Positions 1 through 64,000 are shown, numbered from the stretch's first letter. The stretch: DNA of 64,000 nucleotides from Nitrosopumilaceae archaeon (GCA_965214835.1 CBDCCK010000002.1:3104001-3168000), one strand, 5' to 3'. Notes: generated by a model not told the origin, from the sequence alone. Numbers and translations: made by a program.

Positions 1-724
1 CTTTGGGTTTTTGTAGATCTCTTCAGATGAGCCAAACTCGACAATTTCTCCGCCATACATTATCCCAACGACATCTGAAATCTCCGAAAGTACTGCTAGG
101 TCGTGCGTAATCAGCATAAAAGACATGCCGTCTTTTTTGAGTTTTTTTTAGCAGATTGATTATCTGAGCCTGGATTAGAACGTCTAGAGCCGTTGTCGGC
201 TCATCGGCAATAACAAGATGGGGTTTGAGAAGCAGAGCCATTGCAACGGTTACGCGCTGCTTCATCCCACCACTAAGCTCATGCGAGTATTTTTTGAGAA
301 CGGTGCAGTCCAGACTGACCGAGTCCATTGCGTCGGCAATCACGTGCTTTGAATCACCTGAAAAATTGTGTTGTTTTAGAATCTCCTCGAACTGTTCTTG
401 TATGGTAAAAACCGGATCAAGGGAATTCATCGCGCCCTGAAACACCATGGAGATTTTCTTCCACCTGTATTCAGAGTCAAACTTTGACTCATCCATGTCC
501 AGGATCGATTTGCCGCCTCCAATTGAGACCTTGCCTGCCGTAGTACCGCCTTGGAGCATTCGAATTATCGATAGTCCCAGTGTACTCTTGCCACACGCGC
601 TTTCTCCTGCAATTCCAATCTACTGTCCCTGTTATAGGGTAAAATCAACATCATCAACAGCATATACAGGGCCATCAGCGGAGTTGTACCTTACAGACAA
701 TCCTTTGACTGTGAGAAAGTCCAT
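1..724 (-). pseudogene. Oligopeptide/dipeptide ABC transporter ATP-binding subunit (DppD/OppD-like), disrupted, runs off the window edge
   Basis: Walker A GESACGKST, signature LSGGMKQR, Walker B IIADEPTTALD. Two in-frame stops near the 5' end (DFTL*QGQ*IGIAGES) and a frameshift at the homopolymer run near 130-150. Confidence 0.85.
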
Positions 725-1125
725 AGTCTTGTTGGAAAGGACTAGGATTTTTGCTTTGCACTAGGGAGACAGACAACACGCCCAGAACGACAAAGGTCGG
801 TTTAAGATGGGGGGCTCCCAGTCTGTGGTTTTGATGCAAAAAACATACTCTGTCCTCAACGTGAGGGCAAAGTCAGTGACTGAACACTAGCGCAAGCAGG
901 CAGCAGCTCGGGCTCGGAGTTCAGGCGTGGATTTCACCGCCGGAGGCTTTCGCAGATGCCCTGTATTTGGCCAAAAACGACATCCCGGCCATCCGCCAAG
1001 GCAGAAACCCTGCGCGGGCGGACTCCAAGAGCGGTTCAGGGGTAAAATATGGCTTGAGGCCGACAAGAGATTCATCGATGGCCTGTTTTTCCCCGACCTG
1101 GATTTTGTCAATCATCCCAGTCTGG

Positions 1126-1539
1126 GCAGGAGAGAAGATTGAATTCGGGGATGATTTGCTGGATTCACATCTCAGAATTATCGGCGGGAATCATCCAGGA
1201 CTCTTCTTTTTGACTGACTGGCCAGTGAGGCTCAAGTCATTTTACATCAGGGAAAAAGACGAGGATCCGGAACTGTCACGCTCATTTGGCCTGCAGTATG
1301 GATATCTGGAGTTGTCATCCGGCGGGACCAGACTCCACAATCCAGATACCAAGTGCGCCCAAAGGAGCAGGGCTTGGATCCCGTAGTTCCAAGACCATCC
1401 AAAGGCCTTTGATTGGGGAATGCCTCCGCATTCAGGCTGGGGCATGGGACTAGACAGGTTGCTGACCACGCTGGTTGGCATTGACAATGTACGTGAAGTT
1501 GTGCTGTATCCAAGGGATCCCGGCAGGCTGAAGCCTTGA
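1126..1539 (+). pseudogene. aspS: Aspartyl-tRNA synthetase C-terminal fragment, frameshifted
   Basis: FFLTDWP..KSFY, LELSSGGTRLHNP, then in other frames KEQGLDP and KAFDWGMPPHSGWGMGLDRLL..NVREVVLYPRDP (class II motif 3). The N-terminal part is absent. Confidence 0.85.
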
Positions 1540-1568
1540 GTTTTGAGAAAGACGTGTGCACTCGGCTG

Positions 1569-4500
1569 CTACCCGGTGTAGGTGATCTTGTAGTATATTC
1601 TGGAGGGCTGATCATCCTTGATTACAGACACGTCAAATGCGCCCATGGGCAACGGCTCGCCATCCAGTGCGGGCACAATTGAGAACTTTTCGAGTTTGGC
1701 ATCAGGCCCGCTGTACCGCACCATATACTGCGAGTCATCAAACGTCACAGTGGTAGATATGGCACCCGGGGCGCGGGTGGATTCGGATACCAGGCAGCCG
1801 GGGGCCTGGCCTATGACACAGGCCCCGCCAGGAGAATGCACCTGAAAGTTGACTGCCGGCTCCTCTCCCCTGGAGGGGGTGATCAGCATGCCGGAGAGCA
1901 CCCTGGGGATCAGCTCAAGTCCCCCGGAGGTCTTTGCCTCTGGCGCAATCGACACGCTTGAGTCAGGTATGCGGCTTGCCTTTTCGATTATTCTGGCGGG
2001 ACCGGGTTCGGGTTTTTCGGCCACGTCAAATGTCACGGACTTGGTATCAAAGCCGGCATCCACAACAATCTCATAAGAGCCGACGCTGTCGGTTTCGGGG
2101 ATGGCGTATGTGTGCGTAAATGCGGCAAGTGGATCCGGCTTCAGAATAGATATGGGACCGGCATGTCTTCCACAGTAAAACGATCCGCAGTAGACTTCAT
2201 GGTCGGATTGCTTGATCACACTGATGGCAAACTGCCCCAGATGCACTATCTTGCTTGGCCGTCCATCCAAAGTCAGGACGTCGCCGGGGTTGTAGGAGTC
2301 CTTGTCCAGGGTCAGGATCAACTCCGGATCCTCGCCGCCCTGAAGATAGCTTTCGGCCACCGAGAAACTCGTTTCTGCCCTCGCGTCATTATAGGATGCA
2401 CGAACCTTGAAGGCTCCCTCATGAAACAAAGAAGGAAGCAGATCAAACGCAGTTGAATAGTATCCGCCCTGATCAGGATAAACGGTCGCAGTGTGAATTG
2501 GGTTCAGGGGTACTCTGGTTGGCATGACCTCTACTGTAACCAACTCGGGAATGCCCAAGCCGTCATGAGTGGCGCCGCGCGGTACTACATATCCGGAAAC
2601 ATAAAGCTTGTCACCTGCCAGATAGACGGACTGGCCGGCGTCTACGGTGATGGGATCCCGATTCAGGGTGTCAGTCTCGGGATTTGCAGATACCTTAAAG
2701 GGCAGATTGGTGCGGATCCCTTCAGCCTCCAGGCCGATGCGATAAACCCCGAGATTGCCAGACTGGGCCGCCCGCTCATTGTCGGCACCGGGTACGACTG
2801 CCCGAGCCGGCGTATTCCAGCTCCAACTAAATGCGCCGCCATCCAGGCTTGCCTCAAACTTGTCGGTATCGCCGTCTGGCTTGTAGAGTGTGATTTGTAC
2901 GCTTCCGCCGCCTGCCGCCCGGATCCCAAGGCTTCCAGACAGTGTCAGCGTCTCTCCCAAGCCGTAGACCTCCTTGTCTAAAGATGCGTCAAGCCCAGTG
3001 CTTCCAGTGTCGGCAGGATCAACAACGGCAAATGAGGTCTGAGACTCGAATTTGTCATGCTGGGCAAGCACGGTATACACGCCCTCAGTGAAAAAGCTGC
3101 GGGTTATCTCGCTGTCAACTGAAAAGACTCCGGCCGGATCAGGTATGGCAGTAAAGTAGAGATCGATTCTGCTGTAAACGCTCCCTGTCAAGTCCTCAGG
3201 GCCCCCCACAAATGACAGTATCCTGCCACCAGAGTCCCTTATTTCAATATGTACGGGGTCGGCCTCAAAGGTACCCTGATAGTCCATTATAAGGCCAGAT
3301 ATCTTCAGGGGATCCCCGATGCCGTAGGATGCCTTGTCCACGGATACGATGAACGGATCGGTAACCTCAACGAATGTACCCGGATCCTCAACTATTGCAA
3401 ACTTGGTTGTAAACGTCCCAATCTCTCCGGATACTGTCACGCGATACTCGCCAAAGCTGGCAAAAGAGTCAGGAATTGGGACGCCATAGGAAAACGTTCC
3501 GTCGCCCTCCAGCCTAAGGGTGTCTAGAACCTTCAGTCCGGTGCCTCCGGCGGTGCCTGGCGCCAGGCTTGCAGAGCGCAGAATCTCAAGGGACAGCGCC
3601 GGGACGTGGTACATGTTTGAGCGTCCAGATATTTCCACGGTATCCCCCGGCCGGTAGACAGGCCTGTCGGTCTCTAGGGATACTATTGACGGATCCTTTT
3701 CGTCAGGGATCACCGAGAAGTAATGTTCTGCGTCCTGGGAGGAATACTCGGCCGCTATCTGATATGTGCCATAGACTGGAGACACGGTATCGATGAATAG
3801 CTCGGTGACAAAGTGGGACTGAGCCTCGCCGCCAGTGTTTGCACCGGGGCGTGGGAACAGAGTGCCCTCCTCAACGACGCTGCCGCCAGGATCCACTATG
3901 TTGAACCTTAGCCCCGCATATGGAACCTCCTCGGTTGTGGTAGCCGAGATTGTTGCAGTCTGGCCCGGAACATAAGAGTCAGAGTCCGTCTGGATTGAAA
4001 GCACGCCGGACTGCCTCTCGTGGACTGTAACTGCCGGGTGCCCTACAGAAAACTGCGCAGTGCCTATTTCGCCGGAATATTCTGCAGTGATGTTATAGGC
4101 TCCCTGCTTGACTCCCATGACCTCCTGCAGGGCCAGGGTTGTGGAGAACTCCAAAGAGGCGCCAGGGTACAGGGTTACTGTGCTTTGATAGTCCGGGCCG
4201 TCAACGGTAATCAAAATGAACTCCGGCAAAAAGGTGGGCTTTTCAACAAACACCCTCTCAGATACCGTGCCGGAGATGATGGCAGTCTCGCCAAGCACGT
4301 AGGAGGTCCGGTCAGAGCCGACGGTGATCAGGACGGGGGTTGGCTTAAAGACGGCCTCAACACTGCCGTTTGCTACCCCGGCAGTCGAGGTGGCAAAGAC
4401 CCAGTCAGAGGTAGAGTCGGAGTCCAAGCCGTCATAGACTCGCTGCCAGGAGCCATAACCGTCGACGGTGTCATACAGTGCGGGGGTCTTGTCGACAACG

Positions 4501-4853
4501 GTTCCCTGTGAGTCTCGAAGCTCTATGGACTCTGACAGATCAGAGAACCAGGTGGGCTGGTATGAAAAAATCTGGTACTGTCCCGGCTTTAGCTCAAAGA
4601 CGGGCGGGATTGTCAGGGTTTTTTTGAAGACGACAGTTGATGCAATCTCCCATCCTCCGATGTCTACCGGTTCGGTGGTGGGATTATAGATCTCAACCCA
4701 TTCCGCAGCAGACTGCGCGTCATCTCCTGGGGGGTTGGTGTCAACCTCGTTGATTACCACATGATCTGCAAGCTCCAGTGCATGCGAGTCGGCATGCAGC
4801 AGGGAGGAGAATGCCACAGCCAGTGCCAGCAATAATACAGCCCGGGTTTTCAT
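1569..4853 (-). CDS. Large secreted/surface protein with N-terminal lamin-tail domain and repeated beta-sandwich (MG2/Ig-like) modules
   Basis: Signal peptide MKTRAVLLLALAV; VVINEVDTNP..EWVEIYNPT..VDIGGW (LTD); repeated DxxxYxxGxT module starts. Confidence 0.8.
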   Translation of the reverse strand: MKTRAVLLLALAVAFSSLLHADSHALELADHVVINEVDTNPPGDDAQSAAEWVEIYNPTTEPVDIGGWEIASTVVFKKTLTIPPVFELKPGQYQIFSYQPTWFSDLSESIELRDSQGTVVDKTPALYDTVDGYGSWQRVYDGLDSDSTSDWVFATSTAGVANGSVEAVFKPTPVLITVGSDRTSYVLGETAIISGTVSERVFVEKPTFLPEFILITVDGPDYQSTVTLYPGASLEFSTTLALQEVMGVKQGAYNITAEYSGEIGTAQFSVGHPAVTVHERQSGVLSIQTDSDSYVPGQTATISATTTEEVPYAGLRFNIVDPGGSVVEEGTLFPRPGANTGGEAQSHFVTELFIDTVSPVYGTYQIAAEYSSQDAEHYFSVIPDEKDPSIVSLETDRPVYRPGDTVEISGRSNMYHVPALSLEILRSASLAPGTAGGTGLKVLDTLRLEGDGTFSYGVPIPDSFASFGEYRVTVSGEIGTFTTKFAIVEDPGTFVEVTDPFIVSVDKASYGIGDPLKISGLIMDYQGTFEADPVHIEIRDSGGRILSFVGGPEDLTGSVYSRIDLYFTAIPDPAGVFSVDSEITRSFFTEGVYTVLAQHDKFESQTSFAVVDPADTGSTGLDASLDKEVYGLGETLTLSGSLGIRAAGGGSVQITLYKPDGDTDKFEASLDGGAFSWSWNTPARAVVPGADNERAAQSGNLGVYRIGLEAEGIRTNLPFKVSANPETDTLNRDPITVDAGQSVYLAGDKLYVSGYVVPRGATHDGLGIPELVTVEVMPTRVPLNPIHTATVYPDQGGYYSTAFDLLPSLFHEGAFKVRASYNDARAETSFSVAESYLQGGEDPELILTLDKDSYNPGDVLTLDGRPSKIVHLGQFAISVIKQSDHEVYCGSFYCGRHAGPISILKPDPLAAFTHTYAIPETDSVGSYEIVVDAGFDTKSVTFDVAEKPEPGPARIIEKASRIPDSSVSIAPEAKTSGGLELIPRVLSGMLITPSRGEEPAVNFQVHSPGGACVIGQAPGCLVSESTRAPGAISTTVTFDDSQYMVRYSGPDAKLEKFSIVPALDGEPLPMGAFDVSVIKDDQPSRIYYKITYTG

Positions 4854-4981
4854 ATCCTTACACTGAAGGCACGAAACGATCATTTTAGAGTGAAATTGAG
4901 TAAAAGTTGAGCTGGTTGTTAAAGTCGTATGCCTTTGACGCACAAGACCAGACAGCCTTTTTGCGTATTAAGGCGTGCTGA

Positions 4982-5230
4982 TCATTTATACCCGGCATCG
5001 CAGTTTGGGCATTTTTTGCCCGCCAGCCTGGCCCCGCACTCAGCACAAAGTCCCTGGCCGGCAGCGTCCATTATCTGGCGGCGCCTGCGTCCAACAAACA
5101 CCTTGACTCCAAAATATACCAAGAACGCGACTGCCAGAGCGTACCCTATTCCGATGAACGGGGACAGGCCCAGCATGAACATGATCGAGGCCCCGATCAG
5201 GACAAGGTCACGCCTTTCAAACTGCATCAA
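4982..5230 (-). CDS. Small membrane protein with C-terminal zinc ribbon
   Basis: Two hydrophobic helices; CAEC..CPNC. Confidence 0.7.
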   Translation of the reverse strand: MMQFERRDLVLIGASIMFMLGLSPFIGIGYALAVAFLVYFGVKVFVGRRRRQIMDAAGQGLCAECGARLAGKKCPNCDAGYK

Positions 5231-5474
5231 AGGACAGACCTGCGAATTTGATAAAAATCTATGCCGGAACTCAGAGCCATAAAGCGTTACTTCACCAAAA
5301 AGTCATTACTCTAACTCTTCTTCATCGTCCAGGCAGTACAGCATGCCCGGGCCGGGATAATAATTCTTTTTGGAGGGGCCCAGCTAAGTGAAAAGTACCC
5401 CAGATCCGGCGTCATGGAGGGGGCTTGGGCTCCCTGAGATACACCGCCATGCCCTCCTTGAACACCGGGCATTG

Positions 5475-6485
5475 TCATGACGTTTTGCACCCCGGATCCC
5501 TCGACAGAGCAGTGCCCTGGCAGTTATCCACTCGTTGAACAGTATCATCGAGTAGTAAAAGCACAGGCATCCTAGCGGCTAGGTCGACGGTCCGGGTCTT
5601 GGCCCTGCATTCTGTCTTGGCGTATCCTGTCTCGATTCCCCACCTTGAAGAGTACGACTCGATCCTGATCCCGGGCCGGTTCGCTGCAAACCCGATGAAC
5701 TTTTTCTCCGGCCTGTCCTCCTTTGATGTACCTACGGGCTTGCCGTCATCCCCGGGCTTTTTTCTCTCCGTTATTACAATCGAATACGTGGCAAAAGCCG
5801 TGCCGTTCTCGATTATATTCCTGGATGCCCCGGGCCTCTTATCGTCATCAAACTCGTTGAGTGCTGCGACTATATTGCCCGTGTTCATGCACGGCATCAG
5901 GAACTTGACATTTCTTTTCTGCAGCATGGCAATCACCTCAACTGAGAAGAACCCGCGGCCAGACAACAGGAGGCGCGCCTTGATGCCGGCCCGCTCAAGC
6001 CGGCCAAGGATCAAACCGGCAGATTCAGGCACGGAACCGGGCCTTTTTACGTGCAGCACGCCCAGTGTCAGGCCCAGCCCGTCGTCGACGCACTGTACGG
6101 TGACGTACCGCTCGGCGTATGTCGTCCCGTCCTTTTTCTTCTGACGCGACAGGTTCCCGTCGGGCCTTCTGTCATAGCGGGAGATCTTGTGCATGTCCAT
6201 TGCTATTGTCAGCCCGCACTTTGGAATCCTTCCGGCCCTGCTTAACCTTTCACGCTGCCGTTTTATCTGCGCCTCAAAGGCCTCCTGTGCGGCCTCCGAG
6301 GTGGTCGCCTTGATCCTGTAGGCGTGCCACCGGGCAGAGGAACCGGTGCCGCTTGTACGCGTCGTGGCGTTGATGCACCCGCCCACCGATGCGTCCATGA
6401 GGGCGCCGCGCATCATGCCGCGGTTCAGGTCGTCGATCCCGTATATGGCGTTGTGTTTCCCGGACATTCTGACGCAGGAAAGCAT
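5475..6485 (-). pseudogene. ISH3/IS4-like DDE transposase, probably inactive
   Basis: IAMDMH, LLLSGRGFFS (D of DRGF lost), YSSRWGIETGY; C-terminus frameshifted; homologous to 8493..9740. Confidence 0.8.
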
Positions 6486-6702
6486 TCCTTGTGTCCTCTA
6501 ACATATTGGTATATGCGTGGGTTGCCTTTAAGATCGCGACACTGTACGGCTTTTTGTTTGCTCAACGAAAACCACGGGGCCGCACCCCAATTGATCTGTT
6601 TGCATCTCCCAGTGTTGTCAGGATGGTCTAAATTCCTTGATTTTCTGCCTGGCTGGCGTCCTAGGAACCTTTTTCAAATCTTTAAAAACCCCCGTTCCCT
6701 AC

Positions 6703-6782
6703 TAGCCTGTTGCATAACCCCGATTTTAGGCACGAAAAACTGGCTGTTTTTACGCTTTCAGGCACGGTTATGCAACAGGCTA
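6703..6782. mobile_element. MITE family E (80 bp)
   Basis: TIR tagcctgttgcataacc/ggttatgcaacaggcta; 8-bp TSD TTCCCTAC (6695-6702, 6783-6790); second copy at 60685-60764. Confidence 0.85.
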
Positions 6783-6859
6783 TTCCCTACCATGCTTAGA
6801 GTAGTGGCCTTCGGCCACAGCGGAAAGCAACGCGGAGTTTCTCCCCTAGCTTTCCTTTT

Positions 6860-7700
6860 TTATGGAAATTTCTTCAGACCATAATTTCGGTAGGAACTGG
6901 TTTTAGGATTGTAATCGAATTTTGTTTCAATTTTTTTATAAATTTCATTCCAAGATTTCGTAGATTTATTGTCAGGGTTGCTTCCGGTTCTATGGTGTTT
7001 TCTAATCCCATATGCCATACAATCCACAAGCTGAGACAGATTTCTCCATTTAGAATCCGTGAAGAGAGGATCTTCAATGATGCATTCTAACTGGGAATGA
7101 ATCGTTCCATGTCTGAGCATATCAATCAGCTTGTTTCTCAATTTTTGATCTTTTACCGTGCCTTCGGTATCTAAAATCATGATACCGTATTCATATTGGA
7201 GTCCGTCATGAACGTTTACCATGTTTTTTCTTCTGATGAACATATTCAATCTTTCAATAAGCCTATACGCCCATTAGACTTTATGCGTAATCGACCTGAA
7301 TGAGATGAATTTGTTCCTAATAATCCTAGATCTGAACCGATTACGCATAAAGTCTATTGTTCAGCATCAACATTGTGGTACAGGTTGTTCTTTTCAATCA
7401 ATGAGGCAATTATCGTAATTTTAGTCGCATGGTCTGCCACAAAATTAAAAATATCATCCAGTATCTCAAAAATTTTATTCCAAGAAAGTGATTTGAAAAT
7501 TCCTCCCTATTCATCATGTCTTTGGCATGAAATTCCACTTTTTCGTCCGGTAAACTGGGAAAATGCTTCAGTTTGATTTGTTTAATCTTGTTATCAAGAT
7601 CTTGATAATTTTGTTCTTTGATTATCACAGATGCCAATGTGAAACTTTCAGGATCGGATTGCTCTGGCCTGCCAGATGCGTCCAAGTATATGATAAACAT
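6860..7700 (-). pseudogene. DUF3800-family protein, frameshifted and split by a MITE
   Basis: N-terminal IIYLDASG, EFHAKD; C-terminal SQLVDCMAYGI. Removing the MITE plus one ATT restores DAEQWAYRLIERLNMF in frame with the 6860..7249 ORF. Confidence 0.75.
7276..7355. mobile_element. MITE family A (80 bp, IS5-derived)
   Basis: TIR agactttatgcgtaatcg/cgattacgcataaagtct; 3-bp TSD ATT; further copies at 58160-58239 and 55097-55162; lone end near 19369. Confidence 0.85.
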
Positions 7701-7729
7701 GTATTGGGAATCACAATATTAGAAATAAG

Positions 7730-7821
7730 ATACGAGGTCACCTACCCCCATCAGTCAGGCACGAATTAGATGCATGATTGTGATTTTCGTGCCTAGCTAA
7801 CAAGGGGACGTGACCACATAC
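7730..7821. mobile_element. MITE family B (about 92 bp, IS66-derived)
   Basis: Ends (g/a)tacgaggtcacc...gtgaccacatac; 8-bp TSD GAAATAAG; inverted copy at 47238-47330; resembles the right end of the IS66 remnant near 57420-57484. Confidence 0.85.
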
Positions 7822-7843
7822 GAAATAAGTCTATTACCGCAGG

Positions 7844-8263
7844 CAGTAGTTCCGATTGTGGCCTGAAAATGCAGTAAAATGACAGGTTTTTCTGATCAAC
7901 CAGATCTATAGACGGGGGCCCGGCAGTACCTGCGTGCCAAAACGGGACAAGGCCGTTCAGCTGTGCGGACACAGGGAGCGCAAAATGTACCAGGCGGCCG
8001 TCTCGTCCATAGGCATGAGGTTCTCCGACAGACCCAACGCGATATACGGCAAGGCGGATGCCGCGGCTCTACTGGCAACGATGTCCAGGGAGCGCATGTG
8101 CGCCGAGCAGGCCTCGGAGACGCTCCGGGATTCTGCGGGCCGCAGCCCCGGCGCCGACTGGCTGCTTGGCAAGATGGGCCATATACGGTACGAGACGATG
8201 CACAGGAGGGCAGACCGGATCCTGGACAGGACGGTCAGGGATTCCATAAAGGGCCCGGCCTGA
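7844..8263 (+). pseudogene. ISH3-like element left end and transposase N-terminal fragment
   Basis: Starts cagtagtt like the 8462 element; ORF 7934..8263 (MRFSDRPNAIYG..PGADWLLGKMG) resembles the N-terminus of 8493..9740. Confidence 0.7.
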
Positions 8264-8461
8264 GGTTCTGTGTAAAATTGGGGATATGGAATTTCACCGG
8301 ATTCGGATTTTCCTTGGTTTGGTGGCCAGATCTCTAAGCCAGAGATGTTTGGAAATATGCATAATCTTGGACACCTGAAAGTGGGGGCTGTCGCCCAATT
8401 CCACTTATTTGACTCAACCTGCACATTTTTCTGAATTTCCGCCCTTTTACACGCCTGATCC

Positions 8462-9829
8462 CAGTAGTTGAAAATGTACCCCATAAATCCGTCTAGCCGG
8501 GATCATGCCGCCGTCGCCCCACCCCGATCCTGTCGGCATCCGGCGCACGGAGGCAGCACGAATACAGGACCACGGCATACATCAGAGTCAGCAGCGCCAT
8601 GACGCGGGTCTTTGGGTCTCCCGAGTCCCTCATTGTCAGCCATATGTTGCATACTGCAAGCGACATGTAAAACAAAAGCACACGCAGGACAGGATTCCTG
8701 CTGGTGGTCCGCGGCCTGACGCTCTTGGCACAGCGGTATCCGGTCTCTATGCCCCACCTGTTCCGGTACTCTCTTGTCACATGGCAGAACAGCTGCCGAT
8801 AGCTGCAGCAGCGCACCGTGGTCGCAAACACGTGGTATCTGTCAAAGACGTTCTTTGCCTTGGACCTTGAGATCTTCTTGATGACCAGCGTGAACGTGAA
8901 CTCTTTGCCGTCTGACGACCTCATGGTATACCTTGATACTGCCTTTCTCTTGCCGCGGGCGCGCTGCACTATGGCCCTCTTTATCCCCGGCGTCTTGACT
9001 GCGGGCATGATGAATGCAAACCCGGGTTCGGATATGGCATCCATTACATCGACCGAAAAGAACCCCCTGTCAAGCAGGATGATGCTGCGCCTTGACCCGA
9101 GCCTGGGCGTAATGCCCAGATCGGCGCATTTTTTGAGCATATTACGCACCAGATCGGCCTGTTTGTCGCCCTCGGTCACCATGCGGCAGGCCGTATGCAC
9201 GTCGGCGCCGGCCTTGGATGTCAGCTTGCATGTCATGTACTGCTCATAGTTGATGGTGCCCCTGTCGCGCTTTGACTTTACCAGGTGCTTTATGTCGGTT
9301 TTCTTGTCGTATCTGGGCAGCTTGGTCTCGTCTATGGCAAGGACAGGCGCCTTGTGGCTCCTTTGGAGGGAGCAAAGCTGCCTGCCCACCGCCTCGGCGG
9401 CCGTGTAATGCAGCATTGCATCGCACCTTTTCTCCATCGTGGACAGTCTTGCGTGCCCCAGCTTTGCAAGAAGCCAGGCCGAGCTGGGCACCGCGGCCCC
9501 GGCGCCTTCTGATGCAAGAAGTGCAAGCTTTTGGGCGGTATAGTGCGCACATGCGGAACGCTCCGACATGGATGCAATCAGGCGGGAGGCGTCTTCCAGG
9601 CCCCACATGGCGTTGTGTCTTGAGGAGAACTTGATTTTCAGCATGCCTACTGCGGTAACCAAGAATTTAAATCCGGCCTCACCGTACCTTGTGTGGTGTT
9701 TCTGTTGGGTTTGGTTCATTATCAAGGTAGACAGGAACACCGCTGTTTATAGCTCGATTGGTGAAAAAATCATGTCAACTTGTTCAAAACATTCAGACAC
9801 TTAAAAAGGGGGTACATTTTCAACTACTG
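8462..9829 (-). mobile_element. Complete ISH3-family (IS4-like) insertion sequence
   Basis: Perfect 21-bp TIR cagtagttgaaaatgtacccc; 5-bp TSD GATCC (8457-8461, 9830-9834). Confidence 0.9.
8493..9740 (-). CDS. ISH3-family DDE transposase, apparently intact
   Basis: LAIDET, LLDRGFFS, YRNRWGIETGYR motifs; lies between the TIRs. Confidence 0.88.
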   Translation of the reverse strand: MFLSTLIMNQTQQKHHTRYGEAGFKFLVTAVGMLKIKFSSRHNAMWGLEDASRLIASMSERSACAHYTAQKLALLASEGAGAAVPSSAWLLAKLGHARLSTMEKRCDAMLHYTAAEAVGRQLCSLQRSHKAPVLAIDETKLPRYDKKTDIKHLVKSKRDRGTINYEQYMTCKLTSKAGADVHTACRMVTEGDKQADLVRNMLKKCADLGITPRLGSRRSIILLDRGFFSVDVMDAISEPGFAFIMPAVKTPGIKRAIVQRARGKRKAVSRYTMRSSDGKEFTFTLVIKKISRSKAKNVFDRYHVFATTVRCCSYRQLFCHVTREYRNRWGIETGYRCAKSVRPRTTSRNPVLRVLLFYMSLAVCNIWLTMRDSGDPKTRVMALLTLMYAVVLYSCCLRAPDADRIGVGRRRHDPG

Positions 9830-9907
9830 GATCCATATGGCAACTCAATGTTTTTCAGGAATTCTGATGAATTAGGCAATAACCCACTTATTACCAGCAG
9901 ACTATGT

Positions 9908-9949
9908 TTAGTATGACTATTTATATTGGTCATGCCAATAGTCTGACTA
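9908..9949 (+). promoter_or_regulatory. TATA box flanked by an imperfect inverted repeat (candidate autoregulatory operator)
   Basis: ttagtatgacta-TTTATAT-tggtcatgccaa (9/12 IR match), plus palindrome tagtc-t-gacta at 9939-9949, upstream of a wHTH gene. Confidence 0.45.
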
Positions 9950-9962
9950 GTTAGGTGATGTT

Positions 9963-10892
9963 ATGGAATGGATCCCGTCGTGGGTAGCAAAATCCTACGC
10001 CAAACTATATGCAGAAAAGGATACGAGTTGGTTTGATTTCGAAACTGGCAAATCAGTACTCAAAATTGCAGACAAGAGGATTCTGTCCCTTAGGCTGACA
10101 AGGCTTGTGGAGGCAGGTTTTCTGACCTCAAAAAGGGATTCTGTTGATAGGCGGAAAAAATATTTCAGGCTGATACAACCCAACGATGCAATCTTCTCCT
10201 ATGGCATACGACTATCGTCATCATCAGAGGACGTCATGGACCGCCTGGCTGCTGCCTCCAAGCACGTGGATTTTGTGTTGGGTGGAAATTATGCTGCATA
10301 TGCCTACACCGGCTATGCAACACCGGGAAAGATAGACATCCATGCCAGTGAGAGGGACAAAGACAGGCTGATTTCACTTTTGTCTGATAAATCCACGTCC
10401 GTTTCTGTAGATGATCTGTTGTCTGAGAGGATCGCAAAAACAAACGTGCACATACACTCGTCTTTGACACCTGAGATGATGGATGACTCGACGGAGCTAG
10501 GCGGCATCAAGTATGTGAATCCGGAGGTTCTCGTGATAGAGGGACTCGTAGAACAGACAGAATTCCTACTTGCAGACGCCCTTGCCCTCTTGATCAAAAA
10601 AAGAGGGGAGCTTGACTTTGACTATTTGCTAAGAATTGCAAAAGGTGAGAATGTTCAAAGGGAGCTGGGGGCCTGTCTAGAGATGATAAACTCAGGGTCC
10701 GGAAGGGATCTTTTTGATGCGGATCTGATAAACAAGATACATTCAAGTACAGGCCCGTCAAGAAGAAGACTCTTTCCAAAAAACACCACGCAGGAAACCA
10801 AAAAGTGCTACGATCTTGCAGATAGGTGGAACCTGATAACTACCTTCGAGAGGGGGTTTGTCTCGAAAATAGTCATGGATTTGGCAAGATGA
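9963..10892 (+). CDS. Winged-HTH plus nucleotidyltransferase-like protein (AbiEi-like/type IV antitoxin candidate)
   Basis: LTRLVEAGFLTSKRDSVDRRKKYFRL (MarR-like wing); FVLGGNYAAYAY..KIDIHA (degenerate NTase motif). Confidence 0.6.
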   Translation: MEWIPSWVAKSYAKLYAEKDTSWFDFETGKSVLKIADKRILSLRLTRLVEAGFLTSKRDSVDRRKKYFRLIQPNDAIFSYGIRLSSSSEDVMDRLAAASKHVDFVLGGNYAAYAYTGYATPGKIDIHASERDKDRLISLLSDKSTSVSVDDLLSERIAKTNVHIHSSLTPEMMDDSTELGGIKYVNPEVLVIEGLVEQTEFLLADALALLIKKRGELDFDYLLRIAKGENVQRELGACLEMINSGSGRDLFDADLINKIHSSTGPSRRRLFPKNTTQETKKCYDLADRWNLITTFERGFVSKIVMDLAR

Positions 10893-11635
10893 CTCTGTCA
10901 GAAGAGCAGAAGATGGCAGATGTTGAGCGCGAAAGTCTCAAAGATCTCAGGGCCATCGTTGAAAAGGCAAATGAATGGGGGGTGCCTACAGTCGTCATAG
11001 GCGGATATGCCGTCAGGGCCTTTACCGATGCATACAGGCACACAAAAGACATCGACATGGCAATAGCAAAAGAAGGACAGGGGGATTTTATCGCGCTACT
11101 AAAAGGCCTAGGTTATGAGATACGAGATACCGAATTTGGACTAGCAGCAACAAAAAAATCTGGTTCAGACTTTATTGACGTCCACATAAGCGTGGGTAAA
11201 ATATACGATGTTTCAAGTGGACTGTCATATCCTGTAACCGGCCAATTATTTAGAGATTGTAAAGTCATGCCGGTAGGTGCTAGGTATGATGACAACAAGT
11301 CATGTAAAACCAACGCCCCCACAGTAGATCTGAACAGGCTTGTGATTCTAAAATTAATGCCAAGGGGCAGGCCGGAAAAAGACGCTGTTGATATTATATC
11401 ACTTATAATGGATCAATCTCGTAATATGGATATTCCAACGATTGTAAAGAAATGCCAGGAAGCTGGTTTGACGGATCACATGCTGACACAAATTCAAGAA
11501 TTTGCAGAAAAAATAAACAGCGGTAAGGTGTCAAAGATTTGGTCAAATATGACTGGTGTCAAGCTGACAGGCATCCAAGCAAGAAGCATTCAAAAATTGT
11601 TACGAGATCTGGACAAGGGCCTCAAGTGCAGATAG
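10889..11635 (+). CDS. Pol-beta superfamily nucleotidyltransferase (AbiEii/DUF6036-like toxin candidate)
   Basis: VVIGGYAV..RHTKDIDM, LVILKL..RPEKDAVDI; ATGA overlap with the upstream gene. Confidence 0.7.
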   Translation: MTLSEEQKMADVERESLKDLRAIVEKANEWGVPTVVIGGYAVRAFTDAYRHTKDIDMAIAKEGQGDFIALLKGLGYEIRDTEFGLAATKKSGSDFIDVHISVGKIYDVSSGLSYPVTGQLFRDCKVMPVGARYDDNKSCKTNAPTVDLNRLVILKLMPRGRPEKDAVDIISLIMDQSRNMDIPTIVKKCQEAGLTDHMLTQIQEFAEKINSGKVSKIWSNMTGVKLTGIQARSIQKLLRDLDKGLKCR

Positions 11636-11644
11636 GACACATAT

Positions 11645-12020
11645 TATAGCAACGGTCACAAGTAGTTGGGGGCTTACCGGCGATCTGTAAATATACTTGT
11701 ACATGTAAAGGCGGGCAAACGACGCCGTCCCGTAGTACCCGGGGGGGTTGTCGTCTAACTCACCTATCTGTCTCAATCTGCACGTTTTTCTGAACTTCCG
11801 TCCCTCTTGCACGCCTAGATCCGGATGACATCGTATGGTTTTCAGGAATTCTGATGAATTAGGCGACAACCCCAGTGCCCGGATATGGCATGCCGCAGCT
11901 CGCTGATCTTTCCGTACACTATCACCCTGAAAACGGCATGTCTGCCCAGGTTCCAGCATTCTTCTACAACATTGAGGTACGGCGATTCTCTTGGGATCAT
12001 CGTCGGCTTGATGTTGGGAT
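11645..12020 (-). pseudogene. IS630-family transposase C-terminal remnant and right end
   Basis: Minus strand IPRESPYLNVVEECW resembles the LPxYSPxLNPIE motif; terminus ccgttgctata matches the MITE D TIR; interrupted by MITE C. Confidence 0.65.
11744..11873. mobile_element. MITE family C (about 130 bp, IS256-like ends)
   Basis: TIR ggggttgtcgtctaa/ttaggcgacaacccc; near-perfect about 9-bp TSD agt(a/g)cccgg. Confidence 0.8.
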
Positions 12021-12024
12021 GGCC

Positions 12025-12294
12025 CGTCAGGATGCTGTACTTTTACCATTCAACGGTACTGTTCAACGAGTGGATAATTGCCAGGGCGCTGCTCTGCGAT
12101 AGATCCGGGGTGCAGAACGTCATGACGATGCCCGGTGTTCAAGGAGGGTATGACGATCGATATCATGGAGTCCAAACCTCAAACAAGTTTTTTACCCTGC
12201 CCTGCCAACTCTATAACGGAGGGTATGACGATCGATATCATGGAGTCCAAACCTCCCCCATGACGCCGGATTTGGGATACTTTTCACTTAGCTG
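12025..12294 (+). mobile_element. ISH3-like right-end fragment, inverted homologue of 5381-5570
   Basis: Aligns with the reverse complement of 5381-5570 apart from a 75-bp insertion. Confidence 0.8.
12143..12255. repeat. Exact 38-bp direct repeat separated by a 37-bp unique insert
   Basis: ggagggtatgacgatcgatatcatggagtccaaacctc at 12143-12180 and 12218-12255. Confidence 0.95.
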
Positions 12295-12419
12295 GGGCCG
12301 TCCAGGCAGATGCGCTCAAAAATAGAGCAGGGCAGAAGCGGGCAAGAGGAGCTACTCATTGTGCACAGCTGCAAGAAAGGCAGCGAATCCATTCACGCCT
12401 AGCTTGGCCAAAGGCAGGA

Positions 12420-12493
12420 TGGGATTGGCAGGATTTGAACCTGCGACCCCTGGTACCCAAAACCAGGATCATGCCAAGCTAGACCACAATCCC
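12420..12493 (-). tRNA. tRNA-Pro(TGG), intronless
   Basis: Reverse complement gggattgtggtctagcttggcatgatcctggtttTGGgtaccaggggtcgcaggttcaaatcctgccaatccca folds as a cloverleaf with a canonical T-loop. Confidence 0.95.
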
Positions 12494-12793
12494 CAGATTA
12501 CACAGAATCATGGGCCCCAATTTAAGCCTGACACAGTGGTTGCAGGTGCACACTCCCAATCCCGCCTCGCCGTACCTCCATGGCCCTGCACGCAGAACCC
12601 TGCATGGCAGAACCACGTGAAACAGCGACCGCGGTGAGTAGCAAGCACACCTTCAGATGCTGCGACGCGCAAGGCCACGTCTCCCCAGTGGCCATGCAAG
12701 GTCACAGCTACATGCGAGCTCATGCCTAGCTGGCCGAGGATGGGTGCCCGTACACCGGCAGATGATGATTTTAAATAGCAACGCAGCTGAGGC

Positions 12794-13693
12794 GTGTCGT
12801 TGGAAGTAGACGACTATGTCAAGGCAGGAAGGATTGCCGGCCAGGTAAGGGAGGCTGCCAGAGGCAGAAACTGGGTCGGAAAAACGGTTTATGAAATCTG
12901 CCAGGAGATCGAGGGCCAGATTAAAGGCATGGGGGCAAGGTGCGCATTCCCGGTAAACACAAGCATCAACGAGGTTGCAGCGCACTATACTGCAGAGCCA
13001 AACGATGAGCTGACGATACGCGAGGATGATCTGGTCAAGATTGATCTGGGCGCACAGGTCAACGGCTGGATTGCAGATACGGCAGTTACCGTAAACTATG
13101 ATCCCCGGTATGACGGCCTAGTCCGGGCGGCAGAGGAGGCATTGAGCAGTGCGATGGCGCAGGTCAGGGAGGGTGTAAAGGCAAGCGACATCGGAAGGAC
13201 GATAGAGAAGACGATCAAGCAGTTGGGATACACGCCAATAGTGAACCTGAGCGGGCACTCGCTTGGGCAGTACACCATCCATGCAGGCAAGTCCATACCA
13301 AACATCTGGTCAATAGGATCGTTCTCACTGTCTGGCAGGTCGGCATATGCGTGCGAGCCCTTTGTTACGACCAGCCAGGGACTGGGATTTGTCAAGGAGG
13401 GGAAGACAAGGAATATCTTCGCCCTGGTCTCAAGGAAGAGGACAAAGAACGAGGAGGCCGACAGGCTGTTGGAGTTTATCTGGGATAACTTCAACATGCT
13501 GCCATTTGCACTGAGGTGGATAGTCGAGGAATACGAGGAGGGAAAGGCAAGGGAGCTCCTCGAGGTTCTGGTTAGGAAAAAGGCAGTCCAGGCGTATCCG
13601 GTGCTAGTCGAGGGCAACGGCCAAAGGGTGGCACAGGCAGAGCACACCTTCATTCCAAACGAGGCGGGTGCCCTGGTTACAACGGCGGCATGA
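12794..13693 (+). CDS. map: Type II methionine aminopeptidase
   Basis: AFPVNTSINEVAAHYT, KIDLG, ADTA, NLSGH, CEPF, AQAEHT. Confidence 0.95.
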   Translation: MSLEVDDYVKAGRIAGQVREAARGRNWVGKTVYEICQEIEGQIKGMGARCAFPVNTSINEVAAHYTAEPNDELTIREDDLVKIDLGAQVNGWIADTAVTVNYDPRYDGLVRAAEEALSSAMAQVREGVKASDIGRTIEKTIKQLGYTPIVNLSGHSLGQYTIHAGKSIPNIWSIGSFSLSGRSAYACEPFVTTSQGLGFVKEGKTRNIFALVSRKRTKNEEADRLLEFIWDNFNMLPFALRWIVEEYEEGKARELLEVLVRKKAVQAYPVLVEGNGQRVAQAEHTFIPNEAGALVTTAA

Positions 13694-13873
13694 CTATTGC
13701 CTGACGATCTCGCCGTAGATCCTTTCTATGTAAAAGTCGCCGCCGCAGCTGCACGGGCCTGCCCTCGCAAAGACGGTGTCTCCCCGCCGGTATTTCCTTT
13801 TGGTTGATTTTTCACAAGAGTCGCATCCTTCAACGGCATACGCTACGGTGATCTCTTTTTTAGAAAATATCAT
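13694..13873 (-). CDS. Small zinc-ribbon protein (59 aa, below the ORF-track cutoff)
   Basis: MIFSKKEITVAYAVEGCDSCEK..GDTVFARAGPCSCGG..IERIYGE; overlaps the stop of the upstream gene. Confidence 0.7.
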   Translation of the reverse strand: MIFSKKEITVAYAVEGCDSCEKSTKRKYRRGDTVFARAGPCSCGGDFYIERIYGEIVRQ

Positions 13874-14991
13874 TGTGGTACGCCCATCGTATTGCCCACG
13901 CCGATTATGAGTACCGTGTTTGCAGGCTCGGTGTTGTTTTTGATCAGATCATAGACGCGTCCCCTAGCCTCATCGGCCTTCTCGGCAATGTCACGGGTCA
14001 TCAGGGTTATGGCCTCCTTTATGGACTGCTTTACAATCACAGCAAATATTGGAATGCCGCATCTTGCTGCGACCTCCTCGATTTGAAACCTCTCGGTTCC
14101 AACTCCCCCTATTGCCGCCCCAAATCCTTGTGCTATTCCCGCAGAGTCCTCGCCCTCAAACTTTAGTGCGGCATCGACCATGATTATCGCATCAAGCTTT
14201 GTCTCCTTTGCAATTGACTCTAGCGCGTCCGCGGGCCTGCCAACGGTCGACGACGGCCCCTCTGCCTTTAACAGAATCAGCCTTCTGCCTTCATACTCGG
14301 TGCTACTTGAGACGGTTTGGAATGCAATCTCCTTTTTTATAGTATTTAACATCATTTTTCCAACGACCATCGGGCCTATGCCATCCCCAATTGGCTGGCT
14401 CTGCCTAAAAGCAGGGACGGCCTCCTTTAATGCCGTAGCCTCCTCCATTATAAAAGGAAGCATCATCTGCAGCGGCAGGATTAGCGGGTAGTTGTTTTGC
14501 TTTTTTGCAGTAAGGAATAGGTGGTTGACTATCTTGTACAGCAGCTGCAGGGAGGTTGCGATTTCCAGCAGGGTCTGGATTTTGTTTAGTTCGGCATCCG
14601 GGATGTCTGGCATGATTGACTTGATGTTGCCCCGGGTATAGTCCTCCCTGGAGTGGATTGTATGCCTGATTTTTGGGATTATCCCATTTGGATCCAGGTC
14701 AACGGGTGGAATTGTAAAGTACTCCAGAAACTGGTCGATTCTGGCAGAGGGCTCCAGTTTTGGATTGCAGTTTTTCTTCACATAGTCAATCAGCTCGGCC
14801 CTAGTCTCGGCCCGGTACGAGTCAAGCATCCTTATGCTTTTTTTGATCTGGCCGGAGGTAATCTGCAGCTGAATGCGCTGCCCGTAAAAAATGAAGATGA
14901 CCACCGGCAGGATCCAGATAAGCATCATGAAGAGGCTGGTGTCGTCATTGAACCCAAAAAACTCCCCAGCGTCAAAGTCCGTAAAGTTCAC
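13870..14991 (-). CDS. DUF1512-family membrane protein
   Basis: FTIPPVDLDPNGI, PIGDGIGPMV, MVDAALKFEGE, IGVGNTMGV. Confidence 0.85.
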   Translation of the reverse strand: MNFTDFDAGEFFGFNDDTSLFMMLIWILPVVIFIFYGQRIQLQITSGQIKKSIRMLDSYRAETRAELIDYVKKNCNPKLEPSARIDQFLEYFTIPPVDLDPNGIIPKIRHTIHSREDYTRGNIKSIMPDIPDAELNKIQTLLEIATSLQLLYKIVNHLFLTAKKQNNYPLILPLQMMLPFIMEEATALKEAVPAFRQSQPIGDGIGPMVVGKMMLNTIKKEIAFQTVSSSTEYEGRRLILLKAEGPSSTVGRPADALESIAKETKLDAIIMVDAALKFEGEDSAGIAQGFGAAIGGVGTERFQIEEVAARCGIPIFAVIVKQSIKEAITLMTRDIAEKADEARGRVYDLIKNNTEPANTVLIIGVGNTMGVPQ

Positions 14992-15131
14992 TAATTACGG
15001 CGATCAGATATTGCAAATTAAATCATTCGCTATGCGGTCAGAGGGTGGCCTCAGGCACAAAAGGCGCCGTGCCCATTCCAGGCAATTAGCGAGTGCTTTT
15101 ATTATAGTTAATATACGAAAAATCGGAAAAC

Positions 15132-15692
15132 ATGCCACAAACAAAACCCATAGTCAGCGTTGAAAACGTAGTAGCCTCTGCCTCGGTGGACCAAAAGATG
15201 GATTTGAACGAGATTACACGTACCTTTCCAGACGTGGAATATCACCCGGATCAGTTTCCCGGGCTGGTCTTTAGACTGAAGAGTCCAAAGACTGCGACAC
15301 TGATTTTCACATCAGGCAAGATGGTATGCACTGGTTCAAAGTCAGAGGAGATGGCAAGAAAGGCCGTAAAGACGGTTGTTCAAAAGCTTAGAAAGGGCGG
15401 CATCAAGGTCAAAAAGGACGCGGTCGTGGAGATCCAGAACATAGTTGCATCGATCAACCTGGGCGGAAAGATCCACCTAGAGCAGGCTGCCAGGACGCTC
15501 CCAAGAAGCATGTACGAGCCCGAGCAGTTTCCGGGCCTGATTCACAGAATGCTTGACCCAAAGACGGTAATCCTGCTGTTCTCCTCGGGAAAGCTAGTCT
15601 GCACCGGGGCCAAAAAAGAGCCCGACGTTTACAGATCCGTCAACAACCTGCATGCCCTTTTAGAAGAGAAGGATCTCATGATCTATGATTGA
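15132..15692 (+). CDS. tbp: TATA-box binding protein
   Basis: Two TBP repeats: ENVVAS..FPGLVFRL..LIFTSGKMVCTG and NIVAS..YEPEQFPGL..SSGKLVCTG. Confidence 0.98.
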   Translation: MPQTKPIVSVENVVASASVDQKMDLNEITRTFPDVEYHPDQFPGLVFRLKSPKTATLIFTSGKMVCTGSKSEEMARKAVKTVVQKLRKGGIKVKKDAVVEIQNIVASINLGGKIHLEQAARTLPRSMYEPEQFPGLIHRMLDPKTVILLFSSGKLVCTGAKKEPDVYRSVNNLHALLEEKDLMIYD

Positions 15693-15729
15693 CTCATAGG
15701 CCACCTTTCACCTGTTTTTGTTGATCCCA

Positions 15730-16440
15730 GTGGATCGCACAGGCATCATGGAGACAAGATGATTATACTGCAGGATAGTCCAGCCATCAAGGCAAAAGCA
15801 GTCGGGAGTTCAGGGCTTCCGAGCTTGCGCTGATCAGCTCACTGCCGGACAGTGGTGAGGCTAGGCCTCACAGCACATAGGAGCTAGACGTGCAGGCCTC
15901 ATCAAGGACTATAGCTTCAGACAGGCCGTGGGTAAACCAAAGGCAGTGCCTGATCTCGGTACCGCATAACAAGCACGGGCTGCCAGTCGGTGAAAAAAGC
16001 ATGGTCGTTGTCTTTTCTGGCAAGAGCCGGCCCCGGGAGCCGGACACGCTGATGATGCCTACCATATGGTTTGTGACTATGCGCAAAATCTGCATGGCTG
16101 CAAGGACGGTTTCGGTGGAAGGATGCACGGCACGGATGCGGCGCGGGGGTGTTCGGAACAGTGGCAAGCCAGAGTGTGCTTTGATCTGCAAAACAGCATG
16201 ATGCCCCACCGGCATCAGGAGTGAGCATCATCACGTGGCTTGACGGCCTTATTCCAGGCAAGGCATGGGGCGGTGATATGGACGGCATTGGCCTGCTCGG
16301 GAAGATTGTAGGCCTGCCCGGCAGTACAGCACTGCCAGCTGCACGGTTCAAAAAATCGCGGAGATCATCAAGGCAGACATTTGCACGGTGGAGCTTGCGG
16401 CGGGCCGCCGAGTCCCCGGCAGAGCTCAAGGAGAATCCCG
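15730..16440 (-). pseudogene. Highly degenerate transposase-like remnant
   Basis: Only weak motif echoes (HAFFT, CGTEIRHC similar to WGIETGYRC); no coherent ORF. Confidence 0.3.
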
Positions 16441-16452
16441 GCACCAGATATC

Positions 16453-16791
16453 CTATCTTATCCTTGTCCCGGCAGGAACGTCCCCATGCACGGTCAGCCA
16501 AAACGGTCTGTCGTCGACATCAGCTGCTAGCAGCATCGCATCGGACTCGACTCCGGCCACCCTTTTGGGCTCTAGGTTTGCAACTGCGATGACCGTCCTG
16601 CCCACAAGATCCTCGGGCTCAAAGAACTGGGCCCCGCCAATTATGACGGTTCTCTCCTCGCCCCCAAGATCGATTGTTCCCCTGACTATCCTAGTCTTGT
16701 CCGGGATGGGCTCTGCAGATTTTATTTTTGCCACGCGAAGATCCAGCCTGGCAAAGTCATCATATGTTATGGCAGGCATGTCATGCGTCAA
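16453..16791 (-). CDS. tRNA-binding OB-fold protein (CsaA/Trbp111-like)
   Basis: ITYDDFARLDLRVAKI, VANLEPKRVAGVESDAMLLAA. Confidence 0.9.
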   Translation of the reverse strand: MTHDMPAITYDDFARLDLRVAKIKSAEPIPDKTRIVRGTIDLGGEERTVIIGGAQFFEPEDLVGRTVIAVANLEPKRVAGVESDAMLLAADVDDRPFWLTVHGDVPAGTRIR

Positions 16792-16818
16792 TATCCTCCC
16801 GTTAAAATGAATTTCGGC

Positions 16819-17016
16819 TCATTCCAGCTCGGGCCTGGTGGCGCCCGAGGTCTCAATTTCGTATCGTAGTGCGGCAGGCAGATCCTCATATTTTTTATTG
16901 GCAAGAACCGCAATTTGATCCACGGGCACGCCTGCCTTCCTTAGTAGCATGCCCCGCTGATGGGCATAGGCGTTCTTCCAAAAGTTCGAGGCATCAAAGG
17001 TCTGAATTTTTGGCAT
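16819..17016 (-). CDS. Small conserved hypothetical protein
   Basis: MPKIQTFDASNFWKNAYAHQRG..; AT-rich promoter shared with the divergent gene. Confidence 0.6.
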   Translation of the reverse strand: MPKIQTFDASNFWKNAYAHQRGMLLRKAGVPVDQIAVLANKKYEDLPAALRYEIETSGATRPELE

Positions 17017-17083
17017 GTATTTTGAGGGCCTCATGCAGTCATGACGCAAATACAATATATTTAGTGTGTGAGGAAGCCCAGTC

Positions 17084-17500
17084 ATGGCCCGAATCGAGGT
17101 CTCAATGGACATCAACGCGCCTCTAGACAGAGTGTGGGGGATAGTATCGGACATAGACAACGAGCCGGAGTTCTGGAAGGGTACCAAGGAGATCAGGAAC
17201 ATATCAAGGCAGGACGGAAAGATAACTCGGGAGATCACTATTGCGTTTAGGGATCAAAAATGCATGCAGGAGGTCACCATAGAGCCCAAAAGCAGAGTTC
17301 ATGCGGTTTTTACAAAAGGCATCATTGACGGAACCAAGACGGTGACCGTGAGGCCGGAGGGGGAAAAGATCAGGCTGGAGGTAGTATGGGATATAAAGCT
17401 TGCAGGGATGATGGGGATGTTTACGGGAATGATAAAAAAGCACATCAGGGGCGGTACGGAGCAGGCCGTCGACGGCATCAGAAGGGAAGCAGAGAGTTAG
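17084..17500 (+). CDS. SRPBCC/polyketide cyclase-dehydrase family protein
   Basis: IEVSMDINAPLDRVWGIVSDIDNEPEFW. Confidence 0.88.
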   Translation: MARIEVSMDINAPLDRVWGIVSDIDNEPEFWKGTKEIRNISRQDGKITREITIAFRDQKCMQEVTIEPKSRVHAVFTKGIIDGTKTVTVRPEGEKIRLEVVWDIKLAGMMGMFTGMIKKHIRGGTEQAVDGIRREAES

Positions 17501-17503
17501 CCC

Positions 17504-18712
17504 ATGTCGCTACTGGTAGAGGCAGTCAACTATTCCCTGGCCGCAATACTGATGGGCATAGTCGGGGCATGGCTTGTTCTTTTAAGATCTATGCTGGCGT
17601 CTTTCAGGTACACGCCATACCTGGACGGATTTCAAAAAACCAGCCACGGCGCTCCAATGGTGTCAGTAATCCTGCCTGCAAGAAACGAGGAGGGGTTTAT
17701 CGCAAAATGTCTTGGATCCCTAGTCGAGCAGGATTATGAGAACTATGAAGTCATAGCAGTTGATGACTCCTCAGAGGACGATACAGGGGACATCATCAGG
17801 GAATATGCCCGGAAAGACAGCAGGGTCGTACACGTAAGGGCAGGGCAAAAACCGGACGGATGGATGGGCAAGAACTGGGCATGCATCGAGGGCTACAAGA
17901 GGGCCGCCGGGGAGCTGCTGCTGTTTACAGACTCGGACACAAGGCACGAGCCAAACGTTGTTTCGCTGGCAGTAGGGCACCTGCTGTCCTCAAAGCTAGA
18001 CGCGCTGACTGCAATGCCAAAAATGCTGTCGCTGGATTTCTGGACGGGGATTACCCTGCCGGTGATCTCCGTGTTTTTGCATACGAGGTTTTCGGCATTA
18101 AGGGTAAATGATCCTGCAAAAAACACGGGGTATTTTTTTGGCAGTTTTTTCATCATAAGGAGGGAGGTATATGAGGGGGTCGGAACCCACGAGGGCGTAA
18201 GGCAGGAGATCATCGAGGACGGGGCGCTGGGAAGAAAGGTCAAAGAGGCAGGCCATAAAATGAAAATGGTAAGGGGGGACCACCTGATCGACGCCGTCTG
18301 GGCAAGAGACGGGCCGACGCTTTGGAATGCCTTGAAAAGACTGATGATTCCGCTGTATCTGCAAAGCAGCACGGTTGCAGTGGGGGCGTTCCTTGCAGTC
18401 CTGTTTTTGCTCTTTATGCCGTTCCCACTGCTAGGCTATGCAGTATTGGGGTTTGACGGAGGGGCCTCATCTAGCCTGCTACTGCTGTTCTCGTCGCTTG
18501 CATCACTGGTCATTTATGCCGGGGCAGTCATCGAGTCAGCCAGGGGACTCTGCGCAAGGCTGGAATACGCCATGATGTGCCCGCTGGGGGGCCTAGTGGT
18601 AGTCTCGGGCTTTATGTCAGGACTGGTTCGTGCCAAAAGCGATGCAGCAGTTTCATGGAGGGGCAGGATATACTCCATGAAGGATCATGCCCAAAGCGCA
18701 ATCAGTGTATAA
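17504..18712 (+). CDS. Membrane-bound family 2 glycosyltransferase
   Basis: VSVILPARNEE, VDDSSED, GWMGKNWAC, FTDSD, IEDGALG; transmembrane helices. Confidence 0.92.
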   Translation: MSLLVEAVNYSLAAILMGIVGAWLVLLRSMLASFRYTPYLDGFQKTSHGAPMVSVILPARNEEGFIAKCLGSLVEQDYENYEVIAVDDSSEDDTGDIIREYARKDSRVVHVRAGQKPDGWMGKNWACIEGYKRAAGELLLFTDSDTRHEPNVVSLAVGHLLSSKLDALTAMPKMLSLDFWTGITLPVISVFLHTRFSALRVNDPAKNTGYFFGSFFIIRREVYEGVGTHEGVRQEIIEDGALGRKVKEAGHKMKMVRGDHLIDAVWARDGPTLWNALKRLMIPLYLQSSTVAVGAFLAVLFLLFMPFPLLGYAVLGFDGGASSSLLLLFSSLASLVIYAGAVIESARGLCARLEYAMMCPLGGLVVVSGFMSGLVRAKSDAAVSWRGRIYSMKDHAQSAISV

Positions 18713-19368
18713 CCACGACGCTGTCCAGTCATCCCCAGGAACTCCCACAGCCCCAAGCAATTCAGGCTGGGCTGACTGCAGATCCGCATAGTCGCCACGA
18801 GTTGGAGCTCATCAGAGAAGCGATTCGCAATTGGCAGGTTTTGACCCAATTGGGCACAAATCTGTACCTGACGGATCAAGATACGGGCAGAACCGGGTAC
18901 CAAACCATGAAGTTGATCAAGCTGACAAAGCCCACGGGCCGTCCGTATCGCCCTATGAATCGTGATCTTGGAAAAAACCCCGCCATCTGGAGACGCTTAT
19001 CCCCTGTAGGTCGGTTCTGTCAGCTCTGATATGAACTCGTCAAGCAAGCCGATCCTTGCGATTCTGCCAAAGTTGTTTCCGCCATCCGATTCGGGCCTGT
19101 CACTTATGCTCTCACGTCCCCTTGGATACGGTTCTATGCCATCAGGTGCACCTATCCTCTTATCTGCGCCGGTCTCCCTTACGTTCTGCAACCAGAAATT
19201 CCTGTACTCGCAAGAGTATCCCGCCATGTCAACGAGTGGCTTGAGTATGATCGGCTTGCCGGACGGGACGCGGGACAGCCCCATTGAACCAGCATCGCAG
19301 GATCCTTGTCCGTGCATGCGTTCCTGCTCACCCCCAGCCTAAAGATCGGCATTCCCTCCTTGGCCAGT

Positions 19369-19535
19369 AGACCTTATGCGTAATCGGCACAAATCAAAAA
19401 AACCATGCAGTTTTTGCGTCATTTTTGGCAAGTCCGCAAAGGCCCAATGCACGTGCACGGCCACAGCTCCTTGCCGGCCAAGCAAAAATCACAGCAACAT
19501 GCGAGTTCATGTCTGATTGACTAAGGGGGTGACTT
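19369..19535. mobile_element. MITE A-type end followed by a degenerate MITE B-like segment
   Basis: tagaccttatgcgtaatcgg at the start; aaaatcacagcaacatgcgagttcatgtctgattgactaagggggtgac resembles family B. Confidence 0.55.
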
Positions 19536-19565
19536 TACGCTGCCATGTAAGGGTCTGCTTGCAAG

Positions 19566-19799
19566 CTAAGTGAAATGTAAGTGGGCTGCTGTTTTTGTCT
19601 TGCTAGAGGCGTCATGCCTCTTGCCAAGTTTCTGTTTTTGCTCGATTTTTTGGTACACTTCACTTAATCTGCCTCCGGAAGATATGGCGTTGGGGGCACG
19701 GTGATCAAGGCCCCTGCAGGCAGTGTAGCCTAGGGGGCAAACTCTTACCGCCGTCACGTCCCTGTTCACCTTGGACTCGTCAAAATCGGCTGCGGCCAC
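19566..19799 (-). pseudogene. Remnant N-terminus with phage-type FDESKVNRD motif
   Basis: VAAADFDESKVNRD, then DGGK and FAP in shifted frames; same motif class as 44618-44760. Confidence 0.5.
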
Positions 19800-19811
19800 G
19801 TCTCCGCCCTC

Positions 19812-19997
19812 CTAGGAATCATACCTGCCATCGGCCTTCTCGTACATGGATAACGGCTTCATGCCCCATTGTCCCGGCGCCTTGTCTATTATCTCACGCA
19901 ACTCATCCAGCTGGGGAGTGCCCTCGATATCGAGCCATCCACGGATATGGTTGAAGCACCGGGTCTTGTCGCCCCCATGCCTGACAAGCTCCACCAA
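19812..19997 (-). pseudogene. 5'-truncated paralogue of the 45776..46015 putative immunity protein
   Basis: GGDKTRCFNHIRGWLDIEGTPQLDELREIIDKAPGQWGMK versus GGNKTEVFDHLRGWLDIENTPQLDELYKIIDEAPGQWNMK. Confidence 0.85.
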
Positions 19998-20157
19998 GGT
20001 TCTGTGCAATCTTCGACACCTGAAATAGGGGCTGTCGCCTAATTCCACCTACCTGACTCAACCTGCGCGTTTTTCTGAATTTCCGCCATTTTTGCACGCC
20101 TGATCCACATAGCGTCTCAGCGGTTTTCGGGAATTCTGGCGAATTAGGCGAGACATC
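19998..20157. mobile_element. MITE family C with ggttctgtgcaatc 5' extension
   Basis: Closely similar to 46092-46251. Confidence 0.8.
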
Positions 20158-20576
20158 TATGTTAAAAGCATCCGTCGTAGAAACGACGATGTTCCTAGCT
20201 TCTTCTGATCCATGCCTAGCTGATCATGTCCCACTTTGTAGCTAACGCTGGTTTACATGATGCAGCCGCGCTTGCCTTGTCCGTGCGGTTGTGCCATATC
20301 CTCCCAGATAATAGGTGGGTGGCGGGGCAAGAGGTGAGTCACCGCCGACGGTTTCTTTCCTCCTAGTCTTGATGAACCAGAAGCTGTAGTCATTCACTAG
20401 TGCGAAGCACAGGAACGCCGCAGCTCGGATCCCCATTCGGCTACGAGTGCGCGAAGCACATGCATAATGAGGGGTTGATCCATCACCCTGGCTACGGCGA
20501 GGGCATTTTTATCATGTGTTCAACAAACTATATTTTTGAGAACATCTTTAAAGCACACATGTTCGTACAAAGGGTG

Positions 20577-21053
20577 ATGGATAGTACCACGAGCAGATCT
20601 GTAGTTGATTTGGGACTGGTATTACGAAATCTGGACAACTTTAGCATGTCCTCTTTTGATGGACGTCTGAAACTGCAAAAAACCGTATACCTGCTACAGT
20701 CATATGGGATTTATCTTGGATATGGATTTGCTTGGTACCTGCGTGGACCATACTCCACAAGACTAACAAAGGACGGATTCGTACTACAAGCAATTTACAA
20801 ACAGGTTCCAAAGGGCTCATTTAAGGAAAAAAACATTCAGAAACGATTCAGTGAATTTCTAAGATTCATGGAAGACAAAAAGGATGATCCGGGCAGGCTG
20901 GAAATACTGGCATCAATTCACTTTCTCAAAAAAGTTTACAAGGGTATGACCAAGACAGAGATACTCAAACGTGTCAAAGAAAAACAGTCTTACTTTACAG
21001 CGAAGCAGTGCAGGGACGGATGGGATGAGCTAAAGCAGGCAGGCATGATCTAG
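20577..21053 (+). CDS. YwgA/SocA/Panacea (DUF4065)-like wHTH protein
   Basis: GRLKLQKTVYLLQ, FAWYLRGPYS, LEILASIHFL; tttaaa box about 28 bp upstream. Confidence 0.7.
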   Translation: MDSTTSRSVVDLGLVLRNLDNFSMSSFDGRLKLQKTVYLLQSYGIYLGYGFAWYLRGPYSTRLTKDGFVLQAIYKQVPKGSFKEKNIQKRFSEFLRFMEDKKDDPGRLEILASIHFLKKVYKGMTKTEILKRVKEKQSYFTAKQCRDGWDELKQAGMI

Positions 21054-21407
21054 ATGTCGCTAAAACCCAGGCACAGAACAACGGTTTTCCCACAAACAAG
21101 GGTCACCAGAAACTTTCCAAAAAACATCTTTGAGCTTCAAAAATCATTCAACAGCATCGACGATCTTGAAAAATTCCTCTTTCTGGCAGACGCCACCTGC
21201 CGAGACAGGCAGGCTGCAAGCATAGAAAAGGTACATGTGGATATTTTTAAAGAATCCACGGTTGCAAGGACAAAAGTGGCATCCTCACTCAGAGAGACAC
21301 TTGAAATTCTCTTGGACGAGGATCTGGTGAGGCAAATCAAAAAAAGTGAAAAAGACGTCAAGGAGGGCAGGCTGGTTCCGTGGAACAAGGTAAGGGCAAA
21401 TGTGTAA
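21054..21407 (+). CDS. Putative type II antitoxin
   Basis: C-terminal LRETLEILLDEDLVRQIKKSEKDVKEGRLVPW is typical of RelE-neutralising (Phd/YefM-type) tails. Confidence 0.65.
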   Translation: MSLKPRHRTTVFPQTRVTRNFPKNIFELQKSFNSIDDLEKFLFLADATCRDRQAASIEKVHVDIFKESTVARTKVASSLRETLEILLDEDLVRQIKKSEKDVKEGRLVPWNKVRANV

Positions 21408-21679
21408 CATATGCAGTCCGGTTAACCGCTAACTGCCAAAGACAATACAGTAAATTCAAGAAAAAAGGAGACAGGCAGCTCCTAAAAAGACTAACTTATG
21501 CAATTAATGATCTGAGAACAAACCCTCATAGCGGAAAAGACCTGGTAGGTGGCCTTAGAGGACTAAAATCTTCACGTATTGGAGGTTACAGAATAATCTA
21601 TAGCGTAAATGAAAGCCCAGAGTGCCTAGTCATTGTACAGTGCATAGGATCAAGGGACGCAATATACAACCTGTCATAG
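21380..21679 (+). CDS. RelE/ParE-family toxin (start uncertain)
   Basis: YAVRLT..INDLRTNPHSGKDLVGGLRGLKSSRIGGYRIIYSV..IGSRDAIY. Confidence 0.85.
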   Translation: MEQGKGKCVTYAVRLTANCQRQYSKFKKKGDRQLLKRLTYAINDLRTNPHSGKDLVGGLRGLKSSRIGGYRIIYSVNESPECLVIVQCIGSRDAIYNLS

Positions 21680-21694
21680 TGCCTAGCTTGCAGT

Positions 21695-21806
21695 GACGAC
21701 TAAAGCAGTGGGCGCTATATGAAATCTTGCCATGCCAAACATTCCTGCCAGGCGCGCCTCGTTGTAGGAGACGACTAAAGCAGTGGGCGCTATATGAAAT
21801 CTTGCC
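21695..21806. repeat. Exact 37-bp direct repeat separated by a 38-bp unique insert
   Basis: gacgactaaagcagtgggcgctatatgaaatcttgcc at 21695-21731 and 21770-21806. Confidence 0.95.
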
Positions 21807-22500
21807 GGTATCCTAGCATGCAGTCACGCCCCCATCCTTTTCCCTCATTTTTTCATGATGTATCTGTGTGGCATGTTGTGTAGGTTGAGGCCCCTTCTGC
21901 TGAAATTTTGCCCTTGCATACCGGTGAAAGGACGTGTCCTTCCATGCGTGGTTTTTGATTATCGCACCTGGCTGACTTTCATGTACGGGTACGCCGAGTA
22001 TGCAAAGACTAGAAACCCCGTTGGCACTCATGCTGCTGAAAAACTCCTTGTATTCGGCCCCGGCAGGTTAGCCGCTTTTTCACTCTCCTGCGACTCGAGC
22101 TCCCCTGCCACGTTCTGCCCTCAGTCGACCTTCTTCCATGAGCAGCCGCCAAAACCCAGACATTCTCCGGATGCCATGCCCTCTCGTCTGCTGTCTCGCT
22201 GTACGGGCCGTAGCTGCCAGCATCACAGCTGTGCCTGTCCTCTGACTTTCCAGCCTGTCCGCGAGCAGAGACATCATTTTTTGCAGCCCTGCCCCTGACC
22301 GGCTCGTCATTGGTGCTTACCAGCATAATCATCCCACCTTTGCAGGCCATCTGCGCCGTTGATCGCTTTTTCCAAGCCTGTCATCCCTTCATCCCGGATG
22401 TCCTGATGTGTGGGCTGTGATGCCTGTGATTTTGATCCCCTGCTGCGGCAAAGTCGGGCGATATCACAGCTTCTGGCCCGAATGCCGCTGCCGGGCTCCT

Positions 22501-22695
22501 TTATCGCTCTGCCAAGATCGCATTTACCACGCCGTCCTGCCCCGGCCTTGAGACGATCCTACATTTTCCATCCTCTGTCTCAAGGACTGCGCCCCTTGTA
22601 ATCACGCCGCGGCGCCTGTAGTCGTTGTTTGTCGGGTTCAAGACCTTGAGAATCTTTGTCTTTACCCTGCCGTCTCCGGTGACTAGGTTTGCAAA
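22501..22695 (-). pseudogene. rps8e: Ribosomal protein S8e C-terminal fragment fused to a transposase remnant
   Basis: FANLVTGDGRVKTKILKVLNPTNNDYRRRGVITRGAVLETEDGKCRIVSRPGQDGVVNAIL is the eS8 C-terminus. Confidence 0.85.
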
Positions 22696-23258
22696 GTCAT
22701 GTCCCGTCACCTCCCCGTGTTTTGCGTGGCTCCAGCTCCTGTACTTGCGGAGGCCGAATCCCGTCGAGTCGCCGTGCAGATCCGCTATGCGCTCGCCGTC
22801 TGACATGGCCAGCATGACCTCGTCCACAAAGTCCTTGCCCATGTCCCAGAGCATCTTCATCCTGTTGTGCAGCATCGACTTGGAGTGTGCATATCTCAGG
22901 CCACCCCGCCTGAGATCGTCAGGGTGTCTCCAGATGCGTGACCATCCTCCTGTAGGACAGGCCGTTTTCGATCCTGAGGATCGCAATGCGTATGGCAGAC
23001 CACGCAAGGCCGGCATCGATTCCCGTCTCGGCCGCCATCTTCCTGGCCACCCTGCGTACGATCTTTCTGATTCTTCATCATCCTCTTCTTGCGGGAGCTC
23101 TCCTGCCTGCGCTTTTGCTCATAGAGGCGGTTGTAGTCCGTGTTCTTTCTGTCGTTGCTCATTGGAATATCCGGGATCGGCTGATCAAAAGCGTTTTCGG
23201 TGCCGTGCGCCCGTGATCTACAAGCCTGGCGGTCATTTTGCGGAAATTTTTTGGACAA
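22696..23258 (-). pseudogene. IS5-family transposase N-terminal remnant, frameshifted
   Basis: LHGDSTGFGLRKYRSW (first catalytic D); DYNRLYEQKRRQE N-terminus in another frame. Confidence 0.65.
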
Positions 23259-23395
23259 CCCCCATATTTCTTGGCATAATCGGCCTTCATTGCCTCACTG
23301 GCGTCCCTGTCGAGATAAAGTGTAATACGGATGGGATCCACCTTGGCCGCCACCATAGCAATACTTTTTAGAGAAAAATTAAGAGTCTGAGATCT

Positions 23396-24628
23396 ATGGA
23401 AAGATCCGGCGTGTTGATTGGGGGGGTGTTTAGCGTGGCAGTCGCAATAGTTGCCATCACGGTACTGATGAGTCCCCCCTTGGAGATGCAGTCCAAGGTG
23501 GCAGTTGATGAGGAAATTATCAAGGCGGGGAACGAGACCGTAGCCAAGATCAACACGACGGAACAGGTGGCAGTTGATGAGGAAATTATCAAGGCGGGGA
23601 TGTCGCCCAATTCGCTTCAGGCCGCCTCCGCCGGCGAGGCACAAATCGACATGCTCAGTGAGCTGTCCCTGGTGGAGGTTTTTAGGATGTCAGAGCCGGG
23701 GGTGGTCCAGATTAACGTAAGAAAGGGGATCTCCGACATTTCCGGGATCGGCCTGGGCTCGGGTTTTGTCTATGATGTCGAGGGTCACATAATTACCAAC
23801 GCACACGTGGTTAGAAACGCAGAGGATGTCATCATTACGTTTTTGGATGGACGCTCGTACATCGGACAGGTGATTGGGGCAGACATGGATACCGATTTGG
23901 CGGTGATCAAGTCCGATGCAAACCGCACCACGCTGCACCCACTGCCAATCGGAGACTCGTCAAGGCTCAAAATTGGAGAGCAGATAGCAGCAATAGGAAA
24001 CCCGTTTGGGCTGTCGGGCTCGATGACGTCAGGAATAATAAGCCAGATCGGGCGCCTTCTTCCCCAGGCAACAGGATTCTCAATACCAGACATAATACAG
24101 ACGGATGCGGCCATAAACCCAGGCAACTCAGGCGGTCCTCTAATCAACATGATGGGGGAGGTGGTAGGAGTCAATACGGCAATACAGTCCGCCACGGGCG
24201 AGTTCACCGGAATTGGGTTTGCAGTGCCATCAAACACAATCTCAAAAATTGTCCCGGTGCTGATTTCTGAGGGGGAATACCAGCACCCGTGGCTTGGAGT
24301 CAGGGGAGCCGATATCGGTCCAGAATACGCAGATGTCCTGAACCTTTTGGATGCAAGGGGGTTTCTGATAATGGATGTAATAGACGACAGTCCGGCATTC
24401 AAGGCAGGACTGCAGGGAGCAACGGACACAGTCCAAAAGGACGGGCAGGTCTACAGGATAGGCGGGGATATCGTGCTGTCGGTGGACGGCAAGGAGGTAA
24501 GAAAGATTGACGACATCCTGCTACACCTGCAAAGGGAAAAGGCTGTCGGGGACACGCTGGAACTAGAGGTTCTTCGAGACGGCAGAACCTCCAGCCTGGC
24601 AATCATGCTAGAAGAGCGGCCAGAGTAA
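23396..24628 (+). CDS. HtrA/DegP-family serine protease with PDZ domain
   Basis: GSGFVY, ITNAHVV, DLAVIK, IQTDAAINPGNSGGPL; N-terminal membrane anchor. Confidence 0.95.
   Translation: MERSGVLIGGVFSVAVAIVAITVLMSPPLEMQSKVAVDEEIIKAGNETVAKINTTEQVAVDEEIIKAGMSPNSLQAASAGEAQIDMLSELSLVEVFRMSEPGVVQINVRKGISDISGIGLGSGFVYDVEGHIITNAHVVRNAEDVIITFLDGRSYIGQVIGADMDTDLAVIKSDANRTTLHPLPIGDSSRLKIGEQIAAIGNPFGLSGSMTSGIISQIGRLLPQATGFSIPDIIQTDAAINPGNSGGPLINMMGEVVGVNTAIQSATGEFTGIGFAVPSNTISKIVPVLISEGEYQHPWLGVRGADIGPEYADVLNLLDARGFLIMDVIDDSPAFKAGLQGATDTVQKDGQVYRIGGDIVLSVDGKEVRKIDDILLHLQREKAVGDTLELEVLRDGRTSSLAIMLEERPE
23496..23600. repeat. Exact 36-bp direct repeat separated by a 33-bp insert, in frame within the HtrA linker
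   Basis: aggtggcagttgatgaggaaattatcaaggcgggga at 23496-23531 and 23565-23600 (VAVDEEIIKAG twice). Confidence 0.95.
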
Positions 24629-24643
24629 TACAAGAATAAATAC

Positions 24644-25834
24644 TTGAAACCTTCACAAGTCATGTTGAGTGAGCTGATTCTTAACTCAGAATCATTGAAC
24701 CGGGTTTTAGATGGAGGACAGCTGCCAAGGGAGGGGCTGTACGAGGTGTTTGAGTCATCCCAGAATAATCCCGGCGAGCTGTTCAAGGCAGCGCAAGCAC
24801 TGCGCAGAAAAAACAAAGGCGGCTTTGTCAGCTTTTCCAAAAAGGCGTTTTTCAACCTGGTAAACCTGTGCAGGGATGCGTGCTCGTACTGCACATACAA
24901 GGCAGAGCCGGGAGAGAAAAAGCTGTCACTAATGTCAAGGCAGGGCGTCTCAGAGGCACTGGATCTGGCCAAAAGGTACCGCTGCGTGGAGGCGCTGCTT
25001 GTCACAGGCGAGAGTCCCGAGCACAGGTACCAGGAGGCAAGGGACTGGCTAAGGCAGAACGGGTTTTCAAGCACCGTCGAGTACATCGCGCACTGCTCTG
25101 AGGTCGCACTGGAGAGGGGGCTGTTCCCACACACCAATGCAGGCAACCTCTCAAAGGAGGAAATGGCCGAGCTCAAGAAAACAAATGTAAGCATGGGCCT
25201 GATGCTGGAAAACGTCAGCGACCGGCTCGCCCAAAAAGGCGGGCCCCATTTTTTTGCAGCAAGCAAGAGCCCAAAGGCAAGGCTGGAGGTGCTGGAAAAT
25301 GCCGGGAAGCTGAAGATTCCAATGACTACGGGGGTGCTGCTGGGAATAGGCGAGACCGCCGAGGAGATGATCGACTCCATAGTTGCAATACAGCAGATTC
25401 ATCATAGACACGGAAACATTCAGGAGGTGATCCTGCAAAACTTCCAACCAAAGCCGGACACGATGATGGGCGGGCACCCGTCGGCAGACGAGGGCTACTT
25501 TAAGACGGTCGTGGCACTGACAAGGGTAGTCATGCCGGAGATGAACATACAGGTACCGCCAAACCTTTCGCCCGGATCATACCAGGGCTTCATAGAGGCG
25601 GGAATCAACGACTGGGGCGGGATATCACCGCTTACGCCAGACTTTGTAAATCCGGAGTTCCCCTGGCCGGACATAGGTGCAGTGGAGCGGAACTGCAGTG
25701 ATGCGGGGTTTGGCCTAAAGTGCAGGTTCCCGGTTTACCCGGAGTTTTTCTCCATGGTGGATGACGGCCTGAGAGACAGGCTCTCATCAATCGCAGATGT
25801 GGACGGGTATGTCAGAGAGGACTATTGGAGGTAG
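24644..25834 (+). CDS. cofG: FO synthase subunit 1
   Basis: Radical SAM CRDACSYC, PHTNAG, SMGLMLE, IQVPPNL, GINDWGGISP. Confidence 0.93.
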   Translation: MKPSQVMLSELILNSESLNRVLDGGQLPREGLYEVFESSQNNPGELFKAAQALRRKNKGGFVSFSKKAFFNLVNLCRDACSYCTYKAEPGEKKLSLMSRQGVSEALDLAKRYRCVEALLVTGESPEHRYQEARDWLRQNGFSSTVEYIAHCSEVALERGLFPHTNAGNLSKEEMAELKKTNVSMGLMLENVSDRLAQKGGPHFFAASKSPKARLEVLENAGKLKIPMTTGVLLGIGETAEEMIDSIVAIQQIHHRHGNIQEVILQNFQPKPDTMMGGHPSADEGYFKTVVALTRVVMPEMNIQVPPNLSPGSYQGFIEAGINDWGGISPLTPDFVNPEFPWPDIGAVERNCSDAGFGLKCRFPVYPEFFSMVDDGLRDRLSSIADVDGYVREDYWR

Positions 25835-25837
25835 GAG

Positions 25838-27085
25838 ATGCAGGCGACAGAGTCCGTGCTCAGGGATGCAGATCCGCAGGTGGCAGACGTCCTAAACAGG
25901 GCGCTTGATGAAAGGGAGATCTCGCCTCAGGAGGGCCTTGTGCTGTACGACGTAGGAGGACAGGATCTCCATCTTGTCGGACTGGTTGCCGACGAGCTGA
26001 GACGGAGGAGGGTCGGGGACGTCGTGACATATGTGGTGAATCGCAACATCAACTTTACCAACGTATGCATAAAGCAGTGTGGATTCTGCGCGTTCAGCAG
26101 GGACTTTAGAGAGGAGGAGGGGTACCTTCTGCCCACAGAGGAGGTGGTCAGGAGGGCAAGGGAGGCGCACAGCCTGGGTGCAACCGAGGTCTGCATCCAG
26201 GCAGGACTGCCGCCGGATATGGACGGCAGCCTGTATGAAGACATGTGCAGGGCAATCAAGAGTGAGGTTCCAGGCATCCACATACACGGTTTTTCGCCAG
26301 AGGAGGTTCTCTACGGCGCGTCGAGATCCCATTCATCAGTCAGGGACTATCTGCTGAGGCTAAAGGATGCAGGGGTAGACACGCTGCCGGGAACGGCCGC
26401 CGAGATCTTGGATCAGGGCATGAGGGACAGGATATCCCCGGGGCGAATATCGGTAAAGGACTGGATTGATGTGATAAAAACCGCCCACGGCGTAGGAATC
26501 AGCACCACATCGACTATGATGTTCGGCCACGTTGAGACGGCAGAGGACAGGGTAAGACACATTGCAAAGATCAGGGAGATTCAAAAGGAGACGGGCGGGT
26601 TTACGGAATTTGTTCCGCTGAATTTCGTGCACGCAGAGGCCCCAATGTACAAGCACCGGCTGCACGAGGGCATCAGGGAGGGGGCAAGCGCAAGGGACAT
26701 CCTCCTGACGCACGCGGTGGCAAGAATCATGCTAAACAACCAAATCGACAACATCCAGACGTCATGGGTAAAGGAGGGTCAAAGAATGGCGCAGTTGCTG
26801 CTTATGTGGGGCGCCAACGATTTTGGAGGAACGCTGATCAACGAGAGCATCTCGACCTCGGCAGGGTCTGCACACGGCCAGCTCCTAAGGCCCAAGGAGA
26901 TCAGGCGGATGGTAAGGGAGGTGGGAAGAGTGCCTGCAGAGAGAAGTACGAGGTACCGGATCCTGAGGGAATTCTCGTCTGAGAACCAGGACGGCGCGCT
27001 TGACTCGGCCGATCAGGAGCGGTTCGGATCATACTTTGACTTGATCAAGATCAACAAATATCGCTACAAAAACCCCCGAAGGTAA
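25838..27085 (+). CDS. cofH: FO synthase subunit 2
   Basis: VTYVVNRNINFTNVCIKQCGFCAF, PGTAAEIL, SWVKEG, GANDFGGTL; adjacent to cofG. Confidence 0.93.
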   Translation: MQATESVLRDADPQVADVLNRALDEREISPQEGLVLYDVGGQDLHLVGLVADELRRRRVGDVVTYVVNRNINFTNVCIKQCGFCAFSRDFREEEGYLLPTEEVVRRAREAHSLGATEVCIQAGLPPDMDGSLYEDMCRAIKSEVPGIHIHGFSPEEVLYGASRSHSSVRDYLLRLKDAGVDTLPGTAAEILDQGMRDRISPGRISVKDWIDVIKTAHGVGISTTSTMMFGHVETAEDRVRHIAKIREIQKETGGFTEFVPLNFVHAEAPMYKHRLHEGIREGASARDILLTHAVARIMLNNQIDNIQTSWVKEGQRMAQLLLMWGANDFGGTLINESISTSAGSAHGQLLRPKEIRRMVREVGRVPAERSTRYRILREFSSENQDGALDSADQERFGSYFDLIKINKYRYKNPRR

Positions 27086-28447
27086 TTGTCACACTGTGAA
27101 GGCGTCTTGCGGGCCGCAAAAAGGATCGGGGCCTGCGAGTCAGAGGCGGTATACTCAAAAAAACGAGTCGTCACGGTCAGAATTACGGACTCGGAGATCG
27201 CCGAGGTAAAGGAGACGGTCAGCGAGGGGATATCGGCCAGGCTGGTTCAGGGAAAGAGGATGCTTTCGATCAAAGCGTCGGATCCGGATAAAATTTCACA
27301 GTATATGGAGGACGGCCAAAGGGCGGCAAGGTACCTGAGGCCAAAGGAGTTTTGGAGGACGCTTCCCCAAGGATCCCCAGGCAGCAGAAAAATCGACAGG
27401 ACCTATGATTCAAGGCTAGACGAGATCCGGGGGGGTGACGCCGCAGATGTTGCCCAGACCATGATAAACGAGGCCATGGACTGCAGGATAGCGGCAGTTT
27501 CGGGGTCGCTGAACATAGTATCAGACAGGTTCCAGATAGCAAACAGCCACGGCCTTGAGCTTGAGGATTCTAGCACATACATTTCGGGAGTCATAAACGC
27601 AGACTCGAAAAGCGGGCCCGTGGCAGTCTCGGGGATAGGGCAGGACTGCTGCAGGACGCTAGGGGGGTTTGATGCTGGCAGGGTCGGGCAGGATGCAAGG
27701 GCCATGTGCATCGGCTCGGCCAACCCAAAAAGGACAGAGTCGGGGGAGTATTCTGTGATTTTGGAGCCGTATTCTGTGGGAGAGATAATGGCCTTTGTTC
27801 TTGCATCGAACTTCAGTTTTCGGGCACTGCGGGAAAAAAGGAGCTGCTTTTCAGGCAGGCAGAACAGTGCCGTTGCGCCAGACATCCTGAACATTTCAGA
27901 TGATCCCTTTGTTCCAGACTCAATTGGGGCAAAGGCAGTCGATGACGAGGGGGTGCGCACCAAAAGGCTGTCTTTTATAAAAGGCGGGATATTCAGTGAT
28001 GCGTTCTCTGACCTTGAGGACGCATACAGGTTTGACGGCAGATCCTCAGGAAATGCAAGCAGGCCAGGATCGCCGATGGGAACCAGTGCAGAGCCCGACC
28101 CGATTGCGGCGCCCCACAACATCAGAATCGAGGGACGCACATGCAAGCGGGGCGACATGATCAAGGATGTCAAAAGGGGGATCATCGTAGGCAGGCTCTG
28201 GTACACGTATGCGATGAACCCCACCCGCGGGGATTTTTCATGTACGGCAAGAAGCGGAATACAGATTGTTGAAAACGGGGAGGTAAAAAACCCGGGCAAG
28301 CCGGTAAGAATAGTTTACAACCTCAGGAGGCTTCTTGAGAACACGGCAAATATCGCAGACGACGCAAGAAGCGTTCAGCAGTGGGACTCCCTGCCGTCAA
28401 TTGTGCCAACGGTGCAGTTCGACGGGGTTCCGGTGAGATCCATATAA
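27086..28447 (+). CDS. TldD/PmbA-family protein
   Basis: YSVILEP, ISDDPF, DDEGV, SSGNA, NPTRGDFS. Confidence 0.88.
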   Translation: MSHCEGVLRAAKRIGACESEAVYSKKRVVTVRITDSEIAEVKETVSEGISARLVQGKRMLSIKASDPDKISQYMEDGQRAARYLRPKEFWRTLPQGSPGSRKIDRTYDSRLDEIRGGDAADVAQTMINEAMDCRIAAVSGSLNIVSDRFQIANSHGLELEDSSTYISGVINADSKSGPVAVSGIGQDCCRTLGGFDAGRVGQDARAMCIGSANPKRTESGEYSVILEPYSVGEIMAFVLASNFSFRALREKRSCFSGRQNSAVAPDILNISDDPFVPDSIGAKAVDDEGVRTKRLSFIKGGIFSDAFSDLEDAYRFDGRSSGNASRPGSPMGTSAEPDPIAAPHNIRIEGRTCKRGDMIKDVKRGIIVGRLWYTYAMNPTRGDFSCTARSGIQIVENGEVKNPGKPVRIVYNLRRLLENTANIADDARSVQQWDSLPSIVPTVQFDGVPVRSI

Positions 28448-29386
28448 TCACAGGTACAAAAGCGACAAAGCAAGGTAGGCCGCATATCCCACGGCCAGGC
28501 CAACGCCGACTTTGCGCGCAACCAGGCCTGTTTTCATGACCGCGACCAGTACAAGGCTGAATCCAACCATGACTGCATAGTCGACATAGATTTCGTCGAC
28601 TATTGCAATGCCGGCCAAGGCAGAGGCCACGCCCATAATCATCAGGATGTTGTATATGTTGCTTCCAACAATATTTCCGATTCCGATGTCGGCATGTCCC
28701 TTCCTGATTGCAATGACGGACGTGATCAGCTCCGGCAGGGATGTGCCGATTGCAATTATTGTAATCCCTATGACCTTTTCAGATATGCCAAATGACTGCG
28801 CAATTCTTACGGCATTGTCGACGGTAAGCTCCGAGCCAACATACAAGAGCGCAATTCCAACCCCCAGCAGGACAAATGACTTCAGGTGGGAGCTGCCGGA
28901 GCGTTCAGTGGCGTCTTTCTCTCTTGCCGGCTGCCCCATCCTGATTGAGCGGTACGTGAGGGCCGTAAATGCAACCAACACGGCGATTAAGAGGGCCCCG
29001 TCATACTGAGATATCTGGCCGTCCAAAGACAGGGCAATCAGAAGTGCAGAGGCGCCTAGCACGACAAGCAGCTCCTTTCGGACTGCCGTCCTGCTGACTG
29101 CCAGGGGAACTAGGATTGCAGACACTCCTATAACCATTCCAACATTGGCGATGTTGCTTCCGACGATATTGCCCAAGATTATCTGGGAGTGCTCCCCTGC
29201 AGCAGCAATGCTTGCGGCCAGCTCGGGAGTCGACGTCCCATAGGCTACCACGGTCATGCCAATCACGATGTTGCTTATGCCCAAGCGCTTTGCAATAGCC
29301 ACGCCCCCACCAACAAGCCAGTGGCCGCCATAGCACAGCATGGCAAGTCCTGCAATGGTCAGTGCTGCATTTAGGGCAAGCTCCAT
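28448..29386 (-). CDS. Calcium/sodium antiporter (YrbG-like)
   Basis: Two alpha repeats GTSTPEL..GNIVGSNIAN and GTSLPEL..GNIVGSNIYN. Confidence 0.93.
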   Translation of the reverse strand: MELALNAALTIAGLAMLCYGGHWLVGGGVAIAKRLGISNIVIGMTVVAYGTSTPELAASIAAAGEHSQIILGNIVGSNIANVGMVIGVSAILVPLAVSRTAVRKELLVVLGASALLIALSLDGQISQYDGALLIAVLVAFTALTYRSIRMGQPAREKDATERSGSSHLKSFVLLGVGIALLYVGSELTVDNAVRIAQSFGISEKVIGITIIAIGTSLPELITSVIAIRKGHADIGIGNIVGSNIYNILMIMGVASALAGIAIVDEIYVDYAVMVGFSLVLVAVMKTGLVARKVGVGLAVGYAAYLALSLLYL

Positions 29387-29548
29387 GGATTGGTCTTCAA
29401 GGAGGGCTGTTTAAAGTGGTACCTTGCCCCTCGCTTGCCAACCTAGCAGCGGGAGCCAGTTCTGGCCCAGTCCAGGCACAAGGTGCCGGCAGAATCTGCC
29501 GAAAATGACAGATAACAATGAAATAGTAAAAACCACCAGAGAAGCCAT

Positions 29549-29842
29549 ATGGCATCAGCTATCATCATACCCATAGTCATCGTGGCAATACTGGGACTAG
29601 CCGGATACCTGGTTTACAGATACGCGCTGTTTGATGCGCTGTGCAAGAGCTCAATCAATAAAACCCTAAGGAAATACGACATACAAAAAACGCCATTTGA
29701 GATCATACAAGAGTTCTACAAGAGCAGGGGGGAGGCGCTGTCTGAGAGGGAGATCAGGGAGCTGGAGAAAAAATACAGGCAGACTGATCCTGACGAGTTC
29801 CTGGCAATGTACGACTCAATCAGGGAGGATCGGGAAAAGTAG
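29549..29842 (+). CDS. Membrane-anchored hypothetical protein
   Basis: N-terminal transmembrane helix; clean ORF. Confidence 0.7.
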   Translation: MASAIIIPIVIVAILGLAGYLVYRYALFDALCKSSINKTLRKYDIQKTPFEIIQEFYKSRGEALSEREIRELEKKYRQTDPDEFLAMYDSIREDREK

Positions 29843-29844
29843 GA

Positions 29845-30711
29845 TCAGGGATTCGTCGGGATTTGAATGAACGGGGTTCCGCCCTCGCCGACAACAAGCG
29901 GAAGCTTTCCGTCCCAGGCCTGCGTCTTGAGCCATTCCAGATAGTTCGGATTTTGTGCAAGTGCATCGTTGATGATCCTGATTGCCTCGGCCTCACCCTG
30001 CGCCTCTGCAATGTTTGCAGCGGCCACGCCCTTTGCCTGCTGCTCGTTCTGCCTTGCCTCCACCTCGATTCGTCGAAGATCATTTTCAGCCTTGAGCGCT
30101 TTTTGCTCTGCCTCGACCTTGGCCTCTATGGCAGCTGCAAAGAGGGGGGAGAACTGAAAGTCGGTGATGGAGATTACTTCGGTGACGATATTAAAGCCGT
30201 TGAGACGATCGGTGATTTCACGTTCAATGTCTGCCTTGACTGCGGGCCTTTTGGTGATGAGCTCCTCTGCGTTATAGTTGGCAGTAACCTGCTTTACAAC
30301 CTCCTCAACAGCAGGCTGGATTATCCTGTTTTCATAGTCAAGGCCGACATTTTGGTACAAAAAGTGGACTGATTCCGGGGAGGGGTGATAGTTGACAGTC
30401 ACGGCAGTAGAGACGGTCTGCAGATCCTTGGATGCCGATGAGGTGGACTTGACATACTTGAGGGTCCTGATTTCAATATCCACTACAGAGTCGGCAAAGG
30501 GGGTGACAAAATGCAGTCCCTCATCAAGGGGCGGGACGGTTGTGTCAACTGCATTCCAGTGCAGCAGCACGCCGCGGTGTCCGGCATCAACAATTTGTAC
30601 AGACGCATATGCCACGACGCCAATCACGATCAGGATGACAATTCCAATGGCAGCGCCCTTGGCTGCCCCCATGTTTACGGTCATTTTGGGGGACTGGTAT
30701 TTGGACAACAA
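29845..30711 (-). CDS. Prohibitin/SPFH (Band 7) protein
   Basis: VDAGHRGV, EGLHFVTP, SKDLQTV, AIEAKVEAEQ, WDGKLP. Confidence 0.92.
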   Translation of the reverse strand: MLSKYQSPKMTVNMGAAKGAAIGIVILIVIGVVAYASVQIVDAGHRGVLLHWNAVDTTVPPLDEGLHFVTPFADSVVDIEIRTLKYVKSTSSASKDLQTVSTAVTVNYHPSPESVHFLYQNVGLDYENRIIQPAVEEVVKQVTANYNAEELITKRPAVKADIEREITDRLNGFNIVTEVISITDFQFSPLFAAAIEAKVEAEQKALKAENDLRRIEVEARQNEQQAKGVAAANIAEAQGEAEAIRIINDALAQNPNYLEWLKTQAWDGKLPLVVGEGGTPFIQIPTNP

Positions 30712-30910
30712 AATAGCGCGGTATTGCCAACTAATATACTAAGCTGAGATCGCCATGCCAGGAGCTTGCCCCCTAGGCGACACTGCAGTCCAGGGACTTC
30801 ATGCCTGTCATGCCGCATCTTCCGGAGGGGCAGACTCTTACACCGCCATGAAACTAGCACCGCAGAAACCAAGCAATAGGTTTATCCGGCTCTAGACGCA
30901 ATAAAAGAGA

Positions 30911-31306
30911 TTGGCAAACGAGTTCATGTGGCTGTACTTGGCGGTTTTCTTGGCAATCCCGCTAGTCAGAGTGCTGCCAAGAATAATACGCAAGCTGAAA
31001 AGCGAGTACCCGGGAGAGGAGGAATACTCCAAAGCCGGCGGATGGAACGTGCGGACGACACAAAGGCCAGACGAGTCGCTAGGGCCTCAAAATAACGACA
31101 TGCTGATACTGGGGCAGATGATTGCAGGTGCAAAGACGTTTGAGGCCATTCAAAAGCATACACGTCTTTCAGACAAAAGACTCGATGCAGAACTGCAGGA
31201 TTTAGAGTCCAGAGGCATGATCAGGGTAGAGCAAAAGCAGGGACTGCTGGGGCCAAGGGTGGAAATCCATCCTACCAGCAAGGGGCTAAGGGAGTTCCAT
31301 AACTAG
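30911..31306 (+). CDS. Membrane-anchored winged-HTH protein
   Basis: N-terminal TM helix; LDAELQDLESRGMIRV..TSKG. Confidence 0.7.
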   Translation: MANEFMWLYLAVFLAIPLVRVLPRIIRKLKSEYPGEEEYSKAGGWNVRTTQRPDESLGPQNNDMLILGQMIAGAKTFEAIQKHTRLSDKRLDAELQDLESRGMIRVEQKQGLLGPRVEIHPTSKGLREFHN

Positions 31307-31350
31307 TGTAAAAAAACCAGCCAGACGGATCAACAAAGATCAACCGAATG

Positions 31351-31382
31351 TTAATAAGGCGATGGTACCGTACCATACGGTA
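31351..31382 (+). promoter_or_regulatory. TATA-like box followed by two overlapping perfect inverted repeats
   Basis: ttaataa at 31351; atggtac-c-gtaccat (31362-31376) and taccgta-cca-tacggta (31366-31382). Confidence 0.5.
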
Positions 31383-31729
31383 TGATGAAGACACGATCAA
31401 GATACGTGCCAATCGAGGTAGCCGATCAGTTCGGCGGCTTTATCATAAGGCGCGATGAACAGGTTCTTGATGCCGTAAAGGCAAGAACCAGAGACTATAG
31501 TACGCTTTCCCTCCTAAAGCTCCTATACCAGGTAAGGGGAAGGCCGTTGACGTTTTCAGCCCTGTATGCAAAGTCAAAGATCAGAATGAAGAGGTCGTTT
31601 CTCAACTACCTGGACCTGTGCGTTGATTACAACTTTATCAAGAAGGAGGCTGTCGGCGCAAACGTGATCTACTCGATTACGGACAAGGGCAGGACGATGC
31701 TGGAACTGTTCATGCATAAAGGTAATTAG
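31382..31729 (+). CDS. Winged-HTH transcriptional regulator
   Basis: LTFSALYAKS..FLNYLDLC..YSITDKGRTML. Confidence 0.75.
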   Translation: MMKTRSRYVPIEVADQFGGFIIRRDEQVLDAVKARTRDYSTLSLLKLLYQVRGRPLTFSALYAKSKIRMKRSFLNYLDLCVDYNFIKKEAVGANVIYSITDKGRTMLELFMHKGN

Positions 31730-31745
31730 ACAGGATAATTTGCGA

Positions 31746-32810
31746 TGTATTATATGAAAATTATGTCGCACCATCACCGGTATCCTCCTCCATCCATTTC
31801 GGGTTGCTTTTCCTGATCGCATCTGTGGCCTCCCTGTCGGAGAATGCTCGCAGAGGCGTCTCGTAGTTGTCTATATCCAGCGACCAGTGCAGCCTGTCCT
31901 CGTTGTAATAGCCGATATATGCAGACAGGCTCTCGTGGTTCCATATCTCCTCCTCGATGCTCCGATGGAAGCGCTCCAGCTTGCCGTTGGTCTGCGGGTG
32001 ATACGGCCTGGAGTTTATCAGCTCGATTCCGCAGTCGAGCAGCTCCTCCTCAAAGGCAGTGGGTCTCCACACGCCCCTGGGCGGACTCTTCTTTTTCTTT
32101 GGATCCGAGCGCGCCCCGACAAAGCACTTGCCGTTGTCTGATAAAATGGTTGCAGGCGCGCCGAACTGGGCCACGGCCTGCTGCAGGACCGCCACGACGT
32201 TCTCCGAGGTGGCCTCCCTGAACAGGCCCGCACCGGTCACGCACCTGGACGAATCGTCCAGAAACGTGACTAGATTGAGCCCTGCAAAGCGCGGATCCTT
32301 CATAGTATGCCAGTCCACGTGCCACATGGCGTTGGAGTACCTGCGCTCAAAGCGGACGTATTTCCTAGGCTTTGATTTTGCAGGCGACGGCGTCACCAGC
32401 CCGTGCTCACTCATTATCCTGTATACCTCGCAGTAGCTTATATCGTGTTGTCTTCGCAGCCTCCTGGCCGTATGGACAACGCCTGCTGCACTGTGCTTGT
32501 GCTCCTCCAGAACGGCGCGCACGACATTGTCGGGAGCCGGGGCGTTCCTTTTTCTTCCCGGCCTGAGCGGCACGTGGTGCGCACCACCCGTCTTCCTGAA
32601 CCGGGCGTACATCCGCTGGACGTGTCTTTTTGTGACGCCTATCTCGGTGGCCACCTCCGAGGGCCTTCGTCCCTTGGCACACTGCGTCACTGCATATCTG
32701 ATCTGCTTTGCCTTGAGCCTTGCAACCATCGGTTTTCTTGATCGGTAAAGCCTAAAGTAATCCTTTGCAATCCTCTTCAAATTAGTGCGACCTAATTTTC
32801 GTACAATAGA
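31746..32810 (-). mobile_element. IS481-family insertion sequence
   Basis: Imperfect TIR tgtattatatgaaaattatgtcgca/tgcgacctaattttcgtacaataga; 15-bp TSD caggataatttgcga (31731-31745, 32811-32825). Confidence 0.85.
31761..32780 (-). CDS. IS481-family transposase (integrase core)
   Basis: MWHVDW, FLDDSSR, ILSDNGKCF, PYHPQTNGKLERFH; true start may be the internal MVARLK. Confidence 0.9.
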   Translation of the reverse strand: MKRIAKDYFRLYRSRKPMVARLKAKQIRYAVTQCAKGRRPSEVATEIGVTKRHVQRMYARFRKTGGAHHVPLRPGRKRNAPAPDNVVRAVLEEHKHSAAGVVHTARRLRRQHDISYCEVYRIMSEHGLVTPSPAKSKPRKYVRFERRYSNAMWHVDWHTMKDPRFAGLNLVTFLDDSSRCVTGAGLFREATSENVVAVLQQAVAQFGAPATILSDNGKCFVGARSDPKKKKSPPRGVWRPTAFEEELLDCGIELINSRPYHPQTNGKLERFHRSIEEEIWNHESLSAYIGYYNEDRLHWSLDIDNYETPLRAFSDREATDAIRKSNPKWMEEDTGDGAT

Positions 32811-32831
32811 CAGGATAATTTGCGATAACTA

Positions 32832-33551
32832 GTGCAAAAAGAGAGCTTTCCCGAGGCACAGGTCTTTGAGGTGGGAGGGGCGGAGCTGAAGAACCCGATA
32901 ATATTTGCAGGATTCGTGGGTGCAGGGCTGGTGGGCCCGCTGGCAGTGGAACAGATAATCAGGGAGCTGGACATGCACGAGATAGGATACATGCGGTCAA
33001 AGTATCTGCCGCCGTCAACGGTGTTTCTCAAGGGACGGCTGCGGCATCCCTTCAGGTTCTATGCAAACAGGGAGGGCACGATCTGCGCGGTAATATGCGA
33101 GGTTACGCTAAGAATGGAGGGGCTGTACACGATAGTAGCCGAGGTTCTAGACTGGGCAAAGTCAAAGGACTCAAACGAGATAGTAATCCTGGACGGAGTG
33201 GCAAGTGATGAGCACGATGGCAGGGCATACTGCGCCGCAGAAGAGGATCTGTGCAGAGTCATGGCAGACAAGGATGTCAGCATGATCCCGCAAGGCTTCA
33301 TCACGGGGGTTCCGGGAGGAATCCTAAACGAGTGCCTTGTGCGGGAAATACGGGGGATTACGCTTCTAGTCAAGGCAGACAGGAGCCAGGCAGACCCGAT
33401 GGCCACAGTCACGCTAGTGGAGGCCGTAAACAGGATCTATGAGACGGATGTCGGCACGGCAGAGCTCAAAAAGGAGAAGATAGAGGAGTTTCATGAGCTG
33501 TCAGAAAGATACGCAGAGCACCGCGAAGAGCTGTCAGGAATGTACATGTAG
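32832..33551 (+). CDS. Proteasome assembly chaperone (PAC2 family)
   Basis: AGFVGAGLVGPLA, PFRFY, ITGVPGGIL, ADPMA. Confidence 0.88.
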   Translation: MQKESFPEAQVFEVGGAELKNPIIFAGFVGAGLVGPLAVEQIIRELDMHEIGYMRSKYLPPSTVFLKGRLRHPFRFYANREGTICAVICEVTLRMEGLYTIVAEVLDWAKSKDSNEIVILDGVASDEHDGRAYCAAEEDLCRVMADKDVSMIPQGFITGVPGGILNECLVREIRGITLLVKADRSQADPMATVTLVEAVNRIYETDVGTAELKKEKIEEFHELSERYAEHREELSGMYM

Positions 33552-33587
33552 GCAAATTCTTTTATGCGCAGGGGGAGGGTCTTGATT

Positions 33588-34610
33588 ATGGCCCTATCCT
33601 ACAAAAAGGCAGGCGTGGATGTCTTGAAGATCAAGGACAGTCAGGCCGCAATAGGCAGGCTGATCGGGTCGACTCACAAGCTGCAAAAGATGGCAAGGAT
33701 AAGGCACGGCTTTGGACACTATGCGGGAATCGTGGAGGTTCCAGGCAGGATGTCGCTTGCAACGCACACCGACGGGGTCGGAACAAAGGTCTTGATTGCA
33801 AGCGCCATGAAAAAGTACGATACCGTCGGCATAGACTGCGTGGCAATGAACGTAAACGACATCATCTGCACAGGGGCCACCCCGATTGCGTTTGTCGACT
33901 ATATTGCTGCAAACAGAAACGATCAGGGGATTTTTACGCAGATTGTCAGGGGGCTAGTCGCAGGCGCAAAAAAAGCCAGGGTGCCAATCGTGGGGGGGGA
34001 AACGGCAGTGATGCCGGATCTCATTGCCGGAAGGGGATTCTCCTTTGATCTGGCAGGCACGGTTACAGGATACGTAGACAGGAAAAAAATGATCCTGGGG
34101 GGGTCGATAAGGCCGGGCGACGTGATCGTGGGGGCAAGGAGCACGGGACTGCACTCAAACGGATACTCGCTGGCAAGGGCCGCACTTTTGGAAAAGTACT
34201 CGGTAAGGGACAGGGTAAGGGGGGTCGGAGGCATAGGTTCGGCACTGCTGAGGCCCACTGAGATCTACGTACGGCCGGTTCTAGAGATCGTAGACAGGTG
34301 CAAGGTAAGCGGGCTGGCCCACATTACCGGAGGCTCGTTTACCAAGCTGCTGAGGCTCAAAAACATCGGCTATGAGATCGACTCGCTACCAAAAGCCCCC
34401 CCCATAATGAGGCTGATTGCAGATCAGGGGGTCAGGGACGAGGAGATGTACAGGACATTCAACATGGGGGTTGGATTCTGCGTCATCGCCCCAGGAGATC
34501 AGGCCTCAAAGATACAGTCGGTATTCAAAAAACACAAGATCCAGAGCCAGGAGATCGGCAGAATAGTCCCAAGGAGGGGGGTTACGGTAAACTCTCAAAG
34601 GATCGCATGA
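33588..34610 (+). CDS. purM: Phosphoribosylformylglycinamidine cyclo-ligase
   Basis: SYKKAGVD, TDGVGTK, AMNVND, GGETA, GLHSNGYSL, AHITGG, TFNMGVG. Confidence 0.96.
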   Translation: MALSYKKAGVDVLKIKDSQAAIGRLIGSTHKLQKMARIRHGFGHYAGIVEVPGRMSLATHTDGVGTKVLIASAMKKYDTVGIDCVAMNVNDIICTGATPIAFVDYIAANRNDQGIFTQIVRGLVAGAKKARVPIVGGETAVMPDLIAGRGFSFDLAGTVTGYVDRKKMILGGSIRPGDVIVGARSTGLHSNGYSLARAALLEKYSVRDRVRGVGGIGSALLRPTEIYVRPVLEIVDRCKVSGLAHITGGSFTKLLRLKNIGYEIDSLPKAPPIMRLIADQGVRDEEMYRTFNMGVGFCVIAPGDQASKIQSVFKKHKIQSQEIGRIVPRRGVTVNSQRIA

Positions 34611-34687
34611 TCAGTCATGCAAAAAACATGCCATTTTTGACATGTAATCGCCTTATATTGCCCAATTCTTGAGGATAATAGGTAGAA

Positions 34688-35998
34688 TTGGCAGCAGAGG
34701 CGCACTTTATCCAGATTATAATCGGGGTCGGAATCCTGCTGTTTGCAGCCAAGCTCATGGCAGAGCTGTTCCTCAGACTAAAGCTGCCAATCGTCTTGGG
34801 CGAGCTTTTGGCCGGCATGATCGTAGGGCCGTTTGCACTAGGGGCGTTTTTGACATGGGATGGGGAACATCTGCTGAAGATAGGTCCGGAGATCAAGACC
34901 CTAGGCGAGATGGGGGCAATAGTAATTTTGTTTATGGCTGGACTCGAGATGACGCCGCGGGAGTTCCTAAAGGGCGGAAAGGCGTCGTTTACCGTGGGCA
35001 CGCTTGGCGTGGTCGTCCCGTTCTTTGCGGGACTGATGGCGTTCATGGCGTTCGGATACGACGCGCTACAGTCCATGATGATTGCCACTGCGCTGACTGC
35101 GACAAGCATCGCAATCTCAATCCAGGTCCTAAACGAGTTTGGAAAGATAAAGACCCCGGAGGCCAGGCTGATTATAGGGGCGGCAGTCGTAGATGACATC
35201 CTGGCCATAGCGGTGCTCTCGGTGGTATCGTCGATTGCCGCGGACGGGCAGGGGGTGGAGAACATAGACATCACCGAGGTCGTAATCACAATACTGCAAG
35301 TACTGGGTTTCTTTGCTGCAATGCTGATTGCGGCGGTGTTTTTGGTGCCAAAGTTCATCACGCCGAGAATATGGAAGGCAAAGGGGAGCGTCGAGGGAAT
35401 AGCGACTGCGGTGTTCTTTGGCGCGGCAGCCCTTGCAGGCTCGCTAGGGCTGTCTCCGATCGTAGGGGCGTTTGCAGTCGGCATGGCCCTGTCCACCACC
35501 AAGGTCTTTGACAAGGTAGAAAACTACATTGGAAAGGTGGGCCTGATTTTTGCTCCGTTGTTCTTTGCGATTATCGGCGCTCAGGTGGACTTTAGGACGG
35601 TGGACTTGAACATACTGACACTGAGCGGAATTGTCATCGTCATTGCAATAGTCACCAAGCTGTTCGGATGCGGACTGCCGGCAGCACTGTTCCTCAAAAA
35701 CAAGGCGCAGGGAATGCGGGTCGGCATAGGAATGATTTCAAGGGGGGAGGTGGGCCTGATCGTGGCAGGGGTCGGCGTCTCGCTCAGCATCCTCGAGACA
35801 GACGTCTACTCCACAATAGTCCTCATGGTGGCAGTCACCACAATCATCACGCCAATCTGGTTGAAGATGGAGTACAGAAAGGAGATGCATCACCGTGGAG
35901 ACGATCTGCCGGCCGCCAGGCAGGATTCAGGGGACGGCGACGATCCCACGAGCACAGAGACATCCCACGAGCCGCACCGGGCAGATCACAGGGCATAG
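34688..35998 (+). CDS. CPA2-family cation:proton antiporter
   Basis: LGELLAG, ATSIAIS, AAVVDD, MISRGEV. Confidence 0.92.
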   Translation: MAAEAHFIQIIIGVGILLFAAKLMAELFLRLKLPIVLGELLAGMIVGPFALGAFLTWDGEHLLKIGPEIKTLGEMGAIVILFMAGLEMTPREFLKGGKASFTVGTLGVVVPFFAGLMAFMAFGYDALQSMMIATALTATSIAISIQVLNEFGKIKTPEARLIIGAAVVDDILAIAVLSVVSSIAADGQGVENIDITEVVITILQVLGFFAAMLIAAVFLVPKFITPRIWKAKGSVEGIATAVFFGAAALAGSLGLSPIVGAFAVGMALSTTKVFDKVENYIGKVGLIFAPLFFAIIGAQVDFRTVDLNILTLSGIVIVIAIVTKLFGCGLPAALFLKNKAQGMRVGIGMISRGEVGLIVAGVGVSLSILETDVYSTIVLMVAVTTIITPIWLKMEYRKEMHHRGDDLPAARQDSGDGDDPTSTETSHEPHRADHRA

Positions 35999-36090
35999 AG
36001 TCAGGCCGGTGCCAAAAGCCCAGTCAAAAGACGGAGTGGACTTTGGCCCGAGCGGCGGGCAGTAGAACCTAAGGTGCCGCTAGAAGGGCT

Positions 36091-37230
36091 CTATAATCCA
36101 AAAAGTAGTTCACCCCTTCTCCGAGGGTCAAGTCGGTAAGGATCAGATGCACGGGCCTCATGCATGCCACTGGAAACAGGGGTGTGTGGGTCGCGCAAAA
36201 GGGCCTGGTAAATACGTCAGTCTTGCACGCCCCAACAACATGAAGCTAAAAAGTCAGGCGTACGGTGGATAGTACGCCAAAAGCAAAAGGGGGACATGAC
36301 AAACGCCCAGATAGCCGAATCCATGAACGTCTCGGTCCGCGGGATACAGAAACTGTGGGCCCGGCACAGGTCAGGCACCGTACAGGACATATCGCACCCC
36401 GCACGGATGGGAAGGCCCCAGAACGGCATGCCCGGGCGCAGGGAGCACTCGGCGGTCCTCTCGGTGCGGCCCTCCGAGCACCCGGGTGCGGCATCACTGC
36501 AGGATCTCACAAGGGAGAATACCGAGATTAATATCCCGCGACATACACTGCACGGCATGCTAAAGGACGAGGGGATGGCCAGAGACGAGCCCAACGGGCG
36601 CAGAAAACGCAGGTGGCTGCGCTGGGAGATGGAGTATTCCAACTCCATGTGGCACACCGACTGGAAGCAGATACACGGCGGAATGCACGACGGCAGGTGG
36701 TTTTTGTGCTACGAGGACGACGCATCCCGGTTCGTGACCGGATACGGCATATTTGACAACGCGACTGCAGAAAACGCCCTCAAGGTGCTCGATGAGGCCA
36801 TGCAGAACCACGGCAGACCTGCCTCCATAATGACGGACCACGGGAGCCAGTTTTACGCAAACGAACAGGGTGCAAGGAAGGGGCGCAGCAGGTTCGAGGA
36901 GAGCCTGGAGGCCCTAGGCATACGGCAGGTTCTTGCCGGGGTGCGCCACCCGCAGACAAACGGCAAGGTAGAGAGGCTGCACGGCGAGATACAGCGCAAG
37001 CTGCACGAGTTTGAGGATATCATGATGAGAACAAGCGATCCCATGGATCTGTTCATGAAATGGTACAACTACGACAGGCCCCACATGTCCCTTGACCGGG
37101 AGAACCGGGAGACGCCCGCGCAGGCATATGAGCGCAAGATGCCCCCTGCGGGCGAAACGGTCATAGATGGGCAGACCGGGGAGGAATATCATGTCAGATA
37201 GTGGGGGTGAACTACTTTTCGGATCCCACA
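36091..37230 (+). mobile_element. Second IS481-family insertion sequence
   Basis: TIR atccaaaaagtagttcacccc / ggggtgaactacttttcggatcccaca; no clear TSD. Confidence 0.8.
36296..37201 (+). CDS. IS481-family transposase (extreme N-terminus possibly decayed)
   Basis: MWHTDW, YEDDASR, IMTDHGSQF, HPQTNGKVERLH, YNYDRPHMSL. Confidence 0.88.
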   Translation: MTNAQIAESMNVSVRGIQKLWARHRSGTVQDISHPARMGRPQNGMPGRREHSAVLSVRPSEHPGAASLQDLTRENTEINIPRHTLHGMLKDEGMARDEPNGRRKRRWLRWEMEYSNSMWHTDWKQIHGGMHDGRWFLCYEDDASRFVTGYGIFDNATAENALKVLDEAMQNHGRPASIMTDHGSQFYANEQGARKGRSRFEESLEALGIRQVLAGVRHPQTNGKVERLHGEIQRKLHEFEDIMMRTSDPMDLFMKWYNYDRPHMSLDRENRETPAQAYERKMPPAGETVIDGQTGEEYHVR

Positions 37231-37568
37231 TGTCGCGTATTGCCGCGCAATGCCTAAATCAGGCGTGTCGAGTTCAATTATTGGAACGCAAAAAGGATCC
37301 AATATGGTGGCGGTACCAGCAGTTCTGATTGCGATTCGGCCAGCATTAGTCTGGATCGGGCGGGCTCTGATCCACGGCCTCGTAAGCACCCCGATGAACC
37401 CGGAAGGCAGGCTTGAAACTCAGATTTAGTGGGGTTTTACAGCCTGAGCGCTACAAGCCCGGAACAATTCGGATTATGCTGCCTGCAGATCTGTGCGGCC
37501 ACGAGCAGGGCATGTCTGAAGCCCGCCCTGTTTGAAAGAATTTATTCCAGACAGGCTGCTAGGCATCA

Positions 37569-39155
37569 ATGTCTCAGTCCGGTACTGACTTTGAGAGGGC
37601 GTGCAGTGAAATTACGCAGAATCTGCTCCAGGTTGAAAACCCCTCAAGAAGGGCAGTCAAGGCAGAGATTAGAAAAGTCTGCTCCAAGTATTCGCTTGAG
37701 AGAATCCCAAAAAACCACGAGGTTTTGGCCAGGGCTTCAGGGGAGGATTTTGCAAGACTGAGGGCAGTCCTCCTAAAGAAGCCCGTGAAGACGGCATCAG
37801 GGGTGGCAGTTGTCGCACTGATGCCCAAGCCGTACGCATGCCCACATGGAAGGTGCTCGTACTGTCCGGGAGGAGTGGAGTTCAATACCCCGAACAGCTA
37901 CACAGGCAGGGAGCCCTCAACAGTCAACGCCATTGAAAATCAGTACGATCCAAAAGCACAGATCACATCAAAGATAGACAAGCTGGTGGCATACGGACAC
38001 GATCCTGCAAAGCTAGAGCTGGTCGTCGTGGGAGGCACGTTTCTGTTTATGCCAAGAGACTACAGGACCGAGTTCGTCAAGTCGTGCTACGATGCGCTAA
38101 ACGGGTTTGACTCTGAGACGCTGGAGGATGCAAAGGCGGCAAACGAGCACGCAGAGATTCGAAACGTGGGATTCACCCTGGAGACAAAGCCGGACTATTG
38201 CAAGGCAGAGCACGTCGATGACATGCTGGGGTACGGGGTAACTAGGGTGGAGATCGGGGTCCAGAGCCTGCAGGAGAGGGTTTACGATATTGTAAACCGC
38301 GGTCATGGTTTTGGCGACGTAGTGGAGTCATTTCAGATTGCAAAGGATTCAGGATACAAGATCGTGGCACACATGATGCCGGGACTTCCAACGATGTCCC
38401 CGCAGCAGGACATCGATGACTTTGAGAGGCTGTTTAATGATCCCCTGCTAAAGCCAGACATGCTGAAGATTTACCCGTCGCTGGTCTTGGCCGGCACGCC
38501 AATGTATGACGACTACAGATCAGGAGGCTACAGGCCGTACTCAGACGAAGACATGATCCGGGTTTTAACCGAGGTAAAAAAGATGACCCCCCGCTGGGTC
38601 AGAATCATGAGGGTTCAAAGGGAGATCTCCCCAGACGAGATTCTGGCAGGGCCCAAGTCGGGAAACCTGAGGCAGATGGTTCACAAAAGCCTGCACAGTG
38701 AGGGCCTGTCATGCAGGTGCATCAGGTGCAGGGAGGCGGGCCTGGCAGGCGAGCAGACCAATCCCGGTGAGCTGAAGATGAACAAGATAGGCTACGAGTC
38801 GTCCGGTGGAGAGGAGGTCTTTTTGTCATATGATGACGCAAAAGACAGGATCTACGGGTTTTTGAGATTAAGAAGTCCCAGTCAAAAGGCACACAGGGAC
38901 GAGATAACAGAAAAATCAACCATAGTCAGAGAGCTACACGTGTACGGAAGGTCGCTGCGGCCGGGCAGGCGGGACAGGGGCGGCATACAGCATATCGGCC
39001 TAGGCAGGAGCTTGATGAGCGAGGCCGAAAGGATATCAAGGGAGGAGCTGGATGCAGACAAGATGCTCGTAATCAGCGCCGTGGGGACAAGGGAGTACTA
39101 TCAAAGGCTGGGATATGCGCTGGAAGGCCCATATATGGCCAAATGCCTGGAGTAA
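37569..39155 (+). CDS. elp3: Elongator Elp3 tRNA U34 acetyltransferase (radical SAM plus GNAT)
   Basis: CPHGRCSYCPGG, GGTF, VRELHVYG, QHIGLG, ISAVGTREYY. Confidence 0.95.
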   Translation: MSQSGTDFERACSEITQNLLQVENPSRRAVKAEIRKVCSKYSLERIPKNHEVLARASGEDFARLRAVLLKKPVKTASGVAVVALMPKPYACPHGRCSYCPGGVEFNTPNSYTGREPSTVNAIENQYDPKAQITSKIDKLVAYGHDPAKLELVVVGGTFLFMPRDYRTEFVKSCYDALNGFDSETLEDAKAANEHAEIRNVGFTLETKPDYCKAEHVDDMLGYGVTRVEIGVQSLQERVYDIVNRGHGFGDVVESFQIAKDSGYKIVAHMMPGLPTMSPQQDIDDFERLFNDPLLKPDMLKIYPSLVLAGTPMYDDYRSGGYRPYSDEDMIRVLTEVKKMTPRWVRIMRVQREISPDEILAGPKSGNLRQMVHKSLHSEGLSCRCIRCREAGLAGEQTNPGELKMNKIGYESSGGEEVFLSYDDAKDRIYGFLRLRSPSQKAHRDEITEKSTIVRELHVYGRSLRPGRRDRGGIQHIGLGRSLMSEAERISREELDADKMLVISAVGTREYYQRLGYALEGPYMAKCLE

Positions 39156-39159
39156 AAGG

Positions 39160-40746
39160 ATGTCAGGGCAGGAAATCATTGGAAGGGGCACCTGGATAGA
39201 CAAGCTGGCCCACGAGATGGTGCAGCGGGAGAGGGATCTGGGGAGAAGCCTAGATCTGCTAAGGGTAGAGAGCGGGCTGGGGGCATCTGGAATCCCACAT
39301 ATCGGCAGCCTCGGGGATGCAGTCAGGGCGTTTGGGGTAAAGCTTGCATTGGAGGACATGGGCTACCGGTCGGAGCTGATCGCCTACTCGGACGACCTGG
39401 ACGGCCTGAGGAAGATACCGGAGGGATTCCCAGATTCGCTGGAGGAGCACATTGCAAAGCCGGTCTCCATGATTCCGGATCCCTACGGGTGCCATGACTC
39501 GTACGGCATGCACATGAGCAGCCTGCTCCTGGAGGGACTGGACAGGATGGGAGTCAAGTACAGGTTTCAAAGGGCGCTGGACACGTACAGGCAGGGCCTG
39601 CTCAAGGATCAGATCCATGAAATCCTGGTAAACAGAAAGAGAATCGGGGACCAAATCTCAGAGATGGTCGGGCAGGAAAAATACCAGAGATACCTGCCAT
39701 ACTATCCTGTGTGTGCAGGCTGTGGGAGGCTCTATACTGCAAAAGCCTACGACTATGCCGAGGACGACAGGAGGGTGATGTACCGGTGCTGCGATACCGA
39801 GATAGGCTCAAGGATCATAAAAGGCTGCAGCCACGAGGGCGAGGCAGACATTGCAAGGGATCTGGGAAAGATGGCGTGGAAGGTGGAGTTTGCGGCAAGG
39901 TGGAAGGCATTTGATGTCAGGTTTGAGGCATACGGAAAGGACATCATGGACTCTGTAAGGGTAAACGACTGGGTTGCAGGCGAGGTTCTGGGATTCCCGC
40001 ATCCCCACCACGTAAGGTACGAGATGTTCCTAGACAGGGAAGGGAAAAAGATTTCAAAGTCGTCGGGAAACGTGGTGACTGCGCAGAGATGGCTCAGGTA
40101 CGGCTCTCCAAAATCTGTATTGCTCCTGCTATACAAGAGAATCACGGGTGCAAGGGAGCTGGGGTTTGAGGACATTCCCTCGCTGATGGACGAGTACAAC
40201 GAGCTGGAGGATGTCTACTTTGGACGCATCAGGATCGACAACCGGGCAAGGCTGGCAAGGTCAAGGGGACTGTACGAGTATGTCAACCTGCTAAACCCGC
40301 CAGAGTCAGCAGATCCCCACGTAAGCTACAGGCTGCTGACTGAGCTCTCAAAAATCTTCAGGGAGGACAGGGCGTCCAGGGTGATGAAAAGGCTGATCGA
40401 CTACGGGGCAGTGAGGGAGGAAAGCCGGCATGTCATGGGACTGATTGAGCTTGCCGGAAACTATGCAGACGACTTTGGGGACGAGAGACCGGAGGTTCAG
40501 ATCGAGGGTGGCGTAAAGACGGCACTGGGGGAGCTGGCCGAAATCCTTTCTGGCCCCGATGATCCCGAGGACGTGCAGAACTCAATTTACCGGACTGCCA
40601 AAGGAAACGGCGTTGCCCCAAGGGATCTTTTCAGGGCGCTTTACCAGATAATCCTCGGAACAGACAGGGGTCCAAAAATCGGTCCGTTCATCTCAGATAT
40701 GGGGCGCCTGAAGGTGGGACGGATGATCCAGGCCCGCTTGGAGTGA
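39160..40746 (+). CDS. lysS: Class I lysyl-tRNA synthetase
   Basis: ESGLGASGIPHIGS, WKVEFAARW, FEAYGKD, KISKS, GPKIG. Confidence 0.96.
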   Translation: MSGQEIIGRGTWIDKLAHEMVQRERDLGRSLDLLRVESGLGASGIPHIGSLGDAVRAFGVKLALEDMGYRSELIAYSDDLDGLRKIPEGFPDSLEEHIAKPVSMIPDPYGCHDSYGMHMSSLLLEGLDRMGVKYRFQRALDTYRQGLLKDQIHEILVNRKRIGDQISEMVGQEKYQRYLPYYPVCAGCGRLYTAKAYDYAEDDRRVMYRCCDTEIGSRIIKGCSHEGEADIARDLGKMAWKVEFAARWKAFDVRFEAYGKDIMDSVRVNDWVAGEVLGFPHPHHVRYEMFLDREGKKISKSSGNVVTAQRWLRYGSPKSVLLLLYKRITGARELGFEDIPSLMDEYNELEDVYFGRIRIDNRARLARSRGLYEYVNLLNPPESADPHVSYRLLTELSKIFREDRASRVMKRLIDYGAVREESRHVMGLIELAGNYADDFGDERPEVQIEGGVKTALGELAEILSGPDDPEDVQNSIYRTAKGNGVAPRDLFRALYQIILGTDRGPKIGPFISDMGRLKVGRMIQARLE

Positions 40747-40949
40747 CCATGGCGCACGACCAGCACAACAGGGGAAGGAGGAACGGGGGGTTCTTTTTGA
40801 TACTGCTAGGGGCCCTGATCTTCATAACTGCGCCGATTTACCTGCAGGATAATCCGGAGCTTGGCATGACTGCCATAGTTTTCGGCTTTATAGTGGGGGG
40901 GATAGGGTTTTACGTCAAGTTTGTCAAGAACAGGGTAAAGGTCGGATAG
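40743..40949 (+). CDS. Small two-helix membrane protein
   Basis: Two TM segments; coupled to its neighbours. Confidence 0.7.
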   Translation: MTMAHDQHNRGRRNGGFFLILLGALIFITAPIYLQDNPELGMTAIVFGFIVGGIGFYVKFVKNRVKVG

Positions 40950-41707
40950 TGGTTTTTTTGGGATTGTTTAGCAGGAAAAAACACGAGGAGCACGTCGAGG
41001 AGACAGTCGGGAGGGAGGACACATCAAGGCAGGACGAGCTTGATGAAAAACTCAGGGACCTAGAGGAGAGGATCTCCTCAAAAACCCAGGAATTAGACTC
41101 CCTGGCAGCCAAGCTAGGCCAGGTCAAAGCAGAGTACGATGCGGCAGTTTCAAGCCTGATGTCAGTCAAAAAAGAGGCCAACGAGGAAAAAAGCCACATC
41201 GTTTCGTTGGAGAGGCAGCAAAGAGTGGCCAGGACAAGGATTGAAGACCTAGAAAAGGAATACAGGCAGGCAAAGGCAAAGTTTGGAGACATAGAAAAGG
41301 CAAAGTCGCAGCTAGAGCAGATCAACAGGGACATCAAGCACGGTAGGGAGCAGTATGGTAGGATTCAAAAAAACATTGCAGACGCACAGGCAAGACTCAA
41401 CGAAACCAGCGTAAGAAGGATAGAGGCCGAGGATCAGTACCAGGAGATCATGAAAAAAATAGACGTGGCATCAGTGGAGCTGGCAAAGAGGGCCGGGGAG
41501 GTGCCAGAACCGGAAGAAAAGGCATCCAATGCACAGGAGGATGCCCCAAAGAGCGTCGTGGAGGCTGCAAGTGCGGTAGTGGCATCAATGAAGACAAAGC
41601 TGAGCATTGCAGAAAAGGAGCTGGAGGCAGTCAGAAGGCTGCTGGAAAAGGAAAGGGAGGATCATGAAAGGACAAAAAAGGAGCTGGAAAGGCTGGGCAG
41701 GCGGTGA
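40949..41707 (+). CDS. Coiled-coil hypothetical protein
   Basis: Long E/K-rich heptad pattern. Confidence 0.75.
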   Translation: MVFLGLFSRKKHEEHVEETVGREDTSRQDELDEKLRDLEERISSKTQELDSLAAKLGQVKAEYDAAVSSLMSVKKEANEEKSHIVSLERQQRVARTRIEDLEKEYRQAKAKFGDIEKAKSQLEQINRDIKHGREQYGRIQKNIADAQARLNETSVRRIEAEDQYQEIMKKIDVASVELAKRAGEVPEPEEKASNAQEDAPKSVVEAASAVVASMKTKLSIAEKELEAVRRLLEKEREDHERTKKELERLGRR

Positions 41708-41719
41708 TCCGGCCGTGTG

Positions 41720-42390
41720 CCGGTGCCGCACACGGTTGTATGATAAAGGATGCCTGTCGGACGGCATCTTGTGATCCAGGACACCCAAGGCATGTCTTAT
41801 GTAGACCAGTCCATCTACCTGCCACGGTGGAAATCCTGCCGGGTTCCACAGGTGAGTATATGCAAAGCGCCAGTATTGCCACAGGCAGCAAGAGTGGCCG
41901 TGTCCTAGCAGGCGCCCCGTGCGAAAAGCGACATGCCCGGGGCCAAGCACGGGCCACCATCCATCCGTCAGACAAATAGCGGTTTTGAAGGAACAGGATG
42001 CCTTGCCGTCCTGCATGTAAGAAACGCAACCCAAAAGAAAACCATCGATCCAAAGCTAGGGCATGGACATACCAAGTCATCGGCCTTCCGGAATCGGTGC
42101 GTGGTCTACGCACACCATACTCCAAAAGCCAAAGAACATGGGGGCATGCCCTGATCAAGCAGGTAAGGCACGGGGTTCTTTCCTTGGATTCGGTGGGTTA
42201 TGGCTTGCAGAACCCTTTTTTGCAGCAGCCCGACGGATGGCGCGAGCTGCCACCTGCCGAGCCATGCATCCAAGTACCAGCAGGCTCGACAATGAAAGTC
42301 ACAGCTGGGAAGGTGCCGGGATGCCAGATTTTGTGTGCTCTTCGGATTGCGCAGGTCATTCCAGTACAGGAGGCAAAGATGCAAGATTGA
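41720..42390 (-). pseudogene. Highly degenerate transposase-like remnant
   Basis: Only LALDRWFS (similar to LLLDRGFFS); no coherent ORF. Confidence 0.25.
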
Positions 42391-42398
42391 AAAACAGC

Positions 42399-42845
42399 CT
42401 AGCCAGACAGCAGTCTTTTCATCCAGACTTTGCGGATTTGATCCTCGGACATTCCCAGATCATAAAGAGGGGATGTCACCTCGCTGGCTTGATCAACTGA
42501 GACCAGCACTATATCCAGGATGTCGCTTTGTATGCCCAGCTGGTGGTAAAAGGACAGAATTTTCTCATACAATCCGCCCTTTTCCAGTACATGCCCCACC
42601 CCCCTGAACCGGTATCCCCGGCGTGACAGGGGATCAACCACGTTGATTTCCAGCTGGGGGTTGGACTGCAGGTTGGCCACGGTCTGTGGGGAGCGGATGT
42701 TTGCAAAGACCAGGTGGTCCTCGTCCCAGGCAAAGACGGTTCCCTTGGGCGACAGGTTGGGGGATCCATCGGCAGATACGGTTGCAACATACCCAAGTCT
42801 TTGCTTCAAAAGAAAGTCCCTGACGGCGTCAGCAAGCATGTACAC
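42399..42845 (-). CDS. Pyridoxamine 5'-phosphate oxidase-like FMN-binding protein
   Basis: YVATVSADGSPNLSPKG, TVANLQSNP, GYRFRG. Confidence 0.9.
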   Translation of the reverse strand: MYMLADAVRDFLLKQRLGYVATVSADGSPNLSPKGTVFAWDEDHLVFANIRSPQTVANLQSNPQLEINVVDPLSRRGYRFRGVGHVLEKGGLYEKILSFYHQLGIQSDILDIVLVSVDQASEVTSPLYDLGMSEDQIRKVWMKRLLSG

Positions 42846-42875
42846 ACTAGGAATAATCGGTAAATAAGGATGAGA

Positions 42876-42974
42876 CTATCTCATGAATTCTGCCGCTATC
42901 CCATAAAAGAAGTAAAATGCAATTCCGCCGCCGATTATTCCCACCCAGATTGCAATGTTTTTGGCCTTGCCCAT
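42876..42974 (-). CDS. Putative 32-aa single-pass membrane protein
   Basis: MGKAKNIAIWVGIIGGGIAFYFFYGIAAEFMR; AT-rich box upstream. Confidence 0.45.
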   Translation of the reverse strand: MGKAKNIAIWVGIIGGGIAFYFFYGIAAEFMR

Positions 42975-43012
42975 TGTTCCCTCTTAAAAATAGGCATTAT
43001 TGAGTGTAATTG

Positions 43013-43120
43013 TCACCTGGCAGGATCATGCAGTTTTCCAATGTGCCTTGCCAGCCCAATGACGTCATCTCCAAAATCTCTGCCGCAGAACTGGCAGTCG
43101 AACCGAAGTTTGCCGGACAC
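43013..43120 (-). CDS. Putative small C2H2-type zinc-finger protein (start uncertain)
   Basis: FDCQFCGRDF..LARHIGKLH. Confidence 0.5.
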   Translation of the reverse strand: MSGKLRFDCQFCGRDFGDDVIGLARHIGKLHDPAR

Positions 43121-43428
43121 TGATTGGATGCATATTTTGATGCTTAATAAATTTTGAATCATCCGTAGATCAGGCAGTGCTCGCACTCGCAGCTTGGGAT
43201 TTTCTTGGCCTTTGCAAGGCAGTTCCTGTGCTGTCCGGCCTGGCACTGGACACATATATCATCTAGGTTCTCGACCTCGGTGTACTTTTTGGACTGATCA
43301 AACCCAAACCCTCCATCCTGCGGACCCACCATGACAGGGCTCAGACCCTTCCAATATTTTTACCTCACTATAGTGTGTGCAGCTGAAAATGGATCGCTTT
43401 TTATCGAAATAGTCGCGATATGTCGAAG

Positions 43429-43767
43429 CTATGATCGATTTTCTGGTGTGTGCGCCGAGTCAGTGGAGATCGATTCTGCAATCACATCCCGCAGCTCCCT
43501 CCTGTGCTCCTCAACAAGGCCGCGAATCTCAAATGCATCAACATAGCCGCCGGCCGACGCCCGCGTTGCCTTGAGGAGATAGTGCAGCGCGCCCTCCTCG
43601 ATTTTCCCGACATAATAGCCATAAAGAAAGTCTATCGCGTTTTCGCACTTCCAGACTTGCGACGCCCCTGGAAGCGTCTGATTGATCTCTCCGGGAATGT
43701 CCCTGATGCGGTTTTTGATGTATCCGTCCAGTGATCTTCTAATCGAGGCGTCCTGAAGCAATGCCAA
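43429..43767 (-). CDS. Conserved hypothetical protein
   Basis: QVWKCENAIDFLYGYYVGKIEEG; the ORF-track 5' extension is probably spurious. Confidence 0.7.
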   Translation of the reverse strand: MALLQDASIRRSLDGYIKNRIRDIPGEINQTLPGASQVWKCENAIDFLYGYYVGKIEEGALHYLLKATRASAGGYVDAFEIRGLVEEHRRELRDVIAESISTDSAHTPENRS

Positions 43768-43793
43768 GCTGTAGGTCTTGGTGGTTTTAAGGA

Positions 43794-43931
43794 TTAGCCG
43801 CGTTCCTCTGAGTCCTTTTTGCTGTCCCACATGTGCATGTTTCCACGAAGCATGAAAGAGCCAACTACAATCGTAACCAGCCCGGCAGCAATGAACAAAA
43901 AGAACCTGCCGATGCTTTTGATGCTTGCCAA
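43794..43931 (-). CDS. Putative 45-aa single-pass membrane protein
   Basis: MASIKSIGRFFLFIAAGLVTIVVGSFMLRGNMHMWD.. Confidence 0.45.
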   Translation of the reverse strand: MASIKSIGRFFLFIAAGLVTIVVGSFMLRGNMHMWDSKKDSEERG

Positions 43932-44617
43932 CCATCCTACTTGGATGGCGCAGTAATTAAACTGTCCAAGAATTCAAAAGGAGCCACGCCCGCAGCATGC
44001 TGTTGAACTGCAACAACAAGGAGGCGGGGTGCTATCACTTGGACGCAGTGCATGACGGGTGTTTTGGAAGATGTCTTGTAAGTGGCTGCAGGTGTAGGAG
44101 ATTTCAAAGATCAGCATCCATGTGAGCTCAAGTATTTTACAGGATTTCGTGATGTGGGGAATGGCTTCCGCTAGTTGCTCCATTTCCAAGGGGATGATCG
44201 GATATGCATCCATTCGGGGCTCTCCCCCGGTACCACCTTCATCCATTTGCACGGCTCCGCCCGCAGGATATGGATCTTGATTTTGTCAAAAAGGCACTTG
44301 GGCCACAGACGGAAGGTATTCTGGCAAGTCAGACGATGTAATCATGGAGAAAAAGTCCACAAAACCCCGAAGGGTAAAGGAACTATGAGATGATAAAATC
44401 AGGAGAAACTTGGTACCACATATGACGACGTGATGCTCCGGGTCAATGATCATGGTACGGGATATACAGATGCGGATAAAATGAATGAAAAAATACTCAG
44501 GACATTCATCAAACCAAAGCCAATACGGGCGCCGACCTAGAACAAGGGGATCAGGACACCGGCCGCACGCAAGATAATCCACAAGCTGGACGCCCTATAC
44601 GCACTGACGTCAGGACG

Positions 44618-44873
44618 ATGGCAGCATCCAGAGCCCGCTTTCCCAGGAGTGCGGCCACATCCGTAATCAAAGGGCCTGATGCCCTGGCAGCTGCCTGGGA
44701 TGAATCTAAACACAGCAGGGGCGGCGATCCTTAGAATACAGGCAGGTTCTCAAAAAAAAGAGAGTGCGAAGAAGGCGAGGATAAAGACGGGATCTACTCT
44801 ATCTGTCTTGGAGGCAGGGTGAAAAAGACGGGGATGGGAACATTGGCAGGATCCGTAAACGTACCAATAATGT
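44618..44873 (+). pseudogene. Decayed N-terminus of the toxin gene, with phage-type WDESKHxR motif
   Basis: AAAWDESKHSRGGDP*NTGRFSKK (stop at 44732), then frameshifted linker leading to RKRTNNV-STQMDD once MITE D is removed. Confidence 0.55.
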
Positions 44874-44956
44874 TATAGCAACGAGCAGAAATAATTGAGG
44901 TTTTTTACGTGTAGTTATGACCTGCTTTGACTCAAAGACTTCTGCCCGTTGCTATA
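44874..44956. mobile_element. MITE family D (83 bp including TA ends, IS630-derived)
   Basis: TIR tatagcaacgagcagaa/ttctgcccgttgctata; copy at 58314-58396 differs at one position that I could see. Confidence 0.9.
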
Positions 44957-45783
44957 GCACGCAGATGGATGATGCGCTGGAACATATGGTGAAGGGTATA
45001 GCCGATCCCGAACGTCCAGAAAGAAATGCTAGACCATTCTTCAAGGCTCGTGATGCATACATTCAACTGATACATGATATTGTGGCTGAAACGATGAAGG
45101 ATGATGATGATCACATCAAAAAAATCAACGATGTGTTTGGCACATCATATACAAAGGAGACGCATGAAAAAGACCCGAAGATACTTGGTTTCAAACTTCT
45201 TGAGAAAATCCGTACAGGCGAGTTCACATCTGATATGGACGATATTTTCCCCGGGAGCCTTGAGATGGCAAGGATTTCAGGGCGTATTAACCAAGAGTAT
45301 GTAAAAGGCTGGGATGATGCCGATGTCCTATATCGTGGTACGAGGCTCAGCGAGGTCGACAACATGATTAATGATGGATTCGTTGGTAATCCCAAATATT
45401 ACAAGGATGTGTTCATTCGAACAACCACAGTTGAAACGATCAGTGATTTCTTTGCCCGCAAGAATTGGTATACTCAGAATACCGATGGCTCATTCAACGA
45501 GCCGTGCCGTATTGAGTATGACAAGGATTATCTTGAGAAGCATGTGGTGAAGCAGGGATTTGGCTTTTTCAAGACCGGTGATTCACATGAGATCGACGAG
45601 CCGCAGGGTGGAAACTTCCTGCATGAGATGGAGTTCCGATTGCCACCCTCCACACTCAAGGCCGACCCCAGCCGCATGGTACTCCATCTGGACAAGGATG
45701 TAGGCGAGGCACAGAGGGCCGTACATGCAAAGAAATACGGAATTTTTAAAAGACTTGTATACGATCTTACACGTGATGGATAA
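44917..45783 (+). CDS. Putative ADP-ribosyltransferase-like toxin (first 13 codons come from MITE D)
   Basis: VLYRG, FIRTTT....FA, FLHEMEFRL resemble the R-S-E clade ART motifs; the S position is non-canonical. Confidence 0.5.
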   Translation: MTCFDSKTSARCYSTQMDDALEHMVKGIADPERPERNARPFFKARDAYIQLIHDIVAETMKDDDDHIKKINDVFGTSYTKETHEKDPKILGFKLLEKIRTGEFTSDMDDIFPGSLEMARISGRINQEYVKGWDDADVLYRGTRLSEVDNMINDGFVGNPKYYKDVFIRTTTVETISDFFARKNWYTQNTDGSFNEPCRIEYDKDYLEKHVVKQGFGFFKTGDSHEIDEPQGGNFLHEMEFRLPPSTLKADPSRMVLHLDKDVGEAQRAVHAKKYGIFKRLVYDLTRDG

Positions 45784-46015
45784 ACAGCTGATACTTGCGG
45801 ATCTAAAGGCAGCCGGAGGTAACAAGACCGAGGTCTTTGACCACCTCAGGGGGTGGCTCGATATAGAGAACACACCTCAACTGGACGAGTTGTACAAAAT
45901 CATCGACGAGGCTCCGGGCCAGTGGAATATGAAGAATCCAAATACCGTCATGGCGCAGATGCGGCGCGTGTTTGGAGAGCCTCCGCCCGGCTTTGATACG
46001 AGTCCGTATGAGTAA
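45776..46015 (+). CDS. Small protein coupled to the toxin gene (putative immunity protein)
   Basis: 79 aa, 8-bp overlap with the upstream ORF; paralogue at 19812-19997 shows it is coding. Confidence 0.7.
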   Translation: MDKQLILADLKAAGGNKTEVFDHLRGWLDIENTPQLDELYKIIDEAPGQWNMKNPNTVMAQMRRVFGEPPPGFDTSPYE

Positions 46016-46091
46016 TCAGTTCAATTAAAGAAAAACACCGTTTACTATAACGGTACCGTCAATTGTTAAAGAATCCCGTGACAACACCTAG

Positions 46092-46251
46092 GGTTCTGTG
46101 CAATCTTCGACACCTGAAATGGGTGCTGTCGCCTAATTCCGCCTACCTGACTCAACCTGCACGTTTTTCTGAATTTCTGCCCTTTTGCACGCCTGATTCA
46201 TGTGGCATCCCAGCGGTTTTCAGGAATTCTGATGAATTAGGCGACAACCCC
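46092..46251. mobile_element. MITE family C with 5' extension
   Basis: ggttctgtgcaatcttcgacacctgaaat + gggtgctgtcgcctaattc...gaattaggcgacaacccc. Confidence 0.85.
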
Positions 46252-46440
46252 GGTTCCAGGATGCCGAGGCCGTCCTGGCAGAGGCGTTTGCAGATTACAA
46301 CCAAGACAGGATCCACTCGGCGCTGGGATACATGACGCCGCACGAGTTTGCCCGGAAAATGCAGGAGGTGCCGCAAAAATGAGCGATGAGTGTGCATAAA
46401 ATGTCGCCAAAATCGTTCCTACTTACAGGGGCCCACTCCA
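46252..46440 (+). pseudogene. IS3-family transposase C-terminal fragment and right end
   Basis: AFADYNQDRIHSALGYMTPHEF*; terminus ggggcccactcca. Confidence 0.75.
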
Positions 46441-46613
46441 GTGGTGTATGAAAAGGGATCTTACACTGTTGCAGGTTGCATGCGCGCTTCTCATGGCGGC
46501 TAGGAGAAACCTTGCAGAATGCGGGTTTGCCGGCCCTCCGCAGTAGGGCCGCGGTGGCCTTTGAAGGGTTAGATTTCCGTCTACTGGGGATAGAATCATA
46601 GTTTAATAACAAA

Positions 46614-46946
46614 GTGGTGCCAAGTAAAACCATGACGGTAGTTGTCACAAGAATGCCGGGAGGAATAGCCCAGATATTCACGCCGGAAACAGGCAAGATC
46701 ACGTACAAATGCAAGGGCGAGACGGCACTCATGGAAATCGAGGCGTTTGGGGGTATTGTAAAGTTCAACCAAAGGGGCTCCAAGGCAATAGTTTCAGGAC
46801 CGGCAACAGAGCTGCAAGACTGCGAGGTAATCACACCCGAGGACAACAGATATCAAGAGGCCAAAAGGGCGGCGGCAGATGCGATAATTGCCTTCAAGGA
46901 GAGACAGGCTGCCCAACTTCAAAAAGAGGCCGGGGATCTCAGGTAA
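46614..46946 (+). CDS. Hypothetical protein
   Basis: Clean 110-aa ORF after a tttaata box; no recognisable family. Confidence 0.6.
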   Translation: MVPSKTMTVVVTRMPGGIAQIFTPETGKITYKCKGETALMEIEAFGGIVKFNQRGSKAIVSGPATELQDCEVITPEDNRYQEAKRAAADAIIAFKERQAAQLQKEAGDLR

Positions 46947-47237
46947 TAGCCTTCAAGGATCATGAGTGTGGTGGTCCCTCTCTGATAACGGCGGATTTTA
47001 TGATGTGCTTTGTGGGATGCGGCAATACAGAAAAGCGGCTCATAATTAAAAACCGTGTGGACATCTGGATTTTTCTATCAACCTGCCAAGCAATCTGGCA
47101 GGTGATGTGATTTTTGTGATCATTTTGATCCGTTTGGCGCATATCCGCACACCAGTGAGCCAATCGCGCCAATTGCAAATCGCCCCTCAGACTGCAGCGA
47201 TGCAGACTGCAGCAATGGGCACCCCCACAAAGATTTG

Positions 47238-47330
47238 GTATGTGGTCACGTCCCCCTGCTATCTAGGCACGAAAATCACAATCATGCATGCTGATTCGTG
47301 CCTGGCTGATGAGGGTAGGTGACCCCGTAC
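47238..47330. mobile_element. MITE family B (93 bp)
   Basis: GTA...TAC ends; 8-bp TSD AAGATTTG (47230-47237, 47331-47338). Confidence 0.9.
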
Positions 47331-47504
47331 AAGATTTGCATCATCATTGCCAAATCAGGCTGTCGCGTTCTCACAATCATGCCCAGGCTGAAAGCCAGGC
47401 GGTCATCGGGCATGAGTTCTGCGTGTTTGAAAAATGCGAGATGGGACTGCACTTTGGAATGGGCGAGGAACACTCCTAGCCGGCAGGAGACGTCTCCGGT
47501 ACTC

Positions 47505-48332
47505 TCATTTTTTGCACAGGATGAGAAGATAATCTATGACGTTTTTTTCAGAGACAGCCCTCATCTTCCGGATGGACTTGTGGAGGATTTTTTCCACATA
47601 GGCAGGATATGAACCCAAAATGCTTTTTTGAATCATGGGGCGGTTCTGCTCGTAATAGTCGGCAAGCGGATCATAGACCATGGAGCCGATTTTTTCTACG
47701 TAGCATACATCAAGGCCCGCATCCCTAATTTGGGACAGCACATAGTCTTCAGAATAGTGCTCTGACGACCAGGTCATCGACAGCAGTCCTAGCTTGGCCA
47801 GGGAGAAGCCGCCTTTTGTCGCCACAGGAATTGCAATGGCAAGATATCCGTTACTTTTGAGGATCCTGAGGGATTCTGAAAGGAAGTCCCCGAGAGGCTT
47901 GAAGTGCTGTGCGGACTCGAGGGCCAAAACCCTGTCTACGGATGCGTTCCCAAGGGGGAGGGCGGTGGCCGTTGCGTTGATTCGTGAGGCGCCAGATGGG
48001 GAATGCGACAGCTGTTCAAGGCCAGTGTTTACTGAGAGGATATCAATCGGGTCGTATTCGGATCTCCATTGGGCAGCCGGTGCGCCGTATCCGCTTCCCA
48101 CGTCTAAGACCCTTTGGCCGGATGACAGCCCTGCAAGACGTCCAAGCCTGCTGCAAAGCCTCTGCTGGGCAGAGACGGGGGTGGGCGTGGTCTCATCCCA
48201 ATATCCAAAGTTAAGCATGTCTCCCCCGGCGGCCAGACGCATCAGGTCAGACAGCGAGCTGTACAGGCTCACAACGTCCTTTTCGCTTCTGCGAAAGGTC
48301 CACAGGAACAGCCTCAGGGGGTTGACCTTCAA
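47505..48332 (-). CDS. Class I SAM-dependent methyltransferase
   Basis: MLNFGYW, VLDVGSGYG, LALESAQHF. Confidence 0.9.
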   Translation of the reverse strand: MKVNPLRLFLWTFRRSEKDVVSLYSSLSDLMRLAAGGDMLNFGYWDETTPTPVSAQQRLCSRLGRLAGLSSGQRVLDVGSGYGAPAAQWRSEYDPIDILSVNTGLEQLSHSPSGASRINATATALPLGNASVDRVLALESAQHFKPLGDFLSESLRILKSNGYLAIAIPVATKGGFSLAKLGLLSMTWSSEHYSEDYVLSQIRDAGLDVCYVEKIGSMVYDPLADYYEQNRPMIQKSILGSYPAYVEKILHKSIRKMRAVSEKNVIDYLLILCKK

Positions 48333-48637
48333 GGTGATATAAGCAGAACCTGCCCCTATGTAATGACTGTGTTGTGCCACCGTATGCCGCTGAGATCTCC
48401 CACATGGGCATGTCCACACGGCTTAATGCATCACATCCCACAATGCCTGGGTTTTGACCTAGTGCCGGTGTTCAGTCCTCCCAATAGCTCCACACAAGAC
48501 GGCTCCAAACACAAAACAACTAAAACTAGGTTGCCTGCAGAACCGCACATAGCTGCCTGCACCACCATGAATCGGGTTACATCCATGAAGACAGGACTAG
48601 GAATAACATTAATCTAGAAGAAACACACAGGTGTGCT

Positions 48638-49150
48638 ATGCGAGTGTCATCAAAACTAAAGAAACTACTAGATAACCAAATCGCATTAGAAGCAAATGCG
48701 TCAAACTACTACCTGACCATGGCATCATGGTGTGAGTTTACCGGGTATGAGGGGGCTTCTGCGTTCTTTTTCAGCCAGTCAGACGAGGAAAGACAGCACA
48801 TGCTCAAAATCGTGCACTTTCTAAACGGCAGGGGCACCCCGGCGGAGATTCCCCAGGTCAAAAAAACCACAGACAGATTCAAGTCGCTGGAGGAACTGAT
48901 GAAGACTTCCCTCAAAAACGAGCAGGCAGTCACTGCGGCCATTACAAAGATGGTAGAGGCCGCATCCAAGGAAAAGGATCATGCGACGTTTACCTTTCTC
49001 CAGTGGTTTGTAAACGAGCAAATGCAGGAGGAGGAAAAGTTTGAGACCATCCTAAGAAAGTTCGAGCTGATTGGAAGGGACAAGCTTGCAATCAACGAAA
49101 TCGACAAGATGCTGGGAGGCATGCCTGCAGAGGCAGACCCGGCACAATAA
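48638..49150 (+). CDS. ftnA: Non-heme ferritin
   Basis: QIALE, EERQH, FLQWFVNEQMQEE ferroxidase ligands. Confidence 0.92.
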   Translation: MRVSSKLKKLLDNQIALEANASNYYLTMASWCEFTGYEGASAFFFSQSDEERQHMLKIVHFLNGRGTPAEIPQVKKTTDRFKSLEELMKTSLKNEQAVTAAITKMVEAASKEKDHATFTFLQWFVNEQMQEEEKFETILRKFELIGRDKLAINEIDKMLGGMPAEADPAQ

Positions 49151-49702
49151 TCATTTTTTGTATCTAAAGCAGCCCACAGTGTGATCATTTACCATGCCGA
49201 TTGCCTGCATCAGGGCATAGCAGATGGTGGGACCCACGAATGTGAACCCGCGCTTTTTCAGGTCGGAGCTTAGCTGTTCTGATATGTGGCTGGTTGCAGG
49301 AATGTCAGAGTGTCTTTTGAAGCTGTTCCTGATCGGCTTGTAGTCTACAAACCCCCAGATGTAGTTATCAAAGCTTCCAAACTCCTTTTGGATCTCAAGG
49401 AACTGCCTTGCGTTGTTGATTGCGGATCTGATTTTCAGCTTGTTCCTGATGATGGCCTTGTCCCTCAGCAGCCGGGAGACGTCCCTTGGGGTGTACTTTG
49501 AAACCTTGCGGGGATCAAAGCCAGAAAACGCCTTTTTGTATCCGGGCCTGCGATTCAGAATGGTGGTCCAGCTTAGCCCGGCCTGGGCGCCCTCTAGGAC
49601 AAGAAACTCAAACAGCTTGACATCGTCGTGCTGCGGGGTTCCCCACTCGGCATCATGGTACCGGATGTTGGGTCCATCACTTGCCCAGGAGCATCGCCTC
49701 AT
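49151..49702 (-). CDS. tag: DNA-3-methyladenine glycosylase I
   Basis: RCSW, YHDAEWG, LEGAQAGLSW, IIRNKLKI, GMVNDH..C. Confidence 0.95.
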   Translation of the reverse strand: MRRCSWASDGPNIRYHDAEWGTPQHDDVKLFEFLVLEGAQAGLSWTTILNRRPGYKKAFSGFDPRKVSKYTPRDVSRLLRDKAIIRNKLKIRSAINNARQFLEIQKEFGSFDNYIWGFVDYKPIRNSFKRHSDIPATSHISEQLSSDLKKRGFTFVGPTICYALMQAIGMVNDHTVGCFRYKK

Positions 49703-49788
49703 AGTAGGGTAACTGCAGGTTAGGATTTAAGATTTGAAAAGAAAAAAGTTGTAATAAAGATAACTTGCGTCGTCTAAATTAGATAGAG

Positions 49789-49980
49789 TTATGCCGTCTT
49801 CTTTACGTTAACAGCGCTTGGTCCTTTTGGTCCATCGCCTACTTCAAACTCTACCTTATCGCCGTCTCTAAGAAATCCATCTACGTTTGTCTTGTGTACA
49901 AAAAGATCGTCTCCTGATTCTCTCTCGATAAAACCATAGCCTTTAGTTCGGTTGAACCATTTTACGGTGCCTTGTTCCAT
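49789..49980 (-). CDS. Cold-shock protein
   Basis: [28 protein letters not shown]. Confidence 0.95.
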
Positions 49981-50094
49981 GTTGTTACTAGGCTGTAATA
50001 CTCGTCAAATATTAACTAGAGTTTTGGTGCGGCCCTGGGCGGATCGGATTTTGTTCGTAAAACCTTAAAATTTGACTCGTTTTAGGTACATTCA

Positions 50095-50742
50095 GTGTCA
50101 GGCGAGGAAAAAACCAAGGCAGGGGCAGAATCCGCGGTGCCCGAGGCCCCGCTGCGATCAGAGCCGTCGGAGGGCTGGACCGCAGGGGAGATAGCGGCCC
50201 TTGCCGAGGCGCAGGCAAAAAAGGCAGCAGAGGCAGCAGCCAGGGCAAAGGAGGCGGCGGAGGCCAAGGCGCAGGAGGAGTACGAGGCGGCGGCCAAGGA
50301 CGCATCAGAGGCGGCCAAGGACAGCGGCTTTACAAACAAGCGGGCAGGCGAGGTAATCTTCAGGAGGGAGATGGGGGAGCCGGAGTTTTGGCTTACAAAG
50401 GAGGGACTGATTCCCCCCAGGCCGGTACTTACGCCAGAGGAGGAAAGGGCAATCTCACAAAGAGTCGAGGTTCCATCCGATCAGATTCCAGTGTACAATC
50501 CAGAGCACGTGCTCAGCCCAGAGTATGCGGGGATTTCAAACTATGAGATCGGGGTCGGCCGGTTCAGGGAAGAGATAGAGGAGAACCTAGCAAGGCTGAA
50601 ATCTGATCCCGAGGCAAACGAGGATAGGATCAGGAGGGCAGAGGAGGATCTGCTCAAGATGGATACGCTGTATGAGAATTTTTACATAGGAATGAACGTC
50701 TTTCGTACCGCAAAGGGCGGAAGGGACAAGATCAGGAAATAG
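50095..50742 (+). CDS. Hypothetical protein with Ala/Glu-rich N-terminus
   Basis: Clean ORF, 8 bp upstream of the HemA-like gene. Confidence 0.75.
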   Translation: MSGEEKTKAGAESAVPEAPLRSEPSEGWTAGEIAALAEAQAKKAAEAAARAKEAAEAKAQEEYEAAAKDASEAAKDSGFTNKRAGEVIFRREMGEPEFWLTKEGLIPPRPVLTPEEERAISQRVEVPSDQIPVYNPEHVLSPEYAGISNYEIGVGRFREEIEENLARLKSDPEANEDRIRRAEEDLLKMDTLYENFYIGMNVFRTAKGGRDKIRK

Positions 50743-50750
50743 GTGAGGAC

Positions 50751-51989
50751 ATGGCCGATGCAGACTTTAAGGTTTACAACGCCCGCGTAACCTTCCGCAA
50801 TGTCCCGATCCACAAGCTGTCAAAGTACCAGTTCAAGGACGTAGACGAGGTCGCATCCGAGTTCAAAAAGCTTGCAGACGTATCTGAGTGCCTGATAATC
50901 CAGACTGCAAGCAGGGTCGAGATCTTTGTCGTGACGAACCTAGGCGTCAAGGAGGGGGATCTGCTGACAATCGCAAGGATCAAGGAGATCTGGACCGGAA
51001 GGTCAGACGTGGACGAGTGGGAGGCCGATCACTTTGATCAGACGATGGAGGTATACGTAAACAGGGACGTCTATGAGAACCTGCTAAAGCTGGCGCTGGG
51101 CCTGCAGTCGGTGACCGTGGGAAAGATCGGAATCCTGGAGGAGATCAAGGCAGCAGCTGCCAAGGCAAAGGAGACGGGGGACTCTGGCAGGGTTCTCAAC
51201 AAGCTGTTTGACACGGTGATCAGGGTCTCCGGCAAGATCCGGGCAGAGACTGGCATGAGTCCGAACTGGAAGTCGATGGGGGACATTGCAGTAAAGCTGG
51301 CAGACGAGAACGCGGGAATCGACGGCAAGAAGAAGATCCTGATCCTGGGTACAGGCGAGGTTGCCGCCAGGGTGGCAAAGAGCCTCAACCGCAAGGACAT
51401 AGGATTCAGCGTCGCAAGCATGCAGATCGAGAGGGCCCAGGGCTTCTCCGAGCTGCTCAGGGGCGAGCCCGTTGACTTTAAGGATGTAGTTGCCAACTTT
51501 GACAGGTATGACATTGTCTTTGTCGCGACCACCGCGGATTATTTCATCTTGCAGCACAGCCAGATCAGGAGACAGATGGAGTCAAAAAAGACAGGTACGA
51601 TGATTCTGGACATCTCGGATCCAAGGGCGGTAAGCGAGGACGTCTCGATGAGCCCGGGGGTAAAGCTGATGTTCAGGGATCAGGTAGAGGAGCAGTACAT
51701 GGAGGTTCAAAACGAGGTCCGCTCAAAGATGCCCGCAGTCGAAAAGGCAATCGTAAAGGAGGTGCCGATACTGGAGGCATCGATGAACAGGGTACACGCA
51801 GATGCAAAGGGCGTAGACGTGTTTGCCAAGGTGGATCAGCTAAGGGAGAAGGAGCTCAAAAAGGCGCTAGAGCAGCTAGGCGATCTGGATGATGGCAAGA
51901 GGAAGGTCATCGAGGAGCTGACAAAGTCAGTTGTTGAAAACATCGTCGCGGTTCCCAGCAAGGCAAAAAAGGCCGAGGAAGAATCATAA
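50751..51989 (+). CDS. Glutamyl-tRNA reductase (HemA)-like protein lacking the catalytic Cys
   Basis: HemA architecture (GTGEVA Rossmann, FVATTA, LDISDPRAV); TASRVE in place of TCNRxE. Confidence 0.8.
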   Translation: MADADFKVYNARVTFRNVPIHKLSKYQFKDVDEVASEFKKLADVSECLIIQTASRVEIFVVTNLGVKEGDLLTIARIKEIWTGRSDVDEWEADHFDQTMEVYVNRDVYENLLKLALGLQSVTVGKIGILEEIKAAAAKAKETGDSGRVLNKLFDTVIRVSGKIRAETGMSPNWKSMGDIAVKLADENAGIDGKKKILILGTGEVAARVAKSLNRKDIGFSVASMQIERAQGFSELLRGEPVDFKDVVANFDRYDIVFVATTADYFILQHSQIRRQMESKKTGTMILDISDPRAVSEDVSMSPGVKLMFRDQVEEQYMEVQNEVRSKMPAVEKAIVKEVPILEASMNRVHADAKGVDVFAKVDQLREKELKKALEQLGDLDDGKRKVIEELTKSVVENIVAVPSKAKKAEEES

Positions 51990-52045
51990 TAGGAATTTCC
52001 CAAAGACATGCTGGCAAAAAACTGCACGAGGCCGCCTTGCCTTGG

Positions 52046-52140
52046 CATAGTGCGCACATCAAAAAAAACGGATCACGTCTTTGACATGCCGTGCCTGTTT
52101 CGATAAAAAAAATATCCGGTTTTCAGCTGCACGCACCATA
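52046..52140. mobile_element. MITE family F (95 bp), copy 1
   Basis: Closely similar to 52679-52773; decayed TGT/ACA ends. Confidence 0.85.
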
Positions 52141-52202
52141 GGCTCCCCATACTGTGCGGCAGATTCGGGGATGATCTCGGTATGAAGTTTTGACATGTAA
52201 TG

Positions 52203-52470
52203 TCAGTCCCCGCAGTAGGCTGACTTATCGCACACCCTTAGAAACTCTATCGTGTCAGTGCTCCAGTCAGCATTGTATGTTATTCTGTATTTGCTTCCAA
52301 CATCGTACGCAAGTACTCTTTTGCTCTGTTTGTATCTGCCCAGATGCACCGGGTTTTCAGGCTCCCTTAATTCCTGTATGGCATGGCTTGCCCTTTTTCT
52401 GATTTGAGGATCAGGATTTTTGTACTGTCTGAGAAACTTTGTCTTTCTTGCAGCGTCAAGTGCTGCTCAA
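52203..52470 (-). pseudogene. RelE/ParE-like toxin with early stop and frameshift
   Basis: FLRQYKNPDPQIRKRASHAIQEL..NPVHLG..AYDVGSKYRITY..EFLRVCDK; TTG start followed by TGA at codon 5. Confidence 0.7.
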
Positions 52471-52601
52471 GTCTCTTCCTTGAGTTCTTTCATGAATTCA
52501 TCAAATGACAGTGTTTTTTTGCCTTTGTCATCTGCGTAAAACTCGTCAATATCTCTGACCTCCTCCGGGGTTAGATCATCAATAGGCCCTGTTTCTGACA
52601 C
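52467..52601 (-). CDS. Small acidic antitoxin candidate (44 aa)
   Basis: VSETGPIDDLTPEEVRDIDEFY..LSFDEFMKEL; ggagg upstream; overlaps the toxin start. Confidence 0.6.
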   Translation of the reverse strand: MSETGPIDDLTPEEVRDIDEFYADDKGKKTLSFDEFMKELKEET

Positions 52602-52678
52602 ATGGCCTCCTCCATCCTGTTCCTAAAAAGGATTGTCGTGAGATCAGCTAGGCGAAGAGTGCCCCGGATTTGACGTCA

Positions 52679-52773
52679 TGTAGTGCGCGCATCAAAAAAA
52701 ACGGATCACATCTTTGACATACCGTGCCTGTTTCGATAAAAAAAATATCCGGTTTTCAACTGCACGCACTACA
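52679..52773. mobile_element. MITE family F (95 bp), copy 2
   Basis: TIR tgtagtgcg/cgcactaca; 4-bp TSD GTCA. Confidence 0.85.
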
Positions 52774-52883
52774 GTCATGCACGAATTTGCAGCTGTGGCT
52801 TTCATGCCTGCCCATCAATGGGACATGGCATCATGTAAAAAATCCAGCTTGATGTTTATATTGGGATAGCTTTCACTAGAATC

Positions 52884-53048
52884 GTGCCCAAACTGCGCTG
52901 TGCTGACTACGGATTCGAATGTGAGTTTGAATCAGACGGTGAGACTCAGAAGGTCATCGAGGAGTTTGGAAGGCACACCGAGGAGGAGCACGGCATAGAA
53001 TACTCGACAGAGGTCCTGATGCAGTTCATCCTGAGAAAACAGGGTTAG
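52884..53048 (+). CDS. DUF1059-family small metal-binding protein
   Basis: LRCADYGFECEF..GRHTEEEHG. Confidence 0.8.
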   Translation: MPKLRCADYGFECEFESDGETQKVIEEFGRHTEEEHGIEYSTEVLMQFILRKQG

Positions 53049-53081
53049 AATGGACTTCATATGGTCCCAGAGGACTGAACC

Positions 53082-53927
53082 CTAGCCGTATGACTCGTAC
53101 TTTATGGCATAGCTGCCGTCGGGCTTTTTGTCATGCAGGGTGACGAATCCCTTGTCCCTTACGTGATCGATTACGCCGTCAATCGTGCCTTGGTATCCGC
53201 AGATGTAGATCATGGTATTCTCCGGGGTGATCTCCTCGCCGACGAGCTCCTCCAGTGCAGAGGGCTTGCCCCTTCCCTTTGGCTTGAAGAAGGACTCTAC
53301 CCTCCCCGTATGCCCGGTCCAGGAGCGGTTGAACCACTCCTTTGGCCTGCTGATTGCGGCGCGATACACAAAGTTCCACCTGTCGGCGCCCTCCTTTTTG
53401 CTGAGGTTCTCCAGGTCGGTAAATTCTTCTTTGTAGCTTAGCTCATCTACATAGCTTGCGCCGTGAAGCACGATAATCTCCCTCGTATCCCCTGTCTCCC
53501 TCAGGTGCTTTGCAAAGGCGACAAACGGAGCGATTCCGGTGCCGCCGCCGACACAGACAATCCGCCGCCTGTCCGGCTTTCCGCTTGGCAGTGCATCATC
53601 AATTGTCAGCGCGTTGCCGGTCGGCATTCCGATTCCAATCTTGTCACCCTCGCTTGCATAAAACAGCATGGTTGTAACGCGGCCGGGAAGCGGCTTTCTC
53701 ACCCACCTGATTACGAACTCAAAGTACTTTCTGTTTTCTGGGTGCGACGCTATCGAGTAGGCGCGCCTGACTATTTTATATCCCTCGGCAACGACGGGCA
53801 GAGCCAGTGTCAGAAACTGGCCGGTGATGTATTGGGGCATTCCGGCATCTGGAACGATCCTTATAATCATCAGATCCTCCCTGAGAATTCTGATGTGGGT
53901 GATTGTCGCCGGATAGTCCTTTGCCAT
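53082..53927 (-). CDS. Ferredoxin-NADP+ reductase family protein
   Basis: GQFLTL, RRAYSIAS, GGGTGIAPF, YICG, C-terminal YESYG. Confidence 0.92.
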   Translation of the reverse strand: MAKDYPATITHIRILREDLMIIRIVPDAGMPQYITGQFLTLALPVVAEGYKIVRRAYSIASHPENRKYFEFVIRWVRKPLPGRVTTMLFYASEGDKIGIGMPTGNALTIDDALPSGKPDRRRIVCVGGGTGIAPFVAFAKHLRETGDTREIIVLHGASYVDELSYKEEFTDLENLSKKEGADRWNFVYRAAISRPKEWFNRSWTGHTGRVESFFKPKGRGKPSALEELVGEEITPENTMIYICGYQGTIDGVIDHVRDKGFVTLHDKKPDGSYAIKYESYG

Positions 53928-54000
53928 AATACAGAGGTTCGTGCAACTTTGGTTAAATAGATTTCTGCTGGCCTTGATCGCAAAGAAAGAGAAAAGTGGG

Positions 54001-54423
54001 TTATTTTACGATCAGTACCGGTATGTTGGACTTGTGCATTACCTGGTTGGATACGCTTCCAAGGAACTTTTCCTTGGCGCCGCTCAGGCCCCTGGCACCC
54101 ACTACTATCATGTCGAACCCCCCTTTCTCAGCTGCGCTTACTATCTGGTCCGCAGTATGTCCGCCTCCCGTGGCATACCGGAACTTTGCGCCGGCACGCT
54201 CACACTTTTGCATTGCGGGGCCCACTGCATGTGCGGCCTTGTCCTGCGCCTGGTCTTTCATTGTCTGAGTGTATTTTATTCCAGCCAGCTTGGGTAGGTG
54301 GAAGACATAGTAGGCGGTAATTTCGGCGTCGCTTGCCTTTGCAATCGAGATTGCACGATCCAGTCCCCGCATGGAATTCGGAGAGCCGTCAACAGGTACT
54401 AGGATTTTTTCGAATTTTCCCAT
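54001..54423 (-). CDS. Universal stress protein
   Basis: KILVPVDGS, IVVGARG, LGSVSNQV..PVLIVK. Confidence 0.93.
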   Translation of the reverse strand: MGKFEKILVPVDGSPNSMRGLDRAISIAKASDAEITAYYVFHLPKLAGIKYTQTMKDQAQDKAAHAVGPAMQKCERAGAKFRYATGGGHTADQIVSAAEKGGFDMIVVGARGLSGAKEKFLGSVSNQVMHKSNIPVLIVK

Positions 54424-54623
54424 AAACGGCCAAGCGCATCGCAGTATAAAAATGATAATCACGGCAGCTGGGCAATCGGTCAGGCTAAGCACAAGGCCAA
54501 TTTTTGATCACCACTCGATCTATATGCACTCAAACCACACCTAGATTCATTTCCAGATTGAGGGCAAAATACTGCGCGACGAGCCGGCCCGCGTCATGGC
54601 CGAGTTGGGCAGAAGGGATGAGA

Positions 54624-54697
54624 GTACGAGGTCACCTACCCCCACCAGTCAGGCACGAATTAAATGCATGATTGCGATTTTCGTGCCTAGCTAGCAA
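54624..54697. mobile_element. MITE family B, truncated
   Basis: gtacgaggtcacctacccc...gtgcctagctagcaa matches 7730-7803. Confidence 0.85.
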
Positions 54698-55096
54698 CCG
54701 CAAGCAGATCAGCAGGGTCCGCGTCAGGGTGGAGCACCACATAGGGCGGCTCAAGAAGTACGACATCCTGACCATGCCGTTTGGCGGAACCGCCAGGGAT
54801 CTCAATTATTTCATGCAGGTAATTACGGGTCTTGAGAACCTCAAGGCGATACTGAAAAAGAAAGGGTGCTACGGCCACCTGCTTGAGATATAGCGTACGG
54901 TGGCACGAGCCGCCTTTCTTATGACTTGACAACAGGGCACATCACCGTGCTGCAAGGCCGCGCACATCCTTTTGACATGAACCGATTTTTGTGCGCGTCA
55001 TGACATGTCCGCATGCGGTAGCTTGATCTGATCGATACATCCACGCCCGGAAAACCCCGCGGAGTTTTTAATCCCGGTCGATTACGCATAAGGTCT
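54698..55096 (+). pseudogene. IS5-family transposase C-terminal fragment with right end
   Basis: QISRVRVRVEHHIGRLKKY; terminus cgattacgcataaggtct equals the MITE A TIR. Confidence 0.8.
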
Positions 55097-55162
55097 AATC
55101 GGTTCAGATCCGGGATTATTACGAACAAATTCGCCTCATTCAGGTCGATTACGCATAAGGTC
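55097..55162. mobile_element. MITE family A with left TIR partly missing
   Basis: Matches 58173-58239. Confidence 0.8.
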
Positions 55163-55382
55163 TAGTAGCTACTGCGGTATTGTCACATTCCGTCCTGTCT
55201 ATCCACAGATCCGGCGAATCCAGCTGGTACTCTATGCCTTCGATGGGGGTAGGACGGCTGGTCTGCTGCAACACATGGCAGCGTGGATCGGCACAGTCAA
55301 AGATTCCAAATGCGTCCTGGCCATATGCAACAATACACAGTGCAAAGACTGCAAAAAACAAAACGGGAAGCTTGGTCATCAT
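55163..55382 (-). pseudogene. Secreted protein, truncated by MITE A
   Basis: Signal peptide MMTKLPVLFFAVFALC; the reading frame ends inside the MITE TIR. Confidence 0.6.
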
Positions 55383-56383
55383 TTTACCAACAAGCTGTTA
55401 AAGACGGGCAGCAGCTCATCAAGCGTGTGATAACGTGAATTTACGCTCATCAATGTATGTTCATCATGATGGAAGATAATGAAGGCACGATAGTGATTCA
55501 GAGCATTTCCGCCCTCAAATGCAGCTACCGTTTTCCCGTCACGCGTCATCTCCCTAAAACCCTCCCCGTAGTTGCCGTACTGGGAACCAAAAACTTCTTT
55601 GATATGTTCTATCGTATCTTCAATCTCGTCAAGAGGAACAACCTTATACTCGGCCCAAACCACAAATCCCTCGGAGTGCTTCAATTCGTAGTTAGTCACG
55701 TTTTCATTTAATACAAAGGTAGTCGGAACAAACTGTATCTTCAGGCTGCAGTTGCCTGAAGGGTAACAGGTATTGTCTGCATACAGCAGTCGCTGTCCGT
55801 CGGGAATGTATGTGGGCATCCAGTCCTCAATGTGGAACCCTGCTCCGGGGGTTATGGAGTATTTTTCATGCTGCGTTGCAGGCAGTCTTATCAGGTTGTC
55901 GGGGCCGACATCGTTGGGGGTTATGTCGCTGTCCATGATCGTTTCATAGTAGGGCCACGGGGGAGGGTATCTTGCAAGTGCGGGTCTTTTGATCTCCCGC
56001 CCGTCATCGACAAACTCCACGGGAGACGAGGCACTCAGCACCACAAAGCCGTCGACTTCTCCGGCATCGGGGCCGTCGATGCTGCTGTCGCCTCCGGCTG
56101 CTGCCTCCTCCGGCTGCTGCCGGTCATGGCGTTCTGCTGCCTGTGCTACCGGCACCCATCCCTTTTGCAGCAGTTTTTGCACCGAGCCCTCGCTGATGCA
56201 GGCAGGCGTTCCACGCGTGGTCTCCATCAACGTCTTTGAATCCCGGCACTGTATCTCGTGTATCGGCACCCCAGCCTCATGCTGTGCCATCGGAGACGGC
56301 ACCTCTGCCGTTGCACCGAGCGACAGCATGCCCGCGCCTGCGACAAGGAGCAGTGCAAGAGCGACCGCTACCGCATTCATCAC
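55379..56383 (-). CDS. Secreted hypothetical protein with thaumarchaeal-type two-Cys N-terminal domain
   Basis: Signal peptide; PSPMAQHEAGVPIHEIQC..PACISEGSVQKLLQKGW. Confidence 0.8.
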   Translation of the reverse strand: MMNAVAVALALLLVAGAGMLSLGATAEVPSPMAQHEAGVPIHEIQCRDSKTLMETTRGTPACISEGSVQKLLQKGWVPVAQAAERHDRQQPEEAAAGGDSSIDGPDAGEVDGFVVLSASSPVEFVDDGREIKRPALARYPPPWPYYETIMDSDITPNDVGPDNLIRLPATQHEKYSITPGAGFHIEDWMPTYIPDGQRLLYADNTCYPSGNCSLKIQFVPTTFVLNENVTNYELKHSEGFVVWAEYKVVPLDEIEDTIEHIKEVFGSQYGNYGEGFREMTRDGKTVAAFEGGNALNHYRAFIIFHHDEHTLMSVNSRYHTLDELLPVFNSLLVK

Positions 56384-56414
56384 CTTTCCTCAATACTGAA
56401 ATATTTAAGTGATC

Positions 56415-56557
56415 CAGAGAGTTGGTTCGAAATTAGCAGATTCTGATTATTTGTGAAGGAGTATGCATGAAACAGCTCCAAACATCAACAAAATGCAGAT
56501 TATCTGTGAAATTACTTGAAAAATTCATACGATTTCTAATTTCAGCTCACCTCTCTG
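56415..56557. mobile_element. MITE-like element G
   Basis: Imperfect TIR cagagagttggttcgaaattag/ctaatttcagctcacctctctg; similar end near 60968; no TSD. Confidence 0.5.
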
Positions 56558-56574
56558 CGTACTCCACGTTTTCC

Positions 56575-57484
56575 TAGTCATATCTGTGATTCGACCTCCA
56601 AGCTAAAAAAGTGTGCATTGCAGATCGTTCCTTCTTTTTTGGGATCCGCACCAGCAGGATGCGACCACGTCCACATGGACGAGACGGGGATGCCGTGCAA
56701 CGGCAGGAGCGGCCATATGTGGGTGACAGTGGGCGTCAAGGACGGCGCGCACATGGTGGCGACTGACAGCAGGAGGGCATCCGTACTCAACGAGCACTTT
56801 TCATACGTGCCCAGGGTCGGGGTGACCGACGGATACCCCAGGTACGAAAAGTTCTTCGGCAGGAACCGGCAGCGGTGCTGGGCCCACATTGTCCGGGTGG
56901 CAGGCGCCCAGGGTGAAAAATCGGACTCCCCGGAGGTCTGCGACGCAGGCAGGCGCCTCAGGGAGCAGTTGCACCACGCCAAGGGACTGGGCCGCCGGAG
57001 GGAGCCCGGCAGCGCAACAGGCTGGTGGCAGGGACGCGCGAGCTGGCCGCCGCATACAGGAAGGAAGGATGCGGCAGCTATGCCACAAAGCTTGACAACG
57101 CCTCGGAGTTTCTCTACACGTTCACACTGCATTCTGGGATGGATCCCACCAACAACCTAGCCGAGCGCACGTTGAGGCCCGGCGTGATCGCGCGCAAGAT
57201 ACGGTTCGGACTGCGGGCGGGCAGAAGATGTTCGGCAACATATCGACGTGCATCGTGACATGGCGCCTCCGGGGGTACAACGTGGCGGACATGATCATGG
57301 ACGCGCTGGTTGTCTTGGCAGATGAGATTCGGGCCGGACTGAAAAGGTACAACGTGGCGGACATGATCATGGACGCGCTGGCCAAAAACCCCGGATACGC
57401 GGTCATCTGCCCCTAGCAATCATGTACGGATCTGCATGCAGGTGTGATTTTCATGCCTAGACGGCGGGGGGTCGTGACTTCAAC
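56575..57484 (+). pseudogene. IS66-family transposase remnant with right end
   Basis: VHMDETG, VTDGYPRY, QRCWAHIVR, PTNNLAERTLRPGVIARKI across several frames. Confidence 0.85.
57274..57381. repeat. Exact 36-bp direct repeat separated by a 36-bp unique insert
   Basis: ggtacaacgtggcggacatgatcatggacgcgctgg at 57274-57309 and 57346-57381. Confidence 0.95.
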
Positions 57485-57496
57485 TCTAGGCAGGGG

Positions 57497-57553
57497 CTAT
57501 CCTGTTACGATCTCCTCTGGGGTCAGGTCGTCGACCTGCTCTGTCTTGGGCAT
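57497..57553 (-). pseudogene. Truncated paralogue of the 52467..52601 antitoxin
   Basis: MPKTEQVDDLTPEEI versus GPIDDLTPEEV; cut near the IS66 end. Confidence 0.4.
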
Positions 57554-57796
57554 GTCCTATGTTGCAGTCTTCCTGCTTTTAAGGATGGCTGATCCGCTCA
57601 GTCTTCCCAAATGGAACCCGGCTCACGGCGGTGCAGGCGGCAGCGTGCGGCGGATCTGCATACAACATAATCTGAATTGCGTCAAACTTGGAGTCGCTTT
57701 ACATGGAACTTTTGGAAAGGCTGTTTAGATCCTGTGTCCGTCTCCGGCTGATTTCTCCGTGTTGGTTGCCGGCCGATCTCACAGATTCATCAAGTC

Positions 57797-58126
57797 TTAT
57801 TGTCTGATCCCTGATTTGTAAATTAAGAATGCGCCTATTCCGATTATCACATATAGTGCTAAGGATAACCCCGTATTGTGAAGACACCAGTCTAACTCTG
57901 CCAATGACCCTCCAAATACCTCAAGAAAATGATCTGAGCGTAAATGACATTGAATGGCAAACTCATGAACTGTTTGAAATCTGCCCGGATTGTACGGTTG
58001 AAGAGAAAATATAATTCCAGCTATCATAGATCCTGCCCCTACAAAAAACAATTTTTTACGCTTCATATCAAAATAAAAAAAGATTATGTAATATTCGTTA
58101 CCGAATATTGAATTGAGTAGTGCCAA
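57797..58126 (-). CDS. Low-GC membrane hypothetical protein (start uncertain)
   Basis: MKRKKLFFVGAGSMIAGIIF.. and a C-terminal TM helix. Confidence 0.5.
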   Translation of the reverse strand: MALLNSIFGNEYYIIFFYFDMKRKKLFFVGAGSMIAGIIFSLQPYNPGRFQTVHEFAIQCHLRSDHFLEVFGGSLAELDWCLHNTGLSLALYVIIGIGAFLIYKSGIRQ

Positions 58127-58159
58127 GAATCTTCTGGATTATCATAATCTTGGCCTGTT

Positions 58160-58239
58160 AGACTTTATGCGTAATCGATTCAGATCTAGGATTGTTACGA
58201 ACAAATTTGCCTTATTCAGGTCGATTACGCATAAAGTCT
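58160..58239. mobile_element. MITE family A (80 bp)
   Basis: Perfect TIR agactttatgcgtaatcg; inverted relative to the 7276 copy. Confidence 0.88.
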
Positions 58240-58313
58240 AATATGATAAAGGGCAGCTATGTGTGCGGTTCAAGTCCTGCATGGTTCGTGTGATTGTCGA
58301 CACAAGAGTGTTT

Positions 58314-58396
58314 TATAGCAACGAGCAGAAATAATTGAGGTTTTTTACGTGTAGTTATGACCTACTTTGACTCAAAGACTTCTGCCCGTTGCTATA
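58314..58396. mobile_element. MITE family D
   Basis: Nearly identical to 44874-44956. Confidence 0.9.
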
Positions 58397-58858
58397 ATTG
58401 GCTGGCGTCATGAACTGTTACATGATATCCTAGATCATCGGATTCCAGTTCTTGATACCTTGCATCTTGTTCACAGCCAATGTTGTTTCCACTCTTGCAG
58501 TCAGCGACGGTCACATGTAACAATTTTCCATATACGGCAACAACAATTCTCGCAATCGGCCTTTTGATGAATGTTCCTCATCTCCATACTTTGGATAAAT
58601 CACGCTTTCCAAATGATCCATAAAGTCCCTCCGTGTTTCTACTTTGGGGCCTAGAGCTCGTTGCTGACAGCACTTTTCACCACGGTTTAATTCTAGGGGT
58701 GTTTTATAATAGATGCCAGCACTCGCCCTCAAATGCAGCAGCTGCCCGAAGCAGGCAGTCCCCCCGAAGACGCACCAGTACGAAAATCCGCCAAATCATG
58801 GGTGATTTGCCACCAAGATTCAAAAAAACTGATAAACCCATGGTTAGGATTTCAGTTG

Positions 58859-59209
58859 TTGACGGAATTTATCCACGAGCCCTACTCCAGGGTTCATGTA
58901 AGGGATGTGATCAAGCTTACACTAGATGATCTCATCACCATGATGTCGACCCTGGAGTCAGGTACCGCATACTGGGCAGACGGCGTTCTTTTTGCCAGTT
59001 TTGCAATGACTGACTCGGAGGAGCTTGCAAAAAAGGAGATTGGCGGGGAGACCTACGTAGATAAGATCATATTTACAAGGCACGAAAGGTTCTCAAAGAC
59101 GATAAAGTCGTCTACAAACCTGGAGATCGGCGTTCTCAACGTACAAAAAAGCGGCCTGTACAGGGATCTTATCGCATGGCTAAAGCTGCAGCCGATATGG
59201 AATCAATAG
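58859..59209 (+). CDS. Conserved archaeal hypothetical protein
   Basis: TEFIHEPYSRVHVRD..YWADGVLF; TTG start preferred over the ORF-track start. Confidence 0.7.
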   Translation: MTEFIHEPYSRVHVRDVIKLTLDDLITMMSTLESGTAYWADGVLFASFAMTDSEELAKKEIGGETYVDKIIFTRHERFSKTIKSSTNLEIGVLNVQKSGLYRDLIAWLKLQPIWNQ

Positions 59210-59296
59210 TGCAAGGCCGCCGCCCCGACCAGCAGTCGTGAATCTACATGCGGCCGTGATTTTCATGCCTGGCCAGCAGGGGAGGTGGCCCCATGC
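59209..59296. mobile_element. Diverged MITE family B copy
   Basis: gtgattttcatgcctggccagcaggggaggtggcc matches the family B core. Confidence 0.5.
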
Positions 59297-59343
59297 GCCC
59301 AACAGCCAAAAATCCTTTTAGATTAGAAGGATGTTGACATCCT

Positions 59344-59742
59344 ATGAGCCAGTCAAAACCAATATCAGAGGTTCTAGTAAAAGACGTAATGTCGACTAGG
59401 CTGGTGACGGTTCCAGGCGACACCACCGCACTGCAGGTTGCAAAGATGATGGAGCACGGAAACATCGGCGCGGTGTTTGTCAAAAAGGGCGATGTCCCGG
59501 CCAGCATAATCACGGACAGGGACTATGCTACGCGAATAGCGGTCAACGGCAGCAGCCTTGATACCGCAGTGGAGGGACTGGCATCCTACCCGCTGATAAC
59601 GGTGAGGCCCGACGACTCGCTAGTGGCCGCAGCAAAGATAATGAGGGATAAAAAGATCAGAAAGCTTGCCGTCAGGGATAACGGCCGGATCGTGGGCATC
59701 ATAACGTCGACAAACATAGTAAACCAGGTATCACAAACCTAG
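59344..59742 (+). CDS. CBS-domain pair protein
   Basis: VKDVMS, IITDRD, IRKLAV..IVGIIT. Confidence 0.92.
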   Translation: MSQSKPISEVLVKDVMSTRLVTVPGDTTALQVAKMMEHGNIGAVFVKKGDVPASIITDRDYATRIAVNGSSLDTAVEGLASYPLITVRPDDSLVAAAKIMRDKKIRKLAVRDNGRIVGIITSTNIVNQVSQT

Positions 59743-59802
59743 TCTTTTTGCATCCTTGATGCCATGACGAAATTATATTAACAAGAGTGTTCAATGTCAT
59801 AC

Positions 59803-59931
59803 ATGTCAGAAGGCAATCCATCATGTCCATATTGCGACTCGATATTTGACACCAAGGAGGATCTCTCAAAGCACATCGACAGGATACACGGGGACTCTGG
59901 GGTACTAGAAGGCAGCACAAAGAGGAACTGA
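59803..59931 (+). CDS. Small C2H2 zinc-finger protein (42 aa)
   Basis: CPYCDSIFDTKEDLSKHIDRIH. Confidence 0.7.
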   Translation: MSEGNPSCPYCDSIFDTKEDLSKHIDRIHGDSGVLEGSTKRN

Positions 59932-59932
59932 G

Positions 59933-60310
59933 TCAGTCGGTATAGAAGGAGTCTGGAAACTCGGCTCTTCGCCAGTCCATCAGGCGGTTGAAGGTCTGCA
60001 AATAGTCCTCGGACTTGGTGGTAATGTGGACGTGTGCATCAAACTCCTCGCACCGTCCCTCAAAGATTACGGTGCACTGTCTTTTGAACAGTGGGACGGT
60101 TACGCCTATCTTTCGTATTGACTCGAATTTGTAGGAACCCACTTGCAAAAAGGCCCCAGAAACGGACACGTCACTTGGTTCCCGGTTTTTGTTGTAGGAG
60201 GCTATCTCGTCCTGGCGCGCCCGGGTCCATTGGGGGGCATCAGGCGGCCACCTGTGTATGTGTGTCTTGTGAGCTACAAAACCAAAGTCAGACCCGGTCA
60301 ACGGGAACAC
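59933..60310 (-). CDS. Hypothetical protein
   Basis: Clean ORF; no family recognised. Confidence 0.65.
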   Translation of the reverse strand: MFPLTGSDFGFVAHKTHIHRWPPDAPQWTRARQDEIASYNKNREPSDVSVSGAFLQVGSYKFESIRKIGVTVPLFKRQCTVIFEGRCEEFDAHVHITTKSEDYLQTFNRLMDWRRAEFPDSFYTD

Positions 60311-60340
60311 GGAGAACTTCCTGCTATAAATTAACTAGGA

Positions 60341-60640
60341 TCAATACCTTGATTTCTTGACAGTCGCGGTCCGTTTTTGCGAGATCACCAGGCCTCGCTT
60401 GGAGCGGGACTTGGCAACCTTGCCTTCCTTGGAGGCAGGAGTCTTGCCGGAGCGCCTGGCCGCCCTCTTTGCACCTATGCGAATCTTTTGGCTTTTCCTG
60501 CTTGCGTCAATTTGTGCGAGAGTTGGTCTGCGCCTTCTAGAGCCTTTTACCTGGTGACTTTTTTCATGCATGCTTACTCGATGGAACGTATCCATGGTTC
60601 CCCTCCAGGAGAACTTGCATTCCGGGCAGCTCCACCTCAT
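60341..60640 (-). CDS. C2H2-like zinc finger with highly basic tail
   Basis: WSCPECKF..HEKSH followed by an R/K-rich region. Confidence 0.65.
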   Translation of the reverse strand: MRWSCPECKFSWRGTMDTFHRVSMHEKSHQVKGSRRRRPTLAQIDASRKSQKIRIGAKRAARRSGKTPASKEGKVAKSRSKRGLVISQKRTATVKKSRY

Positions 60641-60684
60641 TACAGTCCCATGTGAAACACAGTATAAAACAAGTTTGTTTTTGA

Positions 60685-60764
60685 TAGTCTGTTGCACAAC
60701 CTTGGTTTTAGGCACAAAAAATTAGCCGTTTTTACGCGTTCAGGCACGGTTATGCAACAAGCTA
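60685..60764. mobile_element. MITE family E, copy 2
   Basis: 80 bp, matches 6703-6782; no TSD. Confidence 0.85.
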
Positions 60765-61034
60765 ATGAAGTGGGAGCGTTTTTCAAAGAAATTGCAAATC
60801 TTCTAGCTCAATCAAGCGGAAGTCAACTTTGTTCAAGTGGTGTTCATTCTGTTCAAGCATATACTGAAGGAACATTAGAAATTCATTACCACATAGACAA
60901 TGTTGGACAAGAAATACGAATTACAGACCACTGTGTCATCCCCCACTCCTAATTTTACACCCATGCCTGAGAGTTGATTTGAAATTAGCAAATTCTGTAC
61001 AACATCAGGTTCTATTTAAACCGGTCAGGGAACT

Positions 61035-61155
61035 CAGTCTTCCCAGAAGTAACCGACTTGTGGAGGTGCAGGAAGCGACATGCGAATCTGCAGGCGCCCT
61101 TATTTGAATTGTTTCGAGCCGGGGATAATTTGACGTGGTACTTCTGGGAAGACTG
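61035..61155. mobile_element. MITE-like element H (121 bp)
   Basis: Perfect 17-bp TIR cagtcttcccagaagta/tacttctgggaagactg; single copy, no TSD. Confidence 0.55.
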
Positions 61156-61220
61156 CCATATGAGGCAGATTCTAATTGGCACCACAGGACCGCTTAGATG
61201 GGAGCGGACGCCGTTTGGAT

Positions 61221-61832
61221 CTATGTCCCGTGGATTTCACTGCCGTACTCCCTTTCTATTGCCGAGCTTGACAGCGCTGGAATCGGCGACTGCAGCCTGG
61301 CCACGGTCACTCCCAGGTTGATCTTTTTACAGCCGTCAATGATTGATCTCTCCTGGTGCGCCTGATCATATCCCAGCGCGATAATCTGCGGCCTTATCAG
61401 GTCTACCGTCTTGAAGATATCAGAGTCATCGCCCACTACTGCGGCATCAACTATCCCCAGTGCGTCCACAAGGAGCCTTCTTTGATCCTGGTTGTGCAAC
61501 GGCCTGCGCTTTTTCATCCTTACCGCGGTGCTGTCTGTCGCTATGACTACCACCAGGATGTCCCCCAGCTTTTTTGCCTCGTTTAGCGTGTGTATGTGGC
61601 CCGGATGGATTATGTCAAAGACGCCCCCGGCCAGGACGATCTTTAGCATCCCCCTGCCCTTGGCTGAGATTGATCCCGCGCCCGGCTCTACCAGTCCCCC
61701 GGACTCTAGGCCTTCCAGCGACTTGGCTGCCTCCGGCCCGGCATGCCTTTTCTCAAGGACGTCTCCCAACTCCTGTCCCGTCAGGCCCGCGATGTACAGC
61801 GACGACAGGGCCTCCCTTTCCTCCCGGTTCAC
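61221..61832 (-). CDS. Cytidylyltransferase-family protein (archaeal FAD synthetase RibL-like) with N-terminal extension
   Basis: AGGVFDIIHPGHIHTL, IALGYDQ, SSSAI. Confidence 0.85.
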   Translation of the reverse strand: MNREEREALSSLYIAGLTGQELGDVLEKRHAGPEAAKSLEGLESGGLVEPGAGSISAKGRGMLKIVLAGGVFDIIHPGHIHTLNEAKKLGDILVVVIATDSTAVRMKKRRPLHNQDQRRLLVDALGIVDAAVVGDDSDIFKTVDLIRPQIIALGYDQAHQERSIIDGCKKINLGVTVARLQSPIPALSSSAIEREYGSEIHGT

Positions 61833-61870
61833 GTACTAGTACACGGCCCGCCCATTCATTAACTCATCGA

Positions 61871-62908
61871 CTACATTTTTGGATCTATGCCCCTGGCCAT
61901 GCGTAGCGCGTCGACTAGGCCGTCTGCATACCCTATGCTCAGGACTGCAACCTCGTCTTTTCCCTCCTGCAAGAACAGCTCCGCGTCCCTGATGTACAGC
62001 TCCGCGTTCTCTATGACCGGCCCAAACTCCTTTGAGCCCTCATAATGCGGCGCGATCTCCTTCAGCGCCTCTCTGACCATCGGGACATATTTTTCGATCA
62101 TTTGCGAGGAGATCTTTTTTGCAGCATCCGAGTTGTTGCAAGGCTCATCCAAGCACCGCGTCAGCGCCCTCAGCGCGTCGGCCTCCGTAAAGTGCATCCT
62201 GCCCGGGATGATTATTGCATGCGGGGGGCCTCCAAAGTCCGTCTCTGCCAGCCTGGAGACCCTGCCCGATATGATGCCCTGATCCCTGAGCCCGATCCGC
62301 GACGCCACTATTGCAAACGTCTCTGAGCCGATCACCTTCCGCATCTGGCCCCGCTCTGCCCCCAGAAGGTGCCCCAGCGCCGTTTTTGGATCCAAAAAGA
62401 GATCCCTGTCCTGGTCGTACTCTAGCAGCAGTACGGTGTGGTTTCCCTCAATGAGGTTCCTATATACTATGTAGTATGGCGTAGTCACCGACGCGGGATC
62501 ATCCATGACCGTTGCAATGCGTCCGACCTTGTAGTAGTGTAGGCCGCATTCCCCTATCATGGAGGTGATCGACGAGGCGCCGTGGACCGTGCCGGTCTTG
62601 ATTCTGCCCTCCAGCGCTCTGATCCTCAGCTCCACGTGCGTGGTCGCAATGTACGGATCCCCGTATGACAGCAGGGCGACCTTTTTCACTTTTGCGTTTT
62701 TTAGGATCTCGCCTCCGTCCTCGACCGTCCACCTTCTTGCAAGCCTGAACTCCCCCCTGACATGCTTTTTTATCCTCGAGAGCTCCGCCTTGGCGACAGG
62801 ACTGGTAAACTGCTCCAGGTATACGAGATCTGCCTCCTCGATTATCCTCAAGCCCTCAACGGGGATCGAGTCATAGCCTGAAATCCCGGTTCCGACAAAC
62901 CAGAGCAT
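61871..62908 (-). CDS. dph5: Diphthine synthase with C-terminal DUF357-like domain
   Basis: YLEQFTS, GDPYIATTH, HTVLLL, DFGGPPH, HFTEA; YIRDAELF..YADGLVDAL. Confidence 0.92.
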   Translation of the reverse strand: MLWFVGTGISGYDSIPVEGLRIIEEADLVYLEQFTSPVAKAELSRIKKHVRGEFRLARRWTVEDGGEILKNAKVKKVALLSYGDPYIATTHVELRIRALEGRIKTGTVHGASSITSMIGECGLHYYKVGRIATVMDDPASVTTPYYIVYRNLIEGNHTVLLLEYDQDRDLFLDPKTALGHLLGAERGQMRKVIGSETFAIVASRIGLRDQGIISGRVSRLAETDFGGPPHAIIIPGRMHFTEADALRALTRCLDEPCNNSDAAKKISSQMIEKYVPMVREALKEIAPHYEGSKEFGPVIENAELYIRDAELFLQEGKDEVAVLSIGYADGLVDALRMARGIDPKM

Positions 62909-64000
62909 TATTTCCTCTGCATCTTTTTGTCGTGAAGTCGCTTGAGGTGCTGCAGCGTCCTTTTGAGCACCTCGATTCCCCGGAGATACTCGTCAATGGA
63001 GACCCTCTCGTCAACCGTATGCGCCTGGTGCGGATCCCCCGGGCCGTATGTTACCACCGGAATGTTCAACTGGTTGCCGATTACGTTCATGTCCCCGGTT
63101 CCCGTCTTTCTGATCAGCATGGGCCTCGTGTCCTCCACATCTAGGATTCCCAGGGTGAACGCGCGAACCAGGGGCGAGCTGTGCGGTGCCTCGAAGGGCT
63201 CGGTCTCATCCAGTATAGAGTAAAACGCCTCTACCTCCCTCTCCCTTGCAATCTCGCTTACCGCGCCTGCGATTTTTTCCTCCACTGCCTTGCAGTTCAT
63301 GTCGACGGGGATCCGGATGTCCACAGTCGTCTCGCATTCTTTGGGCGTTACATTGTGGCTGGTTCCTCCCTTGATCTCGGTTATGGTGGCAGTCAGCAGC
63401 ATGCCCTTTTTGCGATCTGCCTGGCCGGACTCTAGCGCGTCCTTGAGCCTTGCTGCAAACAGGGCGGACTCTTCGATTGCGTTTTTTGCCAGCCACGGCG
63501 CGCTGGCATGCGCGCTGTCCCCCACACTGATCCGCAGGCTGATTGCCAGGCGCCCCTTGTATGCAATCGTGACCTGCTTTAGCCCGCTTGGCTCCCCAAA
63601 AATGGCATAATCGACGTCCAGATCCTGCTTTACTAGGTTCTTGATGCCGGCCGCGTTTCCCTCCTCGTCCACTGCGCCAACAAACAATACCGTCCCGCTG
63701 TTGTTCTGTACTGCGGCTGCGGCAAACAGCATTGCCATCAGCGGCGCCTTTGCATCCGAGGCCCCCCTGCCGTAAAGGACGTCCCCCTCCCTCCTTACCC
63801 TGATCTTACCGGGCACTACGTCCATGTGTCCGCACAGCATGATCTTAGGCGAGCCCGAGCCCTTTCTTGCCAGGATGTTTCCCACCTCGTCAATCCTTAT
63901 GTCCTCAAAGCCCAGATCGTCACACTTGTCTGCAAGAAACTCCGCCATCGGCTTTTCACAGAGTGACGGCGTGTACAGGCGAAGGGACTTTTCAAGCATC
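62908..64000 (-). CDS. lysK: [LysW]-lysine/ornithine hydrolase (M20 family), 5' end outside the window
   Basis: CGHMDVVPG, YGRGASDAK, DEEG, GEPS, KTGTGDMN, YGPGD..HT. Confidence 0.85.
   Translation of the reverse strand, partial: MLEKSLRLYTPSLCEKPMAEFLADKCDDLGFEDIRIDEVGNILARKGSGSPKIMLCGHMDVVPGKIRVRREGDVLYGRGASDAKAPLMAMLFAAAAVQNNSGTVLFVGAVDEEGNAAGIKNLVKQDLDVDYAIFGEPSGLKQVTIAYKGRLAISLRISVGDSAHASAPWLAKNAIEESALFAARLKDALESGQADRKKGMLLTATITEIKGGTSHNVTPKECETTVDIRIPVDMNCKAVEEKIAGAVSEIAREREVEAFYSILDETEPFEAPHSSPLVRAFTLGILDVEDTRPMLIRKTGTGDMNVIGNQLNIPVVTYGPGDPHQAHTVDERVSIDEYLRGIEVLKRTLQHLKRLHDKKMQRK

Follow-up and report, generated by a model that had tools for sequence, protein, structure and literature searches.

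Repeat-insert-repeat units outside the CRISPR array of an ammonia-oxidising archaeon, very probably made by off-target integration of its own type I-G adaptation module

Main finding

In the 3.2-Mb genome of an ammonia-oxidising archaeon, 56 repeat-insert-repeat units, 52 of them unique, were found outside CRISPR arrays. We hold with high confidence that these units arose by off-target (non-array) spacer integration by the resident type I-G Cas4/Cas1 fusion and Cas2. Apparently, the Cas enzyme missed its own array about fifty times and hit ordinary genes and mobile elements. The geometry of the units, their empty sites, the sources of their inserts, the PAM and the target motif were all observed in the genome itself. 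The units would thus be a rare natural record of CRISPR integration error. The mechanism itself is known from E. coli experiments with over-expression; for a natural record as large as this one, and for any from an archaeon or a type I-G system, we found no report in the literature.

Four units in the 64-kb window

The window, which is the whole 64-kb stretch of DNA that was analysed, was searched throughout for repeats with copies no more than 200 bp apart, and five families were obtained in total. The four exact repeat-insert-repeat units claimed in the initial annotation were all recovered, both from the sequence and by the repeat search, and the settings it had given them (IS end, intergenic, protease linker and transposase) hold for sites 1-4. 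The fifth family, at 55071/55138, was left out, since its 27-nt copies with 93% identity and a spacing of 67 have another geometry.

At site 1, two 100% identical copies of a 38-nt repeat (36 nt plus a 2-nt chance extension; 12143..12180 and 12218..12255) enclose a spacer-sized insert of 37 nt (12181..12217) in a repeated, IS-associated element that has empty paralogs. Site 2 is intergenic, downstream of a ParE-like ORF at 21380-21679; its 37-nt copies (21695..21731 and 21770..21806, 100% identical) flank a 38-nt insert on the plus strand (21732..21769), which comes from the organism's own chromosome. Site 3 lies within an ORF (23396-24628) for an HtrA-like trypsin-PDZ protease, in the linker that follows the hydrophobic segment at the N terminus, and consists of 36-nt copies at 23496..23531 and 23565..23600 (100% identical) around a 33-nt insert (23532..23564). 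Here repeat and insert together lengthen the ORF by 69 bp (23 codons) without shifting the frame, and homologues of the protease (60% identity) are without a 35-residue stretch that takes in the insert. Site 4, on the plus strand, is within a decayed IS66-family transposase region, where 36-nt copies (57274..57309 and 57346..57381, 100% identical) flank a 36-nt insert (57310..57345) that probably derives from the organism's own chromosome. Its upstream flank ends in ...CCGGG, similar to the CRISPR leader end ...ACGGG. By an arithmetic estimate, a random sequence of 3.2 Mb should contain an exact 36-mer that recurs at a given fixed offset approximately 1e-15 times, and therefore a chance origin of the units is negligible.

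Lengths of the units across the genome

The unit list rests on thresholds of our own choosing, by which 36 of 92 candidate pairs were discarded. Genome-wide, the duplication length peaked at 36 bp and the inserts measured 33-42 bp, most commonly 36 or 37. Isolated exact repeat pairs numbered 15 at a length of 36, 10 at 37 and 4 at 38, compared to 1-4 at each of the neighbouring lengths; the peak anticipated from the four window sites was thus sharp, with repeats of 36-38 bp and inserts of 35-40 bp. For units with exact repeats of 36-41 nt, the observed counts at 36, 37, 38 and 39 or more were 14, 11, 3 and 2, and a 36-bp duplication with chance extension predicted 16.9, 8.4, 3.2 and 1.5; the counts at 37-39 fit chance extension of a 36-bp duplication. 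Among 36 core units, the spacing minus 36 ranged from 32 to 40, most often 36 (14 units), 37 (9 units) or 39 (5 units), and the repeats were 34-35 nt long in seven of them. Every 400-kb block of the genome held 1-10 units.

The resident type I-G system

The genome holds one complete type I-G CRISPR-Cas system, with a Cas4/Cas1 fusion, Cas2 and an array of 148 identical 36-nt repeats and 147 spacers. The spacers were 35-41 nt long (45 of 36, 54 of 37, 18 of 38 and 16 of 39), with outliers of 26 and 51. The signature set of the type was present, namely cas3g, cas8g, cas7g (csb1), csb2 (cas5/6), the cas4/cas1 fusion, cas2 and the array. Model scores were 754.8 bits for Cas4g/Cas1g (cut-off 560), 630 for Cas3g (400), 140.7 for Cas7g (38) and 210.7 for Csb2 (45), and that of Cas8g2 was only 100.8 bits, under the cut-off of 125. 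The single Cas1 match in the genome was the Cas4g/Cas1g fusion at C2:2.48 Mb, which adjoins the array and the single Cas2 match; cas1 and cas2 had no internal stops. The window itself had been annotated as free of cas genes, and indeed neither Cas1 nor Cas2 matched there, the single genomic matches lying approximately 620 kb off. The order of the locus was unusual, running from the adaptation genes through the array and an IS630 transposase to the effector genes.

As the initial annotation had proposed, the units were compared with the resident system, and the two agreed. The duplication length of the units is the length of the resident CRISPR repeat (36), and their insert lengths (32-40, modes 36 and 37) equal those of the array spacers (35-41, modes 37 and 36).

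A different, undescribed integrase or fragment-capture system, with its own 36-bp ruler and independent of CRISPR-Cas, is in our judgment very unlikely. The link from Cas4/1-Cas2 to the sites is an indirect one, and two congeners with a type I-G module had no units in the DNA sampled, both of which would suit such a system. However, it must copy the array repeat length, the spacer-length distribution and the TTN PAM by coincidence, and the search for the Cas1 family returned only one such protein in the genome. Of the two origins raised at the outset, relaxed CRISPR adaptation is thus supported by the length peak, the single Cas4g/Cas1g, the TTN-flanked sources and the empty paralogs, and the separate integrase of an undescribed capture system is not needed.

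Empty paralogous sites

For 22 of 44 units, at least one paralog was found with a single repeat copy and without the insert; the empty alleles that had been called for are therefore present as paralogs. Alignments of empty with filled sites gave clean 72-75-bp gaps, and the unit at 717492 and its own empty paralog had flanks that were 99.65% identical. Site 1 had four paralogous copies with one repeat copy and no insert, and site 4 had fifteen paralogous empty sites. The units are simple insertions relative to these paralogous empty sites.

These alignments bear on slippage during replication or local tandem duplication, which could have made A-B-A structures such as in-frame protein repeats. 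Twenty of the 36 core units had a spacing divisible by 3, all four window units were in frame by length, and at four loci the unit had the form R-S-R-S-R with an identical spacer, which we read as secondary tandem duplication. Nevertheless, the insert is wholly missing from the paralogous empty sites, 13 inserts derive from distant loci, and a partial tandem duplication would not fix the A segment at 36 bp; moreover, the in-frame excess over the array periods (62/147) was not significant for unique-locus units (p = 0.07). Slippage is accordingly given almost no credence as the origin of the units.

The units could also be footprints, or target-site duplications, of a since-excised mobile element (casposon, IS or MITE). 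Cas1-family casposons are known in related archaea, their integrase belongs to the family of the one found here, and 37 of the 56 units (66%) were in repeated DNA, compared to 246 of 600 random windows. However, the 52 unique inserts all differ, the only repeats among them being copies carried along by IS transposition; no terminal inverted repeats were noticed in the inserts; and for some inserts the exact sequence stands in an ordinary chromosomal gene. Casposon target-site duplications are approximately 14-15 bp. A casposon was rejected on the grounds that the sole Cas1 belongs to the CRISPR locus, as part of the Cas4/1 fusion, and that the inserts, all of them different, measure 33-42 bp and not kilobases. 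With no second Cas1 and no casposase found in the genome, the casposon lead of the initial annotation proved irrelevant, and a mobile-element footprint of any kind is extremely improbable.

Sources of the inserts and the PAM

A near-full-length match elsewhere in the genome was found for 16 of the 52 unique inserts; three of these were read as paralogous units, which left 13 sources. None of the 147 array spacers had a full chromosome match, compared with 13 of the 52 inserts (Fisher p = 8e-9). The inserts had been described as unmatched within the window, which was not contradicted, and genome-wide those of sites 2 and 4 do match. The site 2 insert is identical at 38 of 38 positions to G000:C2:1227786-1227823, and the site 4 insert shares 32 contiguous identical positions of 36 with G000:C2:2431929-2431964. 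The two sources are preceded by ...cTTC and ...aTTC, respectively, each a TTN PAM. For site 1, no match was found elsewhere in the genome, nor an exact match in viral_contigs; for the site 3 insert, neither the genome nor viral_contigs gave a match.

The common PAM that had been looked for was also recovered, in that TT stood at -3 and -2 on one flank of 8 of the 13 sources (null rate 0.119, p = 3e-5), with strict TTN missing from the other five. According to PMC6547450, type I-U/I-G has a TTN PAM and a predominant spacer length of 36 bp.

Four of the 13 sources fell at C2:900193-906409, adjoining orc1/cdc6, from which none was more than 6 kb away, and the PolD small subunit, and the cumulative GC skew had its maximum at 900498. 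The simulated probability that any four of 13 points fall within 6.3 kb was 2.5e-5. Two further sources were in multi-copy IS sequences, and one was 15 kb from the array. The GC content of inserts without a source was 52.5%, the same as that of the genome, and that of the array spacers was 47.9% (p = 0.01).

An error in the assembly or consensus of the long reads was also considered as the origin of the units. De Bruijn contigs from two runs of one study (X1, X2) join across site 3 skipping 69 bp, and those of X2 join across site 2 skipping 75 bp. These joins are probably ambiguous, since for k=31 and repeats of 36-37 bp the filled allele contains all the words of the 'empty' path, and in two runs of a second study the contigs stop at the repeat borders instead. 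Furthermore, an artefact would not yield duplications whose modal length is that of the CRISPR repeat (36 bp), inserts that are exact copies of distant loci bearing a TTN PAM, or one unit present identically in four IS copies. The probability of an artefact is therefore considered minimal.

Target-site motif

Among the 13 exact 36-bp units, GG was directly upstream on one side in nine (background 0.135) and absent from four, and GG|G was found in eight (background 0.032). The leader ends in ACGGG| in this genome and in CAGG| in two congeners. Compared with random DNA, the sites were nearer to the leader end plus repeat (Z = 3.6, n = 28), with a weak overall resemblance. In the eight strict-PAM units, the orientations of PAM and GG agreed in two and disagreed in two, and four had no GG. 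The target sites may often imitate the leader-repeat junction (GG|G), and many sites are without the motif.

Proposed mechanism and comparison with known systems

We infer the identity of the enzyme, and also the cause of the abundance of the units, from these data. In off-target integration by the type I-G module, prespacers would be captured mostly from the host's own DNA, the replication-origin neighbourhood included, and the Cas4 domain would trim them at a TTN PAM. Cas1 would then join both 3' ends to opposite target strands 36 bp apart, the usual span across the CRISPR repeat, and gap repair would double these 36 bp to either side of the 33-42-bp insert. The target would be ordinary DNA in place of the leader-proximal repeat, with a junction that is often leader-end-like (...GG|G...).

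The units cannot serve as CRISPR loci, because their 'repeats' are arbitrary and in none of the 52 unique units has another, different spacer been added, as growth into a neo-CRISPR array would entail; four further loci carry one spacer in duplicate. The 'repeats' should also bear no relation to the one on which Csb2 would act.

Nivala, Shipman and Church (Nat Microbiol, 2018) reportedly described off-target spacer integration, or 'neo-CRISPR', by the type I-E Cas1-Cas2 of E. coli. In that bacterium, Cas1-Cas2 was reportedly over-produced and oligonucleotides were supplied; the target was said to be duplicated over a repeat-length stretch, at sites sharing leader-repeat features. Spacer-sized DNA is put into non-CRISPR chromosomal sites in both systems. 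However, the present units are a fixed natural record of approximately 50 events. The host is an archaeon whose Cas4/1 fusion is of type I-G, the record takes in sources from its own DNA, a PAM and a hot spot at the origin, and no unit has grown into an array. Other authors called the natural evidence of off-target integration, from two species, circumstantial.

According to PMC6698737, Pyrococcus furiosus Cas1-Cas2 performs full-site off-target integration in vitro at G or C residues one repeat length apart, and the leader-repeat junction motif matters. Likewise, GG|G was enriched here at one of the two borders, with the other cut 36 bp away. That work used plasmids in vitro, a 30-bp repeat and an unfused Cas4, whereas the present events were in vivo, chromosomal and spaced by 36 bp. 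Type I-U/I-G adaptation (PMC6547450; PMC10274657) shares the Cas4/Cas1 fusion, TTN PAM and predominant 36-bp spacer with the present case. In these systems, integration is less precise on the spacer side than on the leader side, and this difference could account for the 34- and 35-bp duplications found here. Those studies concern integration into arrays, and the term 'off-target' is absent from the available text of PMC10274657, whereas the present integration was outside arrays. For P. furiosus, PMC5737086 reports that most new spacers were self-derived, with hot spots at oriC, transposons and CRISPR loci, which resembles the sources at orc1/cdc6, in multi-copy IS and near the array. Those hot spots came from deep-sequenced arrays in culture, whereas the inserts here are fixed outside the array, where they were presumably not exposed to autoimmune selection.

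Abundance, congeners and chromosomal distribution

Two congeners with an intact Cas4g/Cas1g and 36-nt repeats were sampled; no units were found in 800 kb of the approximately 4.3 Mb of G004, or in 400 kb of the approximately 2.3 Mb of G003. In these 1.2 Mb, therefore, a type I-G system alone was not sufficient for abundance. We favour a mixture of two causes. The off-target rate may have been raised, as cas4/1-cas2 now follows a broken ribosomal-protein operon at a distance of 618 bp, and purifying selection may be weak in a genome full of insertion sequences.

A stronger reading, which we advance tentatively and consider rather less probable than its opposite, is that off-target integration is a continuing, locally biased mutator activity and not a rare historical accident. 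Within this joint reading, the activity may have been switched up by the rearrangement that put cas4/1-cas2 directly behind the broken operon, and may prefer the 300 kb beside the cas locus and the skew minimum. The units may still be polymorphic between populations, if the contig joins at sites 2 and 3 are true empty alleles, and the activity may break insertion sequences and add in-frame peptides, such as the 23 residues in the HtrA-like protease. If this is true, stray units would record naive CRISPR adaptation in wild genomes in a general and readable form, free of selection.

The 300-kb stretch next to the cas locus and the skew-minimum region, which is a possible terminus, contained 14 of 43 units compared with 4.0 expected; this stretch was picked post hoc.

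Units in the window and their hosts

The four repeat-insert-repeat units reported from the window in the initial annotation, each an exact direct repeat of about 36 bp on either side of a spacer-sized insert, were recovered exactly as described, both in the sequence and by a direct-repeat scan. The repeat copies of site 1 are located at 12143-12180 and 12218-12255 (repeat 38, insert 37), those of site 2 at 21695-21731 and 21770-21806 (repeat 37, insert 38), those of site 3 at 23496-23531 and 23565-23600 (repeat 36, insert 33), and those of site 4 at 57274-57309 and 57346-57381 (repeat 36, insert 36). When the whole window was scanned for copies at most 200 bp apart, one further direct-repeat family was found, an imperfect 27-mer pair with another geometry. 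This pair (55071-55164; 27 nt, 93% identity, spacing 67 bp) lacks the 36-bp geometry and was left out of the count; the copies at 55071 and 55138 may represent a unit that has decayed or a feature of an IS.

Site 3 lengthens the linker of an HtrA-like trypsin-PDZ protease by 23 codons and keeps the reading frame. In a protein alignment, metagenome homologues (60% identity) lacked a 35-residue stretch containing the 23 added residues, a gap consistent with an insertion, although the linker is variable. A DNA search of 20 relatives for orthologues matched only the downstream conserved protease domain (69-81% identity), and the linker itself was not conserved. A ParE-like toxin ORF (21380-21679; Pfam ParE_toxin, E = 1.2e-7) lies directly upstream of site 2.

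Two studies contributed six public runs that contain the region. Logan contigs (k=31) of one study joined across site 3 in both runs and across site 2 in one run, with the repeat and insert omitted; those of the other study stopped at the repeat borders. Since k was 31 and the repeats are 36-37 bp, the joins could be true empty alleles or graph collapse alike.

Genome-wide catalogue

The genome (G000; 3.22 Mb, 52.6% GC) consists of two contigs, the main contig C2 and the small contig C1; the window corresponds to C2:3104001-3168000. An AmoA and ribosomal proteins, all of archaeal type, are encoded, and the organism is therefore an ammonia-oxidising archaeon. The repeat load of the genome is extreme: of 600 random 500-bp windows, 246 (41%) have a paralogous match of 150 bp or longer.

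The whole genome was screened for every exact direct repeat of 16 nt or more with a spacing of 12-400 bp. The repeat-length histogram exhibited a single huge peak at 36-38 nt, largely contributed by the CRISPR array at C2:2482178-2492954. The peak proposed in the initial annotation as a genome-wide check was retained when only isolated pairs were counted, with 15, 10, and 4 pairs at 36, 37, and 38 nt, compared to 1-4 at the neighbouring lengths. In a second scan, which allowed mismatches and covered spacings of 55-100 bp, the spacings peaked at 72-75 bp. A separate peak at 84 bp came from an unrelated repeated element whose internal repeats lie 84 bp apart and which is common to about 28 loci.

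The catalogue was built from 92 candidate pairs outside the arrays with a spacing of 64-82 bp. Filtering for a repeat of 28-46 nt and an insert of 26-50 nt, with internal periodicity excluded, kept 56 pairs, of which 52 were unique. The 36 pairs dropped comprised tandem or low-complexity repeats, a palindrome array at C2:34-36 kb, collagen-like and acidic-repeat genes, and exact cores shorter than 28 nt; a small number of these may be real units, e.g., 558201 (36+36, exact), 608098, 1995606, and 2707231. At the palindrome locus (G000:C2:34441-35722), the 22-bp palindrome AATGTGGCAATATTGCCACATT occurs in thirteen perfect copies at spacings of 72-253 bp, mostly 73 or 105. The locus is the single one of this kind in the genome and may represent an orphan CRISPR-like array or an iteron set.

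The two repeat copies were perfectly identical in 41 of the 52 unique units. One unit was identical in four IS copies and another in two, indicating that integration predated transposition. At four further loci the same spacer occurs twice in an R-S-R-S-R arrangement, which is a secondary tandem duplication; none of the catalogued units contained two different spacers, and none is a working neo-CRISPR array. Units were modestly enriched in repeated DNA (37/56, compared to 41% of random windows), which fits a better survival at neutral sites. Within 300 kb upstream of the cas locus, a window picked after inspection of the data, 14 of 43 units were found against 4.0 expected. The GC-skew minimum, at 2.36 Mb, falls inside the same region.

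The resident type I-G CRISPR-Cas system

The search for cas1 and cas2, which the initial annotation had not seen in the window, revealed exactly one Cas1 and one Cas2 in the genome. The Cas1 is a Cas4g/Cas1g fusion (C2:2480012-2481712; 754.8 bits against a cut-off of 560, model NF049935). It is followed by Cas2, a 171-bp leader, and 148 identical 36-nt repeats with ends ...ATTGAAGC. The 147 array spacers are all distinct and 35-41 nt long (36 nt, 45; 37 nt, 54; 38 nt, 18; 39 nt, 16), with two outliers of 26 and 51 nt. Downstream of the array are an IS630-family transposase gene (G000:C2:2492980-2493999), located between the array end and cas3g, and then Cas3g, Cas8g2 (under its cut-off), Cas7g, and Csb2. 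A small second array on the minus strand (G000:C2:135821-136367) has eight variant repeats, with 2-5 mismatches to the main repeat, and seven spacers, one of them tandem-duplicated. Its leader resembles the main leader, and it has no adjacent cas genes.

The type I-G effector genes are immediately followed by a minus-strand gene (G000:C2:2500864-2504001) for a 1045-aa UvrD/PcrA-like helicase that carries a Cas4-like PD-(D/E)XK nuclease domain at its C-terminus. A 552-aa ORF a few kb from the locus (G000:C2:2506760-2508418) shows a weak likeness to TIR-domain anti-phage proteins (E = 1e-6, far under the family cut-off).

Geometry of the integration events

In the comparison proposed in the initial annotation, the repeat and insert lengths of the units matched the 36-nt repeat and the spacer lengths of the array. 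Exact units with repeat lengths of 36-41 numbered 14, 11, 3, and 2 at 36, 37, 38, and 39 or more, respectively, and a 36-bp duplication with chance end extension predicted 16.9, 8.4, 3.2, and 1.5. Insert lengths (spacing minus 36) ranged from 32 to 40 nt and peaked at 36 and 37, resembling the array spacers. The duplication was 34-35 bp in 7 of the 36 core units used for length statistics.

The empty alleles called for in the initial annotation were obtained in part: paralogous empty sites, with one repeat copy and without insert, were found in the same genome for 22 of 44 units. Alignments of window sites 1 and 4 and of units 717492 and 2950434 with their empty paralogs contained clean gaps of 72-75 bp. 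In the best empty-site pair the flanks were 99.65% identical, so the integration event there must be recent.

Selection for in-frame units was considered and rejected. In-frame units made up 14 of 22 at unique loci (p = 0.07) and 12 of 22 among the repeat-borne ones (p = 0.36), compared to 62 of 147 array periods, and neither excess was significant.

Origin of the inserts

Near-full-length chromosomal matches elsewhere were found for 16 of the 52 unique inserts. Three of these look like paralogous units by their flanks, leaving 13 sources, with window sites 2 and 4 among the units concerned. Chromosomal sources were thus present for 13 of 52 inserts, and none of the 147 array spacers had a full-length chromosomal match (Fisher p = 8e-9). 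The search for a shared PAM proposed in the initial annotation gave TT at -3 and -2 on one flank in 8 of the 13 sources (null rate 0.119, p = 3e-5). For the Cas4/1 fusion of type I-U/I-G, PMC6547450 gives a TTN PAM and a predominant spacer of 36 bp.

Four of the 13 sources fall within C2:900193-906409, in or beside orc1/cdc6 and the PolD small subunit, and the cumulative GC skew reaches its maximum at 900498. In simulation, any four of 13 points fell inside 6.3 kb with a probability of 2.5e-5. Two sources are IS sequences present in multiple copies, and another is located 15 kb away from the array. According to PMC5737086, new spacers in P. furiosus come mostly from the organism's own DNA, and oriC, transposons, and CRISPR loci are the hot spots.

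The GC content of inserts without a source was 52.5%, the genome level, compared to 47.9% in array spacers (p = 0.01), suggesting that the stray inserts are mostly host-like DNA and that the array holds foreign DNA. No exact match to the inserts of sites 1 and 3, two of the 36 source-less inserts, was found in viral_contigs. We infer that the working array is purged of self-targeting spacers and that stray sites, where crRNA cannot form, tolerate them. Since such spacers are not purged outside the array, the stray units reveal adaptation uptake free of counter-selection: mostly host-like DNA, a TTN PAM, and a replication-origin hot spot.

Array spacer 41 matches C1 at 36 of 37 positions (G000:C1:6366-6401), inside a large glycosyltransferase ORF. 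C1 (13 kb) was considered as a virus or plasmid targeted by this spacer and rejected; its genes, for glycosyltransferases, IS66 and IS110 transposases, and a laminin-G protein, do not clearly mark it as a mobile replicon.

Target preference and mechanism

GG was found immediately upstream on one side in 9 of 13 exact 36-bp units (background 0.135, p = 6e-6), and GG|G, read across the target border as at the leader-repeat junction, in 8 of 13 (background 0.032, p = 1e-9). The leader ends in ...ACGGG| in this genome and in ...CAGG| in two congeners with type I-G systems. The sites of 28 exact units were slightly closer to leader end plus repeat than random DNA is (Z = 3.6). No coupling between PAM orientation and GG-motif orientation was seen among the eight TT-flanked sources (two agreed, two disagreed, four had no GG). 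The motif parallels the off-target sites of P. furiosus Cas1-Cas2 in vitro, described in PMC6698737 as G or C residues one repeat length apart. The units thereby measure the ruler of the integrase (36 bp), its sloppiness (34-35 bp), and an apparent residual target preference (GG|G).

The initial annotation had offered either relaxed CRISPR adaptation or an undescribed capture system. The former is supported: very probably, the units arose by the off-target activity already known for Cas1-Cas2, and no new kind of system is involved. Off-target integration has been demonstrated in vitro and in E. coli over-producing the proteins, and Nivala et al. reportedly described it in E. coli in 2018. The apparent novelty lies in the scale and setting: a single genome records about 50 fixed natural events attributed to an archaeal type I-G Cas4/1-Cas2, and the sources, the PAM, the target motif, and the origin hot spot can all be read from it. 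No report of a comparable natural record was found in a literature search outside which lay supplements and the 2018 paper itself. The units indicate that CRISPR adaptation can produce insertions in genes and mobile elements, in-frame ones included, and a search for isolated direct repeats of CRISPR-repeat length with a spacer-length gap is usable on any genome.

Abundance of units in this genome

Both congeners, G003 and G004, have an intact Cas4g/Cas1g and 36-nt repeats. Partial samples of G004 (800 kb) and G003 (400 kb) contained no units, compared to 1-10 in each 400-kb block of G000. In G000, the ribosomal-protein operon (L3 ... S4e, L5, L6) is broken after L6 (G000:C2:2478837-2482006), and cas4/1 starts 618 bp downstream of L6, followed by cas2 and the leader. 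L32e, normally next after L6 in the archaeal operon, is located about 2 Mb from L6 at G000:C2:320148-320465. Since cas4/1 lies 618 bp behind this broken operon, read-through over-expression of cas4/1-cas2 is a plausible cause of the abundance of units, by analogy with the E. coli experiments. A second candidate cause is weak selection in a genome laden with IS.

The three genomes are placed in the same genus, yet their GC contents differ widely, at 37.6-38.8% for G004 and 64.7% for G003 (sampled stretches of G004:C1 and G003:C1) and 52.6% for G000.
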